Assembly (NCBI GenBank): GCA_965204745.1
Contig: OZ242010.1
Coordinates: 3,659,767-3,723,766, forward strand
DNA: 64,000 bases
Source of the DNA: Candidatus Latescibacterota bacterium
GTDB taxonomy: Bacteria > Latescibacterota > UBA2968
Reading direction: 5' to 3'
Shown: in pieces, positions 1 through 64,000 of the stretch
Layout: the number at the start of each line of letters is the position of its first letter
Position numbering within the stretch: position 1 is the stretch's first letter
Notes under the pieces: generated by a model
What the model was told of the DNA's origin: nothing
Seen by the model: the letters and a program-made list of their open reading frames with translations, nothing else
The model's database searches: none
Made by a program: the position numbers and the translations under genes

Positions 1-666
1 GGCTTCGACCAAATCGCGATCCCCGAGCAACAAGCCCGTGGGCTGTGGCCCGCGGAGGTATTTGCCCCCGCTATACGCGACCAAATTCGCCCCGCGTTGC
101 GTGTAGGGTTCGGGAGATCGCAAGTGCTCTGACGCCGCATCGACCAGCACGGGAACGCCTCGCGGGCGCGCCATCTCGACAATCGCCTCCAGCATCTCAT
201 CCGCCTCCCAAGTGCCCAGTAGGGCGACCATCGCCACCTGCTCTCGGTTGAGCGCGTCATCCATTTCCCGCATAGAATCCACCTCTACGATAGTCGCGCC
301 CACAGACCGAATCGCGTGATCATAAGTAAATCGGCTCTCTTTGGGCATGACGACCTCGGCCTGCATCCCGCGCGTATCGGGCAGGCGAAACATCAACTCG
401 GGATCGCCCCCCGTGATGCAAGCCGCTGTTGCATGGCACAAACACGTTGCCGCGCCGGATGCGACCATGCCCCATTCCGCGGCCGTGAGTTCGGCCAACC
501 GCTCGCCCGCCCCGGCCATGAGTTCGTCCATGTTGACAAAAAAGCGCGACGCATCCCGCATCGCATCGCGCACCTGCGGCAACATCAGCGTGCCCCCGTG
601 AATGGTCCGCGTGCCGCAGCAGTTGATAAACGACCGCACGCCGAGTTGGGTATAGGGATTGTTCAC
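1..666 (-). CDS. SelA-domain PLP-dependent protein (DgaE / L-seryl-tRNA(Sec) selenium transferase-like), N-terminal 222 aa; the gene runs off the window start
   Basis: Reverse-strand translation from GTG at 666 (AGGAGA RBS 6 nt upstream): MISSVNNPYTQLGVRSFINCCGTRTIHGG...AYSGGKYLRGPQPTGLL. The YSGGKY-L-GPQ block resembles the SelA PLP-lysine region (FSGDKLLGGPQ). No stop before position 1, so it is absent from the ORF track. Confidence 0.55.
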   Translation of the reverse strand, partial: MNNPYTQLGVRSFINCCGTRTIHGGTLMLPQVRDAMRDASRFFVNMDELMAGAGERLAELTAAEWGMVASGAATCLCHATAACITGGDPELMFRLPDTRGMQAEVVMPKESRFTYDHAIRSVGATIVEVDSMREMDDALNREQVAMVALLGTWEADEMLEAIVEMARPRGVPVLVDAASEHLRSPEPYTQRGANLVAYSGGKYLRGPQPTGLLLGDRDLVEA

Positions 667-803
667 AGATGATCTCCTCGTTCGCAATAATTTGGGAATG
701 GTGCGAGGACAGGCACGGGCCTGCTACTTTAATTCAGTGGGCCTGTCCCTGCGAGCGACTTGATTTGCCAACCGCTTGGGAGGAGGGAGGGAGATAGGGC
801 GGA

Positions 804-825
804 CTGACAACTGACAACTGACAAC
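804..825. repeat. (CTGACAA)x3 heptamer array abutting the IS fragment
   Basis: ctgacaactgacaactgacaac lies directly before ggcgttgttgcataaat, the IS terminal inverted repeat. Confidence 0.8.
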
Positions 826-1250
826 GGCGTTGTTGCATAAATAGCTATTGCCTGCAAGTTGGGATTGCAAAAAGACAAGCTCCTTCGTAGATTGGGCATA
901 TGGAGCACCGAAACCACTCACCCTTTCTCACCAGGAACCTGTCATGCCCAAGATAACCGCTTCCAAGACCGCCGTCAAGGCCCCTCGTCGCCCTCGTCGC
1001 CCGCGCTGTGCGCCTGTCTATCGGGTTCGGAACTGGCCGGCCTACGAGGCCGGTCTCAAGCAGCGGGGCAGTCTGACGTTTTGGATTACACCGCAAGCCC
1101 TTCGGGGGTGGTACCATCAAGGGCCAACGCAACGGGGGAGGCAAAACACCTTTTCAGATTTGGCTATTCAAACGGCACTGATGTTGCGCTTGGTCTCTGC
1201 CTTGCCCCTGCGTCAAACCGAGGGGTTTCTCACGTCCATCCTGGCGCGTG
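826..1250 (+). mobile_element. Truncated IS5-family copy (IR plus the first ~100 codons of the transposase)
   Basis: 826-960 is near-identical to the reverse complement of 31440-31581, the transposase-proximal end of the full IS. MPKITASK...LPLRQTEGFL matches the N-terminus of the 334-aa transposase at 30458..31462. The similarity ends around 1250. Confidence 0.65.
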
Positions 1251-1450
1251 GAGATGACGCGGGAGAGCGTCACACTGCCCACGCACATCCCGGCCATGAA
1301 CGTGCCGAGCAAGATGCCGAGGGAAATGGCCGAAGACCCGACGACGAGTTGCAACATCTGAAACCAGACGATTTCGTAGATGAGCGCGGCACACCCACTG
1401 CCCGCGAACAGGGCGACGAGCAAGGGGAGAAATTTGGGCTTGGCGCGCAT
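1228..1450 (-). pseudogene. 5' remnant of a spermidine-synthase-like polytopic membrane protein gene, interrupted by the IS fragment
   Basis: MRAKPKFLPLLVALFAGSGCAALIYEIVWFQMLQLVVGSSAISLGILLGTFMAGMCVGS resembles the conserved N-terminus of the membrane-bound spermidine synthase-like family. The reading frame then runs into IS-derived sequence. Confidence 0.4.
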
Positions 1451-1533
1451 ATAATCGTTGTCCTTGAATTGTATTTTTCGTAAGTTTAACGACCGCTAGC
1501 GAAGTTGTGCAGCCCTATTTTAAGGAGATCGTC

Positions 1534-2307
1534 ATGCAACTCACGACCGAACAAATCCGCGAATTTTACGAGCGCGGGTACGTCAAAATCCCCGGTGCCA
1601 TCTCGAAGGCGATGGTGGATACGGCGCGGCAGGCCGTCAACCATTCGATTGGCACGCTAGGGCCGAATGGCGAGGATATGTCCAAGCATCGCGCCGCGCA
1701 GTTTTGCCGCGACTTGAATGGCAGTCCCGTGATTATGGACCTGTTCAACAACAGCCCGGTCTGTTCCCTCGCCGAATCCCTGATGGGAGAGGGCAACTTG
1801 CAAAAGCCCATCCAAGGCGCGCAGGTGGCGCCGCGGTTTCCCAATGTCATCGGCAAAGACCCGGCCGAACCGCGGGGGCATCTCGACGGCATGGGCACGG
1901 GCATGAATGGCATGCCCAAAGGCGTGTACCGCCGCGATTTCACCTGTTTTGCCGTCATTTACCTGGCCGATGTGCCCGAGTCCTTTAGCGGCAATTTCAC
2001 GGTTTGGCCGGGGTCGCATCGCTTTTTTGAATCCTACTTCAAGCGCGAGGGGCTCGAAGTGCTCTCCGATGGTACGCCGCATGTGGCATTGCCCGAAGGT
2101 CCGGATATGATCACCGGCAACGCGGGCGATCTCGTTCTCGCACACCACCAGATGGTCCACAGCGCCGGCCCGAATGCGTCTCCCAATATTCGCTATGCGA
2201 CCATTGCCCGCCTCCGCCACGTCGATTGCACTGAAAACGGCAATCGGGGCTTCCTCGACATCTGGCGCGAATTTCCCCGAGTGCGCGAAGTGCTCGCAGC
2301 GGCATAA
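1534..2307 (+). CDS. Phytanoyl-CoA dioxygenase (PhyH) family Fe(II)/2-oxoglutarate oxygenase, paralogue 1
   Basis: RBS taaggagat then ATG at 1534. H-x-D facial-triad motif (PRGHLDG) and a distal His (HHQMVHSAGPN). 45-50% identity to the next gene. Confidence 0.8.
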   Translation: MQLTTEQIREFYERGYVKIPGAISKAMVDTARQAVNHSIGTLGPNGEDMSKHRAAQFCRDLNGSPVIMDLFNNSPVCSLAESLMGEGNLQKPIQGAQVAPRFPNVIGKDPAEPRGHLDGMGTGMNGMPKGVYRRDFTCFAVIYLADVPESFSGNFTVWPGSHRFFESYFKREGLEVLSDGTPHVALPEGPDMITGNAGDLVLAHHQMVHSAGPNASPNIRYATIARLRHVDCTENGNRGFLDIWREFPRVREVLAAA

Positions 2308-2374
2308 TACCAAAGGGATCAGGCGTTGCTTGTCTAAAGCGTTTGGTCCTTTGATGGCGTTGACCGAGGGGACC

Positions 2375-2696
2375 TATCCCCCGGCCCCTTTCCTACGAGG
2401 AAAGGGGAGTAAAGCTCCATTGATGGCTTCTCGCTCTGGTTGCTCTGATGGCGGTGCGCGAGGGCATAAAGCGATTAAAAACCCCTCACACCATCCCCTC
2501 GTAAAACCCATCCGCGTTCCCCCCTTCCTCGCAGGAAGGGGGGTTAGGGGGGTAGGTCCCGATAGGGCATAAAGCGATTAAAAATCCCTCACACCATCCC
2601 CTCGCAAAACCCATCCGCGTTCCCCCCTTCCTCAAAGGCACAGGCGTAGCCTACAACGAAGCGAAGCGAGTAACGGGGGTTAGGGGGCTGGGCGGT
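2375..2696. repeat. Intergenic composite of GC-rich hairpin modules, including a ~104-bp tandem duplication at 2464-2634
   Basis: Palindromes cccctttcctacgaggaaagggg and ccccccttcctcgcaggaagggggg. The gcataaagcgattaaaaa...gcgttcccccc unit occurs twice. The module gcacaggcgtagcctacaacgaagcgaagcgagtaacgggggttaggggg recurs at 8810, 14640, 21060 and 29840 (reverse). Confidence 0.55.
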
Positions 2697-2742
2697 CTGA
2701 CAACTGACAACTGACAACCGACAACCGACAACCGACAACTGA
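2697..2742. repeat. Heptamer array (CTGACAA/CCGACAA) x6-7
   Basis: ctgacaactgacaactgacaaccgacaaccgacaaccgacaactga. Confidence 0.85.
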
Positions 2743-2754
2743 TAGGAGTTCACC

Positions 2755-3531
2755 ATGTCCATTACCGATGCACAAAAACGCCAATTTGTCGAGGAAGGGT
2801 ATCTCAAAATCTCGGGGGCTGTGCCCAAGCACATGATCGAAACGGCGCGGCGCGCGGTCAATTATTCCATTGGCAATGTGGGCCTTGGCGGTGAAGACCT
2901 CGCAAATCACCGCTCGGGATTCTTTTGCGCCGAACTGTTGGACGCGCCGTTCATCATCGACATGTACAACGAGACGCCGGTGATGGAGATCGCCGAAGCC
3001 CTGATGGGCAAGGGCAATGTCCTGCCGGTTGCACGCGCCAAAACCTATCCGCGCTTCCCCATGCCACTCGGCGCAGAACCCTCGCCGCCGCGGGGCCATA
3101 TTGACGGCATTGGCAACGGCACCAATGGCACGGCCAAGGGCGATTACAAGCGCGGATTCACGGCGTTTGCCGTCGTCTATCTCGTGGATGTGCCCGAACC
3201 GTTCAGCGGCAATTTCACGGTTTGGCCCAAGTCCCATCGCTTTTTTGCGGACTATTTCAAAACGCACGGTCACGAAGTGCTCGCCCAAGGCATGCCTCGC
3301 CCCGATCTGCCCGAAGACCCGGTGATGATCACCGGCAACGCGGGCGATTTCATTCTCGCGCATCATCAGGTCGTTCACGGCTCGTGTCCCAACGCCTCGC
3401 CCAACGTGCGCTTGGCGACCATCTCTCGCCTCAAGCACAAAGATGCCGATCAAATCGGCAAGGATGCGTACACAGAGATATGGCGCGAATGGCCCGGTCT
3501 TCACGACGTGCTCAATGGAAAATCCGAGTGA
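2755..3531 (+). CDS. PhyH family Fe(II)/2OG oxygenase, paralogue 2
   Basis: aggag RBS. PRGHIDG and HHQVVHGSCPN motifs. Collinear similarity to paralogue 1. Confidence 0.8.
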   Translation: MSITDAQKRQFVEEGYLKISGAVPKHMIETARRAVNYSIGNVGLGGEDLANHRSGFFCAELLDAPFIIDMYNETPVMEIAEALMGKGNVLPVARAKTYPRFPMPLGAEPSPPRGHIDGIGNGTNGTAKGDYKRGFTAFAVVYLVDVPEPFSGNFTVWPKSHRFFADYFKTHGHEVLAQGMPRPDLPEDPVMITGNAGDFILAHHQVVHGSCPNASPNVRLATISRLKHKDADQIGKDAYTEIWREWPGLHDVLNGKSE

Positions 3532-3539
3532 GGTACCCC

Positions 3540-4328
3540 ATGCCTATCGCCATAACCGAAGCGCAGAAGCGGCAATACAGGGACGAGGGCTATTTTATCC
3601 TCGAATCCGTTATTCCCGATCACCACCTCGAACTCTTGCGCGGGGCATGCCAGACCTTTATCGACCAAATGCACGCACGCATGGATGAGCGAGGCACGGA
3701 TACCCTTGGCATCAACCATCGCAACAAACGCTACTTTGTCTCCAACTGCTTTCGCCAGCAACCGAGCCTTCGCGCCTTCCTTTTTAGCGATCTCATGGCC
3801 GCTATCTGCCGTGCGACCTTGGACGACAACGCCTATCTTTTTTGGGAACAGTATGTCGTCAAAGGCGCGGAAACCGGCATGAAATTTTCATGGCATCAGG
3901 ACTCTGGCTATGTGGGATATCCGGACCACAAACCCTATCTCACCTGCTGGTGCGCGTTAGATGATATGCGCGAAGAAAACGGCACGATTCACCTCTTGCC
4001 CTATTCGCGTAGCGGCATCCGATCTTGGGTACAACACATCGCGGAAGAAGGTAGCAACGACAAAGTCGGCTATTTTGGCGATGATCCCGGGCTGATTGTC
4101 GCAGTGCCCGCGGGCAGTATTGTCGCTTTCTCCAGTATCGTCTTTCACAGCAGCAGCACCAACACCACCCCAAATCTGAGACGCGCTTACCTCGGGCAAT
4201 ACTCCTGTGAACCCATCCTCTCGGCCGATGGCAACAAACTCTGGGGCAATGCCGAACCCTTCCTCCGCGATGGGCAATCCGCAGTCGGTGAACCGCCACC
4301 CGTCTTGTCACCGAGGCCGGATGAGTAA
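3540..4328 (+). CDS. PhyH family Fe(II)/2OG oxygenase, paralogue 3
   Basis: ATG at 3540, 9 nt after the previous stop. SWHQDSGY (H-x-D) and VFHSS. The ORF-track N-terminal extension from 3222 overlaps the upstream gene and is rejected. Confidence 0.75.
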   Translation: MPIAITEAQKRQYRDEGYFILESVIPDHHLELLRGACQTFIDQMHARMDERGTDTLGINHRNKRYFVSNCFRQQPSLRAFLFSDLMAAICRATLDDNAYLFWEQYVVKGAETGMKFSWHQDSGYVGYPDHKPYLTCWCALDDMREENGTIHLLPYSRSGIRSWVQHIAEEGSNDKVGYFGDDPGLIVAVPAGSIVAFSSIVFHSSSTNTTPNLRRAYLGQYSCEPILSADGNKLWGNAEPFLRDGQSAVGEPPPVLSPRPDE

Positions 4329-4359
4329 GACCAAATCGCCCTTTTTGGTATAACGCCAG

Positions 4360-5208
4360 TCAAGACCTCGGATGCCCCGCTTCCTCCATCAACCGCAACC
4401 AATCTCTGTGACTCGTTGCAACCCGCTCTGGATCGACCCGGCTTCGGGCGACAAAACCGGGCACCTGCTCGCGCCCGGTTGGCAATCTGTAATCGCTGTA
4501 TCGAATGTCCAGGCTCCAGCGGATGTGGTCGGCCTGGTTTGGAAATGAGCGATGGACGGTCTTGTGCTGAATCAGGGCCGCGCCCCCGGCTGGCAACGCG
4601 GACGAGACGCGCTCGCCCGGCGGCAACTCCGCTTCGGGAATTTCCAACTCGCCCCCCACTTTTTGGTGGAGAATAATCCCGTGCTTATGGCTTCCGGCCA
4701 AAATTTCCAGACAGCCATTTTCCACATGGGTAGGGACCAGCGGCACCCAAAAGTTGATCATAAACGTCTCTTCCACCTCTGGATCCAAAAACGCGATGTC
4801 CTGATGCCACGCCACTTCTGCTTCGCCGGGCATTTTTGCGCGGATGTTAAACTGCGGATGCACCAGGATTTCCGGGCCAATAATCGACTCGACCACGTTC
4901 AGGATGGCGGGATGGGTGAGCAAATAAAACAATCCCGCAGTCTTGTGGGCCTTGCCCAAAATCTCGCTGACAAACCGCTTGTCCGTTCCCATAGCCGCGC
5001 AGAGAAGTGCCAACCGCCGCTCAAATGGCGCGTCTGCAAACACCTCCCCCAACTGACCACGCGCCTGGGCCTCCCGCGCCCTGCGGTCAATCGCCGCATT
5101 AAACTCCTCCACCAACGGCTGATACGCTTCTGTGGGCAGGCATTCGCCCAGCAACAAATATCCTTCCGATTTGTAAAAAGCAATCTGCTCCTCCGTCAAA
5201 CCAGCCAT
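4360..5208 (-). CDS. PhyH family Fe(II)/2OG oxygenase, paralogue 4
   Basis: ATG at 5208 with a GGAGGAGGA RBS. MAGLTEEQIAFYKSEGYLLL... WHQDIAF (H-x-D) ... IQHKTVHRS. The 150-codon upstream extension in the track is low-complexity and rejected. Confidence 0.7.
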   Translation of the reverse strand: MAGLTEEQIAFYKSEGYLLLGECLPTEAYQPLVEEFNAAIDRRAREAQARGQLGEVFADAPFERRLALLCAAMGTDKRFVSEILGKAHKTAGLFYLLTHPAILNVVESIIGPEILVHPQFNIRAKMPGEAEVAWHQDIAFLDPEVEETFMINFWVPLVPTHVENGCLEILAGSHKHGIILHQKVGGELEIPEAELPPGERVSSALPAGGAALIQHKTVHRSFPNQADHIRWSLDIRYSDYRLPTGREQVPGFVARSRVDPERVATSHRDWLRLMEEAGHPRS

Positions 5209-5224
5209 TGTCCTCCTCCTGTTT

Positions 5225-6007
5225 TTATCTCGCCCGAAAATCCCTATCGCCTTTGAACGGCATGGTCTCGCCCGGAATATATCGCGGGCGCGGGGCGTAG
5301 GCATTTTTGACATCGGGATCGGCTTTGCCGCGTACGAGGATGTTTTCGTGGTTTTCTCTTTGAACCCATGTGGTCGTTGGAATATAGCGCAGGGTGAGGC
5401 CAACGCGCCATTGGTCGGATGTGTTGGCATTGGAGCCGTGGATGATATTGGGATTGTGGATCGAGACGTCGCCGGCCTGGAGTTCGAGATCGACCGCGTC
5501 TGAATCGTCGATCTGGTCCGGGCGAATGCCCACGCCGAGCACGTACTTTTCCGCGTCCAAGGCCATGAGTTCGCGGCGTTTGAGCAAGTGCTTGTTCTGC
5601 GTGCCGGGCAAGACGCGCATGCAACCATTTTCAATTGTCGATGCCGTGCCCGCAACCCAGAGGGTGGTCACTTCCATCGGCTCGAGGGGCCAGTAAGAAC
5701 CGTCTTGATGCCACTGCACGGCCCGACCATCGCCCGGGGGTTTGGCGATGTAATGCGCCGCAAATAGCGCGATGTCGGGGCCGAGGAATTGTTCGGCGAT
5801 ATCGACGAGGCGTTCATCCCCTACGAGCCGGTGCATGAATGGATCGTGCGCCAGCAGATGGTGATGCAGGTGTTCTGGACGCACGCCAGGGTTTCTTTCG
5901 ATCAACCAATGGACGTGCTGAACCGTTTCTGCGGCGAGCTCTGGATCGATGGCGTTCCGTGCGATCACATAGCCGCGTTGGTCGTAGTCGCGCCGTAAAT
6001 TTTTCAT
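5225..6007 (-). CDS. PhyH family Fe(II)/2OG oxygenase, paralogue 5
   Basis: WHQDGSYW and IHNPNIIHGS motifs. Its start overlaps the upstream sulfatase stop by 4 bp (ATGA). Confidence 0.75.
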   Translation of the reverse strand: MKNLRRDYDQRGYVIARNAIDPELAAETVQHVHWLIERNPGVRPEHLHHHLLAHDPFMHRLVGDERLVDIAEQFLGPDIALFAAHYIAKPPGDGRAVQWHQDGSYWPLEPMEVTTLWVAGTASTIENGCMRVLPGTQNKHLLKRRELMALDAEKYVLGVGIRPDQIDDSDAVDLELQAGDVSIHNPNIIHGSNANTSDQWRVGLTLRYIPTTTWVQRENHENILVRGKADPDVKNAYAPRPRYIPGETMPFKGDRDFRAR

Positions 6008-7494
6008 CGCGCACGCTCCTGTCGCGGTGTCGTGCGTTGGCTTGCTCGGATGTCGCGCAGCCGGTTCGCCATCTGCTCCGCGATAGCCGGATGGGCTGAC
6101 GCCACATTTTCGATCTGCCCGATGTCGCCCGACAAGTCGTAGAGTTGTGGGGCCGGCGCATTGCCGGTTTCGATGTTGACATTGGTATTCACGGGCGGGC
6201 CTTCATGTGGCGGAATGAAAACCCAGTCTCCCCGTCGCAAAACGGTTTTTGCCTGTATGCCTTCCAAGACGATCTCGGCGCGGCCCGCATCGCTTTGCCC
6301 CAACAGCGCGTCGAGCACATTCGCGCTGTCGGGCCCCGCGTCAGAATCGAGCGAAACGCCGGCCAGCGCGGCAAAAGAGGCGAGGAAATCGACCTGACTG
6401 ACCAGCGCTTGGGATGCGCCGGGGTTGACCCTGCCGGGCCAAGACAAGATGAAGGGCACGCGAGTGCCGCCGTCATACATGCTGTATTTGCCGCCGCGCA
6501 ATGGGCCTGCGGGACGGTGATCCCCGCAGCGTTCAACGGCTTGGTCGTAGTACCCGTCGTTGAGCACCGGGCCGTTGTCGCTGGAGAAGATCACTATCGT
6601 GTTTTCTTTGAGCCCATGCCGGTCGAGCGCGTCGAGCATTTCGCCGACGCACCAGTCCATTTCGGCGATGGTATCGCCGCGCGGCCCCAGTGTCGTGCTG
6701 CCCACAAACCGGGGATGGGGCAGGCGCGGGACATGGGGTTGGTGGAAAGCGTAGTACAAGAAGAAGGGGTTGTTTTTGTTTTGTTCGACGAATGATAGGG
6801 CTTTTCCCAAAAAGACGTCGGCCATTTCTTCATCGACCCAAAGGGCTGCGTCGCCGCCTTTCATGTAGCCGATGCGGCTCACCCCATTGACGATGCTCAT
6901 GTCGTGCCCATGGTGGTATTTCATTTTGAGCAATTCGGGATTGTCCTTCCCGGTGGGCAGGCCGGGAAAGGGCTTGTTTCTGTTGTACTCGACTTCGATG
7001 GGATCGGCTGGATCCAGACCGACGACATCCCTGCCGTCGAGGTACACGCAGGGCACGCGGTCATTGGTTGCGGCCATGATGAAAGACGAGTCAAATCCAA
7101 TGTCGAGCGGGGTTCCGGGAAGGGGCGCGTTCCAATTTTGATTGCCCGCGCCAATGCCGAGGTGCCATTTGCCCACAACGCCGGTTGCGTAGCCGGCCCG
7201 TTTGAGCATCGAAGGCAAGGTGCAGGTATCGGGGTCGATGATGAGGGGCGCGTCGCCGGGCAAGATGTGGGCGCGTTCATCGCGCCAGGAATAAGACCCG
7301 GTGAGCAAGCTGTAGCGCGAGGGAGTACACGTCGCGGCAGTGGCATACCCGTTGTGGAACATCACGCCCTCGGCTACGAGGCGGTCGATGTTGGGCGTGT
7401 CGAGTGCGGTGGCGCCGTAACAGCTCACGTCGCCAAAGCCGAGGTCGTCGGCGTACATGACGATGATATTGGGGTGTTGCGTGGAATCGGCCAT
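6004..7494 (-). CDS. Sulfatase (Cys-type arylsulfatase family)
   Basis: C-T-P-S-R formylglycine signature (ATCTPSRYSLLTG). The N-terminus MADSTQHPNIIVMYADDLGFGD has no signal peptide. Start 7494 chosen at the conserved N-terminus. Confidence 0.8.
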   Translation of the reverse strand: MADSTQHPNIIVMYADDLGFGDVSCYGATALDTPNIDRLVAEGVMFHNGYATAATCTPSRYSLLTGSYSWRDERAHILPGDAPLIIDPDTCTLPSMLKRAGYATGVVGKWHLGIGAGNQNWNAPLPGTPLDIGFDSSFIMAATNDRVPCVYLDGRDVVGLDPADPIEVEYNRNKPFPGLPTGKDNPELLKMKYHHGHDMSIVNGVSRIGYMKGGDAALWVDEEMADVFLGKALSFVEQNKNNPFFLYYAFHQPHVPRLPHPRFVGSTTLGPRGDTIAEMDWCVGEMLDALDRHGLKENTIVIFSSDNGPVLNDGYYDQAVERCGDHRPAGPLRGGKYSMYDGGTRVPFILSWPGRVNPGASQALVSQVDFLASFAALAGVSLDSDAGPDSANVLDALLGQSDAGRAEIVLEGIQAKTVLRRGDWVFIPPHEGPPVNTNVNIETGNAPAPQLYDLSGDIGQIENVASAHPAIAEQMANRLRDIRASQRTTPRQERAR

Positions 7495-7602
7495 AGGGTA
7501 TCCTTTCTCATAATGGGACGGGCAATATAGGGCGTCGTCCAACTGGCAAGCAAGCAGAAAGACGCATGCGCGTTTGGCAGAAGAAATGAAACAAAAACAG
7601 CA

Positions 7603-7703
7603 TTCTGACGTAAAAGGCGATGAGATGGCACCTTGCGTCTTGCCTCTTGCCTCTCACCTCTTGCCTCTTGCCTCGTTCTGACGTAAAAGGCGATGAGATG
7701 GCA
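7603..7703. repeat. 28-bp direct repeats (tctgacgtaaaaggcgatgagatggcac) flanking a CCTCTTG/CCTCTCA heptamer insert
   Basis: Exact duplication at 7603-7630 and 7676-7703, with 45 bp of cttgcctcttgcctctcacctcttgcctcttgcc between them, directly upstream of the RBS of the 7726 gene. Confidence 0.6.
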
Positions 7704-7725
7704 CATTCACACAAAGGAGGGAACG

Positions 7726-8511
7726 ATGATGCGATTGGCAGTTGTTGCGGCGTTGTTGAGTTGGGCGGCCCAAAACGCCGCGGCGGAAACCCATCCGGCG
7801 GCAGAGGGCTTTGATCAGGCGGGATCCGATGCCGAGGCCATCGAGATCGCGGACGCGGTGATGGCAAAAATGGGCGGGTGGAAAAATTGGGATCAGACGC
7901 GGTACCTTACGTGGCGTTTTTTTGGCCGGCGTCTGCACGTCTGGGACAAGTGGACGGGCGATCTGCGGCACGAGGATGGGGACAGGCTCGTTTTGATGAA
8001 TCTCGGGACGAAAACGGGCCGCGTGTGGTTTGGCGGCACAGAGGTGACACAGGCGGATTCCGTGAGAAAATACGTGAATCAGGGGTACAGGCGGTGGATC
8101 AATGATTCGTATTGGCTGGTGATGCCCTACAAGTTGAAGGATTCGGGCGTGACCTTAAAATACAGCGGCGAGGATGAAACGCAGGATGGCCGCCCCGCGC
8201 ATAAATTGACCCTGACATTTGCGGATGTGGGCGTCACGCCGCAAAACAAATACGATGTGTGGGTGGATAAAGAGCGCAATCTGGTGACGGAGTGGGCTTT
8301 TTATCCCAAAGCATTAGACGTGGAACCCCGCTTCCGCAATCCGTGGACGAATTGGACAAAGCACGGCAATATCCTGCTTTCGGATGGCCGCGGGTCCACG
8401 CGCAGAGGCGAACGCAAGCATTCGGATATCGCGGTTTTCGACGCGCTGCCAGCATCGGTATTTGAAAGCCCGGATCCCGTGGATCTGATGGCGTTGAAAA
8501 ATCGACAGTAG
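7726..8511 (+). CDS. Hypothetical secreted protein
   Basis: AAGGAGG RBS then ATGATG. Signal peptide MMRLAVVAALLSWAAQNAAA. No recognisable family. Confidence 0.6.
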   Translation: MMRLAVVAALLSWAAQNAAAETHPAAEGFDQAGSDAEAIEIADAVMAKMGGWKNWDQTRYLTWRFFGRRLHVWDKWTGDLRHEDGDRLVLMNLGTKTGRVWFGGTEVTQADSVRKYVNQGYRRWINDSYWLVMPYKLKDSGVTLKYSGEDETQDGRPAHKLTLTFADVGVTPQNKYDVWVDKERNLVTEWAFYPKALDVEPRFRNPWTNWTKHGNILLSDGRGSTRRGERKHSDIAVFDALPASVFESPDPVDLMALKNRQ

Positions 8512-8894
8512 GCGGTCCGTGCAACGTTGCCCTTCCGCGCCGCCGTGTCTGAATCGCGGATTAAACGGATTAGGGGATTGCGCGGATTACCACCCACCGC
8601 CCTACCGCCATAGACCTATCCCCCCGGCCCCCGTTATTCGCTTCGCTCATTGTAGGCTACGCCTGTGCCTACAAGGAAAGGGGGAGCGCATGGCTTTTTG
8701 AAGGTTTATATCCCTGTCTGTTTTGATGGCTTTGCGCGAATGGATCACGCCATAGAAACCCAAACCCCTCTCGCGTAAATCTCTCGCAAGACCCATCGCC
8801 ATTCCCCCTTGTATCTTCCTCGCAGGCACAGGCGTAGCCTACAACGAAGCGTAGCGAGTAACGGGGATTAGGGGGGTAAGTCCCGATTTGTGCA

Positions 8895-10283
8895 TCAATA
8901 CCCCTTTGCCAGGTCCGCTCGGCTTTGGGCTTCGGCGGCTTCGGGGTCGCGTCTCAATTCTTTGGTCAAGAGGGCGTGTAGGTGTGCGATGCGCTCTGCC
9001 TGCGCGGGGTCCGCGGCGAGGTTGTCGAACTCCCCCGGATCAGCTGCGAGATGGTACAGTTCGCGTTCCGGGCCGTGGTCCGCGTCGAAGCGCGTGTGGT
9101 ACACGTATTTCCATGGCCCTTGCCGGATCATCGCCATGCCCGACGCGATGTTGTGACCGTAGTATTCGCTGATGGCAATGTCGCGCCAACCGCTGGTCTC
9201 GTCGTCCAAATAATTGAGCAGGGACGCGCCATCCCAATCGTCTGAGGATTCCGCGCCGCCGATCTCGGCGATAGTTCGCGCCAGATCGACCAGTGAACAC
9301 GTGCCTGCCCGTCGTTGTCCGCCGGCCCAGCGTTTTGGGTAGGATGCGATGAGGGGCATCCGCGCTGCGTGTTCGTACAGGTTGTTTTTCCACCACAAGC
9401 CGTGGTCGCCCTTGTTCTCGCCGTGGTCCGAGCAGTAAATGACGATGGTGTCGTCCGATACGGCTGATTCGCCGAGCGCGTCGAGCAACTTGCCGATCTC
9501 GTCGTCCAACCAGTTCACAAAGCCCCAGTAGAGTTCGCGGCCCAATTTCGTCTGCGCGGCCGTGGCCTTTGTCACCCCAAATCCGGCCCGCAGATGTTTG
9601 TAATTGGTCGGCAAGGTGTCCAAGAACCCGTCGGGGATCTCGGGCATGGGCACTTTGTCTTTGTAGGGCGCGTGATACGCCTCGGGGATGGTCAAGGGAA
9701 AGTGCGGCGCGAGGTAGCCAGCCAGCAAGAAGAAGGGTTTGTCATCGGCGTTGCGATTTCGCAAAAACGCGCTGCACTCCGCCGTTACTTTGCGATCTTT
9801 TTCCAGGATGGGCGACGTATCGCCGGTTTTGAACGCGGCTACCCGGCCTTCCCAACCGCGACTCGATTCCGACAGGTCGTCGTACGCCCGCCGCCCGCCC
9901 TTGCCGGATTTTTGCCCTTGGTTCGCGCCGGGATACACATCCCGAAAACCATAGCGGTGCGCGCTGGCAAAGTGCATTTTGCCGCCGAGCCAGCATTCGT
10001 AGCCGGCCGCGTTCAAGGCGTGGGGCAACGAGGGATACTCGTCTGTGGGCAGTTGGCAATCATTCGTCCACACCCCGCACCGGCTCACGTATTGCGCTGC
10101 TGTGAAACTCGCCCGCGCAGGCGCGCAAAGCGGCGAACTCGTGTACGCCGCGTCAAAGACGATGCCCCTTTCTGCCAACCCATCCAAATGCGGCGTTCGC
10201 ACAATGGGATCGCCATAACACCCCATCACCCCCGGGTCGTGTTCATCGGACATGATCATCAAAATATTCGGTCGGTCAGCCAT
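8895..10283 (-). CDS. Sulfatase family protein
   Basis: SPLCAPARASF (C-x-P/A-x-R). N-terminus MADRPNILMIMSDEHD without a signal peptide. AAGGAGA RBS before ATG 10283; the longer track ORF is rejected. Confidence 0.8.
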   Translation of the reverse strand: MADRPNILMIMSDEHDPGVMGCYGDPIVRTPHLDGLAERGIVFDAAYTSSPLCAPARASFTAAQYVSRCGVWTNDCQLPTDEYPSLPHALNAAGYECWLGGKMHFASAHRYGFRDVYPGANQGQKSGKGGRRAYDDLSESSRGWEGRVAAFKTGDTSPILEKDRKVTAECSAFLRNRNADDKPFFLLAGYLAPHFPLTIPEAYHAPYKDKVPMPEIPDGFLDTLPTNYKHLRAGFGVTKATAAQTKLGRELYWGFVNWLDDEIGKLLDALGESAVSDDTIVIYCSDHGENKGDHGLWWKNNLYEHAARMPLIASYPKRWAGGQRRAGTCSLVDLARTIAEIGGAESSDDWDGASLLNYLDDETSGWRDIAISEYYGHNIASGMAMIRQGPWKYVYHTRFDADHGPERELYHLAADPGEFDNLAADPAQAERIAHLHALLTKELRRDPEAAEAQSRADLAKGY

Positions 10284-10300
10284 GAAATTCTCCTTTCCAT

Positions 10301-10990
10301 TCAGCCGCGTCCATCCGCGGCGTCTGCGATGTAGGTCAAATAGGCGCTGTGCCCGTGCGATACGGGACATGAGATGGGCAAATGCCCGAGGTGTTTTTTG
10401 AGGGTTTTGAGGCGGCCTTTGACCGTGGTCACGCAAAGCGCGATATTTTTATCCCGATTTAAAAATGAAAAATCGTGCAAAAAAATATCCACCCGAGCGG
10501 CCAGTCGGGCCGCGATGAGCGCGTGCCCAATGCGGGTTGCTTCCGATTCAGAGGGCATGGGAATGACCAGGATATGGGGCGCGGATCGCAACGTAGGGGG
10601 AACCGAGATGCCGAGTTCGGTTTTGCCAGTGTTGCGTGCGTCGCAAATTTTTTGCACCACTGCATGGACCAAGAATATTGCGAGGCACAGGATCAGGCCC
10701 ATACCCACATGCTTCATCAACCCGCTGTAAAACGCGCTCTGTTGGGGATCCTCGGCGTGGAAGAACGCATTCTGAAAATGTTCGGGCGATTCCGCGACCA
10801 ATTTTCGGGCGATAACGCGCACTTGTGCGTTCGCCGCAGGGGGCAATGGCGAGACGCGCTCAAAGCCATACAGGGTGCGGATCATCTCTCTCGCGACGCG
10901 CAGGGCCTGTTCCTCCCGCGCAGGGGCCACGGCCCATGCGGTAGCGACCGCGCAAAACCCAACGAGTATGATGGTGCAGATTTTCAACAT
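10301..10990 (-). CDS. Hypothetical signal-peptide/membrane protein
   Basis: MLKICTIILVGFCAVATAWA signal-like N-terminus and an internal TM helix GMGLILCLAIFLVHAVV. No family recognised. The upstream part of the track ORF runs through repeat DNA. Confidence 0.35.
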   Translation of the reverse strand: MLKICTIILVGFCAVATAWAVAPAREEQALRVAREMIRTLYGFERVSPLPPAANAQVRVIARKLVAESPEHFQNAFFHAEDPQQSAFYSGLMKHVGMGLILCLAIFLVHAVVQKICDARNTGKTELGISVPPTLRSAPHILVIPMPSESEATRIGHALIAARLAARVDIFLHDFSFLNRDKNIALCVTTVKGRLKTLKKHLGHLPISCPVSHGHSAYLTYIADAADGRG

Positions 10991-11349
10991 TTTATCGGTC
11001 ACTCCGATCAACGGCCGAGCACGGGGGCATGGAAAAAAAAGGTGAGAGGTGAGAGGCAAGACGGGAGAAGACCTACACTCACTGCTCGCCTTTGGACTGG
11101 CTGTCGCTAGTTGTACCCCGCTCGTGGCTAAACTTGCCTCTTGCCTCTTGCCTCTTGCCTTTTTAGGCGAGCACGGGGCGTCGCCCCTACACATATCGCT
11201 CACCTTTGAACTGGCTATCGCCAGTTGTACCCCGCTCGTGCCTTTTGCGCCTTTTGTGGCTAATCGCCTTTTGTGGCTCACTTCAGGTTGGGTGGGCGGG
11301 TGTGGACTGACCACTGACTACTGACCACTGACTACTGCCTCTTCCCTTT

Positions 11350-14464
<3,115 letters not shown>

Positions 14465-14488
14465 GTCAGTAGTCAGTAGTCAGTAGTC

Positions 14489-14719
14489 AATGCGAATTAA
14501 GAGTAGAAAACGAGTAAGAAGCAAGCCGCGGCCAATCGCCCAAAGACCTCAACGAGTCATCCATTATAGAATCGCCCCTTAGAACTTGTCTGAAAACAAA
14601 CGATGCCCTCTCCTCCGGCTCCTCCCCGCAACGCAGAGACGTTATTCCCCCCTTCCTCGCAGGCACAGGCGTAGCCTACAACGAAGCGTAGCGAGTAACG
14701 GGGGTTAGGGGGGTAGGTC
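14489..14719. mobile_element. Truncated copy of MITE family B (TIR aatgcgaattaagag), next to a (CAGTAGT)x3 array
   Basis: Collinear with the reverse complement of 29781-30054 and with 18942-19269. Only the left TIR is present; the hairpin module A forms the right end. Confidence 0.5.
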
Positions 14720-14721
14720 AC

Positions 14722-15186
14722 TCATTTTTTTCGCTCGTAATATACCACCGTGAATTGATCGTGCGTCTCTTTTTGCGTTATGACCCATTCCCGTTCATCG
14801 AACTCGGGAAAGTATGCGTCGCCTTCGTACTCCGCGTGGATGTACGACAAAATCATGCGGTCGGCTTTTGGGAGGGTTGCGCGGTAGATTTCACCGCCCC
14901 CGCAGATGAATACCTCCCTGCCGTAAGACTCGGCTTTTTGGATCGCTTCTTTGAGGGACCGGCAAACGTCCACATCTTTTGCTTCGGGCATGGATCGGCT
15001 CACAATCACATGCGGGCGGCCCGGCAGGGGTTTGCTCCCGATAGATCGATAGGTCCTTCGCCCCATCAAAATAACGTGCCCGCTCGTCGTGCGCCGAAAG
15101 TGCTGCGACTCTGCCGATATATGCCAGGGCATTTTGTTGTCTTTCCCAATCACGCGGTTTTTGTCCATAGCTGCGATGATGGTCAT
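14722..15186 (-). CDS. folA: Dihydrofolate reductase
   Basis: MTIIAAMDKNRVIGKDNKMPW...ILMGRRTY typical of DHFR. Confidence 0.85.
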   Translation of the reverse strand: MTIIAAMDKNRVIGKDNKMPWHISAESQHFRRTTSGHVILMGRRTYRSIGSKPLPGRPHVIVSRSMPEAKDVDVCRSLKEAIQKAESYGREVFICGGGEIYRATLPKADRMILSYIHAEYEGDAYFPEFDEREWVITQKETHDQFTVVYYERKK

Positions 15187-15342
15187 GGCGTTTCCTTAGC
15201 TACGATGATGGTCATGGCGTTTCCTCTGAACTGGCTGTCGCCAGTTGTACCCCGCTCGTGCCTTTTGTGGTATCGAAGAACAATTCGGTATTACGCCTAT
15301 CAGTCCGCAGAATTTTCTTTTTATCGTTAAGGAGCGAGAACG

Positions 15343-15579
15343 ATGAGCGCGCTTACTGTTCGTTTGCCAAATTCCCTGCATGTGAAAATTAAAGAACTGG
15401 CTCAGGCCGAAGGGTTGTCGATCAATCAGTTTATAGTGACTGCTGCTGCTGAAAAAATGGCGGCCCTGCTCTCGGAAGACTATCTGGATCACGAGGCAAA
15501 ACGCGGTCACCGTGCAGATTTTGAAAAAGTCTTAAAAGCCGTCCCGCACATTGAGCCAGAAGAACACGACCAGCTTTGA
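15343..15579 (+). CDS. HicB-family (RHH-type) antitoxin-like protein, apparently orphan
   Basis: 78 aa, MSALTVRLPNSLHVKIKELAQAEGLSINQFIVTAAAEKMAAL matches the short HicB-like antitoxin family. AAGGAG RBS. Lies in an AT-richer ~400-bp islet with no hicA on either side. Confidence 0.6.
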   Translation: MSALTVRLPNSLHVKIKELAQAEGLSINQFIVTAAAEKMAALLSEDYLDHEAKRGHRADFEKVLKAVPHIEPEEHDQL

Positions 15580-15695
15580 AGTAGCAAACCGGCGGAATCG
15601 GGATGAGCAGAGGGAGGAAGCACCCCTACGATTGCCGTTGTTTAATCCCGTTCATTCTTTTTTTTCGTATAACGGTGTACAACTTCGACAGGAGT

Positions 15696-17045
15696 TTATC
15701 CCGATCCGCCCTTCGCCTCTGCAATCTCGAGCAGGGCATTGGTTTTGACGACATGCCCGATCAAATCGTGCTCGGTGGCGTCGGTGATCTCGACGTCGAC
15801 GAAATCGCCGATTTGGGCGGGGCCGGTGAAGAACACGCCGCCGTCGATCTCGGGCGCGTCCATGCGCGTGCGGCCCACATAGTGATATGCCGGATCGTCC
15901 GACACCTCGTCCACCAACACCTTGAACGTGCGCCCAATGTGCGCGGCGTTCAAGTCGCCTGAGATGCACGCCTGCAATGCCATGATGTCGTTTAGCCGCT
16001 CGCGCTTGACTTCATCGGGCACGTCATCGGTCAAGTGACTCGCCCGCGTGCCATCCTCGTGCGAATAGGTGAACCCCACGAGGCGATTGAATTGCATTTC
16101 ATCGACAAAATCCATCAATTCCGCGACGTGTTCATCGCGCTCCCCCGGAAATCCCGCGATGATCGACGACCGAAGCGTCAAATTCGGGATGCGAGCGCGC
16201 AAGGCGTGGATCAACTTGCGGATGCCCGCTTGCGTGGTGCTGCGGTTCATCGCCTTCAAAATGGGGTCGGATGCGTGCTGAATGGGCAAGTCGATGTACC
16301 CGCACAATTTCTCTTCCCTCGCCAACAGGTCGATCAACTCATCGCGCCAACCCGTTGGATACGCGTACAGCAGGCGCACCCAATCGAGGCCATCGATCTC
16401 GACCAACGCCTTCAGCAAATCCGTCAATCGGGGCTTGCCGTACACATCCGCGCCATAGCGCATGGTATCCTGCGCGACGAGGGCGATTTCGCGCACCCCT
16501 TGTGCCACCAAGCGATGGGCTTCGGCCACCAAGCGATAGAGGTCTTCGCTCTCGTTCTGCCCGCGAAAACTGGGAATGGCGCAAAACGCACACGCCCGGT
16601 CGCAGCCATCCGAGATCCGCAAATACGCCCAGTGCTTCGGGGTGAGCAAGTGCCGGGACTCCGCGTCTCGAATCGTCTGAATGCGCGACGTGCCCAGCAA
16701 GTGATCGCAATGCGCCACGATGTCGCGCTCTCCCGCAAGGCCCACGATCATGTCCGCCTCCACGAGTTCGGCTTCCAATTCCGTGCGGTATCGCTCGGCC
16801 AAACAACCGGTGACGATCACCCCGCGGCACCTGCCCTCGTCCTTGTACTCGGCGGCGTCCATCACTGCGGCAATGGATTCTTCCTTAGCCGAGTCGATGA
16901 ACCCGCAGGTATTGACGACAATGACATCGGCGTCTTCGGCATCGTCCGACAGGTCGTACCCATTCAGCGCGAGGAGGCGGTGCATGCGCTCGGAATCCAC
17001 CGTGTTTTTCGGACAGCCCAGGGTGATGAGGTTAATCGTCGGCAT
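15696..17045 (-). CDS. rimO: Ribosomal protein S12 methylthiotransferase
   Basis: Radical-SAM CAFCAIP motif, an N-terminal MTTase domain (INLITLGCPKN) and a C-terminal TRAM domain. Confidence 0.85.
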   Translation of the reverse strand: MPTINLITLGCPKNTVDSERMHRLLALNGYDLSDDAEDADVIVVNTCGFIDSAKEESIAAVMDAAEYKDEGRCRGVIVTGCLAERYRTELEAELVEADMIVGLAGERDIVAHCDHLLGTSRIQTIRDAESRHLLTPKHWAYLRISDGCDRACAFCAIPSFRGQNESEDLYRLVAEAHRLVAQGVREIALVAQDTMRYGADVYGKPRLTDLLKALVEIDGLDWVRLLYAYPTGWRDELIDLLAREEKLCGYIDLPIQHASDPILKAMNRSTTQAGIRKLIHALRARIPNLTLRSSIIAGFPGERDEHVAELMDFVDEMQFNRLVGFTYSHEDGTRASHLTDDVPDEVKRERLNDIMALQACISGDLNAAHIGRTFKVLVDEVSDDPAYHYVGRTRMDAPEIDGGVFFTGPAQIGDFVDVEITDATEHDLIGHVVKTNALLEIAEAKGGSG

Positions 17046-17059
17046 AAAAACCACCTGTG

Positions 17060-17953
17060 TTATGCGGAAACGCCCAATTGCGAACCGGCGTGGACATGGA
17101 CTTCAATGCCCGCCTGCGCGTTGCGGATCAAATCCTCGTCAAAGACAATGCGCCCGGGTTCAAACAGGAGCACCAGCGTGGATCCACCGAATTGAAAATA
17201 GCCCTTTTCCGCGCCGCGTGCAACCCGGCCCGTGCGATATGTTTGGACGATGCGCCCCACGGCCCAGCCCGCGATTTCCATGATCATCACGCGGCCAAAG
17301 TCCGCGGTTTCGAGGTACGTAACCGCGCGCTTGTTGTGGGCGAACAAATCCGGTTTGACGTCGAGCAAGATGGGGTTGACGAGATAGTAGCGCCCGGCAA
17401 TTTCAGTCGGCGGCGTTGCGATGCCATCCACCGGAAAGTGAAAGCGATGATAATCTGCCGGCGCGAGTCGAATCACCAGCGCGGCGCCATTGCAATACGG
17501 CGTTGCCGCTGTTTGCGATGCCAAGAGCTGGGCGATATCCACATGCGCGCCTTTGACCGGCAACCGGGTTTGTTCGCAGAGCTCGGGATAGACCAGCGCC
17601 TTGCCATCCGCGGGCGAGCAGAAAACGCGCAGATCGGAGACAAAGGGGCGGGCGCCGGGTTTGAGTTTGCGCGCGAAAAACGCATTCAAATTTTTGTATC
17701 GCGCGATGGGCTGTTCGACTTCGTCGAGGTCGATGTCGTATTTCTCGACAAAGGCGGGGATTTTCTTCCGCGATCCCGCCCAATCCATCCCCTTGCCAAG
17801 CAACCAGCAAAACCAATGCGTGTTGAGGATCATATCGCCGATCCACATCGCCACGCGAGACCGCGCAAGGGCATCTTGCACTTTGGGCAAAATCAACGCC
17901 TCGGAAATCATCTCACCGGTCACACGGTCGCGGTAGATCACTTGCTCGGTCAT
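17060..17953 (-). CDS. psd: Phosphatidylserine decarboxylase
   Basis: FGGST pyruvoyl-forming cleavage motif near the C-terminus (FQFGGSTLVLLF). Confidence 0.85.
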   Translation of the reverse strand: MTEQVIYRDRVTGEMISEALILPKVQDALARSRVAMWIGDMILNTHWFCWLLGKGMDWAGSRKKIPAFVEKYDIDLDEVEQPIARYKNLNAFFARKLKPGARPFVSDLRVFCSPADGKALVYPELCEQTRLPVKGAHVDIAQLLASQTAATPYCNGAALVIRLAPADYHRFHFPVDGIATPPTEIAGRYYLVNPILLDVKPDLFAHNKRAVTYLETADFGRVMIMEIAGWAVGRIVQTYRTGRVARGAEKGYFQFGGSTLVLLFEPGRIVFDEDLIRNAQAGIEVHVHAGSQLGVSA

Positions 17954-17978
17954 GGGATGTCCTTATTCGGCCCCCTCC

Positions 17979-18629
17979 TCAAGACGGGGGGTAGATCACG
18001 GGCCAAAACGATTCTGGTTCGGCTTCAAATGTCATGCGTGTTTTTTTTGTCGGATGCGTCACGCGGATGGCTTGGGCGTGGAGGCCGATGGCGCGGTTGG
18101 GGAATGGCTTGCGCGATCCGTACTTGAAATCGCCCACTATCGGATGCCCGATATGCGCGAACTGCACGCGAATTTGATGATGGCGGCCCGTGGCGAGGTT
18201 CACGCGGATGCAGGAGATGCCATGGCGATAGGCCAACCGCTCAAACGAGAGTTCTGCGCGTTGTCCCGCGTGCGATACGATGCGGCTCTTGGTCTGTCGC
18301 CGCGCAATGTGATGCACCAGCCGCCCGGTCTTGACAACTTTGCCCTCCACCAGTGCTATGTAGTGTTTTTCCACGGTTCGCCTGCGGAACTGATCCGACA
18401 AGCGACGCGCGGCAACCGAGGTGCGCGCAAAAACCACCACGCCAGAGACGGGCCGATCCAAGCGATGGACCAAGCCGAGAAACACATTGCCGGGCTTGCC
18501 GAATGCGACCTTGAGATAGGCTTTGCCCATGTCGAGCAAATTTTCATCCGCCGTGTGATCGCCCTGGATGAGCAACCCAGCGGGTTTTCGCACGACCAGC
18601 AGATGATTGTCAAGGTAGAAAATGTCCAT
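17979..18629 (-). CDS. RluA-family pseudouridine synthase
   Basis: HRLDRPVSG catalytic Asp motif. Confidence 0.8.
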   Translation of the reverse strand: MDIFYLDNHLLVVRKPAGLLIQGDHTADENLLDMGKAYLKVAFGKPGNVFLGLVHRLDRPVSGVVVFARTSVAARRLSDQFRRRTVEKHYIALVEGKVVKTGRLVHHIARRQTKSRIVSHAGQRAELSFERLAYRHGISCIRVNLATGRHHQIRVQFAHIGHPIVGDFKYGSRKPFPNRAIGLHAQAIRVTHPTKKTRMTFEAEPESFWPVIYPPS

Positions 18630-18730
18630 GGCAACTGCAATTTACACGCGCAATGCCCAAAGCGCAACCACCGCGCCCATTTTCAGATTGACCACGAGTT
18701 GCGAAGGCGGTATAAATGACAAAAAGCAAC

Positions 18731-18846
18731 ATGAAAGGCGTGAGACGTGAGACGTGAGACGTGAGATGAAAGGCGTGAGACGTGAGATGAAAGGCGTGAG
18801 ACGTGAGACGTGAGACGTGAAATGAAAGGCGTGAGACGTGAGATGA
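18731..18846. repeat. Tandem array of GTGAGAC heptamers interleaved with the 14-mer gtgagatgaaaggc
   Basis: gtgagacgtgagacgtgagacgtgagatgaaaggcgtgagacgtgagatgaaaggc... The minus-strand ORFs here (SRLTPFISRLT...) are translation artefacts of the repeat. Confidence 0.85.
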
Positions 18847-18941
18847 CCATCATCATTCCGGCGTAGGCAGGCACGCGCAAGCACAACGCAAGTAATCCAG
18901 TGACTTTCCGGCGGTTGGGCGGGGACTGACAACTGACAATG

Positions 18942-19269
18942 CGAATAAAGCGTTGCATCCATTTATTGGGACCTACCCCCCTGGCCCCCCTTCCTCACAG
19001 AAAGGGGGGAATGGCGAGAGGTTGTGCGAGGGGTTTGGGTTTCTAGGGCGTGATCTATTCGCTCAAAGCCATCAGAACAGCTAGGGAGACAAACCTTCAA
19101 AAAGCCATGCGCTCCCCCTTTCCTTGTAGGAAAGGGGGCCGGGGGGATAGGTCCTACGAGAAAGGGGAAGAACATCTCTCGTTGCGGAGATGCGCCGGAT
19201 GACTCGTCCATGTCTTTGGGCGATTGGTCTCGGCTTGCTTCCTACTCGCTTTCTACTCTTTATTCGCAT
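18942..19269. mobile_element. MITE family B copy (TIRs aatgcgaataaag / ctttattcgcatt), embedded between CTGACAA arrays
   Basis: Both TIRs are present. The interior holds hairpin modules (ccccccttcctcacagaaagggggg; cccctttccttgtaggaaaggggg) shared with 29781-30054. Confidence 0.55.
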
Positions 19270-19312
19270 TGACAACTGACCACTGACAACTACCTTCCCA
19301 AAGAAACTCCCC

Positions 19313-20761
19313 ATGAAAAAACTCATCCTCCTCATCCTCCTCATCCTCCTCACCAGCGCGCCGCTTCGGGCTGATGAAGTCCAGCGCCAAACTGCTGTGA
19401 ACGCGATGGTGAAGGCCACGCGCTATTTTCGCACGCATGTCGCCACAAATGGCGGGTACTTGTGGCGGTACAAAACCGACTTCTCCCTGCGCGAGGGCGA
19501 AGGTACGGCGTCTGCCACTACGATTTGGGTGCAACCCCCCGGCACGCCTTCGGTGGGCATGGCCTTGCTCGCGGCGTATGAAGCCACGCGCGATACCCTG
19601 TTTCTCAATGGCGCGGTGGATGCGGCGCACGCGCTCGCTTGGGGGCAACTCGCGTCGGGCGGTTGGGATTATCGCATCGAGTTTGACGCGGGCCAAAGCA
19701 ACCGCTGGCACTATCGCCGGGATCTTGAGCGGGGCGATATACAGACAGATGACCGCCGCAATCGCACCACGTTAGACGACAACACCACGCAAAGCGCGTT
19801 GCAACTGCTGATGCGCGTCGACAAAACACTCGGGTTCGAGGATGCGAAAATCCACAGGGTCGTGCAATTTGGCCTCGACGCCCTGCTCAAAGCGCAGTAT
19901 CCAAATGGCGCGTGGCCGCAGCGGTTTGAAGCGTTTCCGGATCCGGAAAAGTTTCCAATCAAAAAAGCGCGTTACCCCAAAACCTGGCCGCGAACCCATC
20001 CGGATACGCGCTATGTGGATTATTACACGTTCAACGACAATGCGATTGCCGACGTGATTGAGACGATGATCGAAGCCCACGCGATTTACGGCGATGCGCG
20101 CTATTTGGACGCGGCCATACGCGGAGGTGATTTCATGTTGCTCGCGCAGATGCCCGCGCCACAACCCGCGTGGGCGCAACAGTACAATCTGGACATGGAG
20201 CCGACTTGGGCGCGGCGATTTGAACCGCCGGCCATCACCGGGTGCGAGAGTTTTGGGGTTATGCAAACGCTGTTGGACTTGTACATTCAAACTGGGATGC
20301 AACGCTTTCTCGATCCCATTCCCCCCGCGCTCGATTGGGCCAAACGCTCGCGCTTGGCCGATGGGCGCATAGCCCGTTTTTACGAACTCCAGACCAATCG
20401 CCCCCTGTATTTTACCCGCGATTACGCGCTCACGTACAGCGACGCGGACCTGCCCACGCATTACGCATTCAAGGTGGGTGGCAGCCGGCTCGAGCGGACC
20501 GAGAACTTGTACCAGCGCGTCAAAGCAGAAGGCAGGGAAACGCTATTGGCAGAACGCGGCCGCGTCTCGGCGCCAAGTGTCGAACAAGTACGACAAATCA
20601 TCGCCGCACTCGACGACCAAAACCGCTGGGTGGAACGCGGCTCCTTGCGAAATCCACACAATCGGCGGGAACGCATCGCCGCAGAAATTCTCTCGTGCCG
20701 CACGTTCAACCGCAATCTCGAAGTGCTGGCGCGCTATGTCAAAGGACGAACAGACGAATAG
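19313..20761 (+). CDS. Secreted (alpha/alpha)6-toroid protein, PL10-like pectate-lyase family candidate
   Basis: Signal peptide MKKLILLILLILLTSAPLRA. HVATNGGYLWRY... motif as in PelA/PL10-like proteins. The family assignment is from memory only. Confidence 0.45.
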   Translation: MKKLILLILLILLTSAPLRADEVQRQTAVNAMVKATRYFRTHVATNGGYLWRYKTDFSLREGEGTASATTIWVQPPGTPSVGMALLAAYEATRDTLFLNGAVDAAHALAWGQLASGGWDYRIEFDAGQSNRWHYRRDLERGDIQTDDRRNRTTLDDNTTQSALQLLMRVDKTLGFEDAKIHRVVQFGLDALLKAQYPNGAWPQRFEAFPDPEKFPIKKARYPKTWPRTHPDTRYVDYYTFNDNAIADVIETMIEAHAIYGDARYLDAAIRGGDFMLLAQMPAPQPAWAQQYNLDMEPTWARRFEPPAITGCESFGVMQTLLDLYIQTGMQRFLDPIPPALDWAKRSRLADGRIARFYELQTNRPLYFTRDYALTYSDADLPTHYAFKVGGSRLERTENLYQRVKAEGRETLLAERGRVSAPSVEQVRQIIAALDDQNRWVERGSLRNPHNRRERIAAEILSCRTFNRNLEVLARYVKGRTDE

Positions 20762-20780
20762 ACGAATCTGTGTCTTTGAA

Positions 20781-21242
20781 CTAGGTCGTGTTGACATTTT
20801 ATTTTTTTAGGTCACGCACAGATTAGCAAATGTGTTGCTTGCTCATTTAATGCGTTTCCTTTGATGGCTTCTATCTCTGGTTGCTCTGATGGCGGTGCGC
20901 GTGGGGACTATCCCCCGGCCCCTTTCCTACGAGGAAAGGGGAGTAAAGTGCCTTTGATGGCTTCTCGCTCTGGGTTGCTCTGATGGCGGTGCGCGAGGGC
21001 ATAAAGCGATTAAATATCCCTCATCAATCCCCTCGCAAAACCGCTCACAGTTCCCCCTTCCTCACAGGCACAGGCGTAGCCTACAACGAAGCGAAGCGAG
21101 TAACGGGGGTTAGGGGGGTAGGTCCCGATAAGGAGCGACTGTTCCAGTTTCTCAAATCGAGAGCATATCCTGAGATAGGGCTTGATTTTCTCGATAAACC
21201 GCTCAAGCCGGTGCATGGCTCGTAAATGTCAACATAACCTAG
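20781..21242. mobile_element. MITE family A copy (~460 bp) with 19-bp terminal inverted repeats ctaggtYRtgttgacattt
   Basis: Left end ctaggtcgtgttgacattt (20781-20799); right end the reverse complement of ctaggttatgttgacattt (21224-21242). The interior contains hairpin modules A/B. The 80-aa ORF 20983..21225 is probably not coding. Confidence 0.55.
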
Positions 21243-21336
21243 TCAGCCCCCACACGACAACCCCGAACCCGATGCAATTTGATGAGCGGCTATGGCGATT
21301 GTACTCCGCTCCGTTGATTCGTAAATAGGAGAAACT

Positions 21337-21729
21337 ATGCCCCGCCTCTATTTCGCGGCACTTTTCAGCCTGTTGATGGCGTGTCAGGATCCGCCAGCGC
21401 AAAAAGCCGAACCGCCTCAACGCCCGCAATTCACTGCGGCAGAGCTCGAAAAGGGTCAGGCCCTATACACAAAATACGGGTGTGCGGTTTGCCACGGGCG
21501 CAATGGCCGCGGCAATGGGCAGATCGCGCGCACGCTCAACCCCAGGCCCCGCGACTTTCACGATCCCACGGTGTACAAATACGGTCGCTCGGTCGAGGCT
21601 GTTTCGCGCACCATCCTCAACGGCGCGCTCAATGAACGGGGCATGGGCATGCCGGGCTATCCCCAAATCCCAGAAGAAGAACGCAGGGCTATCGCCGCGT
21701 TTATCGTCTCCCTCCAGGGTCAGGATTAA
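21337..21729 (+). CDS. Class I c-type cytochrome lipoprotein
   Basis: Lipobox LLMAC. Single CAVCH haem-binding motif. Confidence 0.75.
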   Translation: MPRLYFAALFSLLMACQDPPAQKAEPPQRPQFTAAELEKGQALYTKYGCAVCHGRNGRGNGQIARTLNPRPRDFHDPTVYKYGRSVEAVSRTILNGALNERGMGMPGYPQIPEEERRAIAAFIVSLQGQD

Positions 21730-21740
21730 AGGATTTTTAG

Positions 21741-22184
21741 ATGTACCTCCTTTTCTTAATCGTGCTTTTGGGGATGGGATGCGAGGGACAGGACGCGACC
21801 TATCTCACCATCAAAAACCCACGGGTGCGCGAGAACATTCCACCGCAGAGGATCACGGCGGCGTATGTGTCGATCCACAATCGCGGGCCGGCAACCGCGC
21901 TCATCTCTGCATCCACGCCCGCGGCTGAGGTCGCAGAAATCCATGTGATGACCACCGATGGCAATATGATGCGGATGAAAAAAATCAACCGGTTGCCCAT
22001 CCCGGCACGCGGCTCGGCAACCCTACAACCCGGCGGCAATCACCTCATGCTCATCGGCCTCAAGCGCGACCTGACACCGGGCGATTCCCTCGCCCTCACC
22101 CTCACCTTCGCAAATGACCACGTACAGACGGTCTGGGCACACATCCTTTCAACTTCACAGATAAACGCAGATGGACACAGATAG
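21741..22184 (+). CDS. Copper chaperone PCu(A)C (DUF461)
   Basis: Lipoprotein N-terminus. H-x-M ... M-x-M pattern (IHVMTTDGNMMRM) typical of PCuAC. Adjacent to SCO1. Confidence 0.7.
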   Translation: MYLLFLIVLLGMGCEGQDATYLTIKNPRVRENIPPQRITAAYVSIHNRGPATALISASTPAAEVAEIHVMTTDGNMMRMKKINRLPIPARGSATLQPGGNHLMLIGLKRDLTPGDSLALTLTFANDHVQTVWAHILSTSQINADGHR

Positions 22185-22204
22185 AATGCAAAAAATCAAA
22201 GTAT

Positions 22205-22530
22205 TATTTTTTTCGCACCTGTCAGGGCAACGATGGATCGGTCAACACACCCGTCAGGGCAACGATGGATCGGTCAACGCACCCGGCGGCGTGGGGATAG
22301 GTTGGAAACGCACAAGGCGGCGCAGAGGTAGGTTGGGCACGCACATGGCGGCGCGGTGGCGAGGTTGGGCACGTACAAGGCGGCGTGGTGGCAGGACAGG
22401 GAACGCACAAGGCGGCGTGGTGGCAGGACAGGGAACGCACAAGGCGGCGTGGCGGCGAGGCGGGGAACGCACAAGGCGGCGAGGCGGCAGGACAGGGAAC
22501 GCACAAGGCGGCGAGGCGGCGAGGCGGGGC
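22205..22530. repeat. ~32-bp minisatellite, ~10 degenerate tandem copies (gcacaaggcggcgtggtggcaggacagggaac)
   Basis: Units share the gcacaaggcggcg core and diverge gradually. The region is stop-free in all six frames. Repeats are contiguous with no spacers, so this is not CRISPR. Confidence 0.7.
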
Positions 22531-23112
22531 CTGCTCTTTACACTCTGCACCCTACACTTGTTTTTAGTCGCCTGTCAACCCCTTGAACGCACGCCGCAAG
22601 TCGATTCCGATCTCGCGCTTTCCGCTGAACCGTATGCTTTTGGGGGCGATTTTACGCTGATCGATCACGATGGCAATGCCTTCCGCTTGGCGGAGCAACA
22701 GCGTCCGTTTTTCCTCTTTTTGGGCTATGCGAGTTGTCCGGATGCCTGCCCGCAAACGCTGGCGCGTCTCGCCCGCGTGTACGCGCTTTTGGGCGAGGAG
22801 GCACGCGATCTCGGCACGCTTTTTGTCAGCGTGGATGCCGAACGCGATTCGCCCGCTGTGCTCAAAACCTATTTGTCGCACTTTGACGTGCCCGCCATTG
22901 GCCTGACCGGGGCGCAGGATAGTATTGACGCGGTGGTCAAACGCTATGCTGCCCACTATGAAATCAACGATCAGGCATCCGCCGCGGGGTATCTCATCGA
23001 CCATTCGCTCTACATCTACCTCATCGATCAACACGGCGATTCGCGCTTCTTCTTTCGCCCCTCGCATACCGCCGAAGAAATCGCCACCGTCGCCCGACAG
23101 TTGTTTCGCTAA
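22531..23112 (+). CDS. SCO1/SenC family copper chaperone (thioredoxin-like); 5' boundary uncertain
   Basis: C-x-x-x-C-P motif (ASCPDACP). Lipoprotein-like LLFTLCTLHLFLVAC. The only in-frame starts are CTG at 22531 or an ATG deep inside the minisatellite. Confidence 0.6.
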   Translation: MLFTLCTLHLFLVACQPLERTPQVDSDLALSAEPYAFGGDFTLIDHDGNAFRLAEQQRPFFLFLGYASCPDACPQTLARLARVYALLGEEARDLGTLFVSVDAERDSPAVLKTYLSHFDVPAIGLTGAQDSIDAVVKRYAAHYEINDQASAAGYLIDHSLYIYLIDQHGDSRFFFRPSHTAEEIATVARQLFR

Positions 23113-23147
23113 CGCTCAACCCTTCACGATAACAAAGGAGTGCGACC

Positions 23148-23360
23148 TTGATTACCGTCCATTTACCTTCTGAAATCGAGCAACGCATTGCGGACCTCGC
23201 CGCTCGAACTGGCCGTACCGAGACATTCTACATTGAGGAAGCCATCATGGAATACTTGGATGAACTGGAAGATAAATACTTGGCATTAAATCGCTTGGAG
23301 AATCCCACCAAACGCTGGACATTGGATGAAATGGAGCAAGGCATTGACAGTTGCGTTTGA
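23148..23360 (+). CDS. RelB/DinJ-family ribbon-helix-helix antitoxin-like protein
   Basis: TTG start with AAAGGAG RBS. N-terminal RHH (ITVHLPSEIEQRIADLAARTG) and a C-terminus RLENPTKRWTLDEME similar to RelB RLRNPKPVRVTLDEL. No RelE-like gene follows; instead it overlaps the methyltransferase gene by 35 bp. Confidence 0.6.
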   Translation: MITVHLPSEIEQRIADLAARTGRTETFYIEEAIMEYLDELEDKYLALNRLENPTKRWTLDEMEQGIDSCV

Positions 23361-24471
23361 CAACCGCGCTGTGCCGCCCACAGAGGGGATCAAGTATGCG
23401 GGGTCTAAGTTGAAGCTCCTTCCGCATATCTTGCAACTGGCCGCAAAGGTCGGGGCGAAGACGGTGTTGGATGGGTTCTCGGGGACGACAAGGGTGTCGC
23501 AGGCACTCGCCAGATCGGGGTATGCGGTCGTCTGCAACGATATTGCCGCGTGGTCTGAAATTTTTGGGATGTGCTATTTGCTCAATCAAAAGAAGCGGTC
23601 GGATTACCAACCGCTCATCGATCACCTCAATGCCGTGCGGCCCGTGGATGGATGGTTCACGCAACACTATGGCGGATATCCCAACGAGGGTTGCGCGATT
23701 CAGCGCGATGGGCGCAAGCGGCCATGGCAGATTCACAACACCCGAAAGCTGGATGCGATTCGGGAGGAGATCGAGGCCCTCGCGCTCGATCCCGTCGATA
23801 AGGCCGTGGCACTGACGAGCCTAATTTTGGCACTCGACCGCGTGGATAGTAGCCTCGGGCACTTTGTCTCGTATCTCAAAGACTGGTCCCCGCGCTCCTA
23901 CAAAAAACTCGAACTCAAAGTGCCATCTGTCTTTCCGTCCTCTGGGGAACATCGCGTGTTCCGAAAGGACATTTTTGACCTCGCGCCGCGCATCGACACG
24001 GACTTGGCGTATTTCGATCCGCCGTATGGATCGAACAATGAGAAAATGCCGCCATCGCGCGTGCGCTATGCGTCTTATTACCACGTCTGGACGAGCGTCA
24101 TTCTCTACGATAAACCCGCCCTTTTCGGCAGGGCCAATCGCCGCGTTGATACGTCTGACCCGGTGGCGGCATCCGCGTTTGAGGAGTTCAGACGCAACGC
24201 AAATGGTCGCTTCATCGCGGTCGAAGCCATTGAGAAACTCATCGCTACGACGCGAGCGCGCCATGTCATCTTGTCGTACAGTTCTGGAGGCAGGGCAACA
24301 GCCAAAGCGTTGAACGACGCGATGCAATGTCACGGCAGGCTTTTGGATGTGGTCGCGATCAATTATCAGAAAAACGTGATGGCGGGCATGACGTGGACGC
24401 ACGAATGGCTACGAGAGGTCGATCACCCAAACCGAGAGTTCTTGTTCTTGCTCGAAAAGCAACGTGCTTGA
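23326..24471 (+). CDS. Dam-like (D12 class, alpha-group) N6-adenine DNA methyltransferase, orphan
   Basis: IKYAGSK (SAM-binding region, cf. Dam FLKWAGGKY), FSGTT, and the DPPY catalytic motif (AYFDPPYG). Start either ATG 23326, overlapping relB, or GTG 23369. Confidence 0.8.
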   Translation: MKWSKALTVAFDNRAVPPTEGIKYAGSKLKLLPHILQLAAKVGAKTVLDGFSGTTRVSQALARSGYAVVCNDIAAWSEIFGMCYLLNQKKRSDYQPLIDHLNAVRPVDGWFTQHYGGYPNEGCAIQRDGRKRPWQIHNTRKLDAIREEIEALALDPVDKAVALTSLILALDRVDSSLGHFVSYLKDWSPRSYKKLELKVPSVFPSSGEHRVFRKDIFDLAPRIDTDLAYFDPPYGSNNEKMPPSRVRYASYYHVWTSVILYDKPALFGRANRRVDTSDPVAASAFEEFRRNANGRFIAVEAIEKLIATTRARHVILSYSSGGRATAKALNDAMQCHGRLLDVVAINYQKNVMAGMTWTHEWLREVDHPNREFLFLLEKQRA

Positions 24472-24521
24472 AGGAACGAAGTCAGTAAAAGCGCGAAAGG
24501 GAAAACCACCGATGGGCGTAC

Positions 24522-24677
24522 GAGGACAGGTACAGGGGCCTGTCCCCGCGCACCACCTGGCCCAACCCAACCGAATACGACGCCCGCGCCGCGCACTTGG
24601 CTCGGCTATTTAAGGAAAATTTCGCGCAATTTGAAACCGGCGTCTCGGATAAAATCCTCCGCGCAGGGCCTGTGTGA
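24522..24677 (+). pseudogene. pckA: 3' remnant (~50 codons) of ATP-dependent phosphoenolpyruvate carboxykinase
   Basis: YEDRYRGLSPRTTWPNPTEYDARAAHLARLFKENFAQFETGVSDKILRAGPV* matches the conserved PckA C-terminus (...PRNTW..P.EY...A..LA.LF..NF.K.....G..I..AGP). There is no upstream body; the methyltransferase stop lies 50 bp upstream. Confidence 0.55.
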
Positions 24678-24765
24678 TACCAAATATTGGAACACCTCAA
24701 CCCGTTTTCAGAGGGGAATTTCGGCATGGTTGCAAATGAAACAAAAGTCATCTTGAGAAAGAGAT

Positions 24766-25746
24766 ATGATTGAACGATACTCAAACGCCATTATTCAAGG
24801 CGATTGTTTAGAATTGCTAAAAACAATGCCCGATAACTCGGTAGATGTCGCGTTTGCGGACCCACCCTTTAACCTCAAAAAATCCTACAATAGCTACAAA
24901 GATCGCCGAAAACTCCGAGAATATTTGGACTGGTGCGAACTTTGGATAACCGAAATGGTTCGCATTGCCAAACCAACGGGCAGTATTTTTGTCCACAACA
25001 TACCGAAATGGCTCACATTTTATACGGCGTATCTGAATAAAATTGCCGATTTCAAGCACTGGATAAGTTGGGACGCGCCGACCGCACCAATGGGAAAAAC
25101 CCTGCAACCCTCGCATTATGGGATTTTATTTTACGCCAAAGACATCGAACAATTGAAATTTTATGAAATTCGTTATCCGCACAAACGCACGCGAAAAGAA
25201 GGGCTATTGGCAAAAGATTACGGCGGCAAAAAAAGACTCTTACACCCATTCGGCCCTCTCGTGTCCGATGTGTGGACGGATATTCACAGGGTCAAGCACA
25301 ATAAATACAGAGACAAACACCCCTGCCAGTTGCCCATACATTTATTGGAACGCATCATTTTAATGTCCTCAGATGAGGGCGATATCATTCTCGATCCCTT
25401 TAGTGGCACGGGCACAACGGCGTTGGCTGCCAAGCGTTTGGGCAGAAATTTCATCGGTTTTGAATTGGACGACAAATACGTTGAAATAACGCAAAATAAA
25501 CTTTTGCAAGAGAAGATGAGCTCGAAATTGGGTCGCTGTTGGGTCAGTTTTTATCTGGATAAATTGGTCACCTTAAGAGACGAAGATTGGAATGACATAA
25601 AAGAATTTTTCCACATTCCATCTCAAATTGAAAAGATAGATCTCATGCCGATTGTCTTAAAATCAAACGCGGCGAGTTCCATATCTTCCGAAAAAAATGG
25701 GAATAATCGCAAAGACGCGCTCCAAGAAGAACTCACATTGTCTTAG
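24766..25746 (+). CDS. Beta-class DNA methyltransferase (N4-cytosine or N6-adenine), low-GC, orphan
   Basis: DPPF catalytic motif (FADPPFN) precedes the FSGTGTT SAM motif, which is the beta-class order. Markedly AT-rich relative to the flanks. C-terminal ~70-aa extension of unknown function. Confidence 0.8.
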   Translation: MIERYSNAIIQGDCLELLKTMPDNSVDVAFADPPFNLKKSYNSYKDRRKLREYLDWCELWITEMVRIAKPTGSIFVHNIPKWLTFYTAYLNKIADFKHWISWDAPTAPMGKTLQPSHYGILFYAKDIEQLKFYEIRYPHKRTRKEGLLAKDYGGKKRLLHPFGPLVSDVWTDIHRVKHNKYRDKHPCQLPIHLLERIILMSSDEGDIILDPFSGTGTTALAAKRLGRNFIGFELDDKYVEITQNKLLQEKMSSKLGRCWVSFYLDKLVTLRDEDWNDIKEFFHIPSQIEKIDLMPIVLKSNAASSISSEKNGNNRKDALQEELTLS

Positions 25747-25793
25747 CGCGCGACTAGACGCCCCCCGCTGACCGCTTGGAGGCTTGGGATTAA

Positions 25794-25892
25794 CTGACAA
25801 CTGACAACTGACAACTGACAACTGACAACTGACAACTGACAACTGACAACTGACAACTGACAACTGACAACTGACAACTGACAACTGACAAC
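25794..25892. repeat. (CTGACAA)x14 perfect heptamer tandem array
   Basis: 99 bp of uninterrupted ctgacaa at the right edge of the methyltransferase islet, upstream of lgt. Confidence 0.95.
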
Positions 25893-25980
25893 TTGAGAGG
25901 AACAGCGCGGTGGCCTTCTCCCGTCTCCCCTCTTGCCTCTTGCCTCTCCCGTCTTCCCTCTACCCTCTTCCCTTCACCTC

Positions 25981-26733
25981 ATGTCTCCAATCCTCTTTGA
26001 ATACGGCCCCCTTCGCATCGGCGTTTACGGCACAATGCTCGCCGTGGGGTTCCTTTTTGCATCGTGGGTGCTCAAGCGCGAATTTCGGCGGCGTGCGCTC
26101 GATCCCGCGCTGTCGGACCGCATTGCGTTTGCCGCGGTGATCGGCGGCCCTGTGGGCAGCAAAATTTTTCACGTCCTTGAATATCCCCACGCCTTTGTCG
26201 CCGATCCCTTTGGCACGGTTTTTTCCACGCTGGGTTGGGCGTGGTATGGCGGGTTTTTGGGTGGCGCGGCTCTCGTGCTCCTCGCGCTTCGCCGGCACAA
26301 CGCCTTGAATTGGTCCGCTTTGGACGCGTTCGCGCCGGCCCTTGTCGTGGGCTACTTTTTTGGCCGCGGGGGGTGCGAACTCTCCGGCGATGGATGCTAT
26401 GGCATGCCCACTGATCTGCCGTGGGGCAAAGCCTATCCCAAGGGCCTCGTGCCCACAGTTGAAGTCGTACATCCCACGCCGATTTACGAAATGATCCAGA
26501 TGGTCTGCATTTTCGGCATTTTGTGGGCCTTGCGCGGTCGTCTCAAACCCGGTGTGACTTTTGGCCTATATCTCGTTTTGATGGCCCTCGCCCGGTTCGC
26601 TGTCGAATTTGTCCGCCTCACGCCCGAAGTTTTTTTGTTTCTCACTGTGCATCAATGGGTCAGCATCGGCCTCGTGCTCGCCGGGCTTTACATCGTCGCG
26701 TCGTGTCGAAACAAAAATTCTATCCGAGGATAA
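25981..26733 (+). CDS. lgt: Prolipoprotein diacylglyceryl transferase
   Basis: GVYGTMLAVGFL... polytopic membrane protein with Lgt-signature blocks. Start ATG at 25981. Confidence 0.8.
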   Translation: MSPILFEYGPLRIGVYGTMLAVGFLFASWVLKREFRRRALDPALSDRIAFAAVIGGPVGSKIFHVLEYPHAFVADPFGTVFSTLGWAWYGGFLGGAALVLLALRRHNALNWSALDAFAPALVVGYFFGRGGCELSGDGCYGMPTDLPWGKAYPKGLVPTVEVVHPTPIYEMIQMVCIFGILWALRGRLKPGVTFGLYLVLMALARFAVEFVRLTPEVFLFLTVHQWVSIGLVLAGLYIVASCRNKNSIRG

Positions 26734-26864
26734 AACGAGCCGTCTCCCATGCCCGTTCATCTGCAACAAAGGACGAGTCGTTGGGGTGGTGAAGCTATAG
26801 CGATTGACAAAGGGCGAGATATTTTTTTCATTTTCACCTTGACCCCCACACCTCGAACGCAATT

Positions 26865-28361
26865 ATGGACATTCGATTTTACAATACCCTGACCAATCGC
26901 ACGGAAATTTTTGAACCGCTCGATCCCCCGCATGTGGCGATGTATTCCTGCGGTCCAACCGTGTACGATTTTGCCCACATCGGCAACTTCAAATCCTTTT
27001 TGTTCTCGGACGTGCTCCGCCGCTTCTTGGAACTGGCCGGGTACCGCGTCGCCCATGTTATGAACATCACGGACGTGGGGCACATGACCGACGATGATGT
27101 GGCCGATGCCACGGGCGAAGACAAAATCGCGGTGGCTGCGCGCAAACTCAAAGAAGCAAAAAAATCCGGCGCCCTGCCCGATGGGATTTCCAACCCGGAC
27201 GACCCGTATCAGATCGCGCAATACTTCACGGACGCATTCGTTCAAGACGCCCGCGCACTCGGCATCAAAGTCGCGCACGATTATCCGCGCAACATGCCTC
27301 GGCCCACCGAACACATCGACGCCATTCAAGCGATGATCCAAACGCTCTTGGCCAAGGGCCACGCGTACATCGCCGATGATGGCGTGGTTTATTTTAGCGT
27401 GCGATCCTTCCCCGAATACGGCAGGCTCTCGGGCAATGACGTGGCCCAACTCGTCGCCGGATCGGGCGGGCGCGTCTTGGAAGAACACCAAGTTGCCAAG
27501 CGCGACTCCGCGGATTTCTTCCTGTGGAAACCCGATCCATCCCACATCATGAAATGGCCTTCACCTTGGGGCGAGGGCTATCCGGGCTGGCACATCGAAT
27601 GCTCGGCGATGGCGATGAAATTGTTGCGCCGCGAGGTGATCGACATCCACACCGGAGGCGAGGACAATATTTTTCCGCACCACGAATGCGAAATTGCCCA
27701 ATCGCGCTGTGCCACGGGCCAATCGCATTTTGCCAAGTACTGGATTCACCCGCGCTATTTGATGGTCGAAGGCAAAAAAATGTCCAAGAGCAAGGGCAAT
27801 TTTTTCACGGTGCGAGACGTGCTCGAGGGCGAAGTCACCGGGCGGCGGGTTCACCCGGCTGTTCTGCGCTACGAACTCATCAAGACGCACTACCGCACGC
27901 AGACCAATTTCACGCAAAAAGGCATTCGAGACTCGGCCAATGCGGTGCGCCGGTTTTGCGAATTTGGTCAGAATCTCGCCACAGCAACACAGGGCAACGC
28001 GGTCGAGGTGGATAACGCGCATCCGGTCATCGCCGATTTTCTCAACGCACTCGCCAACGACCTCAACATCAGCGCGGCCCTCGCGGTCGTCCACACCTGG
28101 ATGGGGCAAAAAGTAGCGGACGCGCCCGAAGCCTTGGGCGTGTTCGACAAAATCAACGGGGTGCTCGGCATTGCCGATCTGTCCGATTCATCACCATCGT
28201 CAGCCACGGACACCAGCGCGGCCCTGTGCAAACAAATCGACGCGGCCCGCGCAGCCAAGAATTACGACGTCGCAGACCGGTTGCGCCAAGAACTCATCGA
28301 CGCGGGCTACGAAGTGCGCTCCACGCCCGAGGGCACAGTCGCGGTGAAGAAGTTGGCGTAG
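26865..28361 (+). CDS. cysS: Cysteine--tRNA ligase
   Basis: HIGN and KMSKS class I motifs. Zn-binding Cys (MYSCGPTVY). Confidence 0.9.
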
Positions 28362-28532
28362 CCCTATCCACATTAGTTGCAGAGACAACCCCGTGCCTAT
28401 CCTCTACCTAGCGGCGGCCTGACCACTGATTCCTTGAGCGGGATAGCGCGGCTCCCTTCTCGCCTCTCCCGTCTGCCCTCTTACCGAAGGGCGGCTGGGC
28501 GGGCGGCCTGACCACTTCGGACGAGAAACGAC

Positions 28533-29708
28533 ATGTCCATCCAACTGCCCATCTATCTCGACAACAACGCCACTACGCCCGTGGATGAATGGGTGCTCGC
28601 GGCGATGTTGCCCTATTTCAAGGATCGGTTTGGCAATGCGGCCAGCCGCACGCACGCCTTTGGGTGGGAGGCCGAGGACGCAGTCGATAGGGCGCGAGAA
28701 CAAATTGCCAGCCTCATCAACGCACAGCCCAAAGACATCGTCTTTACCAGCGGGGCCACGGAATCCGACAACCTCGCCATTAAAGGCGTGGTGGCCGCGG
28801 CGCGGTCCGCGCACCTCATCACGCAGGCAACCGAACACCACGCCGTGCTCGATTCGTGCCGCGCAGTGGAACGCGCAGGCGTCTCGGTCACGGTCTTGCC
28901 CGTGGACTCGCATGGGATTGTGGATCCGCAGGATGTTGCAAACGCCATCACAAAGCACACGGTTCTGGTCTCCATCATGGCGGGGAACAACGAAATTGGC
29001 ACCTGTCAGGCGATAGGAGAAATCGGCGCGCTGTGTCGAGAAAAAGACATTTACTTTCACACGGATGCCGCGCAGGCCATTGGCAAAATTCCGCTCGACG
29101 TGGAAGCCATGCACATCGACCTGCTCTCCATTTCCGCGCACAAGTGCTATGGCCCCAAAGGCATGGGCGCGCTCTACGTGCGGAGTCGCCCGCGTGTGCG
29201 CTTGGTGGGGCAGGTGGATGGCGGCGGCCATGAAAAAGGCATGCGCTCGGGCACGCTCAACGTGCCGGGCATCGTGGGGCTTGGAAAAGCCTGCGCGCTC
29301 GCACAACAGCACCTCGCGGCGGACGCCGAACACTGCTGGAAATTGTGCCATCGCTTGCGCGATCAGCTCTTCAACGCGCTGGATCAACGCCAACTCAACG
29401 GCCACCCCAACCAGCGTTTGCCGGGCAATCTCAACATCAGCTTTGCCGGCGCGGATGGCGAAAGCCTGCTGATGGGCTTGCGCGATGTGGCCCTCTCGTC
29501 TGGATCGGCGTGTACATCCGCGTCTCTGGAGCCGTCTTATGTGCTCAAAGCTATCGGCGTTGGCGACGAGATGGCGCGAAACAGCATCCGCTTTGGCATT
29601 GGCCGGTTCAATACCGAAGCCGAGATCGACTACGTCGCGGACCGCGTGATCCGAGAAGTCAACCGCCTCCGCGAAATCTCGCCGAATTACAAAAGCCACA
29701 AAAAATAA
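28533..29708 (+). CDS. Cysteine desulfurase (IscS/NifS family)
   Basis: SGATESDN and SAHK (PLP lysine) motifs. Active-site SSGSACTS. Confidence 0.85.
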   Translation: MSIQLPIYLDNNATTPVDEWVLAAMLPYFKDRFGNAASRTHAFGWEAEDAVDRAREQIASLINAQPKDIVFTSGATESDNLAIKGVVAAARSAHLITQATEHHAVLDSCRAVERAGVSVTVLPVDSHGIVDPQDVANAITKHTVLVSIMAGNNEIGTCQAIGEIGALCREKDIYFHTDAAQAIGKIPLDVEAMHIDLLSISAHKCYGPKGMGALYVRSRPRVRLVGQVDGGGHEKGMRSGTLNVPGIVGLGKACALAQQHLAADAEHCWKLCHRLRDQLFNALDQRQLNGHPNQRLPGNLNISFAGADGESLLMGLRDVALSSGSACTSASLEPSYVLKAIGVGDEMARNSIRFGIGRFNTEAEIDYVADRVIREVNRLREISPNYKSHKK

Positions 29709-29710
29709 AA

Positions 29711-29735
29711 AGCCATCAGCTCGTTTTGCTGATGG
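29711..29735. terminator. 9-bp stem hairpin (gccatcagc/gctgatggc) in an A/T context; candidate bidirectional terminator
   Basis: Directly after the cysteine desulfurase stop. The U-run is better on the minus-strand reading. Confidence 0.45.
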
Positions 29736-29780
29736 CTTGAAGCCGGAGATCGGGCGGCCTGACCACTGCATTTATCTTCG

Positions 29781-30054
29781 AATGCGAATTAAGAGTTGAA
29801 TCCATTGCGTACTTGTCTTTTTTTGGACCTACCCCCCTAACCCCCGTTACTCGCTACGCTTCGTTGTAGGCTACGCCTGTGCCTGCGAGGAAGGGGGGAA
29901 TAACATCTCTCCGTTGCGGGGATGAACCGGAGGAGGGAACATCGTTTTTTTTAGACAAGTTCTAAGGGGCGATCCTATAATGGATGAGTCGTTCATGTCT
30001 TTGGACGATTGGTTGCGGCTTGCTTCTTACTCGCTTTCTACTCTTAATTCGCAT
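29781..30054. mobile_element. MITE family B copy with intact TIRs aatgcgaattaagag / ctcttaattcgcatt
   Basis: Reverse-complement collinear with 14489-14719 and 18942-19269. Contains hairpin module A. Confidence 0.55.
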
Positions 30055-30134
30055 TGACCACTGACCGCTTGGGGTGCTGGGTAGCCCTCTTACGTCTTCC
30101 CTCTCCCGTCTCACTTGCGGAAGGGCGGTGCGGG

Positions 30135-30173
30135 GACTGACTACTGACTACTGACTACTGACTACTGACTACT
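30135..30173. repeat. (CTGACTA)x5 heptamer array
   Basis: gggactgactactgactactgactactgactactgactacttgg. Confidence 0.9.
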
Positions 30174-30403
30174 TGGGGTGCTAGGCGGTCCTCTTGTATC
30201 TTTGGGCGAGCACGGGGGCATCGCCCCTACATATATATCGCTCACCTTTGAACTGGCTATCGCCAGTTGTACACCGCTCGTGCCTTCTGTGCCTTTTGTG
30301 GCTAAAATCCCGTCTTCCCTCTCCCGTCTCACTTGCGGAAGGGCGGCGCGGGGACTGACAACTGACAACTGACAACTGACAACTGACAACTGACAACTGA
30401 CAA

Positions 30404-31581
30404 CGGCGTTGTTGCATAAATGTTGTCGTGGCTAAGTTCGTCCCTTTCCCGCGAAATTTAAGCCCTTCTTTCTATGGGATAGGACACGGGTTTCGCGATC
30501 CTCATCATGCGATTGAGCACCGCACATCCCAACCGTGCTTCCGTTTCTTGGTTCTTCTTTTTTCGTGCGCGCAACTGCCGCCCAATGAGTTGTTTGTAGC
30601 GGCCTATGTGGGTTTCAACGACCGAGCGACGATGATAGCCACTGGTGCGTTTCCACTGTCGGCGGCCTTGACGCCGGATGGCTCGGATGATTTCATCGCG
30701 GGCGAGGGGGGGTGCCTTCCTGTTTCCGTGTTGTTCAATTTTGGCATCATGGCGCGGGGGAATCAGAGGTCGGATGGGGGCTCCTTGTTTGGGGGCGGCG
30801 CATGTGTTGAAGACCTTGCGTTTGTCATAGCCGCCATCGGCGCCCAGCGTATGGACAGGGGCCGGGACTTGATCGAGCAAGGGGTTGACCTGCGAAGCGT
30901 CATCAACGCTTGCCGAGGTCAGGGTCTGTGCGACAATCTCCCCGGTGGCCTCATCGACGCCGATGTGCAATTTGCGCCAAGTCCGGCGCTTGCAAAAGCC
31001 GTGTTGACGCACCTTCCATTCGCCTTCGCCATACACTTTCAGGCCGGTAGAATCCACCACCAAGTGGATCGGCTCGTGACGGGATTGGACAGGTAAATCC
31101 ACGTTCAAATCGCCCTGTCGCCGGCAGAGGGTCGTGTGATCGGGCACACGCAAATCCACCCCCATCAATGCCAGGATGGACTTGAGAAACCCCTCGGTTT
31201 GACGCAGGGGCAAGGCATAGACCAAGCGCACCATCAATGCCGTTTGAATAGCCAAATCTGAAAAGGTGTTTTGCCGCCCCCGTTGCGTTGGCCCTTGATG
31301 GTACCAGTTCCGAAGGGCTTGCGGCGTGATCCAAAACGTCAGACTGCCCCGCTGCTTGAGACCGGCCTCGTAGGCCGCCCAGTTCCTAACCCGATAGACA
31401 GGCGCACAGCGCGGGCGACGCGGGGACTTGACGGCGGGTTTGGAAGCGGTTATCTTGGGCATGACAGGTTCCTGGTGAGAAAGGGTGAGTTGTTTTGGTG
31501 ATCTATATGCCCAATCTACGAAGGAGCCTGTCTTTTTGCAATCCCAACTTGCAGGAAATTGCTATTTATGCAACAACGCCA
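30404..31581 (-). mobile_element. Complete IS5-family insertion sequence (~1.18 kb), inserted in a (CTGACAA)n array
   Basis: Perfect 17-bp terminal IRs ggcgttgttgcataaat (30404-30420) and atttatgcaacaacgcc (31565-31581). (CTGACAA)x7 on both flanks; removing the IS plus one AC restores the heptamer phase, consistent with a 2-bp duplication. Confidence 0.8.
30458..31462 (-). CDS. IS5-family DDE transposase
   Basis: 334 aa, MPKITASKPAVKSPRRPRCAPVYRVRNWAAYEAGLKQRG... typical IS5-family N-terminus. Confidence 0.85.
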   Translation of the reverse strand: MPKITASKPAVKSPRRPRCAPVYRVRNWAAYEAGLKQRGSLTFWITPQALRNWYHQGPTQRGRQNTFSDLAIQTALMVRLVYALPLRQTEGFLKSILALMGVDLRVPDHTTLCRRQGDLNVDLPVQSRHEPIHLVVDSTGLKVYGEGEWKVRQHGFCKRRTWRKLHIGVDEATGEIVAQTLTSASVDDASQVNPLLDQVPAPVHTLGADGGYDKRKVFNTCAAPKQGAPIRPLIPPRHDAKIEQHGNRKAPPLARDEIIRAIRRQGRRQWKRTSGYHRRSVVETHIGRYKQLIGRQLRARKKKNQETEARLGCAVLNRMMRIAKPVSYPIERRA

Positions 31582-31650
31582 CTGACAACTGACAACTGAC
31601 AACTGACAACTGACAACTGACAACTGACAACTGACCACTGGAGCCTCTCT

Positions 31651-32643
31651 ATGCTACGCACCTGCGTCATCGGCCTCGGCCCAATCGGCAACCGGCACGC
31701 CGACATCTACGTCGAAAATGAACGCGCCGAACTCATCGGCGTGTGCGACATTGACGAAACCCGCGCCAATGCCGCCGCCGCCCGCTTGGGCATAACCGCA
31801 TTTTACAATGTTCAGAAAATGCTCGATGAATGCCGGCCCGATGTGGTCAGCGTGGCCACGGGCGGGTATGAATACAGCAGCGACCACTACGCGCCCACCA
31901 TGCAAGCCCTCGAGGCGGGTTGCCACGTCTTAGGCGAAAAGCCCATCTCCAACAGCATTGCCCACGGCGGAGAAATGGTCGCCAAAGCCAAAGAAATGGG
32001 CGTGTGTTATGGCATTGACCTCAACCACCGCTTTACCCCTGCGGCGCGCCTCGCCAAGAAGTGGGTGGACGAAGGCCGCTTGGGCCATCTGCTCTTTGTC
32101 AACATGGCGATGTGGATCATGAACCCGGCAGAGAGTTCGCCGTATTACCACCTCAAAGCCCTGCATCCGCACACGATTGACGTGATGCGCTATTTTTGCG
32201 GGGATGTGGAAGCGGTTCACTGTTTTGCCACCAAAGCGCCGGGGCGCGCGATCTGGTCGACCGCGCAGTTCAACATGCGGTTCACAAACGGCGTGGTCGG
32301 CTCGCTCACGGGCAGTTACGACATCGAGCGCGGCCATCCGATGGAACGTTGCGAAGTCGCAGGCACAGGCGGGCGGTTTGTCCTCGAAGACATGTGGCAC
32401 GAACTCACCTTGTACCCGGCGGGCGAGTTGGAAAAAACCGTGTACACGGACCCGGCATTTGGCGGGTTTGGCGATTTTATCGACACGTTCCGAGACCGCA
32501 TCGACACCTTTCTCCGCGAGGTCGGCGCCGGGGTCGCGCCCGAGGATATCGACGGCTCTGCCGAAGATGCCTTGGCCGCGCAAAAAGTCATTGCCGCAGC
32601 CATAGAATCGCTGGATGCGGAAACCGTTGTTTACGTGAAATAG
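31651..32643 (+). CDS. Gfo/Idh/MocA family oxidoreductase
   Basis: N-terminal Rossmann fold VIGLGPIGNRHA. EKP catalytic motif (HVLGEKP). Confidence 0.8.
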   Translation: MLRTCVIGLGPIGNRHADIYVENERAELIGVCDIDETRANAAAARLGITAFYNVQKMLDECRPDVVSVATGGYEYSSDHYAPTMQALEAGCHVLGEKPISNSIAHGGEMVAKAKEMGVCYGIDLNHRFTPAARLAKKWVDEGRLGHLLFVNMAMWIMNPAESSPYYHLKALHPHTIDVMRYFCGDVEAVHCFATKAPGRAIWSTAQFNMRFTNGVVGSLTGSYDIERGHPMERCEVAGTGGRFVLEDMWHELTLYPAGELEKTVYTDPAFGGFGDFIDTFRDRIDTFLREVGAGVAPEDIDGSAEDALAAQKVIAAAIESLDAETVVYVK

Positions 32644-32651
32644 GAGTCATC

Positions 32652-33701
32652 ATGGACAAAGTTCACATCGGCGTCATCAGCCACGCGCACGGACACATCA
32701 ACACCTATTGCGGTCAGATGCAGCAATTTGACGACGTGGCACTCGTCGCCACCTGGGACGACAATGAAGACCGCGGGCGCGCCAATGCCGACAAATTCGG
32801 TTTGGAATTTCGCACGTCAGCAGACGCGGTGCTCAACGATCCCGACATCGACACGGTCATGATCGGCATCGAGACCAACCGGCATGCGGACTACGCGCAG
32901 ATGGCCGCACAGGCGGGCAAAAACATCTTGCTTCAAAAACCCATGGCCACCACCCTCGAAGATTGCGACCGAATCATCGACGCGGTGAACGACTCGGGCG
33001 TCAAGTTCAGCATGGCCTTTCAGATGCGCCAGGATCCGGTCAATCGCAAAATCAAAGCCCTGGTGGAGCGCGGCACAGTGGGCGAGATCGCGGTTGTTCG
33101 CCGGCGACATTGCATCCCGGTGTTGCTCAATCCCCGCTTTGCCACGAGCGCGTCCAAATGGCACCTCGACCCGGTCGCCAACATCGGCATGTATTTCGAC
33201 GACGCCATCCACGCCGCGGACTGGTTCTACTGGATCTTTGGCCGCCCGGTGTCCGTGATGGCCGAGATCGACAGCGTTGTGACGAATTTCGCGCCCGACG
33301 ACAATGGCGTCGCGATTTTCCGGTTTGAAACCGGGATGATGGGCATTTTGTTCAACGGCTCGACCACGGTCGCAGGCGTCAACACCACGGAAATCTACGG
33401 GGACGAGGGCAGCATCATCCAAGACTACGGGGACGCGCCTTCCACGTCTGCGCCGCGTGCCCAAGACGCTGTGCCGCTCAAGTACATCCGGCGCGGCGAC
33501 GAGTGCTGGACCGAGTTCAAAATGGACATTCCCAGCGGGCAGGGCGAGCGCATCGCGGCCATTCCCCGGCCGTTCATCGACTACATCCGCGGCCTGAGCG
33601 ACGAGCGCGTCTCTGCGGAAGATGGGCGCGTTTCCGTAGAAATGATCCTCGCCGCCTATCAATCGGCCAAAGACGGCCGCCGAATTTATTTTTCGGATTG
33701 A
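32652..33701 (+). CDS. Gfo/Idh/MocA family oxidoreductase
   Basis: TAGGAG RBS then ATG 32652. IGVISHAHGH...LLQKP. The track extension from 32196 overlaps the upstream gene. Confidence 0.8.
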   Translation: MDKVHIGVISHAHGHINTYCGQMQQFDDVALVATWDDNEDRGRANADKFGLEFRTSADAVLNDPDIDTVMIGIETNRHADYAQMAAQAGKNILLQKPMATTLEDCDRIIDAVNDSGVKFSMAFQMRQDPVNRKIKALVERGTVGEIAVVRRRHCIPVLLNPRFATSASKWHLDPVANIGMYFDDAIHAADWFYWIFGRPVSVMAEIDSVVTNFAPDDNGVAIFRFETGMMGILFNGSTTVAGVNTTEIYGDEGSIIQDYGDAPSTSAPRAQDAVPLKYIRRGDECWTEFKMDIPSGQGERIAAIPRPFIDYIRGLSDERVSAEDGRVSVEMILAAYQSAKDGRRIYFSD

Positions 33702-33788
33702 GAGGAGAGAAACGCGGAGAAATCGTCCGCATTGAAGCACGCCCGTAGTTTTGTTTTTCAACGCCAATCCTCATTCAAAGGACAACCC

Positions 33789-34433
33789 ATGCATCAAACC
33801 TATCCGGATCTCGACGCGTACAGGCGGGAGGTTTTCGCCCGTGAAGATGAGTTGCTCAAGGGCCTTATGCCCGCAGCGGTCGAACAGGGCATTCCGCGCA
33901 TCTCCGTCAGCCCCGAAGCCGGGCAAACCCTGTATTTGCTCGCCAAAGCCATCGGCGCGAAAAAAATCCTCGAATTTGGCGCGCTCGCCGGCTACTCGGG
34001 CATCTGGCTCGCCCGCGCCCTGCCCGCAGACGGTCGATTCATCACCTTGGAAATCGAACCCAAACACGCCGAAGTCACGCGGCGCAATTACGAAAACGCC
34101 GGGCTGTCAGCCCGAACAGAAGTGCGGTTGGGAGACGGGGCAACCCTGATGAAAGACGCGGTGCAGGACGGCCCGTTTGACCTCGTCTTCATCGACGCAG
34201 ACAAGGAAAACTATCCCACGTACCTCGACTTTGCCCTTGAAAACACGCGCCCGGGCGGCCTCATCATCGCCGACAATGCCAACGGGCACGGGCACGCGCA
34301 CCGCGCACTTCCCAAAGGCGACGGTCGCCGCGGCATCCAGGACTACAACCACCGAGTCGCCAACCATCCCAAACTCGTCTCCAACATCATCCCGGTCGGG
34401 GGCTGGCTCGCGGTCTCGCTCGTTTTGGAATGA
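33789..34433 (+). CDS. Class I SAM-dependent O-methyltransferase (family 3, caffeoyl-CoA OMT-like)
   Basis: ILEFGALAGYSGIWLA SAM motif and DLVFIDADKENY. Confidence 0.7.
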   Translation: MHQTYPDLDAYRREVFAREDELLKGLMPAAVEQGIPRISVSPEAGQTLYLLAKAIGAKKILEFGALAGYSGIWLARALPADGRFITLEIEPKHAEVTRRNYENAGLSARTEVRLGDGATLMKDAVQDGPFDLVFIDADKENYPTYLDFALENTRPGGLIIADNANGHGHAHRALPKGDGRRGIQDYNHRVANHPKLVSNIIPVGGWLAVSLVLE

Positions 34434-34480
34434 ATGGTAGGGACATGGCCCCGTGCTCACCCGAAGAAAGGAGGTCGCGC

Positions 34481-34951
34481 ATGGCGTTTGAAGCGCGGAT
34501 CGAAGGCATCTTTATCGACAGCCAATTTGAAGAGCAAGTCGTCATGCTCAAAGAAAAGGATGGGCACCGCCGCGTGCCCATCTGGATTCAAATGGGCGAA
34601 ATGCTCGCGCTCGCCCTTCAGTTGGCCGGCACTGAACCCCCGCGGCCGTTTGCACACGACTTGATCCGCACGGTCCTCCGCAACCTGCAAGCGCGTGTTC
34701 GCCATGTGGTCATCGCGGATATCGTCGATCACATCTACCACGCGCGCGTGTCTCTCACAGCGCCCGAAACCCCTTTGGACGTTGACGCCCGGCCGAGCGA
34801 CGCGATCTTGCTGGCACTCAAATTCGACGCGCCCATTTACGTCGCCAATCGGGTCGCAGACAAGAACGCCGCACGCGACTACTCGCCCGAACTCCTGCAA
34901 CAACGGCTACAACAACTGCGCCCGGAAGATTTTATCAACTTCGTCCGATGA
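34481..34951 (+). CDS. Bifunctional nuclease (BFN/DUF151) family protein
   Basis: GAAAGGAGG RBS. Typical BFN blocks (KDGHRRVPIWI, HVVIADIVDHIYHARV). Confidence 0.6.
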   Translation: MAFEARIEGIFIDSQFEEQVVMLKEKDGHRRVPIWIQMGEMLALALQLAGTEPPRPFAHDLIRTVLRNLQARVRHVVIADIVDHIYHARVSLTAPETPLDVDARPSDAILLALKFDAPIYVANRVADKNAARDYSPELLQQRLQQLRPEDFINFVR

Positions 34952-36159
34952 AAAAATTACCCATACTCCTGCTTTGCCTCTGCATTCAGGCGTCCGCAGA
35001 GCGAGCCGGTCGAGAATTGCCCGCACGCCATAAAATCGGCATCATCGCCCCGTTGGGCACGCCACACGGCGAAGCCCTACGCAACGGCATTTTGATCGCC
35101 CGCGACCACACCCCCCTCGCAGAACCGGTCGGCTTGGTATTTGAAGACTCTGAAGGCGATCCCATTCGCGCAGTGCGCGCCGCGCAACGCCTCGTTGAAG
35201 ACCGCGAGGTCATCGCGATCATCGGCGCGCTCACCAGCGCGGAAACCACGCCTATCGCGGCCCTGCTCGGCGTGCAAGAAATGCCCTTGGTGGCCCCAAC
35301 CGCGTCAGACGACGGCATTGCCTCGCTCAGCCCGTACATTTTTCAAGTCAACGCCACCCCCGGCGCGCAGGGCCGCCGCATCGCAGAACACGCTGTACGC
35401 GAACAGGGCTTGCGAACACTGGCAACCCTCGCGTCTCGAGATGGGTATGGCAGGCGCATCGCCCGCGAATTTACGACCAAAGCCGAGGATCTCGGCGCCG
35501 AGGTCCTCATCCAAGAATGGTACGAGCCGGGCACGACGGACTATCGCCGCCAATTCGAGCGCATTCGCAGCATGGGCTTGGCACTGCGTCCGCCCGCTGA
35601 CCTCGCTTCGGAAATTGACGCTTTGATCCTCGGCGATTTGTACGTCGCACCGCCCCTGGTCGAGGTCGATCCGGATACGGCCCAAGCCGACGTGGTCGAG
35701 ACCTTAGACGGCATTCTCATCGCGGGCGATGATGCGGACATCTTGCTCATCGCCCCGCAATTTCACTCCGCACTGGTCGCTTCCCAAGTGCTCGGCAGCG
35801 ATGGTTGGAACCACGCCGAAGTCGCGCGAGATGGCGGCACTTACGTGGAGGGCGCGGTTTTTGTCGGCAAATACTACGAACAAAGTCCCCTCGAATCCGT
35901 GCAATTTTTCGTCAACGCGTACCGCTCGCGCTTTGGCACGGACCAAAATATCGTCTCGGCCCTCGGGCACGACGCCATGCTGTCAATCCTGCACGGCATC
36001 AACGCAGGCGGCACCACCCGCGCCCTCCTGCGCGACCGCCTCGAAACCCTGACCGACCTCCCCGGCGCAACCGGCAAAATCTCCTTTGCCCCAGGCAATC
36101 GAGAAAATGGCTGGCTACACATGCTCACCATCCGGAAGGGGAAAATAGAACTGTATTGA
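34948..36159 (+). CDS. ABC transporter substrate-binding protein (type I periplasmic-binding fold, Liv-like)
   Basis: Signal peptide MKKLPILLLCLCIQASA. Periplasmic-binding-protein architecture. Confidence 0.6.
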   Translation: MKKLPILLLCLCIQASAERAGRELPARHKIGIIAPLGTPHGEALRNGILIARDHTPLAEPVGLVFEDSEGDPIRAVRAAQRLVEDREVIAIIGALTSAETTPIAALLGVQEMPLVAPTASDDGIASLSPYIFQVNATPGAQGRRIAEHAVREQGLRTLATLASRDGYGRRIAREFTTKAEDLGAEVLIQEWYEPGTTDYRRQFERIRSMGLALRPPADLASEIDALILGDLYVAPPLVEVDPDTAQADVVETLDGILIAGDDADILLIAPQFHSALVASQVLGSDGWNHAEVARDGGTYVEGAVFVGKYYEQSPLESVQFFVNAYRSRFGTDQNIVSALGHDAMLSILHGINAGGTTRALLRDRLETLTDLPGATGKISFAPGNRENGWLHMLTIRKGKIELY

Positions 36160-36227
36160 GGCGAAAGAGGCGAGAATAGAAGGGCGCGGCCCCGTGTGGT
36201 CATCACCCATAACATCGAGGAGAGGCA

Positions 36228-36578
36228 ATGATCAATTTTTACACATGGAGCAGATGAAGCACCTGTCGCAAGGTGAAAGCGTGGCTTTCGCGAGAAGGTG
36301 TGGAGGTGGTGGAGCGGGACTTTTTTCGGGATGGATTTACAGAGTCAGAGCTTCGAGCTTTGCTCGGGGACATGCCGCCGGGCGACGTCTTCTCGTGGCG
36401 CAGTCCGTCTGCGCGTGCGCTGAACCTCGACCGCGATGCGGTGTCCGCAGATGAACTGATTCGCCTGATGGTGGAACAACCTCGCCTGATCCGCCGGCCC
36501 TTGATCCGCGCAGGCGGGCGCCTGATGGTGGGCACGGACAAGGCGGCGATGGCAGAGGTCTTTCCCGGTTTCGCGTGA
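36228..36578 (+). CDS. ArsC/Spx/YffB-family thioredoxin-fold protein with an in-frame UGA (candidate selenocysteine) at the catalytic Cys position
   Basis: AGGAGAGG RBS then ATG 36228. MINFYTWSR-[TGA]-STCRKVKAWLSREGVEVVERDFF... aligns with Spx [20 protein letters not shown], giving a U-x-x-C motif. Same frame as the track ORF 36273..36578. A hairpin UCGC-AAGGU-GAAAGC-GUG-GCUUUC-GCGA starts 9 nt after the UGA. Confidence 0.6.
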
Positions 36579-36605
36579 TGCGCTTGCAAAAAAAGGATTT
36601 TGCCG

Positions 36606-38303
36606 ATGAATTTCACCGCCAACAACAACACGTTTCGCCAGTTGATGGGCAATGGCCTGAGTTATCGCGTGCCGCAATTTCAACGCGATTATTCCTGGGG
36701 CCCGGACGAATGGGACGATCTGTGGCAAGACATGGTCGGGCTGTTTGGCGAAGACCCGGAACCCGCGCATTACATGGGCTACTTGGTGTTGCAATCGTCC
36801 GACAACCGGGCGTTCGACATCATCGACGGACAGCAACGCATGACAACGCTGAGCTTGTTGATGCTGGCGGCAGTGGCGCATCTGAAAGACTTGGCAGTGC
36901 CGAATGACCCCAATGATCCGCAACACCGACGCGCAGAACAACTGCGAAACAATTACATCGGGTACCTCGATCCGGTGACGCTGGTGCCGCGCTCCAAGTT
37001 GACGCTGAACCGGCACAACGACCGCTTTTACCAGAATTACCTCGTGCCCCTTGAGCACCTGCCGCAAAGGGGGCTGAATGCTTCGGAACGCCTATTGCGA
37101 AGGGCGTTTCAGTGGTTTGGGGAACGCATCGTGGCATACGCGGGAAATGATGGCGAAGCGGTGGCGCGCTTTGTCGATAGCGCCGTTGATAAGTTGTTTT
37201 TTACGGTGATCACGGTGACGGACGAGTTGAATGCGTTCAAGGTCTTCGAGACCCTGAATGCGCGGGGCGTGCGCCTGTCTGCCACCGATTTGTTGAAAAA
37301 CTACCTGTTTTCCATGGTCTCGAGGGACGGCGTACACGAATCGGAAATCGAGGCATTAGAAGAACGCTGGGAGAGCATCGTCGGGCTGTTGGGCAGTGAG
37401 CGTTTTCCCGAGTTTTTGCGCGTCTATTGGAACAGCCACAATAGGTTGGTCCGCAAGGCCGATTTGTTCAAAACCATCCGCAATGCGATCCGCGACAAGT
37501 CCCAAGCCTTTGCCTTGATCCGCGCGATGGACCGGCATGCACGGGTGTACGCGGCATTGCGAAACCCAGAAGACGATTCGTGGACAGCCGCAGAGCGCGA
37601 CAGCCTATCCCAGTTGCTTATGTTCGACGTGCGCCAGCCCTTGGCCTTATTGCTGGCGGCCTTTGATCGATTCGCCGAAGACGACAGGGCCGGCCTCGGG
37701 CGTTTTCTTCGGGCTATTGCCGTGGTGTCTTTCCGCTACAACGCGATCTGCGGTTACCCGAGCAACGAGCAAGAGACGATGTACAACCGCATCGCACGCA
37801 ACATATCAACGGGCCAGATCGCCAATGCGACCGCCGCCATTGCGGAACTGAGGCCGGTTTATCCCGATGACGCAAAATTTAAGGCCGCGTTCGCCGACAA
37901 GGTGTTGCGAACCACCAGCAGTCGCGACAAAAAGGTGGCGCGCTTCATCCTGTTCCGACTCGAGGAGCAGTTGTCCGGCAATCGCTTTGATATTGAGAGC
38001 GCGAAATACAACATCGAGCATGTGTTGCCAGAAAGCCCCGGCAACGGCTGGGACCAATTCGACGATCAGCAACGCGATGCGTTCACCCATCGTTTGGGCA
38101 ACCTGACGCTTTTGGCAACAGCGGATAATCGCACCTTGGGAAATACCTCCTTTTTAGAAAAGCGTCCCATTTACCAAAAAAGCCAATTTGCCATCACGCG
38201 CAAATTGGCTGAAAATTTCGATGCCTGGACCGCAGAAAAAATTCGTTCACACCAGACCTGGATGGGCAAACAAGCCACGGCCATCTGGCGCGTCAATTTC
38301 TGA
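36606..38303 (+). CDS. GmrSD-family type IV (modification-dependent) restriction endonuclease, DUF262 + DUF1524
   Basis: N-terminal ParB/Srx-like DUF262 with IDGQQR. C-terminal His-Me finger (DUF1524: EHVLPES...W...HRLGNLTLL...NR.LGN). Confidence 0.75.
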   Translation: MNFTANNNTFRQLMGNGLSYRVPQFQRDYSWGPDEWDDLWQDMVGLFGEDPEPAHYMGYLVLQSSDNRAFDIIDGQQRMTTLSLLMLAAVAHLKDLAVPNDPNDPQHRRAEQLRNNYIGYLDPVTLVPRSKLTLNRHNDRFYQNYLVPLEHLPQRGLNASERLLRRAFQWFGERIVAYAGNDGEAVARFVDSAVDKLFFTVITVTDELNAFKVFETLNARGVRLSATDLLKNYLFSMVSRDGVHESEIEALEERWESIVGLLGSERFPEFLRVYWNSHNRLVRKADLFKTIRNAIRDKSQAFALIRAMDRHARVYAALRNPEDDSWTAAERDSLSQLLMFDVRQPLALLLAAFDRFAEDDRAGLGRFLRAIAVVSFRYNAICGYPSNEQETMYNRIARNISTGQIANATAAIAELRPVYPDDAKFKAAFADKVLRTTSSRDKKVARFILFRLEEQLSGNRFDIESAKYNIEHVLPESPGNGWDQFDDQQRDAFTHRLGNLTLLATADNRTLGNTSFLEKRPIYQKSQFAITRKLAENFDAWTAEKIRSHQTWMGKQATAIWRVNF

Positions 38304-38396
38304 TAGGGAAGTGATGTCTAGCCAAACCGAGTTGTCAACGTTTGAGCCGCTGGTATTCCCGACGCGCTTCCATCAGGGAAGGCGGCACAGATCCTC

Positions 38397-38420
38397 AAAT
38401 TACCGAGCACTCGGTAATTT
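38397..38420. promoter_or_regulatory. Perfect 10-bp-arm palindrome aattaccgag-cact-ctcggtaatt upstream of the 38450 gene
   Basis: Sits between the gmrSD stop and the next start. Operator-like symmetry, or a hairpin. Confidence 0.3.
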
Positions 38421-38449
38421 GAATCACTCACTTTTCATGGAGGTGTATC

Positions 38450-39094
38450 ATGTTTCGCATCTTGCTTTTAATTTTCAAGGAGATTTTTGGTAAGCCAGCC
38501 CCTCGCGCCCACAAGGCAAGGCAACCTGAAAAGGAACACAAAGATCGGGGTGAATCGTATGATGAGTTGCTAAAAAAAGCAACAGCACTGAAGCGGCAGG
38601 GGGATATTGATGGGGCTTTGGCCCAGATCGACAAGGCGATCTCCGTGGCCTCTGTGGGCGACCGTGGGCGACCACAGGCCCAAAAAAAGCGCATCTACTA
38701 CCTCCTTTTGTCAAAAAGACAAGAGGAGGCACTGAAAACTGCAGGACAGATTATCGCGGAAGCCCCCAACGAAGCCCAAAGCAGAGCTCTTGTTGGGACA
38801 TGTTATTTTTTTGGTTATGAGCAACGGGCGCGCGTACTGTTTTCAATGAAAAAGTTTGTCGAGTCGTTTTTGGATCATGTCCGTGCTGTCTGGCACTGGC
38901 AGGATGCAATGTCGATTCAGGGCAGAACATCGGACGAGCATACACCAGAAAAAGCGGCTGAAACCTTGCGTCAGGAGGCTATGAGATGCAAAATTTCCAT
39001 TCATGATCCTGATGTTTTCATGGGGGCGGCAATGGATGGCCTTGACGATCCAGATCCCGAATTGATGGTAGACAGATTCCGTCCACTCTTGTAA
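38450..39094 (+). CDS. Hypothetical protein, possibly TPR-like, in a low-GC islet
   Basis: 214-aa ORF in AT-rich DNA. Lys/Ala-rich helical repeats (LKKATALKRQGDIDGALAQIDKAI). Confidence 0.45.
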   Translation: MFRILLLIFKEIFGKPAPRAHKARQPEKEHKDRGESYDELLKKATALKRQGDIDGALAQIDKAISVASVGDRGRPQAQKKRIYYLLLSKRQEEALKTAGQIIAEAPNEAQSRALVGTCYFFGYEQRARVLFSMKKFVESFLDHVRAVWHWQDAMSIQGRTSDEHTPEKAAETLRQEAMRCKISIHDPDVFMGAAMDGLDDPDPELMVDRFRPLL

Positions 39095-39200
39095 AACCAA
39101 TCCCTGGTCTCTAGGAGGTGATCGAATCCGCGATAGCGCAGGAATCGACGCACGAAACAGTCCGTCTGACTATCCTCGCAGAGAAGGACGATACTCACGC

Positions 39201-40304
39201 TCATTCGTCCCACCCCCTGGCAATAGATTCGGAGAGCGACAGCCCGTCAACGGCGCGTTTTGGTTCGTCGCTGACACGCACGGGGCCGTCGTCTTGCCGG
39301 GAGAACCACTTGCCGTTGGCACCTGCCATATAATCGATTAAAACCGGGTGATGAGAGACGATGGCGATCTGTTCCAACGATTCTCCACAGCACGCAACCG
39401 CCGCCGCAACCCAAGGCTGAATTTCCGTTAGGGCAAGATAGTTCTCAGGCTCGTCAATAAACAGGGAAACCCGACGGTCTTTTGGGATAAAAATCAGACT
39501 GTACAATGCGATCAGGGTTTTCTGACCGTCGGAAAGTTGGTCGAATCCATATCTGACCAGATCGCTGGATGGGCTGCGAAATACCGCCTTGAGGGCGCGC
39601 GTGTTCTCTCCGGATTTCATCAGGTTGATCGAATCGAATCCGGGAAGGGCTTTGCCGAGTTCGCGGAACAGCGTGACGATTGAACCCATGTTTTCCTGAG
39701 AGGCGTGCCCGTACCATCCGACAAAATTCTGCATCAAAGGCGCCAAAAACTCATCTTCTGTTTTGGTTTCCAACGCGAAGAGCGGGGGGCAGGGGCTAAC
39801 GATGATGCAGTTGGCAATTTCCCTTTTGAATCGGGTCAATTTTCGGTTGTCGTGCCGCTCGTTCAAGACGCCGATTCCGGACTGCGCCCAGTCAAATGGA
39901 TACAAAGGGCCCTGCGTATAATCATCGTGATACAACTGGGCTTGGCCCTTGTGGAAAACAAACAGCGGTTTTCCGTCATGATCGAGTCTCTCGTTGCCAA
40001 TTCGCATTTGGTTGCGTGCGAGGTCGTGTTCAACTGTCAGCGCGTAACAATAGGCGTGCCCATCGATCTGCATTTCGATTTCGAATCGCTGTTCGTCGCT
40101 GTTTTCTCTCAAGGAGAGATCGCGTGCGGGAAACACCTCGTCAACTTTCAATCCGCGCACGACCAGATCCTGAATTTTCCTCAGCACACTCAAGACCGAT
40201 GTCTTACCCGTGCCATTGGCACCGAGGAAGATGTTTATCTCGCCGAGTTTGAGTTCGAAATTGGTCAAACATCGAAAATTATCGGCATAGAATCTCTGAA
40301 TCAT
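39201..40304 (-). CDS. AAA_21/AAA_15-type ABC-like ATPase (defence-associated family)
   Basis: Walker A GANGTGKTS, ABC-signature-like LSDGQKT, Walker B LFIDEPE, H-loop VSHHP. Confidence 0.7.
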   Translation of the reverse strand: MIQRFYADNFRCLTNFELKLGEINIFLGANGTGKTSVLSVLRKIQDLVVRGLKVDEVFPARDLSLRENSDEQRFEIEMQIDGHAYCYALTVEHDLARNQMRIGNERLDHDGKPLFVFHKGQAQLYHDDYTQGPLYPFDWAQSGIGVLNERHDNRKLTRFKREIANCIIVSPCPPLFALETKTEDEFLAPLMQNFVGWYGHASQENMGSIVTLFRELGKALPGFDSINLMKSGENTRALKAVFRSPSSDLVRYGFDQLSDGQKTLIALYSLIFIPKDRRVSLFIDEPENYLALTEIQPWVAAAVACCGESLEQIAIVSHHPVLIDYMAGANGKWFSRQDDGPVRVSDEPKRAVDGLSLSESIARGWDE

Positions 40305-40355
40305 TGGACATCCTCACACTCGTCAGATCGCCGGTCGTCTTCCTCTTGCGGACGC

Positions 40356-41414
40356 TTACCCCACCTCAATTTCTCGGCCCGTGCGGCCGGATTCAAATAC
40401 GGCATTGATGATTTCCACGGCGTGGCGCGCGCTTTCGAGGCCGATCATGGGATCGCGGTCTTCGTTGATGGCCGCGACCAAGTCCTCGATGATCAGGGTG
40501 TGCCCGTCTGAACTGACTGCCATCGGGTCTGCGGAGATGTTCTTCTGTTTGTCTTCCCGGCTGCCGTACAGGCCGAGCATCTCCGCTTCTTCTGCGGCCT
40601 CGTTCTCGCCCTGAATTTTCCACGCGATCAACTTGGACGCATCTTTCATAATGGACCCATTCGCGCCGTAAATGGTCACCAGTTGGGGCAGGCCGGGATA
40701 GCAACAGGTCGTCGTATAAACCGTGCCAATCGCGCCATTCTTGAATTTGAACAGGGCCACAGTCTGATCCTCGGCTTCGATGTCGTGCCCAAAAACGCCG
40801 AACATGCCCATCACAGACGCGACACCGCCGGCGAGCCATTGGATCAGATCGACGGTATGCACCCCCTGATTCATCAACGAGCCGCCGCCATCGAGATCCC
40901 ACGTTCCCTTCCACAAGCCGTGCGCGCCCTGATAATAACTCTGTGCGCGATACCACGGCAAATGCCCATGAACGCCGATCAACTTGCCCAACTTGCCGCT
41001 GTCAATCGCCGCTTTGATGCGCTTGTTCAAGGGATCCAGCCGCGCTTGAAAAATACACCCGACCTTGACGCCCGCATCTTTCACCGCGCCGATGAGTTGA
41101 TCCACGCGCTCGGGCGTGATATCCGCGGGCTTCTCCACGACCATGTGCTTGCCCGCATCTGCGGCCTGAATCCCCAGCGCGGCGTGCTTGCCGGACTCCA
41201 CGCAAATGTTGACGACTTGCACGTCATCGTCCCGAAGCATCTCTTCGTAACTCGTGTACGCCTTGCACCCATGTTGCTCGGCCACCGGCCCCAAACGATC
41301 TTCATCCACATCGCACACCGCCACCAACTTCGCGCCCGCGGCCTCTGTGACAGACCGACAATGGTGCTTGCCCATCCCCAGTCCAACAATGCCAAATCCC
41401 AGTTCTTTTGCCAT
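40356..41414 (-). CDS. Gfo/Idh/MocA family oxidoreductase
   Basis: GFGIVGLGMGKHH Rossmann fold. VVEKP. GGGAGG RBS before ATG 41414. Confidence 0.8.
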   Translation of the reverse strand: MAKELGFGIVGLGMGKHHCRSVTEAAGAKLVAVCDVDEDRLGPVAEQHGCKAYTSYEEMLRDDDVQVVNICVESGKHAALGIQAADAGKHMVVEKPADITPERVDQLIGAVKDAGVKVGCIFQARLDPLNKRIKAAIDSGKLGKLIGVHGHLPWYRAQSYYQGAHGLWKGTWDLDGGGSLMNQGVHTVDLIQWLAGGVASVMGMFGVFGHDIEAEDQTVALFKFKNGAIGTVYTTTCCYPGLPQLVTIYGANGSIMKDASKLIAWKIQGENEAAEEAEMLGLYGSREDKQKNISADPMAVSSDGHTLIIEDLVAAINEDRDPMIGLESARHAVEIINAVFESGRTGREIEVG

Positions 41415-41569
41415 GACATCCTCCCAAAAAAATTGCAGACGATTTCTCAAACGCGGCTCAATCTAATGCGTGGCGTTTTTGCGAACAAGCAAAAAACCAT
41501 CCCGTCTGCGGAATACCTTGACATTTGGGAAAAAGGGGCTATACATGAAGAGGCCGCCCTGCCCCGCCC

Positions 41570-41810
41570 AACTCCTCCAACCCCAAGTAGTCAGTAGTCA
41601 GTTGTCAGTCCCCGCACCGCCCTTCCGCAAGTGAGACGTGAGACGCAAGAGGGCCACCCGGCACCCCAAGTGGTCAGTGGTTAGCCCCCGCCCAACTCCT
41701 CCAACCCCAAGTAGTCAGTAGTCAGTAGTCAGTCCCCGCACCGCCCTTCCGCAAGTGAGACGTGAGACGCAAGACGGGAGAGGGCCACCCAGCACCCCAA
41801 GCACTCAGTG
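41570..41810. repeat. Tandem duplication of a ~120-bp composite unit ((CAGTAGT)n + ccccgcaccgcccttccgcaagtgagacgtgagacgcaaga...gagggccacc.agcaccccaag)
   Basis: Two adjacent copies, a third at 42600-42730, and reverse-orientation copies at 30062-30135 and 30311-30354. Confidence 0.7.
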
Positions 41811-41875
41811 GTCAGCAAAACAAGCGGTGGATAGTGAGGGTCGAAAGCTGATGGTTGTCTTTCAAAGGAATCCCC

Positions 41876-42565
41876 ATGTGTGGTCGATATGTTTATGCTG
41901 CCCAGCGCGATGAGAACCAGCGCGCATTTCCGCAATTTGACTTTCCCTGCGCGATGCCCAAGCGATACAATATCGCGCCGGGGCAGAATATTACCGCGAT
42001 AGCCAACACGGATACGCCGCGTGCAGACACCTTCAAATGGGGGCTGATTCCGTCTTGGGCAAAAGACAGCAAAATCGGCAATCGCCTCATCAATGCTCGG
42101 GGAGAAACCCTTGCGGAAAAGCCCTCGTTTCGGATGGCGTACAAAAAACAGCGGTGCCTCATTCCCGCAACCGGATTTTACGAATGGCAACGCAACCCCG
42201 ATGGCAGAACCAAAACGCCCATGCACATCGCGCTCAAATCCGGCGCGCCCTTTGCCTTTGCCGGCCTTTGGGACGTGTGGCACGCACCCACCGGAGAACG
42301 CATCCAATCCTGCACCATTATCACGACCGAACCCAACGACCTGATGGCACCCATTCACAACCGCATGCCCGTCATCCTTCCGGCAGAGGCGTATGACGCT
42401 TGGCTCGACCCAGAAGAACGCATCGACTTGCGAGAACTCCTCGTTCCATACGCGGCGCGAGAGATGATCGCCCATCCGGTTTCGACCCTTGTCAACAGCC
42501 CGAGAAACGATACCCCGGACTGCCTGAAACCCGCATCGCCGCCCGAACAAGGGGCATTGTTTTGA
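41876..42565 (+). CDS. SOS-response-associated peptidase (SRAP/YedK) abasic-site processing protein
   Basis: N-terminal MCGRY (catalytic Cys2), which defines the start at 41876. Confidence 0.8.
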   Translation: MCGRYVYAAQRDENQRAFPQFDFPCAMPKRYNIAPGQNITAIANTDTPRADTFKWGLIPSWAKDSKIGNRLINARGETLAEKPSFRMAYKKQRCLIPATGFYEWQRNPDGRTKTPMHIALKSGAPFAFAGLWDVWHAPTGERIQSCTIITTEPNDLMAPIHNRMPVILPAEAYDAWLDPEERIDLRELLVPYAAREMIAHPVSTLVNSPRNDTPDCLKPASPPEQGALF

Positions 42566-42858
42566 AAGACACGACAAGGAGTGCGAATGGGCAAACCCTG
42601 CCCAACCGCTGCGCCCAAGTAGTCAGTAGTCAGTGGTCAGTGGTCAGTGGTCAGTCCCCGCACCGCCCTTCCGCAAGTGAGACGTGAGACGCAAGACAGG
42701 AGAGGCCCGCCCAGCACCCCAAGCGGTCAGCGGTCAGTGGTCAGCCCACCCCGCCGCCCTGTCTCATTAGTCGTAGGGAGTTGCCTCTCAAGGCCGTTCA
42801 ACGGTCAGTTGTCACCCCGTTCTCTTTCATCTTTCAACCGATCTCTTTGGAGTCCATC

Positions 42859-43617
42859 ATGACCATTGTCGATACCCATTGCCACATTGGCCTGCACAAA
42901 TACGAACCCGTGGAATCCCTGCTCTACCACATGAACACATCCAAAGTCGATAAAGCCGTTTTCATCCAATACGCGGGAAACGCGGACAATCAGTACATGA
43001 TCGACTGCATGGCGGCGCATCCGGGGAAATTTCAAGCGGCGATGATCGTCGCCCCAACAGACGATGGCACGGCCATGCGCGGATGGGCAGAGCAAGGCAT
43101 CGTGGGCATTCGCCTGCCGGCAAACAGCCGCGCAGATAGCTCCGATCCGCTCGCACAGTGGCGCGTAGCAGCAGAACTCGACCTCGTCGTCAGCGCGCCG
43201 AGCAATCCCCAAAGCCTCTTGAGCGATGAGTTTGCAGAGGTGATCAAAAAATTTTCGAATCTGTCTATCGCAATCGAACACCTCGCGGGCATTGGCGAAG
43301 GCCAACAGCCGCCCTATCACACGTTCAAAGAAATCCTCGCGCTCGCCGAACACCCGAATCTGTCCATCAAACTCCCCGGATTCGGCGAGTTCTGTCCCGT
43401 GCCCATGCCCTTTGACCCCATCCCCCCACTCGCCGATATGGCTATCGAAGCCTTTGGCCCGCAGCGCGTCATGTGGGGCAGCGATTACCCGCCCGTGAGC
43501 AGGCGCGAAGGCTATGACAATTCCCTGCGCGTGCCAATGGATTACCTCAGCGGATTCAGCGCAGCCGCCCGAGAATGGATATTCGGAAAAACCGCCCTGA
43601 AAATCTGGCGGTTCTGA
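42859..43617 (+). CDS. Amidohydrolase-2 family metal-dependent hydrolase (TIM barrel)
   Basis: MTIVDTHCHIG metal-binding H-x-H N-terminus. Confidence 0.65.
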   Translation: MTIVDTHCHIGLHKYEPVESLLYHMNTSKVDKAVFIQYAGNADNQYMIDCMAAHPGKFQAAMIVAPTDDGTAMRGWAEQGIVGIRLPANSRADSSDPLAQWRVAAELDLVVSAPSNPQSLLSDEFAEVIKKFSNLSIAIEHLAGIGEGQQPPYHTFKEILALAEHPNLSIKLPGFGEFCPVPMPFDPIPPLADMAIEAFGPQRVMWGSDYPPVSRREGYDNSLRVPMDYLSGFSAAAREWIFGKTALKIWRF

Positions 43618-43735
43618 TCTCGTTGTGACTCATGTCCAATCACGCGAAATTCGACCTTGATTTGAACATCTGTTTTGCGTGATCTCATCGAGACAACCGG
43701 AAGATTTAACCCAACTTCCCCAAGGAGACATTGCG

Positions 43736-44047
43736 ATGGAAACCTACATCATCTCTTACGATATGGCTTGGGGAGGTGATTACAATGCCCTCCATGAGGC
43801 CATTCAAAGCTACGGGGCTTGGGCGCGTATTACCGATTCAACATGGGCTGTGTTGACCGAATATAGTGCTCAAATGATTCGCGATCACTTGAGCGAATAT
43901 CTCCCCGATGGGAGCCGTCTTTTCGTTGTCAGGTCCGGCGATGAAGCGGCGTGGCAATACGTCAATAGCTCTGAGTGGCTGGAAGGTATCCTGTTGCAAG
44001 ATGTAACTCGCCTGAACAAATTGCACTTACTTTCGCAACTCGATTAG
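43736..44047 (+). CDS. Hypothetical small protein (103 aa)
   Basis: AAGGAGA RBS. METYIISYDMAWGGDYNALHEAIQSYGAWARITDSTW... No family recognised. Confidence 0.4.
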   Translation: METYIISYDMAWGGDYNALHEAIQSYGAWARITDSTWAVLTEYSAQMIRDHLSEYLPDGSRLFVVRSGDEAAWQYVNSSEWLEGILLQDVTRLNKLHLLSQLD

Positions 44048-44128
44048 CCAGCCAACAAGTCCAGTCTCGATCATCTCGGTTGCGGTTATCAGCCTCTTGA
44101 TCGGGCAGATAAGATGTGAAAAACAAAA

Positions 44129-44163
44129 AGCGTCGGCTTAAATAGCTGACGCTTTTTTTTTAA
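44129..44163. terminator. Intrinsic terminator: 9-bp stem (agcgtcggc/gctgacgct) plus a T9 run; bidirectional
   Basis: Lies between convergent genes 43736..44047 (+) and 44185..44628 (-). Confidence 0.65.
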
Positions 44164-44184
44164 ATGGATTGTCTATTGCGGGTG

Positions 44185-44628
44185 TTACTCCTCGTATTCG
44201 GGAAATGCGGGGGCGAGCATGAAGGCGCAATCCTCGTGGCATTTGCCGCAGTAGGGCACCATTGCGCGGAACTGCTTGTTCGCCTCTTTGACATTGCCCG
44301 CCTTGGCTGCCGAGGCGATTCCCAACGCCAGGGTTTGAGAGGCTTGGTTGTAAATCGTGTATTTCTCCTCGTGTTCCGGCGGATAGAGCTCGATCACCGC
44401 TTTCAGGGCTTTCTGAATCCGCTCGGCCTCATCGGCGACCCCATCCACTGTCTCGTTTTTCAGCGCGACCATAATTCGGTCTGTGCTCAACTTGATCGCG
44501 CGCATTTCCGCACGCCTCTTGGGCAACTGATTGTCGGCTTGTTCCTGCCCGCCGCCACACCCGACGATAGCCGCCATCATCACACCCAGCGCGACCAACC
44601 CCAGAGCCATCCATCTCACATAGCGCAT
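44185..44628 (-). CDS. Class II c-type cytochrome (cytochrome c'-like) lipoprotein
   Basis: Single CGKCHE haem motif near the C-terminus. Signal/lipobox MALGLVALGVMMAAIVGC. GAGGAGG RBS. Confidence 0.55.
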   Translation of the reverse strand: MRYVRWMALGLVALGVMMAAIVGCGGGQEQADNQLPKRRAEMRAIKLSTDRIMVALKNETVDGVADEAERIQKALKAVIELYPPEHEEKYTIYNQASQTLALGIASAAKAGNVKEANKQFRAMVPYCGKCHEDCAFMLAPAFPEYEE

Positions 44629-44698
44629 TGCATCCTCCTCGTTACCTATTTCACATGAACCAAACCAAAGGTGATGATACACCTTCCCGAACGCAAAA

Positions 44699-45730
44699 TC
44701 AAGTCTTTCCAGAGGGCTTGTCTGGCCCTCCCAGCACTTTTCGCAACCCTTCCTGAACCCGCCGATTTTGATTGATCTGGCGCACTCCGGCCTGAATCAT
44801 AAACCGCGAAAGCCGATCTTTTTTCGCCCGCATCCAGCGGTTGAGCGGCGGGTACGCGTACATCAAAAAACCCGACAAACAGATCGCCAGCGTCACGCAT
44901 GCAACGATATCCGTGTAGATATAGGCGTGGCTATAACCCGCAAAAATGGACCCCGTATGCAAATCGAGCATCACCGAGCGAAAATCGTCAGACCGCACCA
45001 TCACCAGCGAGGTAATCGACATCAGGACCAACAAAATCATGCCGATCAGCCCGGCCCAATAGTGTAGCTTGCGGTTGTACTTAAACACGGTGTTGATAAC
45101 CGTGCGATCCTCCACCAGATACTCAAAGCCGGACAGGCGTTCCATCTGCGCTTCGAGCAACTCGTTGCGATGGGCCATCTCCTCGCGGCGCAACATCATA
45201 TCGACCAACCCGCCGATCTGATCCGCCACTTCTTGCAGAAACTCCTCATCGTCTTTTGTAAAATACCCCGGATCGGCTTTCTTGTTCAGGAGTTCGATCA
45301 CGCCGATAGGCTCTTTGCGCCTGTTGCGAAGCGGATAGGCCAAAATGGTCTGCGCTTCATCCCCATGTGCATTGGAAAACAACGGGTCTTTTGCCGCATC
45401 CCTCACATTTCTCACGTCGCCGCTGCTGAACACCTGCCCGATAATGCCCCGATTGCTCGGCATGCGGACCTGCGTGCCCTCAGAACGCGCGGTGCCCACA
45501 TGCGTGTAAAGCTCATCTGTCAGGCGATTGTGAAAATAAATCGCACATCGATCTGCCCCCAAGTACGTGGATATTTCACGCGCAATGCCCTGGATCAACT
45601 GCCCCTGATTTGACGTGGCATTCATCAACCGGCTGATTGCCAACAGGGATTCCAAACGCTCGACGCGCGCGGCGAGATCTCGAGAAGACGCATCGTCTCG
45701 TGCCATATCTTCAACCTTGAATGCGAACAT
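44699..45730 (-). CDS. GAF-domain protein fused to a C-terminal PepSY-associated TM segment; start uncertain
   Basis: GAF-like block (RCAIYFHN...GIIGQVF...ILAYPL) followed by TM helices. Confidence 0.5.
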   Translation of the reverse strand: MFAFKVEDMARDDASSRDLAARVERLESLLAISRLMNATSNQGQLIQGIAREISTYLGADRCAIYFHNRLTDELYTHVGTARSEGTQVRMPSNRGIIGQVFSSGDVRNVRDAAKDPLFSNAHGDEAQTILAYPLRNRRKEPIGVIELLNKKADPGYFTKDDEEFLQEVADQIGGLVDMMLRREEMAHRNELLEAQMERLSGFEYLVEDRTVINTVFKYNRKLHYWAGLIGMILLVLMSITSLVMVRSDDFRSVMLDLHTGSIFAGYSHAYIYTDIVACVTLAICLSGFLMYAYPPLNRWMRAKKDRLSRFMIQAGVRQINQNRRVQEGLRKVLGGPDKPSGKT

Positions 45731-45890
45731 GTCCCCGCGGGTGTGCGGGAAGCTAAATACGGGTGAACCGATTTCGGCGATCATTCAACGCTTCAATATA
45801 CAAAAGTTTTGGCGAAATACAAAACGTGGCGTAAGTGCAACCATGGACAGGCGTTGGGCGGTCGTCTCAGTCACCGGACTCCGACATTGG

Positions 45891-46574
45891 CTACGCCCGT
45901 GTCGGCGTGACGTTTGCCCTTCGTGGATCACGTCTCACCAATTCCGCCGTGCCCCACAGACTCGGATCGTAAGCCACGGGCAAAATTTCCTCTGCGGTCC
46001 AAACTTGTCGCCCCAACTTTCTGTCGCGGAGCAAATAGGTAAATCCGAGCCGGTTGTTCTCGGCGGGATCGAATCCGGTCAGGGCATCCGCGGGGATGCG
46101 CGCTTCTAGCCGGTACCCGGTTTGGAACACCTTTGACGCCACCTCTAACCGCTCGGGATCGCACAATCGGGGATGTGCCCGTGCCTGTCGCAACCGAAAC
46201 GGCCTGCCCCCGGCCTTCTCCGTGCCATTGCCCGGCCAAAAGCAAAAATGGTGACAATAGCGGCTGCCTCGGGGGGCGGTACGCACGTCGCGCGTGTCGA
46301 CCCACACCTGAAAACCATCCCCGCGCAAGGGCCGCCGAACATCGGGCGCACGCCCACCCGCGCCTTTTACATCAACGGCGAAAAACAACCCATTGTCGCG
46401 CCACGCCATGTACACATCGGCAAAGGCAGATTTCTCCTCTACGCCCATCAAATCGGGCACCAGATGCGTCTCATCCCAGTCGTCGATCTCGCCATCGATC
46501 ACCGGGGCATCTGCGCGAAACGCACATGGAAATGCCACATGAAAAAATGCGCGCTTGGGAATCCCGATATTCAT
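45891..46574 (-). CDS. Hypothetical protein, CBM9/DOMON-like carbohydrate-binding domain candidate
   Basis: VIDGEIDDWDE...FADVYMAWRDNGLFFAV resembles the CBM9-type IDG-x-LDE-W signature. Confidence 0.35.
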   Translation of the reverse strand: MNIGIPKRAFFHVAFPCAFRADAPVIDGEIDDWDETHLVPDLMGVEEKSAFADVYMAWRDNGLFFAVDVKGAGGRAPDVRRPLRGDGFQVWVDTRDVRTAPRGSRYCHHFCFWPGNGTEKAGGRPFRLRQARAHPRLCDPERLEVASKVFQTGYRLEARIPADALTGFDPAENNRLGFTYLLRDRKLGRQVWTAEEILPVAYDPSLWGTAELVRRDPRRANVTPTRA

Positions 46575-46685
46575 ACGTCACGTCTCCGGGCAAATCGGCG
46601 AATCCATTCGGGCAGGCTACGGGTACAGGGGTCAGTTGCCAACCATTCATCTTCGGGCTTATCAACGAAGATATTACGTTGCTTT

Positions 46686-47201
46686 TTACGCACCTTCGGC
46701 GGCTTCATCGGCGAGGTCGCGCTGGGCGAGGTCGCGGTCGAGCAGGAACAGGCCATTGCCTTCTGTGCCGACCAGTTTGAGCGTGTCGATGAGTTCCTTG
46801 ACTGCGGCTTCTTCTTCGACTTGCTCTGTGATAAACCACTGGAGAAAGGTGTGGGTGGCGTGATCGCGTTCAGACAGGGCGAGGTCCGCGATGTTGTAGA
46901 TGCTTTGAGACACTTTTTGCTCGTGGGCGAGACTGTCTTCAAACACGTCCAAAGGGTTGTCCCAGTTCTGCTTGGGCGCGTCCAAGGCTTGAAAGCGGAT
47001 CTCGGCCTCGCGGTCGTCGAGAAAATCGTAAATTTTCATGCCATGCCCGAGTTCCTCTTGGGCCTGAACGCGCATCCAATGGGCGAACCCATTGAGGTTC
47101 TGCGTGAGAAAATACGCCGACATCGCCAGATAGCTATACGCGGAATAGTATTCCAAGTTGAGCTGATCGTTGAGGGCCGCAGCGATTTTGGAATTGATCA
47201 T
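46686..47201 (-). CDS. Ferritin (non-haem, Ftn-like)
   Basis: Ferroxidase di-iron ligands (E-x-x-H ...). 171 aa. Confidence 0.85.
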   Translation of the reverse strand: MINSKIAAALNDQLNLEYYSAYSYLAMSAYFLTQNLNGFAHWMRVQAQEELGHGMKIYDFLDDREAEIRFQALDAPKQNWDNPLDVFEDSLAHEQKVSQSIYNIADLALSERDHATHTFLQWFITEQVEEEAAVKELIDTLKLVGTEGNGLFLLDRDLAQRDLADEAAEGA

Positions 47202-47453
47202 GGTGTTCTCCTCTCGTGAGGGGGGTCAAAAAAACAGCATCCGAATATGAGATAAGTATAGCGAAAATACGGGCTTTGTCAATCTCTTAAAATATGCGTT
47301 GTTTAGAAGGCGGAACACGCGAATCGCCAGGCGCGTTTTTTCATTGATTCTTTTGTCAAAATTGCGTAAGACTTACTTAACAGTACCAAACGCGGAAGTT
47401 TAATCACCCCAGCGTGGCCTTTCGCGCCACCCAACAGGAGGTCTATTTTTGTC

Positions 47454-47933
47454 ATGATTCCCGAAAAGGTCCTCGCGGCCTTGAACGAACAACTCAATTT
47501 TGAGTTTCATTCGGCATTTCACTACCTCGCCATGGAGACCTATTTTCACGAGGTCAATCTGCACGGATTTGCCAAATACATGCGCGAGCAATACAAAGAA
47601 GAACGGCAACACGCGCTCAAGATCGTGGATTACATCAATGCGCGAAACTGCCGGGTCAGGCTCAAGCAAATCGCCGAACCGCCTTCAGAGTGGGCGTCGC
47701 CACTGGAGGTTTTTCAAGACGCCTATCGCCAAGAGCAAAAATCCAGTGGGATGATCAACGACTTGGTCGATCTCGCCCTGGACGAGCGCGACCATGCAAC
47801 GGATATTTTTTTGAAGTGGTTTATCGAAAAACAAGTGGAGGAAGAAGCGCGGATCGGCAGCATCGTCCACAAGTTGAAACTGGTCGGCGATGACACGTAC
47901 GGCTTGTTTTTGCTGGATCGAGATATGGGGTAA
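47454..47933 (+). CDS. Ferritin (second paralogue, divergently transcribed)
   Basis: Similar to 46686..47201 (LNEQLNFEFHSAFHYLAMETYF...). Confidence 0.85.
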   Translation: MIPEKVLAALNEQLNFEFHSAFHYLAMETYFHEVNLHGFAKYMREQYKEERQHALKIVDYINARNCRVRLKQIAEPPSEWASPLEVFQDAYRQEQKSSGMINDLVDLALDERDHATDIFLKWFIEKQVEEEARIGSIVHKLKLVGDDTYGLFLLDRDMG

Positions 47934-48047
47934 GAGGAGTGAGATGTCGTTTTAATTTTTTCGGGACCGATCCCCTAACCCCTTTCTATGTGGGAAGACC
48001 GTCTCCCCTCTCCGTTTCGGGGAGGGGTCATACCGCCCCATGACAAA

Positions 48048-48078
48048 GTGCCCTCCGAGTATTGGAGGGCACTTTTTT
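48048..48078 (+). terminator. Intrinsic terminator gtgccctcc-gagtatt-ggagggcac followed by TTTTTT
   Basis: Downstream of the + strand ferritin. Confidence 0.55.
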
Positions 48079-48110
48079 AATTTCAGCGGATGGTAATTGA
48101 TGGCGTAGCG

Positions 48111-49730
48111 TTACTGGGCGCGCCACAAAAAATAGAACCAACTGACGATGACGCCGATAGTGAGAGTTGAGAAAATCGCGATGATCCCCCAGACGCCCGC
48201 CGGTGTATCGGGCAGAGAAGCGGAGGCAACCGGTGGGCCGGGAATCGCGGTTGGCGCGGGAAATACGGCTTTGTAAGTGGTCTCGTCCCATCGCGTGATT
48301 TGCACTTGAAGCGGGGTATGAGGCTCTGTAGTCAGGGTGGCGGTTGGCGCGAATGCCGTTCCTTTCATCGAGATGGATTCGCCCCCGGATTCGCCAATGG
48401 AAACCCGCTTGTAATTTGGAAAGCCCTCGCCCAAAAATTTTGCGGCGAGTTGCATGCCTTCTCGCGGATTGCAAGGCACGGCACACGTCACTTTTATCCG
48501 ATAGGGGCCAACGGCGCGTTCGGCGATGACCACGGGCGGCGCGCTTTGTGTGCCGTACTCGTAAATGCCTTCGATGGTAGAGAACACCGCGACGACAAAA
48601 TACGCCAGCGTGAGAATGGCGGACACAGTCGCGCCGCGCAACCTCGGTGCAACAGAGGACTTTGCGCGCACCACCCATAAGTACGCGCCCGCCAAAATTG
48701 AGAACGACAGGGCCAGCCCAAAAATGAACCAGATGATTTTGGTCGCAAGCCCGCCGAAATACCCAAAGTGTAGGGGATCGACCAGATCCGTAATAAGGGG
48801 AATGACCGCGAGATCCGCGCTGCGTTGCGCGGCGATAACTCCGCCGCTAAACGGGTGCAACAGCACTTTGTTGGCGCGATCTCTGACCAGGGGATTGCCC
48901 GCTTGCCCATCCAAATAGACCGGCGCGCCAATGCGGTTGGGCATCCGCAAGGATCGGATGGTCAGGCCGGGAAACGCGGCTCGGGCGCGGTTTGCGTATT
49001 CGTTGGGCGCGAGCAATTCGGGCTGCACGCCGTAACTGCCGAGCGACGTTTTATCGACTTGTGGCAAGGGCGGCGGCAACAGTGCTCGGTAATTGTCTGC
49101 GGCTTGAAAACACACTTCCACAAAGTAGAACACACCCGTAGCCGCGATCAGCAACACAAAGAGGAAAACCCATATTCCCGTGGTTTTGTGCAGATCTGAC
49201 CAGCGCCTGCGCGGCCCTTTGTCTGTACGCAACGCGAAGAATTGCGCGCGCCAACCCTTGTAAAAACAGACCCCAGACAGCCCGGATACGAGCAGCGCAA
49301 ACGCGGTGAGGGTGACGAGGACGATACCGCGCGTGCCGTCAAAAAAACGACGGTGAAAGGAGCGGAAGAACCGCTGTACATTAAAAAAACTGGTCTGCCC
49401 TTGCAACGCGCCGGTATGGGGATCGAGATAGACTTTGCGCGTTTGTCCGCTTGAAAAAGCGACATAAGCCAAAGCCGCAAACCCATCGCCGATAGGCGCG
49501 TACACGCCCAACACGCGCCCATCGGGAAATTTATCGGTCAGGGTTTCGCACATCGCGGTCCAGTCATAAGGCGCGTCGCGGGTTTCGGCGCGCACGGCCG
49601 GATTGAGCAACCAGTCCATTTCATGGGATAGGGTGGCAAATGATCCGGAAAAGCAGACCACGAAAAGCAACAAGCCAATATTCAGCCCCAACCAGCCGTG
49701 CAGGCGAAAGAGCATCTTGCGCCAATTCAT
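48111..49730 (-). CDS. PepSY-associated TM helix protein (PiuB-like iron-regulated membrane protein)
   Basis: N-terminal MNWRKMLFRLHGWLGLNIGLLLFVVCFSG typical of PepSY_TM proteins. Immediately downstream of the TonB-dependent receptor. Confidence 0.7.
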   Translation of the reverse strand: MNWRKMLFRLHGWLGLNIGLLLFVVCFSGSFATLSHEMDWLLNPAVRAETRDAPYDWTAMCETLTDKFPDGRVLGVYAPIGDGFAALAYVAFSSGQTRKVYLDPHTGALQGQTSFFNVQRFFRSFHRRFFDGTRGIVLVTLTAFALLVSGLSGVCFYKGWRAQFFALRTDKGPRRRWSDLHKTTGIWVFLFVLLIAATGVFYFVEVCFQAADNYRALLPPPLPQVDKTSLGSYGVQPELLAPNEYANRARAAFPGLTIRSLRMPNRIGAPVYLDGQAGNPLVRDRANKVLLHPFSGGVIAAQRSADLAVIPLITDLVDPLHFGYFGGLATKIIWFIFGLALSFSILAGAYLWVVRAKSSVAPRLRGATVSAILTLAYFVVAVFSTIEGIYEYGTQSAPPVVIAERAVGPYRIKVTCAVPCNPREGMQLAAKFLGEGFPNYKRVSIGESGGESISMKGTAFAPTATLTTEPHTPLQVQITRWDETTYKAVFPAPTAIPGPPVASASLPDTPAGVWGIIAIFSTLTIGVIVSWFYFLWRAQ

Positions 49731-49753
49731 TCCAAACCCCAAGCGGTTGGCGA

Positions 49754-52156
49754 TCAAAATTGATAGCGGACGGTCGCGTCGAAGCTCCGCGGCGTGCCCC
49801 TGAACCCGCCGATGCGACCGCCATACCCCCCGGGAAAGTATTCTTTGTCAAAGAGGTTGTGCAAGTTGATGGCGATGTCGAATCGGTCATAGCGAATAAA
49901 AACAGCGCCATTGGCGACGAAGTACGCGGGCAAATGATCCCCGATAGCGCGGGTGGTGCGCTCGCTGAGATAACTGCCGCCCAAAGCAAACCCCAACCGA
50001 ATGGCATGCGCGAGCGGCATGTCGTAGCGCGACCAAAACCCGATGGCGTTTTTGGGATTGTTGGGATTGGCTCGACCAATGTTGGCCGGGTTGGTGTCTT
50101 TGGTGATTTCGGCTTTGAGGCTGTGGGCAAAGCTACCGTGTACGCGCCAGCGATCCGCGATGAGGCCCGCGATGTCCAGTTCAAAACCCCGGCTTTGGAT
50201 TTCGCCGACTTGCACCCTGCGATCCGGCATGTCTTCGGGCGGGTTGGCATCGCGGAGAATGACGTTTTCCTTGGCGATGTGATACAGCGCGAAGGTGGTG
50301 TTAAAGCGGCCATCTAAGAATGTCGATTTCGCGCCGCCTTCTATGGTCCAACTGTTCTCCGGATCAAAAGGCCCGCCGTATCGGTCCGGGTCAAATGTGT
50401 AGCTAGAACTGACGGGTTCAAATCCCTCGCTGTAGCTCAAATAGGTCGAGATCCATGGAACGGGTTTGAATACGGCCCCGCCGCGCAAAGACCAATGGGC
50501 GTCGCTAGCCCGATTATTCGATCCGCTTTCGGCTTTGTCTTCAAAGGCGTCGTAACGCAGGCCGAGCAACACATTGAACTTGTCGCCAAAGTCGATTTGG
50601 TCTTGAAAATAAAATCCAAAAGCCGAGATGCGGTTATTGAGGCGCGTGGTCAACTGCGAAATGCCCTGCGGAATGTCCGCACCGTAATAGGAAAATTTGA
50701 GCGGGTTATTTTTCGGCGCGAACACGGGATTCGAGATGTTGATGTTGGGCACCGGCCCGCCCCGGCTGGAATCCCGCGCGGTCGCAAACCGGTAAAGCCC
50801 TTCTGTGAGGGTGTATTCCAACCCCGAAAGCACCGTGTGATAGGTCGATGCAACGGTGAGATTGTAGATCAGATTTGCGTTGGTCGTGCGCTGTTGTTTT
50901 TCGCGGTACTGATCGCGAAATTCGCGCAACATGGTTTCGCCATCGGCGAGCAGGCCCCGGGGTTCGTGGTATTCCTGCCGTCGCTGGTTGGTCAAATAAC
51001 TGGCTGAGGCGTCTATTTTTAAGCGATCTGAAAACCGGTGATCGGCGCGCAAGCGATAGGTATAGGCGTCAATGCTGATAAAATCGTCGGGTTCGTTGAC
51101 CGTGTAATCGAGGGGCAGATCGACGAGTTCGCCGTTGAAAAACGGGATGCCCCGATTGCGGTGGCCCTTGTTCAGTTCGTCAAACCATTCGCCGCCGAGG
51201 GTGATGGACGTGCGGTCCGTGGGTAGCCATGAAAAAGCCCCCTTAAACGCGGAAAAAATGAATTGCTCGTGCCGGCGAAACCCCTCGTCATTGGCGTGGC
51301 TGGCGTTGATTTGGTAGAGCAATTTGCCAAAACCGGGGGTGGCGAGCAAGGGGCCTGTAGAAGAAAAATTGGCCTGCGACTTGGAATAAGATCCCAAGGT
51401 GAATTTGAGTTCGCTATTTCGCGCCGCGCGGGGTTGTTTGGTGATGACGTTGATAAATCCACCGGGGCGCGATTGCCCGTAGAGCGCGCCTGCGGGGCCT
51501 TTGACCACTTCGATGCGCGCCACGTTGTCCAAGCGCATCCGGTTAAAAAATCCATGCACTTGGTTGAGGCCGTTTTGCTTGACCGCGCCATCTCCTGTAG
51601 TGCGAAAGCCGCGCATGTTAAAATCGAGATATTCGCTGAAGGGATTGACGCCACTCACGTTTTGCAACACATCGGTGAGGTACGTCAGCCCCTGGTCTTC
51701 GACGAGGTCGCCCGTGATGATTTGCACGGATTGGGGCAAGTCGCGCAAAGCGGTGTTGGTGCGCGTCGCCGTGGTGCGGTCCGAGGCGTACCCCTCTTCC
51801 ACGACTGTGATTTCATCGAGGATGTACGGGGTGTCTTCGATGAGGGTAATCGCGATGGCGGGCACTTGTTGCGCGACAGACACGGGTCGCTCGACGGTTT
51901 TGTAACCCACGTAACTCGCGACGAGGACGTAGTCGCCGCGCGGCACATTGGGAATCGCAAAGTGCCCTCGCCGATCCGTCACAGTGCCCAAGCGCGTGTT
52001 TTTGAGCGCGACGCTCGCGCCGGGCAAGGGATCGTTGGCGCGATCCAAAACCCGGCCGCGAATCTCATGATTTTGCGCGAGGGCAGATGTTGCAAAAACC
52101 GCGAACAGGGCGAGCGACAAACTGGATGAACAAAAGAAACGAAAGCGGGTTGACAC
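49754..52156 (-). CDS. TonB-dependent receptor with N-terminal carboxypeptidase-regulatory-like domain
   Basis: GGAGGA RBS then GTG 52156. Signal peptide RFRFFCSSSLSLALFAVFATSALA. CarboxypepD_reg (GRVLDRANDPLPGASVAL), plug and 22-strand barrel, ending ...RYQF. Confidence 0.85.
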   Translation of the reverse strand: MSTRFRFFCSSSLSLALFAVFATSALAQNHEIRGRVLDRANDPLPGASVALKNTRLGTVTDRRGHFAIPNVPRGDYVLVASYVGYKTVERPVSVAQQVPAIAITLIEDTPYILDEITVVEEGYASDRTTATRTNTALRDLPQSVQIITGDLVEDQGLTYLTDVLQNVSGVNPFSEYLDFNMRGFRTTGDGAVKQNGLNQVHGFFNRMRLDNVARIEVVKGPAGALYGQSRPGGFINVITKQPRAARNSELKFTLGSYSKSQANFSSTGPLLATPGFGKLLYQINASHANDEGFRRHEQFIFSAFKGAFSWLPTDRTSITLGGEWFDELNKGHRNRGIPFFNGELVDLPLDYTVNEPDDFISIDAYTYRLRADHRFSDRLKIDASASYLTNQRRQEYHEPRGLLADGETMLREFRDQYREKQQRTTNANLIYNLTVASTYHTVLSGLEYTLTEGLYRFATARDSSRGGPVPNINISNPVFAPKNNPLKFSYYGADIPQGISQLTTRLNNRISAFGFYFQDQIDFGDKFNVLLGLRYDAFEDKAESGSNNRASDAHWSLRGGAVFKPVPWISTYLSYSEGFEPVSSSYTFDPDRYGGPFDPENSWTIEGGAKSTFLDGRFNTTFALYHIAKENVILRDANPPEDMPDRRVQVGEIQSRGFELDIAGLIADRWRVHGSFAHSLKAEITKDTNPANIGRANPNNPKNAIGFWSRYDMPLAHAIRLGFALGGSYLSERTTRAIGDHLPAYFVANGAVFIRYDRFDIAINLHNLFDKEYFPGGYGGRIGGFRGTPRSFDATVRYQF

Positions 52157-52344
52157 GGTGGTATCCTCCGTATTGATCAACTTGTTGGGATTGAAATTTT
52201 GAGCGGATGTCATTTTTCGTTTGGACATAAGCGGCATTCGGTTTATTTTTAGAACACGTCGCACCTCCTTTGGGGTGTGGCTACGAGCCATCGGTTTTCT
52301 GCTTGACGGGCGATAACCGATGGCATTTTTCGTTTGTGGCATTT

Positions 52345-53730
52345 CTACAAGGATCGCAGAAAGGCGATGAGGGCGTCTCGGTCCGCTTTGGACAAGTTGC
52401 GGACCGCCTCGCGCGATTGCGCGGCTTCGCCCCCGTGGAACATAATGGCTTCGAGCAGGGTTGCTGCGCGGCCATCGTGCAAATAGGCCGGGATCCCGTT
52501 GACGGTCTCCGTTAGGCCAATGCCCCACAGCGGAGGCGTTTTCCACTCGTGGCCCGTGGCTTCGAAGTCCGGGCGATGATCGGCCAAGGCGTCGCCCATG
52601 TCGTGGAGCAACAAATCCGTGTACGGGTGGATGGTTTGATTGGACAGGGACGCGATGCTGTGATTGCCGGTTTGAAAGGTGGGCGTGTGGCAAGCGGCGC
52701 AACCGGTCGATTCAAAGAGGGCTTCGCCGCGCAGGGCTTGCGGGTCGTCCCAATCGCGGCGCGCGGGCACGGCCAGGGTTTGGATGTAAAACGCGGTGAC
52801 GTCCAGCGTCGTTTGACCGATTTCTGGATCGTCGTCCCGGCCGTCATGTTGGGGTTGTCCCCACACGGATTCCCGCGGAAAATAGGGATTGGTCACGCCC
52901 ATGTCTTCGTTGTACGCGCCGGCGGTTTGTTGCAAAATATCGGGATTGTTGGCTTTCAGGCCAAAACGCCCGAGTTCTCTTTGCCCGGTTCGGAAATTGT
53001 ACGCGTAGTTGGGCCGCCCCGAGATGCCATCGCCATCGGCATCTGAGGGATCGGACAGGGCGAGAATGTCGGCCTCGGCTATGGCTTCGAGCAAGCCGCG
53101 GCCAAACACGGGCGGGGCCATGCGCGCGGACAACAGCACGCCCGCGGGCAGGGGTTGGTACGGCGTGACTATGGTGTAGATCGGGTGTTTTAGGCGAACC
53201 TCTGCGCCATCGGACAGGGTTTCCACGGTTTCGTAAAAGCCGACTTGAACCCGCGCTTCGGGTGCGACGCCAAAATTTGCGCGGTCGCCGAGTTGCGTGC
53301 CGAACCCGGGCACCGGGACAGGCCCGCCGTGCGCGGTGAACCCGGGCAGGCTGACGCGCATGAGCATCGAGCCGACAAAGGGCGGTTCAGAGCCGAACGC
53401 GCCGCGGCCGCGCCCATCGCGCAGATGGCATCCAATGCAAGACGTGTGGCTAAACACCGGCCCAACGCCTGCGTTCACGTCTGCCGGTGGGGTGACAAAG
53501 ACTTGTTCAAACGCGACATCGCCCGCGAAAAATTTGTCGCGTTCGTCGGGCGAAAGCGTCGGAATCGGCATTTCAAACGCTTGGCTAGAGGCGTCAAAAA
53601 CAGTGGCATCCCCCCCGGACAAGGCGTTGTCCGGAGAGGGTTGCGGTGGCGCGACTGGGTTGTCCTTACCGCAGGCCCAAAAGCACAGCACTGCGGCGAG
53701 GACGACAAAAATGTGGCGATCTGTTTTCAT
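52345..53730 (-). CDS. Di-haem cytochrome c (DUF1111 / putative peroxidase family) lipoprotein
   Basis: Two CxxCH motifs (CIGCH, CAACH). Lipobox LCFWACG. Confidence 0.7.
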   Translation of the reverse strand: MKTDRHIFVVLAAVLCFWACGKDNPVAPPQPSPDNALSGGDATVFDASSQAFEMPIPTLSPDERDKFFAGDVAFEQVFVTPPADVNAGVGPVFSHTSCIGCHLRDGRGRGAFGSEPPFVGSMLMRVSLPGFTAHGGPVPVPGFGTQLGDRANFGVAPEARVQVGFYETVETLSDGAEVRLKHPIYTIVTPYQPLPAGVLLSARMAPPVFGRGLLEAIAEADILALSDPSDADGDGISGRPNYAYNFRTGQRELGRFGLKANNPDILQQTAGAYNEDMGVTNPYFPRESVWGQPQHDGRDDDPEIGQTTLDVTAFYIQTLAVPARRDWDDPQALRGEALFESTGCAACHTPTFQTGNHSIASLSNQTIHPYTDLLLHDMGDALADHRPDFEATGHEWKTPPLWGIGLTETVNGIPAYLHDGRAATLLEAIMFHGGEAAQSREAVRNLSKADRDALIAFLRSL

Positions 53731-53733
53731 CGC

Positions 53734-54810
53734 TTATTGCTCTGCTAGCACCAGTGGCAAAATATCGCGTTCGAGCGTTTGTTGCACGGTGGCGATGGCC
53801 TGTTGGGCCGCGGTGATTTGCGGGCCGTCCGTGGTCAGCGCGTCCCGGAATGGGAAGGAAATTTTGCCGATTTCCGCGATGGCCGTCTGAATTTCGGTTT
53901 GGAATCGCTGGTCGAGCGCGGAGGCTTTGCCGTTGACAAATTCGTCGAGCCCCACGGCTTCCACATTGTACCCGCCCATGTACACATTTTGAATGCTGCG
54001 GATGTTGTCTTGAAAATCGAGGAGCGAATTGAAGCTGAATTGCGATTCCACCAAGCGCGTATCCCGTTCGGTAAAGGGATCGGCAATTTTGCCATTTCCG
54101 ACTTCGTCTGCGATGCCCACCATGCCGTTGATCATTTCCTGCACCGCGGCTTTTTGCGTGGTGTACGTGTTGCTACCCGCGCCGGCATTGACCACTTGGG
54201 CGCGGAAGTTCTCGCCCGAGGCGATCCAACTCGTGTGTAGCGACACCGCCGCATCTTTGAGCAATTCCGCCGTGGCGATCAAATAATCGTATTGGCGCGG
54301 GGTAAAATCCGCGATGGTCTTGACGCCGCCCTGATCGAAGAGCAAAAATTCGATGGTGTGAAACCCCTTGAGCGTGTTGTCGAGGTTATCCACCGAGGAC
54401 TTGGTCAAGGGCGTGTCGCTCGACAAGACGGCTTCGAGGTCTGCGCGGTTGACCGGCCAGGTGTCCAGCGCGGGATCAAAGCCATTAAAATCAACCGGGC
54501 CGAACAAAAAGCCCTCGCTCTTTTCCCACGGAGAACGCGACGCCACCCATTTTGCGCGGGCAGTTGACAAGGTGGCTGGCGATGGGTTAGCTCTGAGATT
54601 TTGCACTGCGGTGAGGAGTTCCGAGGCTTTGTCGGACAGGTCTTTGTACGTCGGGATGACCGTTTTATCCGCAAAGTCGGTCAGGATAGGCGAGAAGTCG
54701 TACCCGGGATCGGGTTCCGGCTCCGGCGCGACTGGATTTGCGTCCTTGCTGCTGCACGCGGCGAGGGCGAGAGCGAAGGTGATGCCGAAGAAAAATTTAA
54801 CGCGGTTCAT
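53734..54810 (-). CDS. Imelysin (peptidase M75-like) family lipoprotein
   Basis: Lipobox LALAACS. Imelysin-family length and composition. Confidence 0.65.
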   Translation of the reverse strand: MNRVKFFFGITFALALAACSSKDANPVAPEPEPDPGYDFSPILTDFADKTVIPTYKDLSDKASELLTAVQNLRANPSPATLSTARAKWVASRSPWEKSEGFLFGPVDFNGFDPALDTWPVNRADLEAVLSSDTPLTKSSVDNLDNTLKGFHTIEFLLFDQGGVKTIADFTPRQYDYLIATAELLKDAAVSLHTSWIASGENFRAQVVNAGAGSNTYTTQKAAVQEMINGMVGIADEVGNGKIADPFTERDTRLVESQFSFNSLLDFQDNIRSIQNVYMGGYNVEAVGLDEFVNGKASALDQRFQTEIQTAIAEIGKISFPFRDALTTDGPQITAAQQAIATVQQTLERDILPLVLAEQ

Positions 54811-54827
54811 GGTGATCCTCCAAAAAA

Positions 54828-56057
54828 TTAGAATTGAAAACCGAGTGCGAAACTGGCGGTGTTTTCGCCATTGAAATTTGCGGCGCCCAACCGGCGCATG
54901 GCATAATCGGCCTTGAGCACGACCGCATTGCCCATCGCGTAGTTGAGGCCAAACGCGTACACCCGACGGCTAAAGCGCGGGTTGTCGAAAAAATTGGGCG
55001 GGGTTTCGGCCATCGTGTCGTAGGCGTCAAACCGAAAAAACAGGTGGCATTGTTCCTCCTTGCGCGATGTGAAAAAGGGTAAAATATCGTAACCGACTTC
55101 CGCGTACAGCGCGTACGCGGCACTGGCGACGGGCGTTCTCAACACGTCGAGATTGTTGGACAAGGTGCGATTGCGCTGGCTGACAAGGGCCGCGTTTTGC
55201 AGATGACCGTAGAGGTACATGCCCTGTGCGCGGAGGCGGTTGTACCGCAACACGGCGTGGACGTCGAAAATGGATACGTGGGCGTCCGCGTCTTTCATGT
55301 CGGGTTTGGGGCGGTTGTCCGCGCTGTTGCCGCGATAGGCCGATGCGCCGAGCGCGAGCCCTTCTGCGACTTGGTAGTCCAACCGCGCCGCGAGTGCCAT
55401 ATTGGAGGCGCGCACGTCTTCAAAGCGCGTTTGGTGCCCGCCCACGATCCAGTATTGCGAACTAAAGCCCGTGGCGTCCAAGCCATTGACGAGTTGCACG
55501 CGATAGCGCAAGCGGCCGACTTGCCCGTTGATTTCGATGCCGGTCTCGTGCCAGATCGCGGGGATGACGGCGGTTTCCGATTCCGGGCGGCGCGTGCCGA
55601 AAAAGTCTGTGGGGTGGTATTGCTCGGTGGTGAGGCCCACGCCGACGTAGAAATGGCCCAAGCGGAGGTTGAAGGCGTCGGAAAATTCGCGCTCCACATA
55701 GAGTTCTTCGAGGATGATCTCCCCGCCCTTTTCCACTTCGGTTTCGTATTCGCCAAATTCCTCGTATTCAATTTCGAGGGCGCCGCCCGTGCCGCCGTGC
55801 TCGATTTCCACTTCGACTTCGAGCTCGACGCCGTGCAACAGATGGGTTTCCAACTCGAGGGCTAGCCGCGCAATGTCAATCGTGGCGCGGCTATCGCGCG
55901 GCGAACCCATGGGGCCGCTCTTCTGATCGGGGCCATAATCGAAATGCGAGTAGATGAGTTCGCCATATCCCGAGAGTTTGAATTTGGGCTCATCGGCTGC
56001 GATGCTCATGGGCAAGGCGAGCGCGAGACAGATACTGCGGAGAAGCAATGCGTTCAT
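54828..56057 (-). CDS. Outer-membrane beta-barrel (porin-like) protein
   Basis: Signal peptide. Alternating beta-strand pattern. C-terminal ...ALGFQF (terminal Phe). Confidence 0.5.
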   Translation of the reverse strand: MNALLLRSICLALALPMSIAADEPKFKLSGYGELIYSHFDYGPDQKSGPMGSPRDSRATIDIARLALELETHLLHGVELEVEVEIEHGGTGGALEIEYEEFGEYETEVEKGGEIILEELYVEREFSDAFNLRLGHFYVGVGLTTEQYHPTDFFGTRRPESETAVIPAIWHETGIEINGQVGRLRYRVQLVNGLDATGFSSQYWIVGGHQTRFEDVRASNMALAARLDYQVAEGLALGASAYRGNSADNRPKPDMKDADAHVSIFDVHAVLRYNRLRAQGMYLYGHLQNAALVSQRNRTLSNNLDVLRTPVASAAYALYAEVGYDILPFFTSRKEEQCHLFFRFDAYDTMAETPPNFFDNPRFSRRVYAFGLNYAMGNAVVLKADYAMRRLGAANFNGENTASFALGFQF

Positions 56058-56385
56058 AACCCTCCCTCGATGCGATGGGTTGACAAGAATAAGACGGGGG
56101 TTATATTGTGCTGTGCAAGCGCGGAGAGCGCATCTCTCTGGCGCGTGCGCGCGGATGATCGGCGATGGCCAGGCAAGTCAGAACCGATCATCCTTTTTTT
56201 GTCAGTTGGGCTTTATTGTTTTACTAATAAAACAACCGCCCAAAGAATAAAACAGATGTTAAAACTTGTCAACAATTTTTTGCAATCATCGCCGTTCATC
56301 CCTGCTTACCACGCAGAGACATGCCTGTGGTTGCTTTTTTCGCTTTTCAAAACGCTTGAATTTTCAGCCTAAGCGCGTATTTTAG

Positions 56386-56504
56386 CAAGAGGCAAGAGGC
56401 AAGAGGCAAGAGGCAAGAGGCAAGAGGCAAGAGGCAAGAGGCAAGAGGCAAGAGGCAAGAGGCAAGAGGCAAGAGGCAAGAGGCAAGAGGCAAGAGGCAA
56501 GAGG
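56386..56504. repeat. (CAAGAGG)x17 heptamer array abutting the RBS of the downstream oxidoreductase gene
   Basis: The array ends ...caagaggCAAGGAGatcgacATG; the last unit grades into the AAGGAG Shine-Dalgarno of the 56518 gene. Confidence 0.95.
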
Positions 56505-56517
56505 CAAGGAGATCGAC

Positions 56518-57495
56518 ATGTCGAATGGATTAAAGGTCGCGGTGATCGGGGCGAGTGGCATTGGGCAACACCACGCGCGATGGCATCACTTGTCCGGGTC
56601 TCAAGTGGTGGCATTTGCAGGCACGTCGAAAGAAACGTGTGCGAAAACCCGATCCCTGTTGCAGGCGGACTTTGGCTTTGATGGCCGTGCGTACACGGAC
56701 GTGGCGCGCATGCTCAAAGCCGAACAACCCGACGTGGTCGATGTGTCTAGCCCGCCGCATTTGCACAAAGACCACGCGATTTTGGCATTGCAAAGCGGAT
56801 GCCATGTGGTGTGTGAAAAACCCCTGTGTTGGGACGAGGACAAGGGCTTGGACGCGATTTTGGACGATGGACGCGCCGTGGTGGATGCGGCGAAACAGGC
56901 GGGCAAATCCCTGGCGATGTCTGCCCAATATGCCGCGGCGATCCCGATGTATCGCCAACTCTACACGCGGGCGAGAGGCGCGTGGGATCGCGTTGACTCG
57001 GTCGAGATGGTCATGGAATCGAAGGGGCGCAGGGGGCCGAAAGCGCGAGAAGAGATCTGGATCGATCTCGCTTCCCATCCCTTGAGCTTGGTCTTTGGCT
57101 TTTTGCCCGATGGGGAAATCGACTGGTCGAGCGCGGCGTGTGAGATTGGCGAGCGGGAAAATCGCGCACGATTTGACGTGCTCACGCCCAAAGGCCGATG
57201 CGCCGTGCAATTCGCGTTGCGCGACAGGGACGAGGGCGTCCCCATCCGACAATTCGGCGTCAATGGCTTTTTGGTCAACTGGGAGGGCTTTGCCGACGAG
57301 GAGGGGATTTATCGCGCACGCCTCTCAGCCGATGGCGAGACCGCGACTTGCCCGGATTTTATGCACATTTTCATCGGCGAATTTGCCGAGCACATCCGCG
57401 GCACAGGCGGGCAGGTCATCGTTTCCGGCGCGGACGCCCTGAAGAATTTGCAGGCTCAAATCGCGCTGCTCAAGCGCGCGGACAGGCGGGTGTGA
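56518..57495 (+). CDS. Gfo/Idh/MocA family oxidoreductase
   Basis: VAVIGASGIGQHHA Rossmann fold. VVCEKP. Confidence 0.8.
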   Translation: MSNGLKVAVIGASGIGQHHARWHHLSGSQVVAFAGTSKETCAKTRSLLQADFGFDGRAYTDVARMLKAEQPDVVDVSSPPHLHKDHAILALQSGCHVVCEKPLCWDEDKGLDAILDDGRAVVDAAKQAGKSLAMSAQYAAAIPMYRQLYTRARGAWDRVDSVEMVMESKGRRGPKAREEIWIDLASHPLSLVFGFLPDGEIDWSSAACEIGERENRARFDVLTPKGRCAVQFALRDRDEGVPIRQFGVNGFLVNWEGFADEEGIYRARLSADGETATCPDFMHIFIGEFAEHIRGTGGQVIVSGADALKNLQAQIALLKRADRRV

Positions 57496-57499
57496 TCCC

Positions 57500-58804
57500 A
57501 TGAAAGAGGTCTTGTTTATCGCCTATCACTATCCCCCTATCGCATCTGGTACGGCCCGGGTAAAGGGGTTTGTCCAGCACTTACCCGAGTTGGGATATCG
57601 CCCGCACATCTTGACGACGGCAACCTACGGACAGACATCTGACCCTCGGGTGTACCGCGCGCGTGAATTGCTCGGTTTGTACCGGTTTTTGTTTCATCGA
57701 AAACAGCGCGGCGCAATCCCCATTCAGCGGTCTTTTGAGCGCACGCAGATGCGCGGCATTCGCAACTTGGCGCGCCAGTGCAAGCGATTTCTATTCATTC
57801 CCGACGGGCAAATCGGATGGCTACCACACGCGCTTGGGATGGGGTTGCGACTCATCCGCCGGCACCGCATCGAGGTTTTGTATTCCACTGCGCCCCCTTT
57901 TTCGGCTCACCTGTTGGGCCTGATGCTCAAGCGACTGACGGGAATACCCTGGGTTGCAGACTTTAGGGATACCTGGACCTATGACCCGCTTGACGAGGCA
58001 TTGCTGGCTCTGCCCACGCGCCTGCAAATTGAACGCTGGCTAGAGTGCGCGGTTTTGCACCGGGCAAACAGGGCGATTGCCGTTACAGATGTAGCTTTTG
58101 AAGATTTTGCCCATCGCTATCCCGCACTGCGCGACCGGTTGCTGTTCATTCCAAATGGGTTCAATCCCGAGGACGTACCCAAACCCATTCCCTGCCCCGC
58201 AGAGCGTGCGCGGCTGCGTTTGGTCTATACGGGGTCCTTTTCTCACAGCCATGTTGCCCGATCTCCCGAGCCTTTTTTTGAGGGCGTCAAACGGTTTGCG
58301 AAGCGGTGTCCACACGAGGCGCGCAAGTTGGAAATCGTGATTGTGGGCGCGCTCAGCCCTTCTGAACGACGATGCGCTGCGGAATTGGCTCAGGTCGTGA
58401 AATTGGTGGGACCCGTTTCTCGGCAAACGGCCATCGGATGGCAACAGCGTGCCGATGTGTTGTTGTTGTCGGATCATGTGCATGCGGTACCGGCCTCAAA
58501 TATCCCGGGAAAGTGTTATGAATATCTGGCCGCTCAAAAGCCCATTTTCGCGCTCGTTCCCGAAGGCGCGACTCGGCGGTTGATCGAGAAATTGCGAGCG
58601 GGTATTTGCGTTTTGCCAGATGATGTCAATGCAATAGAGAGGGGTTTGAAAAAATTGCTGATGGCGCGACAAAATGGCGCGTTAGATACTTGGCGCGTAT
58701 CTCGGGCACAACTGAAATGCTTTCACGCTCGCACGACCGCCGCGCAACTCACTCGATGTTTTGATCGAATCACTTCTGACTGCCCTTCGCGCCTCCCGCC
58801 TTGA
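57500..58804 (+). CDS. Glycosyltransferase family 4 (GT-B) protein
   Basis: GT4-type C-terminal domain with the E-x7-E region (KCYEYLAAQKPIFA). Confidence 0.65.
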   Translation: MKEVLFIAYHYPPIASGTARVKGFVQHLPELGYRPHILTTATYGQTSDPRVYRARELLGLYRFLFHRKQRGAIPIQRSFERTQMRGIRNLARQCKRFLFIPDGQIGWLPHALGMGLRLIRRHRIEVLYSTAPPFSAHLLGLMLKRLTGIPWVADFRDTWTYDPLDEALLALPTRLQIERWLECAVLHRANRAIAVTDVAFEDFAHRYPALRDRLLFIPNGFNPEDVPKPIPCPAERARLRLVYTGSFSHSHVARSPEPFFEGVKRFAKRCPHEARKLEIVIVGALSPSERRCAAELAQVVKLVGPVSRQTAIGWQQRADVLLLSDHVHAVPASNIPGKCYEYLAAQKPIFALVPEGATRRLIEKLRAGICVLPDDVNAIERGLKKLLMARQNGALDTWRVSRAQLKCFHARTTAAQLTRCFDRITSDCPSRLPP

Positions 58805-59174
58805 CACGGCGCGAGTGCCCTGATTCTCGGTTTCAAGAACCAAGAGACCGTTGCATATTCGGTGTCGTTATCTATCGAGACGATAGATCGATCTCAAAAC
58901 AAGGAGAAAGCAAAATGCCTGATCTGTAGCGTGAAACATTCGTAGAGAAGCGCGTCCTGTATCGCCTCAAAGTCCGGGGGCGGGTCGTTATCATTGCGCG
59001 AGTCGATGTCGAGCGGTTGCAACGAGCGGTTTGGGGCCAATGTCAATCCGTTCGCACTATCGAGACGCCCGTGGATGAGTAGCCTAACAGGACAAGCATG
59101 TAACAGGAAATCGAATTTTCCCCATTCCGCAGATTCGCTGGGATGGGTCAACCCCCAACACAAAGGAGCACCCC

Positions 59175-60452
59175 ATGTGGAAATGGATGCAACATAAAAT
59201 CGCTTCAGCACAAGTGCTGTCAGTGCTGTCCTTTATCGCCCTTACATCGCTGGTCTTTACAGGGCCTGCCGGATCCAATTCTGAAAACGCGACCTCGAGC
59301 ACTGAAAGCGCGCCGACAACCAAGACCGCGGGCACGGTCGACCCGAATGGCGATGGCGCGGTTGATTTTTCGGTTGTTGCCTTTGGTCCCAACGCCAATG
59401 CGCGACTGTCATTAGATCTCGATGCCAGTGACAATAAAATGAATGACGGCAACACATCGGGTACTGTTGCAGGTGCTGGTACCGATGTTGTCGTCGAGGT
59501 GTTTATCACGGGGTTGGCAGGCCCAATTATCGGTGGTGAGTTTTCCATTGATACGAATAGGCTGACCGTCAAGAGTGCGGCGGCTACGCCGGGGTTGTCG
59601 GTTCTTGGGACTACCGCAACAACTGTCTCATTTGGTGGTTTCCCACCGGGCATTACCCTGCCCAATGGCTATTTGGGAACGGTTACGCTTACGACAACTT
59701 CTGATGTGACCAATGTGGCGTTCACTGTCTCGGCAAGCATGAATGTGGCGGATGGCACAAATCTTGGTGAGACGGATATGATTACCGCTACACCTTTGTC
59801 GTTTAATACCACCCCGCCACCGCCTCCCTCGCCTCCCTTTTCACTTTCTTTGGATGGCGATGACGCAACCGGCGATCAAGCGGTCAAGGAGGTCGATGTT
59901 TCGCCCGGGGCCGTTGCGACCATCCAGGTCTTTGGCAAAGGGATTCGGAATGCGACCGGCGTTTCTGCGCGTTTTGAATACGATTCCGCGCAGGTGACTT
60001 ACGAGGGATTTGACGCGGGCGGTATTCTGCCCAATGCACAGGTGATTGCCCTACCTTCGAGGAATCCAACGGCTGTCGAGATTAGCCTCGTATCTTTTGG
60101 CGGGCAAGCCACTGCGGATAGCGGCTTGGTGGGCAATATTCGCTTTCGCACGATGAGCGCGTTTTCCAGCACGACGCTTCGGTTGGTGCGTGCGGATCTC
60201 GGCAGGGGGACGCAAACCGAGCGCGTGACGTTTGCCGATACCCAAATCACCTTACAACCCGCGGCACTGACGCCGGACTTCAACGGCGATGGGAGGGTCA
60301 ATTTCGCCGACTTTTTGTTGTTCACCGCGCAATTCGGATTGCGGCGCGGCGACGCGGGTTATGAGGCGCGGTTCGATTTGGATGGCGATGGCACAATCGG
60401 CTTCGGCGATTTCCTGATCTTTGGTCGCGCCTTCGGTCGGGAAGAATCATAA
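59175..60452 (+). CDS. Secreted dockerin-domain protein with cohesin/Ig-like beta-sandwich region
   Basis: Signal peptide. Two C-terminal dockerin Ca-binding repeats DFNGDGRVNFADFLLF and DLDGDGTIGFGDFLIF. An additional DPNGDGAVDFSVVAF loop near the N-terminus. Confidence 0.6.
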   Translation: MWKWMQHKIASAQVLSVLSFIALTSLVFTGPAGSNSENATSSTESAPTTKTAGTVDPNGDGAVDFSVVAFGPNANARLSLDLDASDNKMNDGNTSGTVAGAGTDVVVEVFITGLAGPIIGGEFSIDTNRLTVKSAAATPGLSVLGTTATTVSFGGFPPGITLPNGYLGTVTLTTTSDVTNVAFTVSASMNVADGTNLGETDMITATPLSFNTTPPPPPSPPFSLSLDGDDATGDQAVKEVDVSPGAVATIQVFGKGIRNATGVSARFEYDSAQVTYEGFDAGGILPNAQVIALPSRNPTAVEISLVSFGGQATADSGLVGNIRFRTMSAFSSTTLRLVRADLGRGTQTERVTFADTQITLQPAALTPDFNGDGRVNFADFLLFTAQFGLRRGDAGYEARFDLDGDGTIGFGDFLIFGRAFGREES

Positions 60453-60480
60453 CTGCAGACAAACGAGGAGAGCGTTTGCA

Positions 60481-61410
60481 ATGGAAGCTATGCGTCCAAA
60501 CCGGTCTTTGAAAAGCTACTTCGGAATCGCGCTCAGGGGCGTGTGCATGGGTTCAGCCGATGTCGTGCCCGGGGTGTCGGGCGGCACGATGGCACTGATC
60601 ACAGGCATTTACGAAGAGTTGATTCTGTCGATTCGATCCTTCGATGCACGGGCACTGCGGCTTTTGATGGGGCTTCGGATCAAAGACCTGTTCGGTTACG
60701 TGCGCTGGCCTTTTTTGTGCGCCCTGCTCATGGGGATTCTCTTGGCGATTTTTTCCCTGTCGCGTGCGATTACCTATTTGTTGGAAAACGAGCCGGTTTT
60801 GCTGTGGGCGTTTTTCTTTGGGCTGGTGTTGGCGTCTGTTTATACGGTGGGCAAGCGCGTTCCGCAGTGGCATTGGCGAACTGTTTTGGGCGCGGTTGGC
60901 GCGACCCTGGGCGCGTATTTTCTCGTGGGCTTGGTGCCGGTTGAAATGCCGCACGGGCCACCGTATATTTTTTGTTCGGCTGTGATTGCGATTTGCGCGA
61001 TGATTTTGCCGGGTATTTCCGGGTCCTTTGTGTTGGTCTTGCTCGGGCAGTATGCGTATATTTTGAACGCGGTCAATACGCGCGATCTGTTCGTCATCGC
61101 GGTCTTTGGCGCGGGCGCTGTGGTCGGGCTGATGGCATTTGCGCGCGTTCTGGGCTGGTTTTTTCAGCGGTATCACGACTTGACTATCGCGCTGTTGACC
61201 GGGCTGATGCTCGGCTCGCTCAGGAAAATTTGGCCGTGGAAAGAAACGATAGAGACGATAGTCAATCGGCACGGCGAGGAAGTGCCCTTGGTTCAGGTGA
61301 ACGTGCTACCCGAGACGTGGACGAGTGAAGTGATGGGTGCGCTCGGCCTCGCGCTTTTTGGGCTGATGCTCGTACTGGTGCTCGAGCGTTTGGCCCAGTC
61401 CAAGGAATAA
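60481..61410 (+). CDS. DUF368 family polytopic membrane protein (candidate undecaprenyl-phosphate translocase family)
   Basis: GVSGGT and GISGS motifs in a repeated half-topology. Confidence 0.65.
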   Translation: MEAMRPNRSLKSYFGIALRGVCMGSADVVPGVSGGTMALITGIYEELILSIRSFDARALRLLMGLRIKDLFGYVRWPFLCALLMGILLAIFSLSRAITYLLENEPVLLWAFFFGLVLASVYTVGKRVPQWHWRTVLGAVGATLGAYFLVGLVPVEMPHGPPYIFCSAVIAICAMILPGISGSFVLVLLGQYAYILNAVNTRDLFVIAVFGAGAVVGLMAFARVLGWFFQRYHDLTIALLTGLMLGSLRKIWPWKETIETIVNRHGEEVPLVQVNVLPETWTSEVMGALGLALFGLMLVLVLERLAQSKE

Positions 61411-61471
61411 TACCTCAGCGAATCAACGAATCAACGAAGTGCGTCGGGTTTTGGGGCTGTTGGGCGGGGAC

Positions 61472-61762
61472 TGACTACTGACTAGGTTCTGTTGACATTT
61501 ACGAGCAAAGCAACTGGCTTGAGCGGTTTTGCGAGGGGGACCTACCCCCTAACCCCCTTCCTAAGAGGAAGGGGGAACGGTGATGGGTCTTCCGAGGGAT
61601 TGCTCGAGAGGTTTTTTGGGTTCTATGGCGTGATCCATTCGCCCAAAGCCATCAAAGGAGCTTTACTCCCCTTTCCTCGTAGGAAAGGGGCCGGGGGATA
61701 GGTCCCCTCGCGCTTTGCTAATCTGTGCGTAACGTGAAAAAAATGAAATGTCAACACAACCT
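61472..61762. mobile_element. MITE family A copy (~290 bp, internally deleted, reverse orientation), flanked by CTGACTA arrays
   Basis: TIR ctaggttctgttgacattt (61472-61490) and aaatgtcaacacaacctac (61744-61762). Interior shares hairpin modules with 20781-21242. Confidence 0.5.
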
Positions 61763-61904
61763 ACTGACTACTGACCACTTGGTGGTCGGGTTGGGCGGGA
61801 AACTTGCTACGCATGTGGTCTATTTTTGATTGTGCTTGACGGGGTTGCGTCTTGAAACTTAACATTGTCCCTCCACTTTTAACCCTTAATTCATCGAGGT
61901 AAAT

Positions 61905-62798
61905 ATGGCAAATTCGGATTACAAGATCGGCGTCGTAGGCGTGGGACGGATGGGGGCGAATATCGCGCGCCATCTCAACGACGATGGGTTTTCGGTCGTG
62001 GCGATTTACGACCTGCTCTTCGAAACCGCGTTGGGCATTGCCAGCGAGGTCCGCGGCCGGGCGCACACCGAACTCGCGGCTGTGACAAATTCGGCAGATT
62101 ATATCATCACTGTGGTGACAGACGACGACGCGATGCGGCGCATTTACACCACAGCAGGCGACAACCTGTTGCAAGGTGCAACGGGCAAGGTGTTTATCAA
62201 CTGCGCGACTGTCACGCCGCGGGTTCACGTAGAGATCGAACGCCTCGCCGAGCAAGCGGGCGCGAGCAGTTTGGAAGGTTGCATGGCCAGCAGCATTACC
62301 CAAGCGCGGGAAGGCACGCTCTATTTGATGTGCGGGGGCAAGCGGGCGGTCTTTGATCAGGCGCGTCCGATCCTCGAATCGATGAGCGCGAATTTGATCT
62401 ACGTCGGCGAAGCGGGCCGAGCCGCTCAGGTCAAAGCCCTCGTCAATATGGTGATGAATATCAACACCGCGGGACTGGCAGAGGGTTTGGGACTGGGTGC
62501 CGCGCTCGGCTTGGATTTGAATGTGCTCATGGAGGTATTCTCGCAAACCGGGGCAAATTCCCGCGTGCTCGAGACCGATGGCGAGGATATGGTGAGCCGC
62601 GACCACGAGTGCTATTTCTCTGCGGATCACGCGGCAAAAGATTCGGGAATCGCCCTCTCGCTGGCCGATGACGCGGGCCTCAATCTGCCACTGGCAAAAG
62701 CGACAAAAGCCCAATTTGATCTCTTGAAGGCAAAAGACAAGGGCGACTTGGACAAATCGGCCGTTGCGGAATTGACTTTCCCGGGGCGAGATGATTAG
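61905..62798 (+). CDS. NAD(P)-dependent beta-hydroxyacid dehydrogenase (3-hydroxyisobutyrate dehydrogenase family)
   Basis: N-terminal KIGVVGVGRMGANIA Rossmann fold. HIBADH-family catalytic region. Confidence 0.8.
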   Translation: MANSDYKIGVVGVGRMGANIARHLNDDGFSVVAIYDLLFETALGIASEVRGRAHTELAAVTNSADYIITVVTDDDAMRRIYTTAGDNLLQGATGKVFINCATVTPRVHVEIERLAEQAGASSLEGCMASSITQAREGTLYLMCGGKRAVFDQARPILESMSANLIYVGEAGRAAQVKALVNMVMNINTAGLAEGLGLGAALGLDLNVLMEVFSQTGANSRVLETDGEDMVSRDHECYFSADHAAKDSGIALSLADDAGLNLPLAKATKAQFDLLKAKDKGDLDKSAVAELTFPGRDD

Positions 62799-63099
62799 AC
62801 GGTGGCAAATGACATGGACAAGAAAACGCTCTCGGTCACATCGCTGTTTGAACGATGAAGCGGTGGTAGGGGTGTAGGGAGTAACCGCGCAATCCCAACC
62901 GCAGGATATAAGACGGGGCTAACGCACACGGCAGGGCGGAGATGGGCTGGGCACGCACGGGTGGCGGCGCGGTGAGGCCGCACGGGCGGTTGGGGGCGCG
63001 GAGGGGATAGGGAAAATCACTTGACATCGCGAGAGGGATTGGAGATTATTTATTTTCTTCCGCAAGTTGTTCAAACAATGACACATCAGGAGGTGCCCC

Positions 63100-64000
63100 A
63101 TGGCAGAATACGATACGATTCCCAAGCAGTTGATTCGCATCTACCCGCAAGACCTCATCCGCTTGGCTCTCGGACGCGAGGATGTCGAAATTGAAGTTGA
63201 AGAAATTCTCGACACCGAACTCCCCAGGGTTGAAACGCGCCTGGTCGATAGCCTCCTTCGCGTGCGGATCGATGGCAAGGAAGCCTTGGTTCACATCGAA
63301 TTTCAAACCGCCGACAGCGCGGATATGGCTATTCGCCTGGCTTCCTATATCATCCGACTCATCGAGCAGTATGGCTTGCCGGTCTATTCCTTTGTCATCT
63401 ACCTGCGTCCCAATGCCGGGCACCGCGATAAAGGATACTACACGCAAGAACTTCCCGGTCATCGCGTCTTTGTCGAGTACAAGGTGCTTCGGTTGAGCGA
63501 GATGGACGGGCGAGGCATTCTTGAAGGCGGTCAGGCAGGCTTGCTTCCTTTCGCGCCATTGATGAAGCCGCCTGTGGGGATGGGTTCCGAGGATTGGTTG
63601 CGCGAGTGTGTTCGCAAGAGCGATTCGGTTTCGTTGGATCAAGCAGACAAGGCGAATTATTTGAGTAGCTTGGCGGTCTTGAGTGGGTTGGCGTACGATC
63701 CAAGCACCATCACGCGGATTCTTTCACAGGAGGGTCTTATGGACGCGATTATGCGTGAGTCATCGTTTGCCCAGTACCTCGAGGAACGCGGCATCGAGCG
63801 CGGCATCGAGCAGGGAATCGAGCAGGGAATCGAGCAAGGGGGTAGAGAACATACCATTGACGCTATCCTCGACGTGTTGGAGGTTCGTTTTGATCCGGCC
63901 GTTGCCGGTCAGTTCGCCGGTCGTATTGCGGTTATCGACGATTTGCAACGGCTCAAGCGGTTGCTTCGCTCGGCAGTGCAAGTGGATGATCTGGCGGCCT
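63100..64000 (+). CDS. Rpn-family recombination-promoting nuclease / putative transposase (PD-(D/E)XK, C-terminal DUF4351), 3' end beyond the window
   Basis: GGAGG RBS then ATG 63100. VHIEFQ core motif. C-terminal ERGIERGIEQGIEQGIEQG repeats typical of Rpn/YhgA-like proteins. No stop before 64000. Confidence 0.6.
   Translation, partial: MAEYDTIPKQLIRIYPQDLIRLALGREDVEIEVEEILDTELPRVETRLVDSLLRVRIDGKEALVHIEFQTADSADMAIRLASYIIRLIEQYGLPVYSFVIYLRPNAGHRDKGYYTQELPGHRVFVEYKVLRLSEMDGRGILEGGQAGLLPFAPLMKPPVGMGSEDWLRECVRKSDSVSLDQADKANYLSSLAVLSGLAYDPSTITRILSQEGLMDAIMRESSFAQYLEERGIERGIEQGIEQGIEQGGREHTIDAILDVLEVRFDPAVAGQFAGRIAVIDDLQRLKRLLRSAVQVDDLAA

What the first reader, a model, noticed from the sequence alone, without database searches (positions are those of the whole stretch)
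804..61790. Pervasive heptanucleotide tandem arrays (CTGACAA, CTGACTA, CTGACCA, CAAGAGG, GTGAGAC): STRR-like repeats in a GC-rich genome
At least 17 separate arrays of 3 to 17 perfect 7-bp units occur in 64 kb. Examples: 804, 2697, 7631, 11041, 11127, 11301, 14465, 18731, 18925, 19270, 25794, 30135, 30355, 31582, 41587, 41711, 42619, 56386, 61462, 61763. Almost all lie in intergenic DNA. The units are strand-asymmetric, sharing a CTGAC core with a variable sixth base. This density recalls cyanobacterial STRR heptamers but in an otherwise non-cyanobacterial, GC-rich gene context. I do not recall such a system being described for such lineages.
Basis: seen in the sequence. Interest (0 to 1): 0.6.

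Follow-up and report, generated by a model that had tools for sequence, protein, structure and literature searches.

The report
Hypervariable seven-base repeats at gene boundaries
The window, from an uncultured Latescibacterota bacterium, is full of real, fast-changing 7-base tandem repeats that sit between genes, mostly just before start codons; this kind of repeat is already known from cyanobacteria, giant sulfur bacteria, Bacteroidetes and Xanthomonas, and its function is still unknown.

Summary
There are 14 perfect period-7 arrays of at least 3 copies, against 0 expected by chance and at most 1 for any other period from 4 to 12. All 14 lie in the 16% of the window that is intergenic.

The host is a Latescibacterota bacterium with a 5.48-Mb chromosome and 57% GC. 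The units fall into two families: NNACTGA (read here as ACTGAC[A/T/C]) and pyrimidine-rich TCTYNCS (TCTTGCC, TCTCACG and others). A sister genome carries exact (TAACTGA)5.7 at an orthologous site, so family 1 matches the TAACTGA repeats described by MacGregor in 2015.

The arrays are hypervariable. One locus has 2, 3, 9, at least 11, 17.7 and 43 copies in six assemblies whose flanking gene is 98-99% identical.

Family-1 arrays point their 3' end at a start codon. The forward:reverse counts are 17:2 in metagenome contigs and 51:8 in viral contigs. Less often they point at the stop of a convergent gene.

Genes preceded by arrays have the least-structured initiation regions in the window, often with no Shine-Dalgarno motif. 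An IS5-family element and MITE-like elements have inserted into arrays.

Best reading: slippage-driven microsatellites that probably serve as structure-free leaders.

The parts
803..825 (+). (ACTGACA)3.3, family 1; its 3' end is joined to a truncated IS copy
2697..2742 (+). (CTGACAA)3 followed by (CCGACAA)3; ends 12 nt before ATG 2755, with AGGAG in between
11306..11337 (+). (ACTGACC/ACTGACT)4.6; its 3' end lies 13 nt from the stop of the convergent gene 11350-12405(-); identical in L093
14465..14489 (-). (ACTGACT)3.6 abutting the bioA ATG (14464) with no Shine-Dalgarno motif
18925..18939 (+). (ACTGACA)2.1; left half of an array split by a MITE-like insert
19270..19291 (+). TGACAAC/TGACCAC x3.1; right half of the split array, 21 nt before ATG 19313 (pectate lyase)
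25792..25893 (+). (AACTGAC)14.6, forward to lgt (ATG 25981)
25917..25973 (+). degenerate pyrimidine heptamers (TCTCCCG, TCTTGCC, TCTTCCC...) running up to the lgt start
30136..30173 (+). (ACTGACT)5.4 inside a composite module (G-box, array, TTGGGGTGC box)
30354..30404 (+). (ACTGACA)7.3; left part of an array interrupted by the IS
31581..31640 (+). (ACTGACA)8.6; right part of the same array, 10 nt before ATG 31651
41586..41609 (-). (ACTGACT)3.4 in composite module copy 1
41710..41733 (-). (ACTGACT)3.4 in composite module copy 2 (124-nt spacing)
42618..42655 (-). (ACTGACC)3.9 plus (ACTGACT)2.4; its 3' end lies 53 nt after the stop of the SRAP gene; the module is present in 0, 1 or 2 copies in relatives
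42722..42745 (-). (CTGACCG/CTGACCA)3.4
61470..61484 (+). (ACTGACT)2.1 preceded by a G-box
61761..61779 (+). (CTACTGA)2.7, forward to ATG 61905
7632..7674 (+). (CTTGCCT)6.1, family 2, 18 nt before ATG 7693; L093 has 3 units fewer
11040..11056 (-). (CTCACCT)2.4, family 2 (reads AGGTGAG on +), followed by a T-run; upstream of the gene whose likely start is at 10992(-)
11133..11160 (+). (CTTGCCT)4.0, family 2; identical in L093
18739..18843 (-). (GTCTCAC)n, family 2 (reads CGTGAGA on +), interspersed with ATGAAAG units; absent from L093
41631..41645 (-). (GTCTCAC)2.1 of composite module
41755..41781 (-). (GTCTCAC)3.9 (imperfect) of composite module
42677..42691 (-). (GTCTCAC)2.1 of composite module
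56385..56508 (-). (CTCTTGC)17.7, family 2 (reads GCAAGAG on +, sense to the GFO-type oxidoreductase gene); ends 9 nt before ATG 56518; 2 to 43 copies in relatives
30405..31580 (-). IS5-family insertion sequence (17-bp inverted repeats GGCGTTGTTGCATAAAT) inserted in the (ACTGACA)n array
826..1245 (+). truncated second copy of the same IS, in opposite orientation, joined to an array at the same phase (CTGACAAC|GGCGTT)
18940..19268 (.). 329-bp MITE-like element (terminal inverted repeats TGCGAATAAAG) splitting a heptamer array; absent from L093
29783..30053 (.). 271-bp MITE-like element (13-bp perfect terminal inverted repeats TGCGAATTAAGAG) carrying TAGACA-N18-TATAAT; followed by TTGACCACTGACC
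14491..14710 (.). one-ended copy of the MITE-like element between the bioA array and the upstream gene; absent from L093 and L214

Best explanation
These are genuine, hypervariable heptanucleotide microsatellites of an already described class: TAACTGA-type direct repeats, STRR and 'long simple sequence repeats'. Here they occur in an uncultured Latescibacterota species.

Shown:
- There are two unit families, NNACTGA (ACTGAC[A/T/C], and exact TAACTGA in a sister genome) and pyrimidine-rich TCTYNCS.
- Arrays gain and lose whole 7-nt units, and swap unit variants, between genomes that are 97-99% identical. This fits replication slippage or unequal recombination.
- Arrays are confined to intergenic DNA. 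A 7-nt period shifts the reading frame, and three ACTGACN units place a TGA in every frame.
- Family-1 arrays are polar. Their 3' end abuts either the start codon of a co-directional gene or, less often, the stop of a convergent gene.
- On the sense strand the arrays carry one G or none per unit and are predicted to be unstructured.

Inferred:
- Arrays before start codons are transcribed as the last part of the 5' leader.
- There they give a structure-free, often Shine-Dalgarno-less initiation region. The 30S subunit, possibly through protein S1, can load on it without base pairing to 16S rRNA.
- Copy number acts as a quickly mutating modulator of expression, not as an on/off switch.
- Because the arrays are dispersed and near-identical, they also act as recombination joints and landing pads for an IS5-family element and MITE-like elements.
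For: Reality and excess:
- 14 arrays against 0 expected, and period 7 only.
- all 14 arrays are intergenic.
- density is 21.9 per 100 kb here and 23.4 in L093, against 0.7 in other Latescibacterota genera and 0.2 in other phyla.

Hypervariability:
- (GCAAGAG)n has 2.1, 3.4, 9.1, at least 11, 17.7 and 43.0 copies in six assemblies, with the adjacent gene 98.4-99.2% identical.
- 4 of 7 arrays in the stretch shared by the window and L093 differ, at 97-98.5% flank identity.
- The composite module is present in 0, 1 or 2 copies.

Link to the known family:
- L093 has (TAACTGA)5.7 within the orthologous array.
- CAACTGA differs from TAACTGA by 1 nt.

Polarity:
- In the window, arrays end 0, 10, 12 and 21 nt before the ATGs at 14464, 31651, 2755 and 19313.
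- In metagenome contigs, an ATG-initiated ORF of at least 100 codons starts within 30 nt of the array in 17 forward against 2 reverse cases (52 arrays, p=7e-4).
- In IMG/VR contigs the counts are 51 against 8 (145 arrays, p=9e-9).
- 15 of the 17 metagenome cases lack an SD-like motif.

Structure:
- The bioA leader plus start (61 nt) folds at 0 kcal/mol.
- The six array-preceded genes rank 1, 2, 3, 5, 6 and 11 of 45 for the weakest -40..+20 folding (Mann-Whitney p=1.4e-4).

A property, not a motif, is retained:
- Five related genomes all have a heptamer array abutting the bioA ATG and no SD.
- Three of them use ACTGACN and two use TCTYCCG.

Mobile elements in arrays.

Literature:
- PMC4679880 reports the same position and orientation and the same lack of ribosome-binding sites for TAACTGA.
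- That mRNAs without SD depend on low structure around the start codon is established knowledge.
Against: - No expression or binding data exist for this uncultured organism. Transcription of the arrays and any effect on translation are inferred.
- Within the window alone the orientation bias is not significant: 5 forward against 2 reverse in informative co-directional gaps.
- Half of the array-preceded genes do have an SD after the array (2755, 31651, 56518).
- Low predicted structure follows automatically from the G-poor composition. Shuffles fold equally weakly, so it is a property, not proof of selection.
- Arrays that follow stop codons in reverse orientation (11306, 42618; 15 of 52 and 33 of 144) are not explained by a start-site role.
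- Several arrays lie 90-140 nt from the nearest start.
- A filter that merely removes harmful placements could produce the same polarity without any function.
- Some viral loci in the orientation test are duplicates of the same phage.
Confidence: 0.55

Rival explanations
1. Neutral or selfish by-product. A lineage-specific tendency to 7-nt slippage, together with the spread of composite intergenic modules and MITE-like elements, creates arrays that have no function. The observed positions and polarity only reflect which placements are tolerated. Forward ACTGACN arrays carry stops in all frames and cannot create upstream ORFs or N-terminal extensions, whereas other placements are removed by selection.
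For: - Copy number varies extremely with no visible constraint, from 2 to 43.
- Modules are present or absent between strains.
- Arrays are embedded in a mosaic of other dispersed repeats.
- The neighbouring genes share no functional theme: bioA, lgt, GFO oxidoreductases, PhyH, sulfatases.
- Close Latescibacterota genera lack the arrays.
- Mrazek's polymerase-slippage explanation for period 7 is cited in PMC4679880 and PMC4692102.
Against: - The same polarity and tight spacing to the ATG (0-16 nt) recur in unrelated GC classes and in viral contigs.
- The bioA start keeps an abutting array in five genomes even though the unit family changed.
- Essential genes depend on these leaders with no SD.
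- The NNACTGA core recurs across phyla (PMC4679880).
Confidence: 0.3
2. The arrays are multivalent binding sites for a dedicated trans-acting protein, such as a Csp-, CsrA- or S1-like RNA binder or a DNA-binding regulator. They would then form a post-transcriptional regulon, as MacGregor proposed for TAACTGA.
For: - The ACTGA core is conserved while positions 6-7 vary.
- Arrays sit where the ribosome-binding site would be.
- In this lineage a conserved G-rich box (GGGCGGNGNGGGG) precedes many arrays.
- This is the hypothesis stated in PMC4679880.
Against: - Two unrelated unit families replace each other at the same gene start.
- Copy number is unconstrained.
- No candidate protein was identified, and the question cannot be tested with sequence alone.
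Confidence: 0.15
3. The arrays are classical contingency loci. Slippage in the arrays switches the adjacent genes on and off (phase variation), as in Haemophilus, Neisseria or Moraxella.
For: - Strong length polymorphism between near-identical strains.
- There are precedents for 5'-UTR repeats that tune expression (Moraxella uspA2, cited in PMC4679880; Haemophilus, PMC12721329, abstract).
Against: - Arrays are neither inside ORFs nor between -35 and -10 elements, so changes of 7 nt cannot shift a reading frame or a promoter spacer.
- The neighbouring genes are housekeeping or metabolic, not surface or restriction-modification genes.
- The same units occur at many loci.
Confidence: 0.1
4. The primary role is at the DNA level. 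Dispersed identical arrays at gene boundaries (forward before starts, reverse after stops) would serve as recombination sites that shuffle intergenic cassettes or genes, and as safe landing pads for mobile elements.
For: - The bioA upstream region was replaced exactly at the array.
- A 60-nt segment was deleted at an array edge.
- An IS5-family element is joined to arrays twice at the same phase, in both orientations.
- MITE-like elements have inserted in arrays.
- In viral contig L240 every gene is flanked by inverted arrays.
- MacGregor makes a similar suggestion for long arrays.
Against: - Recombination and insertion at repeats are expected consequences of any dispersed repeat and need not be the selected function.
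- This role does not explain the tight spacing to ATGs.
Confidence: 0.1
5. The arrays are assembly artefacts from collapsed or mis-joined reads.
For: Short-read contigs break inside the long arrays.
Against: The arrays are found at orthologous sites in at least seven independent assemblies. These include two single-contig chromosomes of 5.48 and 5.28 Mb, and the flanks align cleanly.
Confidence: 0.01

Closest known systems
TAACTGA direct repeats of marine Beggiatoaceae, some cyanobacteria and Bacteroidetes (MacGregor 2015, PMC4679880)
   Same: - The period is 7 and the ACTGA core is the same. CAACTGA, CTACTGA and CCACTGA here are 1-2 nt away from TAACTGA, and exact (TAACTGA)5.7 occurs in sister genome L093.
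- The repeats are intergenic and point forward at a start codon a few nt away, often with no ribosome-binding site.
- Forward units carry stop codons in all frames.
- Indels between strains come in 7-nt steps.
- Arrays are mixed with other heptamers in long intergenic regions.
- The neighbouring genes share no functional theme.
   Different: - The host phylum is Latescibacterota and the genome has 57% GC.
- The dominant unit has C instead of T at position 1.
- Arrays here are longer (up to 14.6 units, against 2-6 in BOGUAY).
- They are usually preceded by a G-rich box and embedded in a ~124-bp composite module.
- A second, pyrimidine-rich family can substitute at the same site.
Cyanobacterial STRR (short tandemly repeated repetitive) heptamers
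   Same: Both are tandem 7-bp units in intergenic DNA, abundant and lineage-specific, with function unknown. Proposed roles include transcript stability and translational coupling (PMC2670836).
   Different: - The host is not a cyanobacterium.
- The classical STRR units, recalled from memory as CCCCAGT, TTGGTCA and CAACAGT, could not be verified in the paper library and are not the units found here.
- The closest is the reverse complement of TTGGTCA, one base from CCACTGA in register.
Long simple sequence repeats of 5-11 nt (Mrazek et al. 2007) and the intergenic GGGAATC heptamers of Xanthomonas (PMC4692102)
   Same: - Heptamers are the over-represented period.
- The repeats are intergenic.
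- Length and sequence vary extensively between close relatives.
- They occur in GC-rich non-cyanobacterial genomes.
- Polymerase slippage is the proposed origin.
   Different: - The Xanthomonas and Nostoc units studied there are G-rich and form quadruplexes.
- The units here are G-poor on the sense strand and predicted to be unstructured.
Phase-variable simple sequence repeats (contingency loci) of Haemophilus, Neisseria and Moraxella
   Same: Both are slippage-prone tandem repeats near gene starts with strain-to-strain changes in copy number.
   Different: - The unit here is 7 nt rather than 1-5 nt.
- The arrays are not in ORFs or promoter spacers.
- They sit next to housekeeping genes.
- The same unit occurs at many loci.
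REP/BIME and MITE-type intergenic mosaics, including insertion sequences that target repeats
   Same: The arrays are part of dispersed composite modules with presence/absence polymorphism, and insertion sequences and MITE-like elements have inserted into them.
   Different: The core here is a tandem microsatellite, not a palindromic unit. No transposase of the REP-associated type was seen in the window.

Membership tests
TAACTGA-type heptanucleotide direct repeats (MacGregor 2015) | Tandem direct repeats of TAACTGA, sometimes split by related 7-mers | tested here: met
   The window units CAACTGA, CTACTGA and CCACTGA differ by 1-2 nt. Exact (TAACTGA)5.7 lies between (CCACTGA) and (CAACTGA) runs in the orthologous array of L093.
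TAACTGA-type heptanucleotide direct repeats (MacGregor 2015) | Predominantly intergenic | tested here: met
   14 of 14 arrays of at least 3 copies are intergenic, in a window that is 84% coding.
TAACTGA-type heptanucleotide direct repeats (MacGregor 2015) | Forward orientation, ending within a few nt of a start codon | tested here: met
   In the window the gaps are 0, 10, 12 and 21 nt at four genes. Metagenome contigs give 17 forward against 2 reverse, and viral contigs 51 against 8. Within the window alone the co-directional gaps give only 5 against 2.
TAACTGA-type heptanucleotide direct repeats (MacGregor 2015) | No canonical ribosome-binding site between the repeat and the start | tested here: inconclusive
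   SD is absent at bioA, lgt and pectate lyase but present at 2755, 31651 and 56518. It is absent in 15 of 17 metagenome cases.
Cyanobacterial STRR | Host is a (mostly heterocystous) cyanobacterium | tested here: not met
   The nearest CysS relatives are Candidatus Latescibacterota MAGs. The gene content is sulfatases, a TonB-dependent receptor and a pectate lyase.
Cyanobacterial STRR | Unit is one of the STRR heptamers | tested here: not met
   None of the remembered STRR units occurs as an array here. The STRR unit sequences come from memory and could not be verified.
Long simple sequence repeats (Mrazek 2007) | Unit of 5-11 nt in arrays longer than expected by chance | tested here: met
   14 arrays of at least 3 copies against 0.0 in simulations.
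Phase-variable contingency locus | Repeat lies in an ORF or between promoter elements, so that unit changes switch expression | tested here: not met
   The arrays lie outside ORFs. They abut start codons, downstream of the best promoter-like sites.
Phase-variable contingency locus | Copy number differs between closely related strains | tested here: met
   2.1 to 43 copies at one locus, and 4 of 7 loci differ between the window and L093.
Phase-variable contingency locus | Associated with surface, virulence or restriction-modification genes | tested here: not met
   The neighbours are bioA, lgt, GFO/IDH/MocA oxidoreductases, PhyH and an amidohydrolase.
CRISPR array | Repeats of 24-48 nt separated by unique spacers | tested here: not met
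   The units are 7 nt, arranged head to tail, with no spacers.
Structured non-coding RNA family | Match to a curated family, or a fold significantly more stable than shuffles | tested here: not met
   There are no Rfam matches at gathering score. The composite modules fold no better than shuffles, with z from +0.3 to +1.5.

The most novel reading that the evidence does not exclude
NNACTGA arrays are a cross-phylum gene-boundary element that is shared with phages. In forward orientation just before a start codon they would act as a Shine-Dalgarno-independent pad for ribosome loading, or for termination and re-initiation. Such a pad has a TGA in all three frames, a G-poor structure-free stretch, and then the ATG. 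In reverse orientation just after a stop codon they would pair with the next forward array to punctuate transcripts. On this reading the 7-nt period is selected because it cycles a stop codon through all three frames, and copy number gives heritable, rapidly evolving tuning of translation.
Probability: 0.15. Interest if true: 0.75.

Novelty: new member of a known kind. Interest (0 to 1): 0.45.

Why it matters
The function of bacterial heptamer arrays has been open since they were described in cyanobacteria more than thirty years ago.

This locus extends the TAACTGA-like class to a candidate phylum with no cultured members. It also supplies a natural allelic series that could be used directly in reporter or toeprint experiments:
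- the same gene starts carry 2 to 43 units;
- the unit families differ between genomes at the same start;
- the upstream cassette is present in some genomes and absent in others.

Two further observations make the translation-leader hypothesis concretely testable:
- Two unrelated G-poor heptamer families replace each other in front of bioA.
- ACTGAYN arrays show the same polarity in hundreds of environmental and viral contigs.

In practical terms, such arrays break short-read assemblies and can mislead gene callers. Examples are start codons called inside arrays, and the different product lengths called for the same gene in relatives (348 against 325 aa, and 535 against 455 aa).

Tried and rejected
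- **tRNA and Rfam scans** of the window found nothing.
- **Exact look-up of CysS** found no record. The source genome was found through other proteins instead.
- **Folding the composite modules and array-containing leaders as RNA** gave no structure beyond shuffles. The exceptions were weak purine/pyrimidine array pairings at 7595-7700 and 56440-56530 (z about -2.3), which I did not pursue. I therefore dropped the idea of a structured RNA or of a G-box/pyrimidine hairpin.
- **Sigma-70 promoter and intrinsic terminator scans** were at chance level overall. I used only a few top hits, as hints.
- **BLAST of the 80 metagenome loci against the window** matched only the arrays themselves. These loci are therefore not close relatives and could not be used as orthologues.
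- **Classifying the upstream context of those loci** (operon-internal or promoter-proximal) with stop-to-stop ORFs was uninformative in GC-rich DNA.
- **Complementarity of the units to the 3' end of 16S rRNA** was considered by eye. I rejected it for ACTGACN, where only UGAUC variants would pair.
- **A -35-like reading of CTGACA** was rejected, because arrays abut the ATG and leave no room for a -10 element and a transcript start.
- **Replichore orientation** could not be tested. GC skew changes sign several times in 64 kb.
- **The classical STRR unit sequences** could not be confirmed in the paper library.
- **The target-site duplication of the IS and the MITE-like elements** could not be resolved, because the periodic target makes 2, 9, 16... 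bp equally consistent.

Full report

Yes.
- Tandem Repeats Finder lists 28 period-7 rows among 66.
- A strict count of perfect tracts gives 14 arrays of at least three copies at period 7, and none or one at every other period from 4 to 12.
- One hundred first-order Markov simulations of the window gave no array of at least 3 copies. They gave on average 4.1 tracts of at least 2 copies, against 36 observed.
Five of them have only 2.1-3.1 copies, and the 18731 array is compound.
- I built a gene map from codon bias, Pfam and NCBIfam hits and gene calls in relatives. On that map all 14 arrays of at least 3 copies lie in the 16% of the window that is non-coding.

**2. Whose genome is it?**

- The genes are sulfatases, bioA/bioD, rimO, cysS, lgt, a pectate lyase, a TonB-dependent receptor and many GFO/IDH/MocA and PhyH enzymes.
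- CysS is 83-86% identical to Candidatus Latescibacterota MAGs and about 60% identical to Planctomycetota. Latescibacterota belongs to the FCB group.
- Exact look-ups place the window on a 5,482,115-bp contig held by NCBI and ENA. A sister genome of 5,279,007 bp and dozens of related metagenome contigs also exist.
- GC content is about 0.57.
- The repeat density is lineage-specific:

| Source | Arrays of at least 3 copies per 100 kb |
|---|---|
| Window | 21.9 |
| Sister genome (L093) | 23.4 |
| 285 kb from other Latescibacterota genera (GC about 0.50) | 0.7 |
| 938 kb from other phyla | 0.2 |

**3. Anatomy**

The units fall into two families.
- **Family 1** is ACTGAC[A/T/C], with occasional ACCGACA. 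In another register this reads CAACTGA, CTACTGA or CCACTGA.
- **Family 2** is pyrimidine-rich TCTYNCS: TCTTGCC, TCTCACG, TCTCACC, TCTCCCG and TCTTCCC.

Both families have one G or none per unit on the strand named.

Most family-1 arrays are preceded by a G-rich box (GGGCGGNGNGGGG or TTGGGCGGGG) and followed by ACTTGGGG....

In several gaps the elements form a ~124-bp composite module: G-box, (ACTGACN)n, TTGGGGTGC.GG box, then pyrimidine heptamers. The module itself repeats.

The arrays lie in a wider mosaic of dispersed intergenic repeats, including REP-like palindromes and a 100-nt family.

**4. Dynamics (shown)**

Locus L093 from the sister genome aligns to window 3478-23976 at 97-98.5% identity. 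Of seven arrays in that stretch, three are identical and four differ:
- 7632: 6 units against 3.
- The bioA array: (ACTGACT)3.6 against (ACTGACA)4.4, with a different upstream flank.
- The pectate-lyase array: a split 2.1 + 3.1 against an uninterrupted (ACTGACC)5.7(ACTGATA)5.7(ACTGACA)3.6.
- The GTGAGAC block at 18739: absent from L093.

ACTGATA in tandem is TAACTGA, so the sister genome carries the exact unit described in the literature.

Upstream of the oxidoreductase gene at 56518, (GCAAGAG)n varies widely while the gene stays 98.4-99.2% identical:

| Assembly | Copies of GCAAGAG |
|---|---|
| L217 | 2.1 |
| L082 | 3.4 (plus 2 after an interruption) |
| L219 | 9.1 |
| L218 | at least 11 (contig ends in the array) |
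| Window | 17.7 |
| L220 (5.28-Mb genome) | 43.0 |

Two of these alleles, the window and L218, have also lost a 60-nt segment at the array edge.

In the gap after the SRAP gene the composite module is present in 0, 1 or 2 copies in different strains.

Short-read contigs end inside long arrays. These comparisons also rule out an assembly artefact.

**5. Position and polarity**

In the window, family-1 arrays end close to four start codons:
- 0 nt before the bioA ATG;
- 10 nt before ATG 31651;
- 12 nt before ATG 2755;
- 21 nt before ATG 19313.

Others point at a start 87-136 nt away (lgt, 41450, 61905).

Two point the other way and sit just after a stop: 11306, 13 nt from the stop of 11350-12405(-), and 42618, 53 nt after the SRAP stop. 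Counting only co-directional gaps, this is 5 forward against 2 reverse, which is not significant alone.

To obtain independent loci I scanned public collections for four ACTGACN units.
- IMG/VR gave 89 stretches.

| Test | Metagenome contigs | Viral contigs |
|---|---|---|
| Evaluable arrays | 52 | 145 |
| ATG-initiated ORF of at least 100 codons starting within 30 nt, array forward: reverse | 17: 2 (p=7e-4) | 51: 8 (p=9e-9) |
| Long open frame ending within 40 nt before the array, array reverse: forward | 19: 1 | 47: 12 |

- Fifteen of the 17 forward metagenome cases have no SD-like motif between array and ATG.
- The start-codon and stop-codon sets overlap little.
- The 3' end of the ACTGACN strand is therefore what faces a gene. 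Usually it faces a start, and sometimes the stop of a convergent gene.
- Caveats: ORFs were called crudely, some viral loci are duplicates, and degenerate array units may themselves provide the stop.

**6. Physical properties**

- Three ACTGACN units place a TGA in each reading frame. This follows directly from the sequence and, together with the frame shift caused by a 7-nt period, explains their exclusion from genes.
- The arrays are predicted to be unstructured. The 61 nt spanning the bioA leader and start fold at 0 kcal/mol, and the 91 nt around ATG 31651 at -5.1 kcal/mol.
- Among 45 gene starts in the window, the six preceded by arrays rank 1, 2, 3, 5, 6 and 11 for the weakest folding of -40..+20. 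The median is -9.7 kcal/mol and Mann-Whitney p=1.4e-4. The top three (bioA, lgt, pectate lyase) have no SD.
- The composite modules fold no better than shuffles, and Rfam finds nothing.

**7. A telling comparison**

Five genomes whose BioA proteins are at least 90% identical all have a heptamer array running up to the bioA ATG, and none has an SD.
- Three carry ACTGACN: the window, L093 and L214. L214 adds (ACTCACT) units.
- Two carry TCTYCCG pyrimidine arrays: L215 and L216.

What is retained is a G-poor, repeat-built leader and not a particular motif. This argues against a single sequence-specific binding protein. It fits a requirement for an open initiation region. That SD-less mRNAs depend on low structure around the start codon is established knowledge.

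**8. Mobile elements**

- An IS5-family insertion sequence (NF033579) occupies 30405-31580 inside an (ACTGACA)n array. Its 17-bp inverted repeats are perfect.
- A truncated second copy at 826-~1245 lies in the opposite orientation. It is joined to an array at the same phase, CTGACAAC|GGCGTT.
- MITE-like elements of 271-329 bp (terminal inverted repeats TGCGAATWAAG) sit at 18940-19268 and 29783-30053, with a one-ended copy at 14491. Each abuts ACTGACN units.
- The sister genome has the uninterrupted array at the pectate-lyase site and lacks the element upstream of bioA.
- The element carries the best sigma-70-like matches in the window, TAGACA-N18-TATAAT, facing the array and the gene. This is a hint that the arrays are transcribed as leader. 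Promoter scans overall were at chance level.

**9. Mechanism**

Shown:
- The arrays are slippage-type microsatellites confined to intergenic DNA.
- They are polar with respect to genes.
- They are unstructured on the sense strand.
- They are hypervariable.
- They are sites of rearrangement and insertion.

Inferred (my estimate is about 0.4 for the functional part):
- Arrays in front of start codons form the last part of the 5' leader.
- They give an open, often SD-less ribosome-loading region.
- Copy number acts as a fast-mutating modulator of expression.

Rivals:
- A neutral by-product plus a filter on tolerated placements.
- A dedicated binding protein.
- Phase variation.
- A primarily recombinational role.

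The reverse arrays after stop codons, and arrays far from any start, are not explained by the leader model.

**10. Comparison with what is known**

- The closest described system is the TAACTGA direct repeats of Beggiatoaceae, some cyanobacteria and five Bacteroidetes (PMC4679880). They share the core, the polarity, the frequent lack of a ribosome-binding site, the 7-nt indels between strains and the unresolved function.
- Heptamers as the dominant long simple-sequence repeat, and the slippage explanation, go back to Mrazek et al. 2007, as summarised in PMC4679880 and PMC4692102.
- GC-rich Xanthomonas has its own intergenic heptamers, which vary between strains (PMC4692102).
- A preprint on Nostoc reports heptamer arrays close to start codons or promoters that affect expression of recF and recO (10.1101/2022.06.06.494920).

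What is new here:
- The phylum.
- The C-for-T unit variants.
- The G-box and composite-module packaging.
- The interchangeability of two unit families at one start codon.
- The quantified polarity in metagenomic and viral contigs.
- The use of arrays as IS and MITE insertion sites.

**11. Verdict**

This is a real and well-supported feature, and a new member of a known kind. It is of moderate interest, mainly because the allelic series makes a long-standing question testable.

Noticed in passing
window 30405-31580 and 826-1245: An IS5-family insertion sequence with 17-bp perfect inverted repeats sits inside an (ACTGACA)n array. A truncated second copy, in the opposite orientation, is joined to another array at exactly the same phase (CTGACAAC|GGCGTT). 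This suggests sequence-specific targeting of the heptamer.
   Followed up: partly
window 18940-19268, 29783-30053, 14491-~14710: MITE-like elements of 271-329 bp with terminal inverted repeats TGCGAATWAAG. Each abuts ACTGACN units and carries an outward-facing TAGACA-N18-TATAAT promoter-like site. They are absent from the orthologous sites of the sister genome.
   Followed up: partly
L240 (IMG/VR contig, 9.1 kb), whole locus: Nearly every intergenic gap consists of one or more reverse ACTGAYN arrays after the upstream gene, followed by a forward array just before the next start. Most genes are therefore flanked by inverted heptamer arrays, with at least 18 arrays in 9 kb.
   Followed up: partly
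window 22276-22529: A 32-bp tandem repeat of about 8 copies (AACGCACAAGGCGGCG...) lies inside ORF 22171-23112, which has no Pfam or NCBIfam match. Its period is not a multiple of three, so the ORF call there is doubtful.
   Followed up: no
window 2385-2646, 14647-14671, 18985-19138, 20919-21076, 61552-61697: REP-like palindromes (CCCCCCTTCCTCGCAGGAAGGGGGG and variants, at least 8 copies) and a ~100-nt dispersed family (2479-2692, 8770-8880, 14607-14717, 21012-21122) fill many intergenic regions.
   Followed up: no
window 7601-7700 and 15164-15225: Short tandem duplications of translation-start regions. TTCTGACGTAAAAGGCGATGAGATGGCAC occurs on both sides of the 7632 heptamer array, and is also duplicated in L093. 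A 29-nt unit containing an ATG is duplicated at the start of the DHFR-like gene 14722-15186.
   Followed up: partly
L082 1990-2090, L219, L220; window 11030-11160: A purine heptamer array (GCAAGAG)n is followed by an inverted pyrimidine heptamer run and then a T-tract. This forms a terminator-like hairpin in the leader of the oxidoreductase gene. The window allele and L218 have deleted it.
   Followed up: partly
window 10437-10992: The gene upstream of the 11040-11337 arrays most likely starts at ATG 10992 (MLKICTIILVGFCAVATAWA, a signal-peptide-like N-terminus). The mechanical ORF 10301-11314 runs through the arrays, and the sulfatase ORF start at 10436 is probably too far upstream.
   Followed up: partly

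Follow-up and report, generated by a model that had tools for sequence, protein, structure and literature searches.

Two copies of one insertion sequence, a complete and a truncated one, are found beside tandem arrays of the heptamer CTGACAA in the window (the whole 64-kb stretch of DNA analysed here). The element is of the IS903 group (IS5 family), duplicates 9 bp of its target, and enters the arrays preferentially and always in the same register; the corresponding site of a conspecific contig is empty. These features are very probably accounted for by an IS903-group element with a 9-bp stagger and a palindromic flank rule that favours the arrays, the truncated copy being a relic left by a later rearrangement, most likely a deletion. 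The coordinates are collected in Table 1.

Table 1. Features of the window that bear on the two insertion-sequence copies
Feature	Position	Strand	Remarks
Target-array remnant, (CTGACAA) x3.3	803..825	+	Tandem Repeats Finder; last 9 bases ACTGACAAC, the presumed target 9-mer of the relic
Truncated IS copy (relic), 421 bp	826..1246	+	transposase-proximal 17-bp inverted repeat (826-842), leader, transposase codons 1-101 (ATG at 944)
Junction GCG, possibly shared by IS and host gene	1244..1246		presumed microhomology of up to 3 bp; intact allele not found
5' remnant of membrane/spermidine-synthase-like gene	1244..1450	-	69 codons, two predicted membrane helices
Split array, left half, (CTGACAA) x7.3	30354..30404	+	Tandem Repeats Finder
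9-bp target duplication of full IS, one copy	30396..30404		ACTGACAAC
Complete IS903-group element, 1176 bp	30405..31580	-	perfect 17-bp inverted repeats at 30405-30421 and 31564-31580
Transposase gene, 334 aa	30458..31462	-	Pfam DDE_Tnp_1_5 and DDE_Tnp_1; NCBIfam transpos_IS5_2
Split array, right half, 8.6 units	31581..31640	+	Tandem Repeats Finder
9-bp target duplication of full IS, second copy	31581..31589		ACTGACAAC
Gfo/Idh/MocA oxidoreductase gene	31651..32643	+	array in 5' leader; IS now parts gene from upstream region
Heptamer arrays, listed	803-825, 2697-2742, 11306-11337, 14463-14489, 18925-18939, 19270-19291, 25792-25893, 30136-30173, 41586-41733, 42618-42745, 61470-61484, 61761-61779

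The initial annotation had assigned the element to the IS5 family; this holds, and the placement can be narrowed to the IS903 group. The single ORF of the full copy (minus strand, 31462..30458) encodes a transposase that matches Pfam PF13737 and PF01609, and NCBIfam NF033579 ('IS5 family transposase') with 327 bits against a cut-off of 140. This protein is 40% identical to the IS903B transposase (BLASTP E 1e-75, residues 23-330 against 21-321). At the positions of its D137, D209 and E283, the annotated IS903B protein has D136, D208 and E274, which would be the catalytic DDE residues (D121, D193 and E259 in 307-aa numbering). The 17-bp inverted repeat, GGCGTTGTTGCATAAAT, shares 15 of its 17 bases with that of IS903B, GGCTTTGTTGAATAAAT. 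It is present in the window in three places, namely 826, 30405 and, reversed, 31564-31580, against 0.2 occurrences in shuffled sequence. The features that mark the IS903 group were found together: full-length transposase homology, the DDE triad, a 9-bp duplication, GGC-starting repeats of ~18 bp, and a length of ~1-1.2 kb with one ORF. The likeness to IS903, IS903B and IS102 extends to the same domain pair in a single DDE transposase and, apparently, to a preference for palindromic 5-bp flanks.

IS903 itself is 1057 bp long and generates a 9-bp duplication (PMC12670165; PMC2577343, Table 1). The present element differs from it in its length of 1176 bp and in its N-terminus, which is longer, rich in Arg and Pro, and includes a variable 9-bp repeat. 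The copy number of this in-frame repeat, CCCTCGTCG (Pro-Arg-Arg; window 982-1002 and 31396-31410), varies: the full window copy is one unit short (334 aa) in comparison with its relatives (337 aa), and the relic contains 2.3 units. Unlike IS903 with its enterobacterial host, the element resides in a Latescibacterota-like host, and its best sites come from a tandem heptamer array. The host placement is approximate: the cysteinyl-tRNA synthetase encoded in the window has 72-73% identity to proteins named Candidatus Latescibacteria or Latescibacterota, and 99% identity to a protein of the ENA study that also yielded the close IS copies. Overall, it is a further IS903-group member, ordinary of its type, whose array preference is largely explicable.

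The full copy had been placed at 30404-31581. Its true limits lie one base inside at either end, and its description as a complete IS with perfect 17-bp inverted repeats is confirmed. CTGACAA arrays lie on both sides of it as reported, the left one of 7.3 and the right one of 8.6 units, where seven each had been counted; from the end of the right half-array to the next ATG there are 10 bases (13 with the partial unit CTG). A conspecific contig (L216) is 98-99% identical to, and collinear with, window positions 25876-39685. Gene order at the Gfo/Idh/MocA locus is the same in this contig, and the IS is missing from the orthologous site, where an unbroken 6-unit array lies between the same unique flanks. 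Thus, the full copy is a recent insertion into a pre-existing, length-variable array. Upstream of the Gfo/Idh/MocA gene, the IS-bearing allele (30354-31640) has 14 array units once the IS and 9 bp are removed, against 6 in the empty allele (L216 5603-5650), and the order of CTGACCA and CTGACAA units also differs between the two, so that the arrays are hypervariable among close strains. The idea that the IS brings its arrays along was rejected, because an array is present at the empty site and none surrounds six of the copies.

Inside the window, the length of the target duplication is ambiguous. The last nine bases to the left of the full IS and the first nine to its right are both ACTGACAAC, and in a perfect 7-bp array lengths of 2, 9, 16 and further bp all fit. 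Removal of the IS plus 2 bp restores the repeat phase, and removal of the IS plus 9 bp does so equally: since 9 = 7 + 2, a 9-bp duplication mimics a 2-bp one in such an array. Close copies were obtained by a protein search leading to a transposase cluster at 97% identity, the loci of whose members supplied 15 further copies (L201-L215), 95-99% identical in DNA and located in ENA metagenome assemblies including a 5.28-Mb contig. Their sites are not orthologous to those of the window, with only the repeats matching. Five of these copies lie outside arrays (L202, L203, L207, L208 and L209) and have perfect 9-bp duplications in non-repeat DNA (GTTTTTGTG, GAAAAAAAA, ACCAACAAC, GATGTAAGG and AATTTAACT). 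A further pair, L214 and L215 (ENA ERZ25070167), has exchanged flanks, the left 9-mer of each being the right 9-mer of the other; this swap is the signature of homologous recombination between two IS copies (inversion or other rearrangement) in a related genome. When the flanks are re-paired, one non-array site (CACAAAAAC) and one array site are obtained, with 9-bp duplications. The six non-array copies are 97-99% identical to the full copy. The array of L201 has non-identical units, and the duplication there, GTCGTCAGT, excludes a length of 16 bp.

More distant relatives agree. A scan of representative genomes yielded only relatives of at most 74% identity, which were used for the duplication length: a 70%-identical relative from a Latescibacterota genome has perfect 9-bp duplications in 12 of its 14 copies, in ordinary DNA, and the relatives L014, L018 and L023 likewise have 9-bp duplications. 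The loci of these relatives contain no heptamer arrays and are hence uninformative on array targeting. When metagenomes were scanned for the 17-bp inverted repeat, 120 stretches were retrieved, with no close copy among them. Exact-sequence look-ups with the transposase, the Gfo/Idh/MocA protein and the PhyH protein of the window gave no match. Thus, the target duplication is 9 bp. The initial annotation had noted that removal of the IS and one AC restores the phase, which is correct, and had taken this to imply a 2-bp duplication, which the non-array copies and the relatives contradict. A 2-bp (AC) duplication with specific targeting of CTGACAA arrays would explain both the restored phase and the location of the two window copies within arrays, but it is very improbable: clean 9-bp duplications are found in six near-identical non-array copies, in the relatives and in IS903 itself (PMC2577343, PMC12670165), the sum 9 = 7 + 2 accounts for the phase, and the 2-bp model survives only if the window copies differ in behaviour from copies that are 98.8% identical.

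The preference for CTGACAA arrays is real and strong, and it is not exclusive. Independent insertion sites were located in such arrays in 11 of 17 cases, the 17 comprising the two window copies and 15 sites in related assemblies, none of these 15 in the source genome. By comparison, the share of CTGACNN arrays is 0.75% in the window, ~4.7% in its ~10 kb of intergenic DNA and 0.2% in the flanks of the related copies. All 11 array insertions are at the same 9-mer, ACTGACAAC, in orientations of 7 versus 4, and arrays of CTGACTA and CTGACCA, which contribute nearly half of the units, received none of the 17 insertions. The non-random association with arrays that had been proposed is therefore borne out by 11 of 17 sites, whereas array targeting as a rule is not: tabulation of the flanks placed the other six in non-heptamer contexts, the very kind of copy that had been named beforehand as telling against it. 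All 17 sites appear to be intergenic, which would suit random insertion with no target preference and survival only in neutral arrays. Such a view is almost certainly wrong, because arrays forming ~4.7% of intergenic DNA hold 11 of 17 sites (binomial p ~2e-11), and because selection is unable to fix one of seven registers in 11 of 11 cases or to exclude the CTGACTA and CTGACCA arrays.

In the literature searched, no report of an IS preferring heptamer arrays was found; the searches did return the IS903 target motif and the TAACTGA repeats. IS1397 and ISKpn1 insert into REP/BIME, which are repeated extragenic sequences. The present element resembles them in that its insertions cluster at a fixed position in a short, abundant intergenic repeat. 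It differs in that IS1397 and ISKpn1 belong to other IS families and use palindromic, hairpin-forming units, whereas here the target is a direct tandem array; moreover, the preference can be derived from the ordinary target rule of the family, and six of 17 sites lie elsewhere.

The fixed register can be compared with that target rule. From 12 array-free sites of the 70%-identical relative, a symmetrised consensus YNWYA-N9-TRWNR was derived; it thus reflects the sites of the relative, and its informative positions were picked after the array sequence had been seen. This consensus agrees with the published IS903 target motif WTTYA-N9-TRAAW (PMC2577343, Table 1). Among the seven registers of (CTGACAA)n, the observed one is the only one to score 8/8, the rest scoring at most 5, and it is also the best by the IS903 motif (7/10 versus at most 4 for the others). 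The register is unique because 5 + 9 = 14, twice the repeat length, and because TGACA is close to self-complementary; for the same reasons every repeat unit offers a good site in either orientation. Nine held-out sites had a mean score of 5.7 versus a background of 3.3, and the non-array sites of the close copies score 4-7 of 8. With the IS removed, the window contains 49 perfect-score (8/8) sites, 25 of them in arrays; 23-24 lie outside arrays, ~14 of these in ORFs, so that arrays hold 25 of ~34 when the ORF sites are left out. The flank rule and the loss of genic insertions together predict roughly the observed array share. The consensus is nevertheless incomplete: the 9-mer GTTTTTGTG was used in two independent non-array insertions at a site scoring 4/8, and all six non-array insertions are at sites below the perfect score.

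These comparisons suggest that the palindromic rule causes both the register and the preference. Both window copies would represent one IS903-group insertion sequence that moves by DDE transposition with a 9-bp staggered cut, and the transposase, as in IS903, would favour 5-bp flanks that form a rough palindrome around the 9 bp. A (CTGACAA)n array would offer exactly one fitting register, TGACA[ACTGACAAC]TGACA. The arrays being apparently intergenic, insertions there would be tolerated, and with good sites in each unit the arrays would become the main landing place.

A dedicated targeting of arrays that goes beyond the palindromic rule is a minor but serious possibility: the CAACTGA-type repeat or its structure may be recognised by the transposase or by an array-bound host protein, as with REP-like evolved landing pads. 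The array insertions, 11 of 11, are at perfect-score sites and the other six are not, although 23-24 such sites are available outside arrays in the window; another intergenic repeat contains a second recurrent target; and a MITE-like element also adjoins arrays. However, ORFs contain most of the non-array perfect-score sites, and insertions into them would be purged; the flank-sequence rule predicts both the register and the confinement to CTGACAA rather than CTGACTA or CTGACCA; and the relatives that share the flank rule live in genomes without such arrays. The stronger proposal, that the IS and lineage-specific CAACTGA-type arrays (leader repeats akin to the TAACTGA repeats of giant sulfur bacteria and cyanobacteria) are co-adapted, with the arrays as dedicated landing pads drawing most insertions of the IS and perhaps of the MITE-like element, is distinctly unlikely. 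The ordinary IS903-type flank rule is thus preferred.

The arrays themselves are abundant. The 64-kb window contains 16 heptamer arrays of the form CTGAC[A/T/C][A/C/G], apparently all intergenic. A G-rich motif (ttGGGCGGgGA) precedes most of them; after several comes cttgggg, and these form a composite intergenic repeat together with GTCTCAC or TCTCCCC arrays. The Latescibacterota MAG loci with related IS copies, ~180 kb in all, contain no CTGAC-type array. TAACTGA direct repeats have been described from intergenic regions of Beggiatoaceae, Cyanobacteria and Bacteroidetes, in a study in which CAACTGA direct repeats were rare in the genome analysed and transposases or insertion sequences go unmentioned (MacGregor 2015, PMC4679880). 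The present arrays, with units CAACTGA, CTACTGA and CCACTGA, are alike in being direct arrays of a heptamer, apparently intergenic. One of them ends 10 bases before an ATG; the TAACTGA repeats often lie just upstream of a start codon (PMC4679880). They differ in that none of the units is TAACTGA, all being one or two bases off, in occurring in another phylum, and in the GGGCGG-rich motif before most arrays.

A MITE-like element of ~275-330 bp with terminal inverted repeats (A)ATGCGAATTAAGAG was observed at 29781-30055 and 18940-19269, with one end at 14490. The copy at 29781 is missing from the conspecific contig. Each copy adjoins a TTGACNA(CTGACNA)n array, and the arrays may therefore be part of this element or have been seeded by it.

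The truncated copy has a different history. It had been described as extending over 826-1250 with the same left junction as the full copy; the start and the junction are correct, and IS homology stops at 1246. On the plus strand both copies share the junction CTGACAAC/GGCG (ctgacaac/ggcgttg), but the relic lies in the opposite orientation, so that this 'identical left junction' matches non-equivalent IS ends, transposase-proximal in the relic and transposase-distal in the full copy. The relic locus lies between a SelA-like gene and a PhyH gene. Nor is the relic a copy of the full element. The relic comprises the transposase-proximal part, is 92.6% identical to the full copy over 420 bp, and has an extra 9-bp repeat in the coding region; its transposase fragment covers positions 1-63 of 112 of Pfam DDE_Tnp_1_5. 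It is 4-7% diverged from every other copy, and is closer to copies from related assemblies (96.2% identity to L202, 95.5% to the second copy in L206) than to the full copy. It thus looks like a remnant of a diverged sister subfamily, not a fragment of the full copy. In L206, a full copy is followed downstream, after 65 bp, by a second copy (2633-3229), which is of this sister subfamily and internally deleted, with 597 bp and both inverted repeats retained. One long CTGACAA array houses the two; on the far side of the deleted copy the sequence is non-array and shows no duplication. The transposase cluster also includes several truncated members of 207 aa.

The identity given to the gene joined to the relic is supported: the minus-strand ORF from 1450 encodes the N-terminus of a spermidine-synthase-like membrane protein. 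The remnant weakly matches positions 22-73 of PRK03612 (NCBIfam, E 1e-3; the membrane part of polyamine aminopropyltransferase) and has hundreds of homologues, several of them named spermidine synthase by their source. As proposed initially, it was compared with an orthologue: in L213, a protein of ~700 aa, split by frameshifts in a low-coverage assembly, is 79% identical to the remnant at its start and has a C-terminal piece with Spermine_synth (PF01564). The truncation of both the IS and the gene is borne out, and 101 transposase codons remain where about 100 had been estimated. The two are, however, not fused out of frame; their frames converge on opposite strands, the gene remnant being joined tail to tail with the relic, and the ORF from 1450 continues into antisense IS sequence up to a stop at 1154. 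The end of the remnant had been placed at 1273; alignment of the junction puts it at 1244-1247, with 68-69 codons surviving. At the relic junction the IS variants of L202 and L206 read CTGGCG/TTG, and the L213 orthologue has CGC at the matching codon 69. The catalytic part of the gene is missing from the window, where only the first 69 codons are present; a search of the 64 kb for the 3' portion of the gene, which the initial annotation had advised to look for elsewhere, and for the missing part of the IS found neither.

A disruption of the membrane gene by insertion of the IS is not upheld: the IS entered an array, and a later rearrangement fused the IS interior to the gene interior. A single deletion between the two most likely formed the relic. 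An older insertion of the sister subfamily would have entered another array, on the 3' side of the region of the membrane gene, which is oriented convergently to the relic. One deletion, with microhomology of up to 3 bp, would then have begun at IS position 422 and reached into the gene as far as codon 69. Lost with it would be the distal 755 bp of the IS, what remained of the array, the DNA in between and the gene beyond its first 69 codons. Adjacent deletions of the IS903 type stop at an IS terminus. Since the relic breakpoint is not at a terminus, illegitimate recombination is more likely than such a deletion. An inversion, a translocation or an assembly chimera as the source of the junction at 1244-1246 is unlikely. 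The missing IS and gene parts are absent from the 64-kb window, which suits a deletion and a distant breakpoint partner alike, and the swapping of flanks between IS copies is known from a related genome (L214/L215). However, the breakpoint is within the IS, neither at its end nor between two IS copies, a divergence of 4-7% from all other copies is as expected for an old dead fragment, and an assembler error at a repeat would normally run to the end of the repeat. A deletion is thus retained as the preferred origin.

Further repeats were observed. A dispersed family with a ~73-bp core is found in the window at 2415-2687, 8613-8887, 14648-14719, 20862-21243 and 29825-29897, and also in L201, L209 and L212 with 85-98% identity. 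Other tandem arrays are located at 22216-22529 (a 32-bp unit x8, AACGCACAAGGCGGCG...), at 56385-56508 (perfect (GCAAGAG) x17.7) and at 18731-18846 ((CGTGAGA) x15 in a 56-bp super-repeat). A TnpB/Cas12f-like gene (PF07282) lies at L201 5355-6341, ~1.3 kb beyond one of the related IS copies and past a Gfo/Idh/MocA gene; it is probably unrelated to the IS.

What do these two copies mean for the element and its host? A tempting misreading is corrected, namely that a 9-bp duplication passes for a 2-bp one inside a 7-bp array, and a geometric reason emerges for a tandem repeat serving as a transposon hot spot: twice the repeat period equals flank plus stagger. An active IS903-group element is found in an uncultured Latescibacterota-like lineage, with an empty-site allele, internally deleted derivatives and flank exchange, and it is useful as a marker of strain-level variation in that lineage. 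Attention is also drawn to the abundant heptamer arrays themselves. If the IS and the arrays were in fact co-adapted, genes would be shielded from insertion, and IS-driven switching of the genes that lie behind arrays would be possible.

Follow-up and report, generated by a model that had tools for sequence, protein, structure and literature searches.

An invariant sulfatase–PhyH oxygenase core within a mostly ordinary cluster of two expanded gene families in a Latescibacterota bacterium

The cluster of five PhyH-family oxygenase genes (P1–P5) and two Cys-type sulfatase genes (S1 and S2) in the 64-kb stretch of Candidatus Latescibacterota DNA analysed here (the window) is real, but it is mostly ordinary for its lineage, because both families have undergone massive expansion in these bacteria. 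It can be regarded as one local sample of the genome-wide PhyH and signal-less sulfatase expansions in this bacterial group. Its invariant core consists of S1, P5 and the gene for a divergent secreted protein, H. We assume, with somewhat less than even confidence, that S1-P5-P4 is a clade-conserved cytoplasmic operon which accompanies H and acts on a sulfated metabolite taken up by the cell; that genes of two expanded families have come to lie side by side by chance is almost as probable as such a shared pathway. The genes and the elements around them are as follows.

826-1243, plus strand: truncated IS5-like transposase copy at the left breakpoint of the cluster (DDE_Tnp_1_5 match)
1534-2307, plus strand: P1, divergent PhyH-fold Fe(II)/2OG oxygenase, 257 aa (Pfam PhyH, 32.4 bits)
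2308-2754, no strand: P1/P2 spacer, filled with dispersed intergenic repeats and a heptamer array
2755-3531, plus strand: P2, P1 paralogue, 258 aa (56% identity to P1; Pfam PhyH, 20.9 bits)
3540-4328, plus strand: P3, PhyH-family oxygenase, 262 aa (Pfam PhyH, 76.5 bits)
4360-5208, minus strand: P4, PhyH-family oxygenase, 282 aa, final gene of S1-P5-P4 (Pfam PhyH, 79.7 bits)
5225-6007, minus strand: P5, PhyH-family oxygenase, 260 aa, translationally coupled to S1 (Pfam PhyH, 111.6 bits)
6004-7494, minus strand: S1, signal-less Cys-type sulfatase of predicted S1_15 type, 496 aa (Pfam Sulfatase, 191.9 bits)
7495-7725, no strand: S1/H divergent intergenic region with a heptamer array and a 32-bp direct duplication
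7726-8511, plus strand: H, secreted protein, DUF6503-like (signal-peptide-like N-terminus)
8895-10283, minus strand: S2, signal-less Cys-type sulfatase, distantly choline-sulfatase-like, 462 aa (Pfam Sulfatase and SGSH_C)

The coordinates and strands given for P1–P5, S1 and S2 in the initial annotation agree with the re-called genes, and all seven are preceded by plausible ribosome-binding sites. The ATGA-overlapped junction described for the sulfatase-PhyH-PhyH operon is located at S1/P5, where the stop codon of S1 overlaps the start codon of P5 by 4 bp (checked in the sequence). Because of this overlap and the gap of only 16 bp between P5 and P4, the three genes are almost certainly co-transcribed on one predicted transcript. 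P3 and P4 are convergent, with their stop codons 31 bp apart. The description of P1, P2 and P3 as three tandem genes holds for P2 and P3, which are 8 bp apart, but between P1 and P2 lie 447 bp filled with a heptamer array and dispersed repeats, so the three are probably not one tight operon.

Four of the five oxygenases clear the 22-bit cut-off of PF05721 with the scores listed above, and P2, although slightly under it, is 56% identical to P1; the assignment of all five to the PhyH family thus stands. As had been noted, the H-x-D...H facial triad is kept in every one of them, and together with a downstream 2OG-binding Arg (H116, D118, H209 and R220 in P1 numbering) it is invariant in P1–P5 and likewise across the P1- and P5-family alignments. 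The AF2 models of P5 (pLDDT 92) and P1 (pLDDT 84.7) adopt a double-stranded beta-helix fold and match ThoJ, SyrB2, PhyH, GriE and EctD with TM-scores of 0.55–0.75, the best fold matches being ThoJ and SyrB2 for P5, while the P1 model matches GriE, SnoK, EctD and PhyH. The nearest PDB entries of P3 are EvdO2 and SnoK, and that of P4 is ThoJ (6zyk, 1.2e-16). Both P5 and P4 are matched best, in sequence and in fold, by ThoJ (6ZYK/6ZYL), a Fe/2OG enzyme that beta-hydroxylates a dimethyl-His residue of the RiPP thioholgamide; SyrB2 comes next. ThoJ has the metal triad and the PhyH-type double-stranded beta-helix in common with P5 and P4, but its identity to them is only 22–26%, and these two genes have no RiPP genes around them. 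In the PDB sequence and fold searches no characterised PhyH enzyme exceeds ~26% identity to P1–P5, which precludes substrate assignment and counts against the shared-pathway reading. Several more specific identities were rejected. For EctD, the best TIGR02408 score is 35 bits (P5) against an equivalog cut-off of 336.5 bits. For a SyrB2-type halogenase, the best TIGR01762 score is 65 against 226 bits and the Asp is kept in all five proteins (no HxA/G), so that P5, with HxD in place of the HxA/G of SyrB2, is predicted to be of the hydroxylase type. For the TauD/AtsK type, P1–P5 match PhyH alone in Pfam, with no TauD match at E<=0.01.

The five proteins had been considered ~35-50% identical paralogues that arose by old duplication and diversified, which does not agree with the comparison: P1 and P2 share 56% identity, and every other pair only 21–27% over partial alignments. 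The best match of P1 in other organisms is at 63% identity, with homologues at 57–63% in Poribacteria and Chloroflexota, and the relatives of P2, P3 and P5 in other organisms reach 71–78%. The closest relative of P2 (71%) is found in a Caldilineaceae locus and an orthologue of P3 (73%) in a marine contig (L100), while the nearly single-copy orthologues of P5 occur at 64–78% identity in several phyla. Because P1, P2, P3 and P5 have nearer relatives in other organisms, the set is, judged by sequence identity, an assembly of old subfamilies and not a local duplication series.

Both sulfatases lie far above the PF00884 cut-off of 25 (S1, 191.9 bits; S2, 151.7 bits) and carry formylglycine motifs, CTPSR at residue 56 of S1 and CAPAR at residue 53 of S2. 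The CxPSR motif annotated previously is therefore right for S1, but "CxAxR" is not a proper description of S2, since CAPAR is CxPxR too. A hydrophobic N-terminus is missing from both proteins, also when the ORF is extended to its maximum length, while two secreted controls in the window were clearly positive; the proposed lack of secretion signals and the cytoplasmic location are upheld, the latter being predicted for all seven enzymes. The reported absence of maturation genes is also borne out, as no FGE (PF03781) or anSME was found in the 64-kb window by Pfam scans (~48 ORFs), a motif scan was negative, and two FGE-domain seeds used in tblastn had no match below E=1; the sole radical-SAM CxxxCxxC motif in the window belongs to a RimO/MiaB-like ORF (15696-17054). 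However, neither feature is peculiar to the S1/S2 cluster, because nearly every sulfatase in ~1.9 Mb of related loci is without a signal peptide and genomes normally carry their FGE gene at another site.

The eight best PDB matches of S1 (1e-147 to 1e-175) are all of the S1_15 type, and the next family drops to 1e-49. The leading matches include 7ozc (2.4e-175), 6s20, labelled 'N-acetylgalactosamine-6-O-sulfatase', and entries named S1_15 by their depositors (9BAS/9BAU, 'S1_15A/B'). S1 aligns end-to-end with these Bacteroides thetaiotaomicron sulfatases (7OZC, 7OZE, 6S20, 9BAS/9BAU) at ~55–60% identity (E 1e-164 to 1e-175), and shares with them the CxPSR, DDLGFGD, GKWHLG, SSDNGP and RGGKYS segments; 7OZC has identical DD, K/H, DN and K metal-binding/catalytic segments. 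S1 is thus predicted to belong to the SulfAtlas S1_15 Gal/GalNAc-6-O-sulfatase type, a substrate class suggested by ~60% identity to characterised enzymes. The main differences are that the Bacteroides chains align from residue ~24–33, while S1 begins at the catalytic domain without a signal peptide, and that S1, whose activity is predicted, is in an operon with PhyH oxygenases instead of a polysaccharide utilisation locus. In case of S2, the best solved relative is BetC (6FNY, 6G5Z, 7PTH), with a full-length alignment (E 5e-49; nearest entry 6fny, 4.8e-49). Neither has a canonical signal peptide and both have CxPxR, but S2 scores 269.3 bits with TIGR03417, under the equivalog cut-off of 433.45 bits, and no betaine genes are adjacent to it; it was rejected as a BetC orthologue.

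H, S1 and P5 occur together in all 16 related Latescibacterota loci, down to ~77% nucleotide identity, and form the invariant core. S1-P5 is constant across these loci while nearby PhyH genes have been gained and lost, P4 and P3-P2-P1 being variably present. S2 is found in none of the 16 and is a neighbour of the cluster only in this genome. Thus, neither S2 as a cluster member nor the P1–P3 module as a conserved partner of S1, both implied by the original grouping, can be retained; moreover, the P1/P2/P3 module exists without sulfatases in two other loci (L099 and L100). The N-terminus of H resembles a signal peptide; H has no Pfam match, and among its homologues (1129 representatives) one has a weak match to DUF6503.

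In the preferred reading, S1 would be formylglycine-dependent, with its active-site Cys processed by a maturase whose gene lies beyond the window, and would hydrolyse the 6-O-sulfate ester of a sugar or small glycan of the Gal/GalNAc-6-sulfate type that the cell has taken up. Using O2 and 2OG, P5 and P4 would carry out C-H hydroxylation of this metabolite, of its desulfated product or of its precursor, whereas P1-P2-P3 would be a separate convergent PhyH module, also found without sulfatases in other bacteria, and S2 a lineage-specific neighbour. We infer that S1 works in the same pathway as P5/P4. The desulfation-plus-hydroxylation pathway of the initial annotation is to this extent preserved, as S1-P5 is invariant and PhyH-sulfatase pairs arise elsewhere, but it is an interpretation for which the background densities make chance a serious rival. 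The window also encodes SCO1, a cytochrome c' and a di-haem peroxidase, aerobic markers that fit O2-dependent enzymes and count for a shared pathway. On the contrary, Pfam scans found no transporter, regulator or sugar-catabolic gene within the cluster, which counts against it.

It is also quite possible, although we hold it with reservation, that there is no functional coupling at all, the two expanded families being merely adjacent and acting on separate, unrelated substrates, with S1-P5 inherited as a pair within the clade, since genes that overlap by 4 bp are not easily separated. The distal flanks of the P5 loci contain, per Mb, ~27 PhyH genes and ~16 sulfatase genes, and such densities of PhyH genes and signal-less sulfatases are usual in these lineages. 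In the related Poribacteria no Pfam domain is more abundant than PhyH, an expansion known since 2014 (Kamke et al. 2014, PMC3909097); these bacteria are likewise uncultured, live in overlapping habitats, have many diverse PhyH genes and harbour P1 homologues, but sulfatase linkage is not reported in that paper, while the PhyH-sulfatase coupling seen here recurs in two other lineages. PhyH arrays of up to eight genes occur without sulfatases, the majority of P5 orthologue loci lack a neighbouring sulfatase and differ from one another in context, no adjacent sulfatase is present at any of 43 other, metagenomic P1-family loci, and S2 is not a conserved neighbour. The P5-sulfatase adjacency at 9 of 59 loci, against ~2 expected from the distal-flank density, counts for a shared pathway. 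However, the adjacency cases amount to ~3 evolutionary events among dozens of lineages, which, at the gene densities given above, is not far from chance. What speaks for coupling are three independent operonic PhyH-sulfatase pairs, two with ATGA overlaps, together with the persistence of S1-P5 despite the turnover of neighbouring PhyH genes. In one metagenomic lineage (L092-L094) a P1 homologue (63% identity) ATGA-overlaps an S2-like sulfatase gene, after which come genes for another sulfatase and an EamA transporter, and in ~12 Chloroflexota loci the P5 orthologue is directly followed by a different signal-less sulfatase subfamily. Furthermore, an FGE-like ORF adjoins the PhyH array of L100, a P1-family locus.

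Two other explanations give the oxygenases a more direct part. In Pseudomonas putida, the 2OG-dependent alkylsulfatase AtsK is encoded near atsA, the gene for a cytoplasmic Cys-type arylsulfatase; the Pseudomonas ats locus includes an ABC transporter and is under sulfur-starvation control, and AtsK is a member of the TauD family. By analogy, S1 and S2 might act hydrolytically and at least one PhyH protein oxygenolytically on other esters or sulfonates, in a set for sulfate-ester scavenging where hydroxylation of the ester carbon would lead to collapse into aldehyde and sulfate, as with AtsK/TauD. The co-location of cytoplasmic Cys-type sulfatases with Fe/2OG oxygenases is common to both systems, but we consider this improbable, as P1–P5 match PhyH (PF05721) only and not the TauD/TfdA family of AtsK, neither a sulfate-ester/sulfonate transporter nor a sulfur-starvation regulator was found nearby, and S1 is of the carbohydrate S1_15 type, neither aryl- nor alkylsulfatase. 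It is far less probable still that P5-type oxygenases serve cytoplasmic sulfatases as dedicated partners, or, most boldly, as Fe/2OG formylglycine-generating enzymes, a third route beside FGE and anSME. Here the C-beta of the CxPxR Cys would be hydroxylated to a thiohemiacetal, which would lose H2S to give formylglycine; in S1 the peptide ATAATCTPSRYSLLTG would undergo the Cys-to-FGly conversion (-18 Da). P5 is translationally coupled to S1, adjoins another sulfatase subfamily in Chloroflexota, and has unusually conserved, nearly single-copy orthologues in sulfatase-rich lineages (64–78% across phyla); its nearest solved relatives act on bound residues (ThoJ in RiPP His beta-hydroxylation, SyrB2 on carrier-protein-bound Thr), and FGE/anSME were not found in the window. 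Against these points, most P5 orthologues are away from sulfatases, the identity to ThoJ is only 22–26%, and 64 kb without FGE is uninformative about a whole genome. In addition, FGE-like ORFs lie within ~5 kb of P5 in L047 and L043, so these organisms are not FGE-less as a group; the P1-family locus L100 has another. If true, the partner role of P5 might partly explain the PhyH expansions in sulfatase-rich uncultured phyla.

The cluster is also marked by repeats and a mobile element. The heptamer array in the P1/P2 spacer, (CTGACAA)x6.6, is at 2697-2742, and that between S1 and H, at 7632-7674, is flanked by the two copies of the 32-bp direct duplication (7603-7634 and 7676-7707). The S1/H array and duplication are not present in L001, L002 and L004, the last being a Latescibacterota chromosome at 95% identity. 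The truncated IS5-like copy marks the left breakpoint of the cluster: the DDE_Tnp_1_5 match covers aa 71-132 of an ORF at 848-1483, the IS end sequence is at 826 beside an ACTGACA array, and positions 1242-1441 match the beginning of a spermine-synthase-like gene, the one found next to P1 in L001 and L002.

The seven genes listed in the initial annotation were all recovered in place by ORF listing and translation, each with a Shine-Dalgarno-like sequence, and an eighth gene, H, lies among them in divergent orientation to the sulfatase gene S1:

P1, 1534-2307, + strand, PhyH-fold Fe(II)/2OG oxygenase
P2, 2755-3531, + strand, PhyH-fold Fe(II)/2OG oxygenase
P3, 3540-4328, + strand, PhyH-fold Fe(II)/2OG oxygenase
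P4, 5208-4360, - strand, PhyH-fold Fe(II)/2OG oxygenase
P5, 6007-5225, - strand, PhyH-fold Fe(II)/2OG oxygenase
S1, 7494-6004, - strand, Cys-type sulfatase
S2, 10283-8895, - strand, Cys-type sulfatase
H, 7726-8511, + strand, DUF6503-like protein with a signal-peptide-like N-terminus

The stop codon of S1 overlaps the start codon of P5 in the tetranucleotide ATGA, P5 and P4 are separated by 16 bp and P2 and P3 by 8 bp, and the convergent genes P3 and P4 have their stop codons 31 bp apart. P1 and P2, which are separated by a 447-bp spacer filled with dispersed repeats together with a heptamer array, may be on separate transcripts. The scan for promoters and terminators gave a count no higher than in shuffled sequence. 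H had no match in PDB or Pfam, and the fusion partners seen in its remote homologues are of mixed kinds and gave no clue to its role.

All five oxygenases keep the HxD...H triad and an Arg downstream of it unchanged. P1, P3, P4 and P5 exceed the Pfam threshold for PhyH and P2, which is 56% identical to P1, falls slightly under it (20.9 vs 22 bits). The AF2 models of P5 (pLDDT 92) and P1 (pLDDT 85) show a double-stranded beta-helix fold of the PhyH type. Among solved structures, P5 and P4 come closest to ThoJ, an enzyme that beta-hydroxylates a dimethyl-His residue of a RiPP peptide, and next to SyrB2, at 22-26% identity. Assignment of P1-P5 as EctD, halogenase, PhnY-type methylphosphonate hydroxylase or PtlH-type enzymes was rejected, the scores being far under the curated cut-offs. 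The five proteins had been described as 35-50% identical paralogues of an old duplication; however, all pairs other than P1/P2 share 21-27% identity, and P1/P2 is the only pair resembling a duplication. Closer relatives occur outside the window, with 71% identity for P2 (Caldilineaceae), 73% for P3 (a marine contig), 63% for P1, and 64-78% for P5 in Latescibacterota, Gemmatimonadota, Chloroflexota, Phycisphaerae, Spirochaetia and Marinimicrobia. The set is therefore, as judged from these identities, a gathering of old PhyH subfamilies.

Over its whole length, S1 aligns with the Bacteroides S1_15 Gal/GalNAc-6-O-sulfatases at ~55-60% identity, with all catalytic segments conserved. S2 is only distantly choline-sulfatase-like, and its identity as BetC was rejected because the score (269 bits) is far under the curated cut-off of 433. 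Both carry the CxPxR motif. As had been proposed, neither has a signal peptide, even when the maximal ORF is taken, and two secreted proteins of the window were clearly positive in the same test. The lack of a signal was discarded as a marker of PhyH-linked sulfatases, since hardly any sulfatase in the related loci (~1.9 Mb) has one, so that the trait marks the lineages and not the cluster. The window indeed holds no gene for the sulfatase maturases FGE or anSME, an absence that carries little weight in 64 kb of a ~5-6 Mb genome.

The nearest matches at genome level are complete Candidatus Latescibacterota chromosomes, in which P5 is 95% identical. The trio H-S1-P5 is present and co-linear in 16/16 related loci, S2 is found in none of the 16, and P4 and P3-P2-P1 are each absent from some related genomes, with insertions at the convergent junction. 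Look-up of the exact S1 protein returned no record, and the homology search with S1 found only members of the same clade (at least 85% identity), hence it offers no independent test of synteny. On its left side, the cluster in the window ends at an IS-mediated breakpoint, where a truncated IS5-like transposase directly adjoins 200 bp left over from a spermine-synthase-like gene, the neighbour of P1 in relatives.

We tentatively favour, at somewhat short of an even chance, a reading in which S1-P5-P4 form one cytoplasmic operon for desulfation by S1 and hydroxylation by P5/P4. S1, matured by an enzyme encoded elsewhere in the genome, would take the 6-O-sulfate off an imported sulfated sugar or small glycan of galacto configuration, and P5 and P4 would use O2 and 2OG for C-H hydroxylation of that metabolite or of its product; P1-P3 would be a separate PhyH module and S2 an incidental neighbour. 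The S1-P5 pair is invariant within the clade, and in ~12 Chloroflexota loci the P5 orthologue is directly followed by a different signal-less sulfatase. The clearest PhyH-sulfatase-transporter operon is that of three P1-family loci (L092-L094, 8001-13100), where the gene for a 63% identical P1 homologue shares an ATGA with that for an S2-like sulfatase (37% identity), and the next genes encode another sulfatase and an EamA/DMT transporter; both sulfatases are signal-less. The two marine metagenome contigs L099 (97-7019) and L100 (2-10207) carry 7-8 tandem PhyH genes, among which are a P1/P2-like pair and a P3 orthologue of 73% identity, and aldo-keto reductase-like ORFs (one Pfam-confirmed, in L099) are interspersed; the eight-gene array of L100 adjoins an FGE-like ORF with an FGE-sulfatase domain (9385-10207).

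That two expanded families are adjacent by chance is nearly as probable. Both are dense here by our own locus counts, with ~27 PhyH genes and ~16 sulfatase genes in each Mb of the distal flanks of the loci, so that chance adjacency is expected at ~3% per locus; the cases of adjacency amount to about three evolutionary events. A profile scan of the P1 family found an adjacent sulfatase in 0/43 metagenomic loci, most P5 loci also have none, and the contexts of P5 orthologues outside the clade are heterogeneous (two-component regulators, cupins, peptidase M14, AP_endonuc_2) with no shared pathway. An AtsA/AtsK-like set combining hydrolytic and oxygenolytic desulfation is improbable, the oxygenases being PhyH-type and not TauD-type. 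The resemblance to ThoJ and the translational coupling to S1 would fit P5 as an Fe/2OG formylglycine-generating maturase of the sulfatase, but FGE-like ORFs occur near P5 in the loci L047 and L043 and many P5 loci have no sulfatases, and we regard such a role as very improbable. The observation in the initial annotation is largely real, and its interpretation as a desulfation-plus-hydroxylation pathway is supported in part. A pathway shared by sulfatase and oxygenase is not established by the present evidence, and all components belong to known families.

The lineage is already on record as rich in sulfatases, and the expansion of PhyH genes in Poribacteria, where they are among the most expanded families and their function is not known, was described in 2014 (PMC3909097). 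Our literature search found no microbial study linking PhyH or phytanoyl-CoA dioxygenase with a sulfatase, and a recurrent operonic pairing of the two is not described in the literature covered. PhyH genes occur at high density near these Latescibacterota, Gemmatimonadota and Chloroflexota loci, hardly any of those in these lineages has a known substrate, and the lineages also carry many signal-less sulfatases. The coupling of S1 to P5, together with the predictable class of S1 (S1_15, Gal/GalNAc-6-sulfate), offers a testable way into these orphan enzymes. Should the coupling be genuine, it would suggest that sulfated glycans or metabolites are used by way of an oxidative step in the cytoplasm; if not, the cluster shows how readily two expanded families yield suggestive 'operons'.

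Perfect or near-perfect intergenic heptanucleotide tandem arrays, with up to 17.7 copies, are spread across the window (803-825, 2697-2742, 7632-7674, 11133-11160, 18739-18843, 25792-25893, 30136-30173, 30354-30404, 31581-31640, 41586-41781, 42618-42745 and 56385-56508), with ACTGACA, CTTGCCT/GCAAGAG, GTGAGAC and AGTAGTC among the units; we take them to resemble the STRR heptamer repeats of cyanobacteria. An IS5-like element (DDE_Tnp_1_5 and DDE_Tnp_1, 30405-31580) with terminal inverted repeats GGCGTTGTTGCATAAAT lies precisely within an ACTGACA array, one flank carrying 7 copies and the other 8, and the truncated copy beside P1 (826-1243) also abuts such an array, which suggests that the element targets heptamer repeats. 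In the divergent promoter region between S1 and H, a 32-bp sequence is directly duplicated on either side of the array at 7632-7674 (7603-7634, 7676-7707); the closely related loci L001, L002 and L004 have a single copy of the 32-mer and no array. L007 and L016 carry insertions of other octamer arrays and of a hairpin element immediately upstream of S1. This site is a hot spot for the insertion of small repeats. Dispersed intergenic repeats of ~70-190 bp, 77-97% identical and with copies also in L002, are located at 2349-2687, 8613-8887, 14645-14719, 18964-19154, 20857-21133, 29825-29900 and 61537-61710. A tandem repeat with a 32-bp period and a 96-bp super-period (22216-22529, ~8 copies) occupies the 5' part of a SCO1/SenC-family ORF (22171-23112). 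Defence-type genes at 23326-25746 and 36600-40304 include two DNA methyltransferases (D12 class, N6_N4), a GmrSD-type restriction endonuclease and an AAA_15/AAA_21 ATPase, and the 24-26 kb segment has a low GC content of 0.48. The region 47454-56057, with genes for ferritin, a PepSY_TM protein, a TonB-dependent receptor with CarboxypepD_reg, a di-haem oxidoreductase (DHOR), imelysin and a porin-like protein, is a probable iron-uptake cluster.

Follow-up and report, generated by a model that had tools for sequence, protein, structure and literature searches.

Two MITE families of probable IS5-type and IS982-type origin among the heptamer arrays of a bacterial genome

MITEs derived from the IS5 family, some of them with nested repeats, have been documented in two cases close to ours: BrickBuilt/MITEPgRS of Porphyromonas gingivalis and ATR/ISNme1 of Neisseria (PMC4596501; PMC3281130). 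The IS427 group of the IS5 family is defined by two overlapping ORFs together with a frameshift motif (PMC3281130). The two families described here are both ordinary mobile DNA of this already documented sort. As in BrickBuilt, only the ends are common with the parent element and other repeats lie inside (in BrickBuilt, a minisatellite); unlike BrickBuilt, one of our copies, designated A1, still has part of the transposase gene. MITEs of the IS630/Tc1-mariner kind are like our family A in their TA duplication and palindromic YTAR target, but the transposase family differs, that of family A being IS5 (DDE_Tnp_1).

According to the ISfinder descriptions, IS5-family elements of the IS427 group are about 800 bp long and duplicate 2-4 bp of the target, and IS982-family elements duplicate 3-9 bp and have inverted repeats that begin with AC. 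To our knowledge, no MITE derived from IS982 has been described. Homing of transposons to host repeats is a known theme: IS1397 and ISKpn1 target BIMEs. The targets considered below are not palindromes like these but tandem heptamers, common to three transposon families.

We analyzed a 64-kb stretch of bacterial DNA (the window), which encodes, among other proteins, sulfatases, PhyH proteins, TonB-dependent receptors and one pectate lyase. Related loci of sister strains, about 97-98% identical, were obtained through exact-protein look-ups and cover the sites of the copies called A1, A2 and B1 below; look-ups for seven window proteins gave no match. Very probably, family A consists of IS5-type MITEs and family B of IS982-type MITEs, both inserted in pre-existing arrays, with separate hairpin repeats nested in them.

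The search pattern for family A, CTAGGTNNTGTTGACATTT, occurs four times in the window, where shuffled sequences give an expectation of 0.08, and these occurrences make up two inverted pairs: 20781-20799(+) with 21224-21242(-), and 61482-61500(+) with 61746-61764(-). The family B pattern, AATGCGAATWAAGAG, occurs five times (0.19 expected from shuffles), at 14489(+), 18938(+)/19256(-) and 29781(+)/30041(-). Inverted pairs so far above the shuffle expectation, together with target-site duplications, confirm the suggestion of an earlier note on this DNA that two MITE families with defined inverted repeats are present. Inspection of the junctions revealed TA duplications at both copies of family A and a 5-bp duplication (TGACA) at B1. 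The complete elements A1, A2, B1 and B2 are of MITE size (456, 277, 331 and 273 bp), and their transposase content is confined to remnants of 23-30 codons. The features of family A are the following.

20784 to 21239, minus strand: MITE A1, 456 bp, with IRL at 21224-21239, IRR at 20784-20799 and TA duplications at 20782-20783 and 21240-21241.
21145 to 21213, minus strand: transposase remnant in A1, HRLERFIEKIKPYLRICSRFEKL, from the catalytic-E region, reading inward from IRL.
20904 to 21125, no strand assigned: nested doublet of A1, with the left unit GGGACTATCCCCCGGCCCCTTTCCTACGAGGAAAGGGG and the right unit a long variant with GGCACAGGCGTAGCCTACAACGAAGCGAAGCGAGTAAC.
61485 to 61761, plus strand (inverted relative to A1): MITE A2, 277 bp, with TA duplications at 61483-61484 and 61762-61763.

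The terminal inverted repeat of family A is the 16-mer GGTYNTGTTGACATTT, with the duplicated TA outside it. The repeat given in the earlier note is real, except that its leading 'CTA' belongs to the target DNA, being the TA duplication plus one flanking base. The second copy had likewise been recognized correctly as inverted and internally deleted (A2 is inverted and shorter than A1), but it starts at 61485 and not at 61472, the extra bases being heptamer units. The neighbours of A1 are a pectate-lyase-like gene (19313-20761, Pfam Pec_lyase) on one side and, on the other, a cytochrome c gene (21337-21729). A2 splits a CTGACTA/CTGACCA array and has a nested hairpin doublet inside it, at 61538-61705. 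A1 and A2 have in common some 50 nt at either terminus and a portion of the interior; the sequence of A1 that is specific to family A comprises only about 50 nt per end.

Public genomes, one per bacterial species, were scanned with the family A repeat plus a degenerate subterminal stretch as the query. At least 82 stretches were obtained, against roughly 4 expected by our own calculation, and the matches listed include Candidatus Poribacteria, Dehalococcoidia, Caldilineaceae, Desulfobacterales, Pyrinomonadaceae and Methylococcales. The inverted-repeat pairs of both families do co-occur elsewhere, as the proposal of two families implied: those of family A at no fewer than 48 places in other genomes, those of family B at 22 places in metagenome contigs and in the sister locus L087. 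Among the matches listed, more than 45 short elements, from many phyla, are delimited by the family A ends; the paired ends are mostly 112-471 bp apart with non-coding DNA between them, and eight pairs are spaced by 807-859 bp. This conservation of the repeat across phyla is mildly unusual.

When the matches listed are taken together with the window, TA is found on both sides in 46 of 50 family A inverted pairs. Over the 120 ends of the same set, A occupies position -1 in 119 cases and T occupies position -2 in 117; C or T stands at -3 in 111, and A at -4 in 63. From these counts the preferred flank of family A is ACTA|, which corresponds to a YTAR target with the central TA duplicated.

Three of the eight long elements were read (L016, L069 and L079), and two ORFs were found in each. 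Pfam assigns the first ORF of L079 to DUF4096 and the second to DDE_Tnp_1. On the NCBIfam profile NF033580 ‘IS5 family transposase’ (cutoff 110), orfB of L079 scores 160.2 bits and orfA 109.2 bits, over profile positions 108-258 and 4-114, respectively. The two reading frames overlap in L079 as well as in L069, and the overlap in L079 holds CAAAAAAGG, a classic A6G slippery site. The nearest annotated plasmid homologues of this transposase are about 50% identical to it and are labeled ‘IS5 family transposase’ only.

Judged from its sequence, the parent of family A is probably an element of the IS5 family that is similar to the IS427 group, an assignment made by architecture and a family-level profile; its repeat is GGTTCTGTTGACATTT and its TA/YTAR target is strict. 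The likeness to the group extends to a length of about 810-860 bp, overlapping DUF4096 and DDE_Tnp_1 ORFs, the A6G slippery site, short inverted repeats starting with GG, and a very short duplication. Such a parent would insert at YTAR and duplicate the central TA. No full-length partner of family A was seen in this species, and the parent was met only in other phyla among the matches listed.

A1 itself retains a trace of this protein. The minus-strand ORF that begins 7 nt inside the repeat 21224-21239 reads MHRLERFIEKIKPYLRICSRFEKL, and its residues 2-24 align with HRVECFINKIKWYRRIFSRFEKL of the L016 OrfB (tblastn, 74% identity over 23 aa, E 3e-5). By this match, the 21239 side of A1 is the left end of the parent, joined to the catalytic-E region. 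The right end of the parent corresponds to the 20784 side, where a subterminal CATTTTT similar to that of L079 is found. A2 retains just the first few codons of the remnant. A1 would be a deletion derivative in which IRL, 23 codons of the catalytic-E region and IRR were kept. A 68-aa ORF at 21010-21216, which is called as a gene in the sister strain L143 (ENA ERZ25068400), encloses the remnant; this gene call is spurious, and what it covers is the transposase remnant.

The copies of family B in the window are the following.

18939 to 19269, plus strand: MITE B1, 331 bp, inside an ACTGACA array, with the 5-bp duplication TGACA at 18934-18938 and 19270-19274.
18969 to 19154, within B1: nested doublet; 19182 to 19253, within B1: remnant of the transposase C-terminus.
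29782 to 30054, plus strand: MITE B2, 273 bp, with a TGACCAC array as its right flank and no recognisable duplication.
29825 to 29899, within B2: single long hairpin unit; 29958 to 30038, within B2: remnant of the transposase C-terminus.
14490 to 14720, minus strand: MITE B3, truncated, with the right end only; it adjoins (GTCAGTA)3, ends in a long hairpin unit and has its remnant at 14506-14595.

All of these copies, including the truncated one, had been noticed earlier and are real, with limits that shift to those given above. The ends of family B are ATGCGAATWAAGMGT, with a 5-bp target duplication. The final 24-30 residues of a transposase are still encoded directly inside the right end in each of B1, B2 and B3; the best tblastn match of these remnants is 74% identical over 27 aa (E 1e-6).

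A metagenome scan with ATGCGAATWAAGMGTWGMAWVC as the query returned 42 loci, in which the inverted pairs of family B are mostly 984-1077 bp apart. Two long elements were read, L096 and L111, each listed with a single ORF (335 aa and 320 aa). On the profile NF033520 ‘IS982 family transposase’ (cutoff 130), the L111 ORF lies above the cutoff with 140.8 bits and that of L096 below it with 112.6 bits. A perfect 5-bp duplication accompanies 7 of 25 family B pairs, among them B1 (TGACA) and the L087 copy (TACTG), and is absent from the other 18. The sister strain L143 has a full-length IS982-type gene, called as 297 aa with DDE_Tnp_1 and DDE_Tnp_1_3; the N-terminal 121 aa of its product are 60% identical to L111 (E 2e-52). 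The left end of the L143 element, ATGCGAATTAAGAGTTGAATCCATCGCGTACTTGTCTTTTCTTG, equals that of B2 over 43 nt, up to the start of the hairpin unit nested in B2. The same 15-mer ends occur on family B MITEs and on IS982-type elements of about 1 kb, one of them in a sister strain.

The parent of family B would belong to the IS982 family, measure about 1.0 kb and have one ORF of some 300-335 aa, the repeat ATGCGAATTAAGAGT and a 5-bp duplication. It is like IS982 elements in its length of about 1 kb, in the single DDE transposase ORF, in the NF033520 score of L111 above the cutoff, in a duplication size within the range of the family, and in a stop codon that overlaps the right inverted repeat. It differs in its low identity, about 26%, to the Lactococcus IS982 transposases, and in that its repeats begin with AT rather than AC. 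As far as these comparisons indicate, family B derives from an IS982-family element, and the putative autonomous partner is present in the species and not in the window. The family B copies would have kept 43 nt of the left end of the parent and about 120 nt of its right end, including the last 24-30 codons, and copies of both families would be mobilised in trans. It had been stated that no autonomous partner transposase of either family is in the window, and indeed tblastn finds no intact one there.

The interiors of the MITEs contain a third kind of repeat. The earlier claim that they are built from modules that also stand free is borne out by the 88-91% identity of 20857-21133 to 2349-2687. 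The building block is a 40-nt hairpin unit, GGACCTAYCCCCC-NNN-CCCC-TTCCT-NNN-AGGAA-GGGG, found at positions 2370, 2547, 8612, 8871, 14708, 18969, 19142, 20904, 21113, 29825, 61538 and 61693. The units form inverted doublets of 170-270 bp (2370-2559, 8612-8883, 18969-19154, 20904-21125 and 61538-61705), and two groups of them lie outside the MITEs.

2370 to 2692, no strand assigned: free-standing cluster, consisting of the doublet 2370-2559 and a further half; it adjoins an array at 2697-2742.
8612 to 8883, no strand assigned: free-standing doublet of long-variant units.

In the long variant, GTTACTCGCTWCGCTTCGTTGTAGGCTACGCCTGTGCC stands in place of the left hairpin arm. This 38-nt core is near-identical in seven of eight long units (five in the window, one in L002 and one in L087), and the eighth, in L001, is without 2 nt of it. 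Homologous copies of family B differ in the variant they contain, short in B1 and long in the L087 copy. The units have no duplication, and GCGAGG| or ATCG| recur as their outward flanks. Among about 140 loci examined, they are confined to this species.

The units resemble REP/BIME/REPIN repeats rather than a third MITE family of DDE type. With REP/BIME they have in common GC-rich palindromes of about 35-40 nt, inverted pairs, mosaic clusters, intergenic location and the lack of a duplication. A possible difference is the place of GTAG, which is 5' of the hairpin in REP/BIME; here it is present 3' of the hairpin, on the strand that reads ...GGGGGGTAGGTCC. Inverted 40-nt GC-rich units of this third family would sit at the deletion junctions of the MITEs and also alone; one possibility is that they are mobile on their own, as a REPIN-like family, and colonise such junctions. 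No tRNAs were found.

The arrays consist of CTGACNA heptamers. A2 and B1 have array on both sides and B2 and B3 on one side, and A1 touches only a single heptamer unit, TAGTCAG, at 21240-21246. The statement that every copy abuts an array is true in the window; it is not true species-wide, as sister strains have family A outside arrays, in the form of a partial copy (L132, 14465-14676) and a lone repeat (L001, 9213). The same statement about the two IS5 copies of the window stands: the full element is flanked by array on both sides and the truncated one on one side. These two copies, and the array hit by A2, are the following.

30405 to 31580, minus strand: full-length IS5-family element, 1176 bp, with the inverted repeat GGCGTTGTTGCATAAAT, inside an ACTGACA array.
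826 to about 1245: truncated IS5-type copy, abutting one array.
61466 to 61780, plus strand: target array at A2, (CTGACTA)n(CTGACCA)n, split by A2 in the window.

The transposase of the full element (334 aa, 30458-31462) scores 326.8 bits on NCBIfam NF033579 and carries Pfam DDE_Tnp_1_5 and DDE_Tnp_1. Neither family A nor family B has its partner in this element.

The sister strains provide the alleles with and without the insertions. The A2 site is uninterrupted in seven sister sequences in which both flanks are present (L086, L089, L132, L133, L134, L136 and L137), the allele being GGGGA(CTGACTA)n(CTGACCA)n with 3-7 units of varying type. The same array holds family A in the window and a family B MITE in L087 and L139. 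A perfect array is restored by deleting A2 with one TA, or the L087 copy with one TACTG. At the A1 site, A1 is present in L002, L143, L144 and L146 and absent from L001 and L003; in the latter two, an array, ...GTGGTCAGTGGTCAGT, stands directly on the right flank of A1, and the upstream genes differ. In the window, the array upstream of the pectate-lyase gene contains B1, whose right end faces the gene; in L143 the complete IS982-type element occupies it in the opposite orientation, its left end facing the gene. Since the two are oppositely oriented and both have the junction CGCAT|TGACAAC, they represent two independent insertions. The window has two copies of family A and three of family B, and further copies are found in the sister strains. 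Both families have moved recently as short elements, into arrays between genes.

A reading in which nothing short ever moved, the units being insertion sequences that decayed in place with one remnant per locus, is very improbable. It would account for the transposase remnants in both families, and decay in place does happen, as the truncated B3 and the lone family A repeat of L001 illustrate. However, A1 and A2 have common ends with a hairpin doublet between them, which is one and the same deletion architecture, and B1, B2, B3 and the L087 copy share a 120-nt right end and a 30-43-nt left end. The short elements also have intact duplications, and they vary in presence and absence between strains that are 97-98% identical. 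As to the source of family A, an IS630/Tc1-mariner element (TA duplication, CTAG-like target) or an IS6/IS26 element (ends GGTTCTGTTG..., about 800 bp) has next to no chance of being the parent. The TA duplication and YTAR target fit the former, and the length of the full elements, about 810 bp, fits the latter, whose IS257/IS26 ends the family A repeat resembles. Both origins are rejected on the proteins that the full-length elements encode: L016, L069 and L079, which have the exact ends, encode two ORFs each, those of L079 being DUF4096 and DDE_Tnp_1 with matches to NF033580, and the remnant in A1 matches an IS5-type protein. In addition, the family A duplication is 2 bp long, compared with 8 bp for IS6.

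Equally hard to credit is the view that the heptamers belong to the elements themselves, either carried as their termini, which was one of two options offered earlier, or made upon insertion. Nearly every element end in the window does touch an array, but the seven sister sequences with an uninterrupted, element-free array rule it out. Moreover, the heptamer beside an element matches the local array (CTGACAA, CTGACTA or CTGACCA) and not the element, arrays are present at many sites that have no element, and in other phyla no arrays accompany the elements that have the same repeats. The other option, arrays as landing pads, is upheld by the same uninterrupted arrays and by the perfect array that is left when an element is excised with one duplication. 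It is also unlikely, although less so than the foregoing alternatives, that the interior modules are the functional part (a small RNA, a regulatory hairpin or a terminator) and the inverted repeats incidental. The units are strongly conserved, and the doublet 2370-2559 folds well, as one long hairpin with z = -3.7; yet any inverted repeat folds well, the units face either way with respect to genes, and the end repeats are demonstrably transposon ends. Rfam gave no match at the gathering threshold over the whole window and none at E <= 1 over 20700-21350, and within the element a scan for promoters and terminators found no promoter-like site and no terminator-like T-run.

The arrays are pre-existing, repeatedly hit targets and not termini of the elements, and families A and B and the unrelated IS5-type element would all have inserted into CTGACNA arrays that were already there. 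Perfect arrays (two or more CTGACNA units) cover just 455 bp of the 64 kb, so that the landing of eight independent ends or elements there is not due to chance. In the case of family A, the array insertions are explained by the CTGACTA array, which offers the preferred ACTA| flank every 7 bp; this match is a sufficient cause, and family A does not insert in arrays exclusively. The other families would seem to favour arrays as well. Three of four family B insertions in arrays share the phase TGACN, and the IS982-type copies of AT-rich contigs lie in AT-rich pentamers, from which no strict motif emerges. Heptamer arrays and hairpin units were sought in about 130 loci from other taxa and were absent there, and a literature search on heptanucleotide repeats found only unrelated Geobacter repeats. 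The use of the same arrays as insertion sites by three transposon families is moderately unusual at most.

We tentatively consider, at somewhat less than an even chance, that the CTGACNA arrays are true hot spots for at least three unrelated DDE transposons (the family A MITE, the IS982-type element with the family B MITE, and the 1.2-kb IS5-type element), with a cause beyond the ACTA match, e.g., slipped or bent DNA or a host protein.

Much of the intergenic repeat clutter of the window is explained by three layers: the heptamer arrays, the two MITE families and the IS5-type element inserted in them, and the hairpin units nested in the MITEs. The insertions are useful as strain markers and probably explain the breaks of short-read contigs at these sites in this species. 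The end sequence of family A, common to many phyla, is usable in searches for this IS5 lineage and for the MITEs that belong to it. A single array of 30-50 bp that has received independent insertions of different families across strains makes the target choice of DDE transposases at tandem repeats testable in a natural system. If the arrays are indeed hot spots, they would act as safe harbours and steer transposons away from genes.

Repeat modules recombine and produce different mosaics in different strains. Two arrangements that involve family A, a family of MITEs with an IS5-family parent, are present at loci of sister strains:

L132 14465-14676: partial family A copy, consisting of a hairpin doublet and an end with the left inverted repeat of the parent, followed by TA
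L001 9213-9432: family A repeat standing alone (CTAGGTCGTGTTGACATTC), after which come a stretch similar to window 8540-8620 and a long hairpin unit

The partial copy stands in place of 12 nt found in two other sister-strain loci (L086 and L087). Its left junction falls within the 13-nt sequence AAAGCGCGAGGGG, which is common to the chromosome and to the element interior; this suggests that deletion or recombination followed the insertion.

MITE A1 contains an ORF for which a related assembly also lists a gene (L143 2174-2380), probably a spurious annotation:

21010-21216, minus strand: 68-aa ORF that joins a transposase remnant to hairpin-unit sequence

The CTGACNA-type heptamer array at 61466-61780 and its orthologues (L086, L089, and L132-L137) include from three to seven units depending on the strain, with CTGACTA and CTGACCA units in differing order. 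Three short-read contigs (L088, L135, and L141) start inside this array. Three other arrays (2697-2757, 31582-31653, and 56385-56527) end a few bases short of a ribosome-binding site and start codon. There is also a recurrent composite intergenic unit, in which GTGAGAC-type heptamers are followed by a CCCCGCCC/GGGCGGGG motif and then by CTGACNA heptamers:

window 41586-41815, 42618-42745, and 30055-30400, and L001 2640-2850: composite intergenic units

The following genes and ORFs were noted as well, several of them variable between strains:

22171-23112: longest listed ORF of the SCO1/SenC-like gene, 313 aa
22276-22529: tandem repeat inside this ORF, eight copies of a 32-nt G-rich unit
23326-24471: existing methyltransferase gene, adjoining the segment 24497-25898
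24766-25746: second DNA methyltransferase-like ORF, 326 aa, within that segment
L087 6932-8640 versus L086 6910-7353: segment with a 309-aa or a 117-aa ORF
L132 19626-20894: serine-resolvase gene (MerR/HTH and Resolvase), then a gene with a Cas12f1-like_TNB domain

Called lengths of the SCO1/SenC-like gene vary by strain, from 141 aa (L002) through 276 aa (L001) to 308 aa (L143). The 1.4-kb segment 24497-25898 is missing in the sister strain L002, and both of its flanks are 98% identical. It has a low G+C content (48%), includes the longest array, (AACTGAC)14, and carries the 6-bp direct repeat AGCGCG at both borders; judging by these borders, it looks like an indel generated by microhomology. 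The region downstream of a dehydrogenase gene is another strain-variable segment: an ORF of 309 aa with IEQG repeats, for which no Pfam hit is on record, is present in L087, L132, and L135, and is replaced by the 117-aa ORF in L086 and L088. Here L087 and the window are collinear as far as the window end (64000). The serine-resolvase locus, whose layout resembles that of IS607-type elements, belongs to a related 5.28-Mb genome, beyond the stretch covered by the window.

Among the listed matches in other bacterial genomes (L004-L085), the exact 16-nt end GGTTCTGTTGACATTT is common to elements from eight or more groups at phylum level; many of these matches are in metagenome-assembled genomes labelled Poribacteria, Dehalococcoidia, or Caldilineaceae. 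Such an exact match across phyla suggests that one IS5 lineage, together with its MITEs, has spread widely by horizontal transfer.
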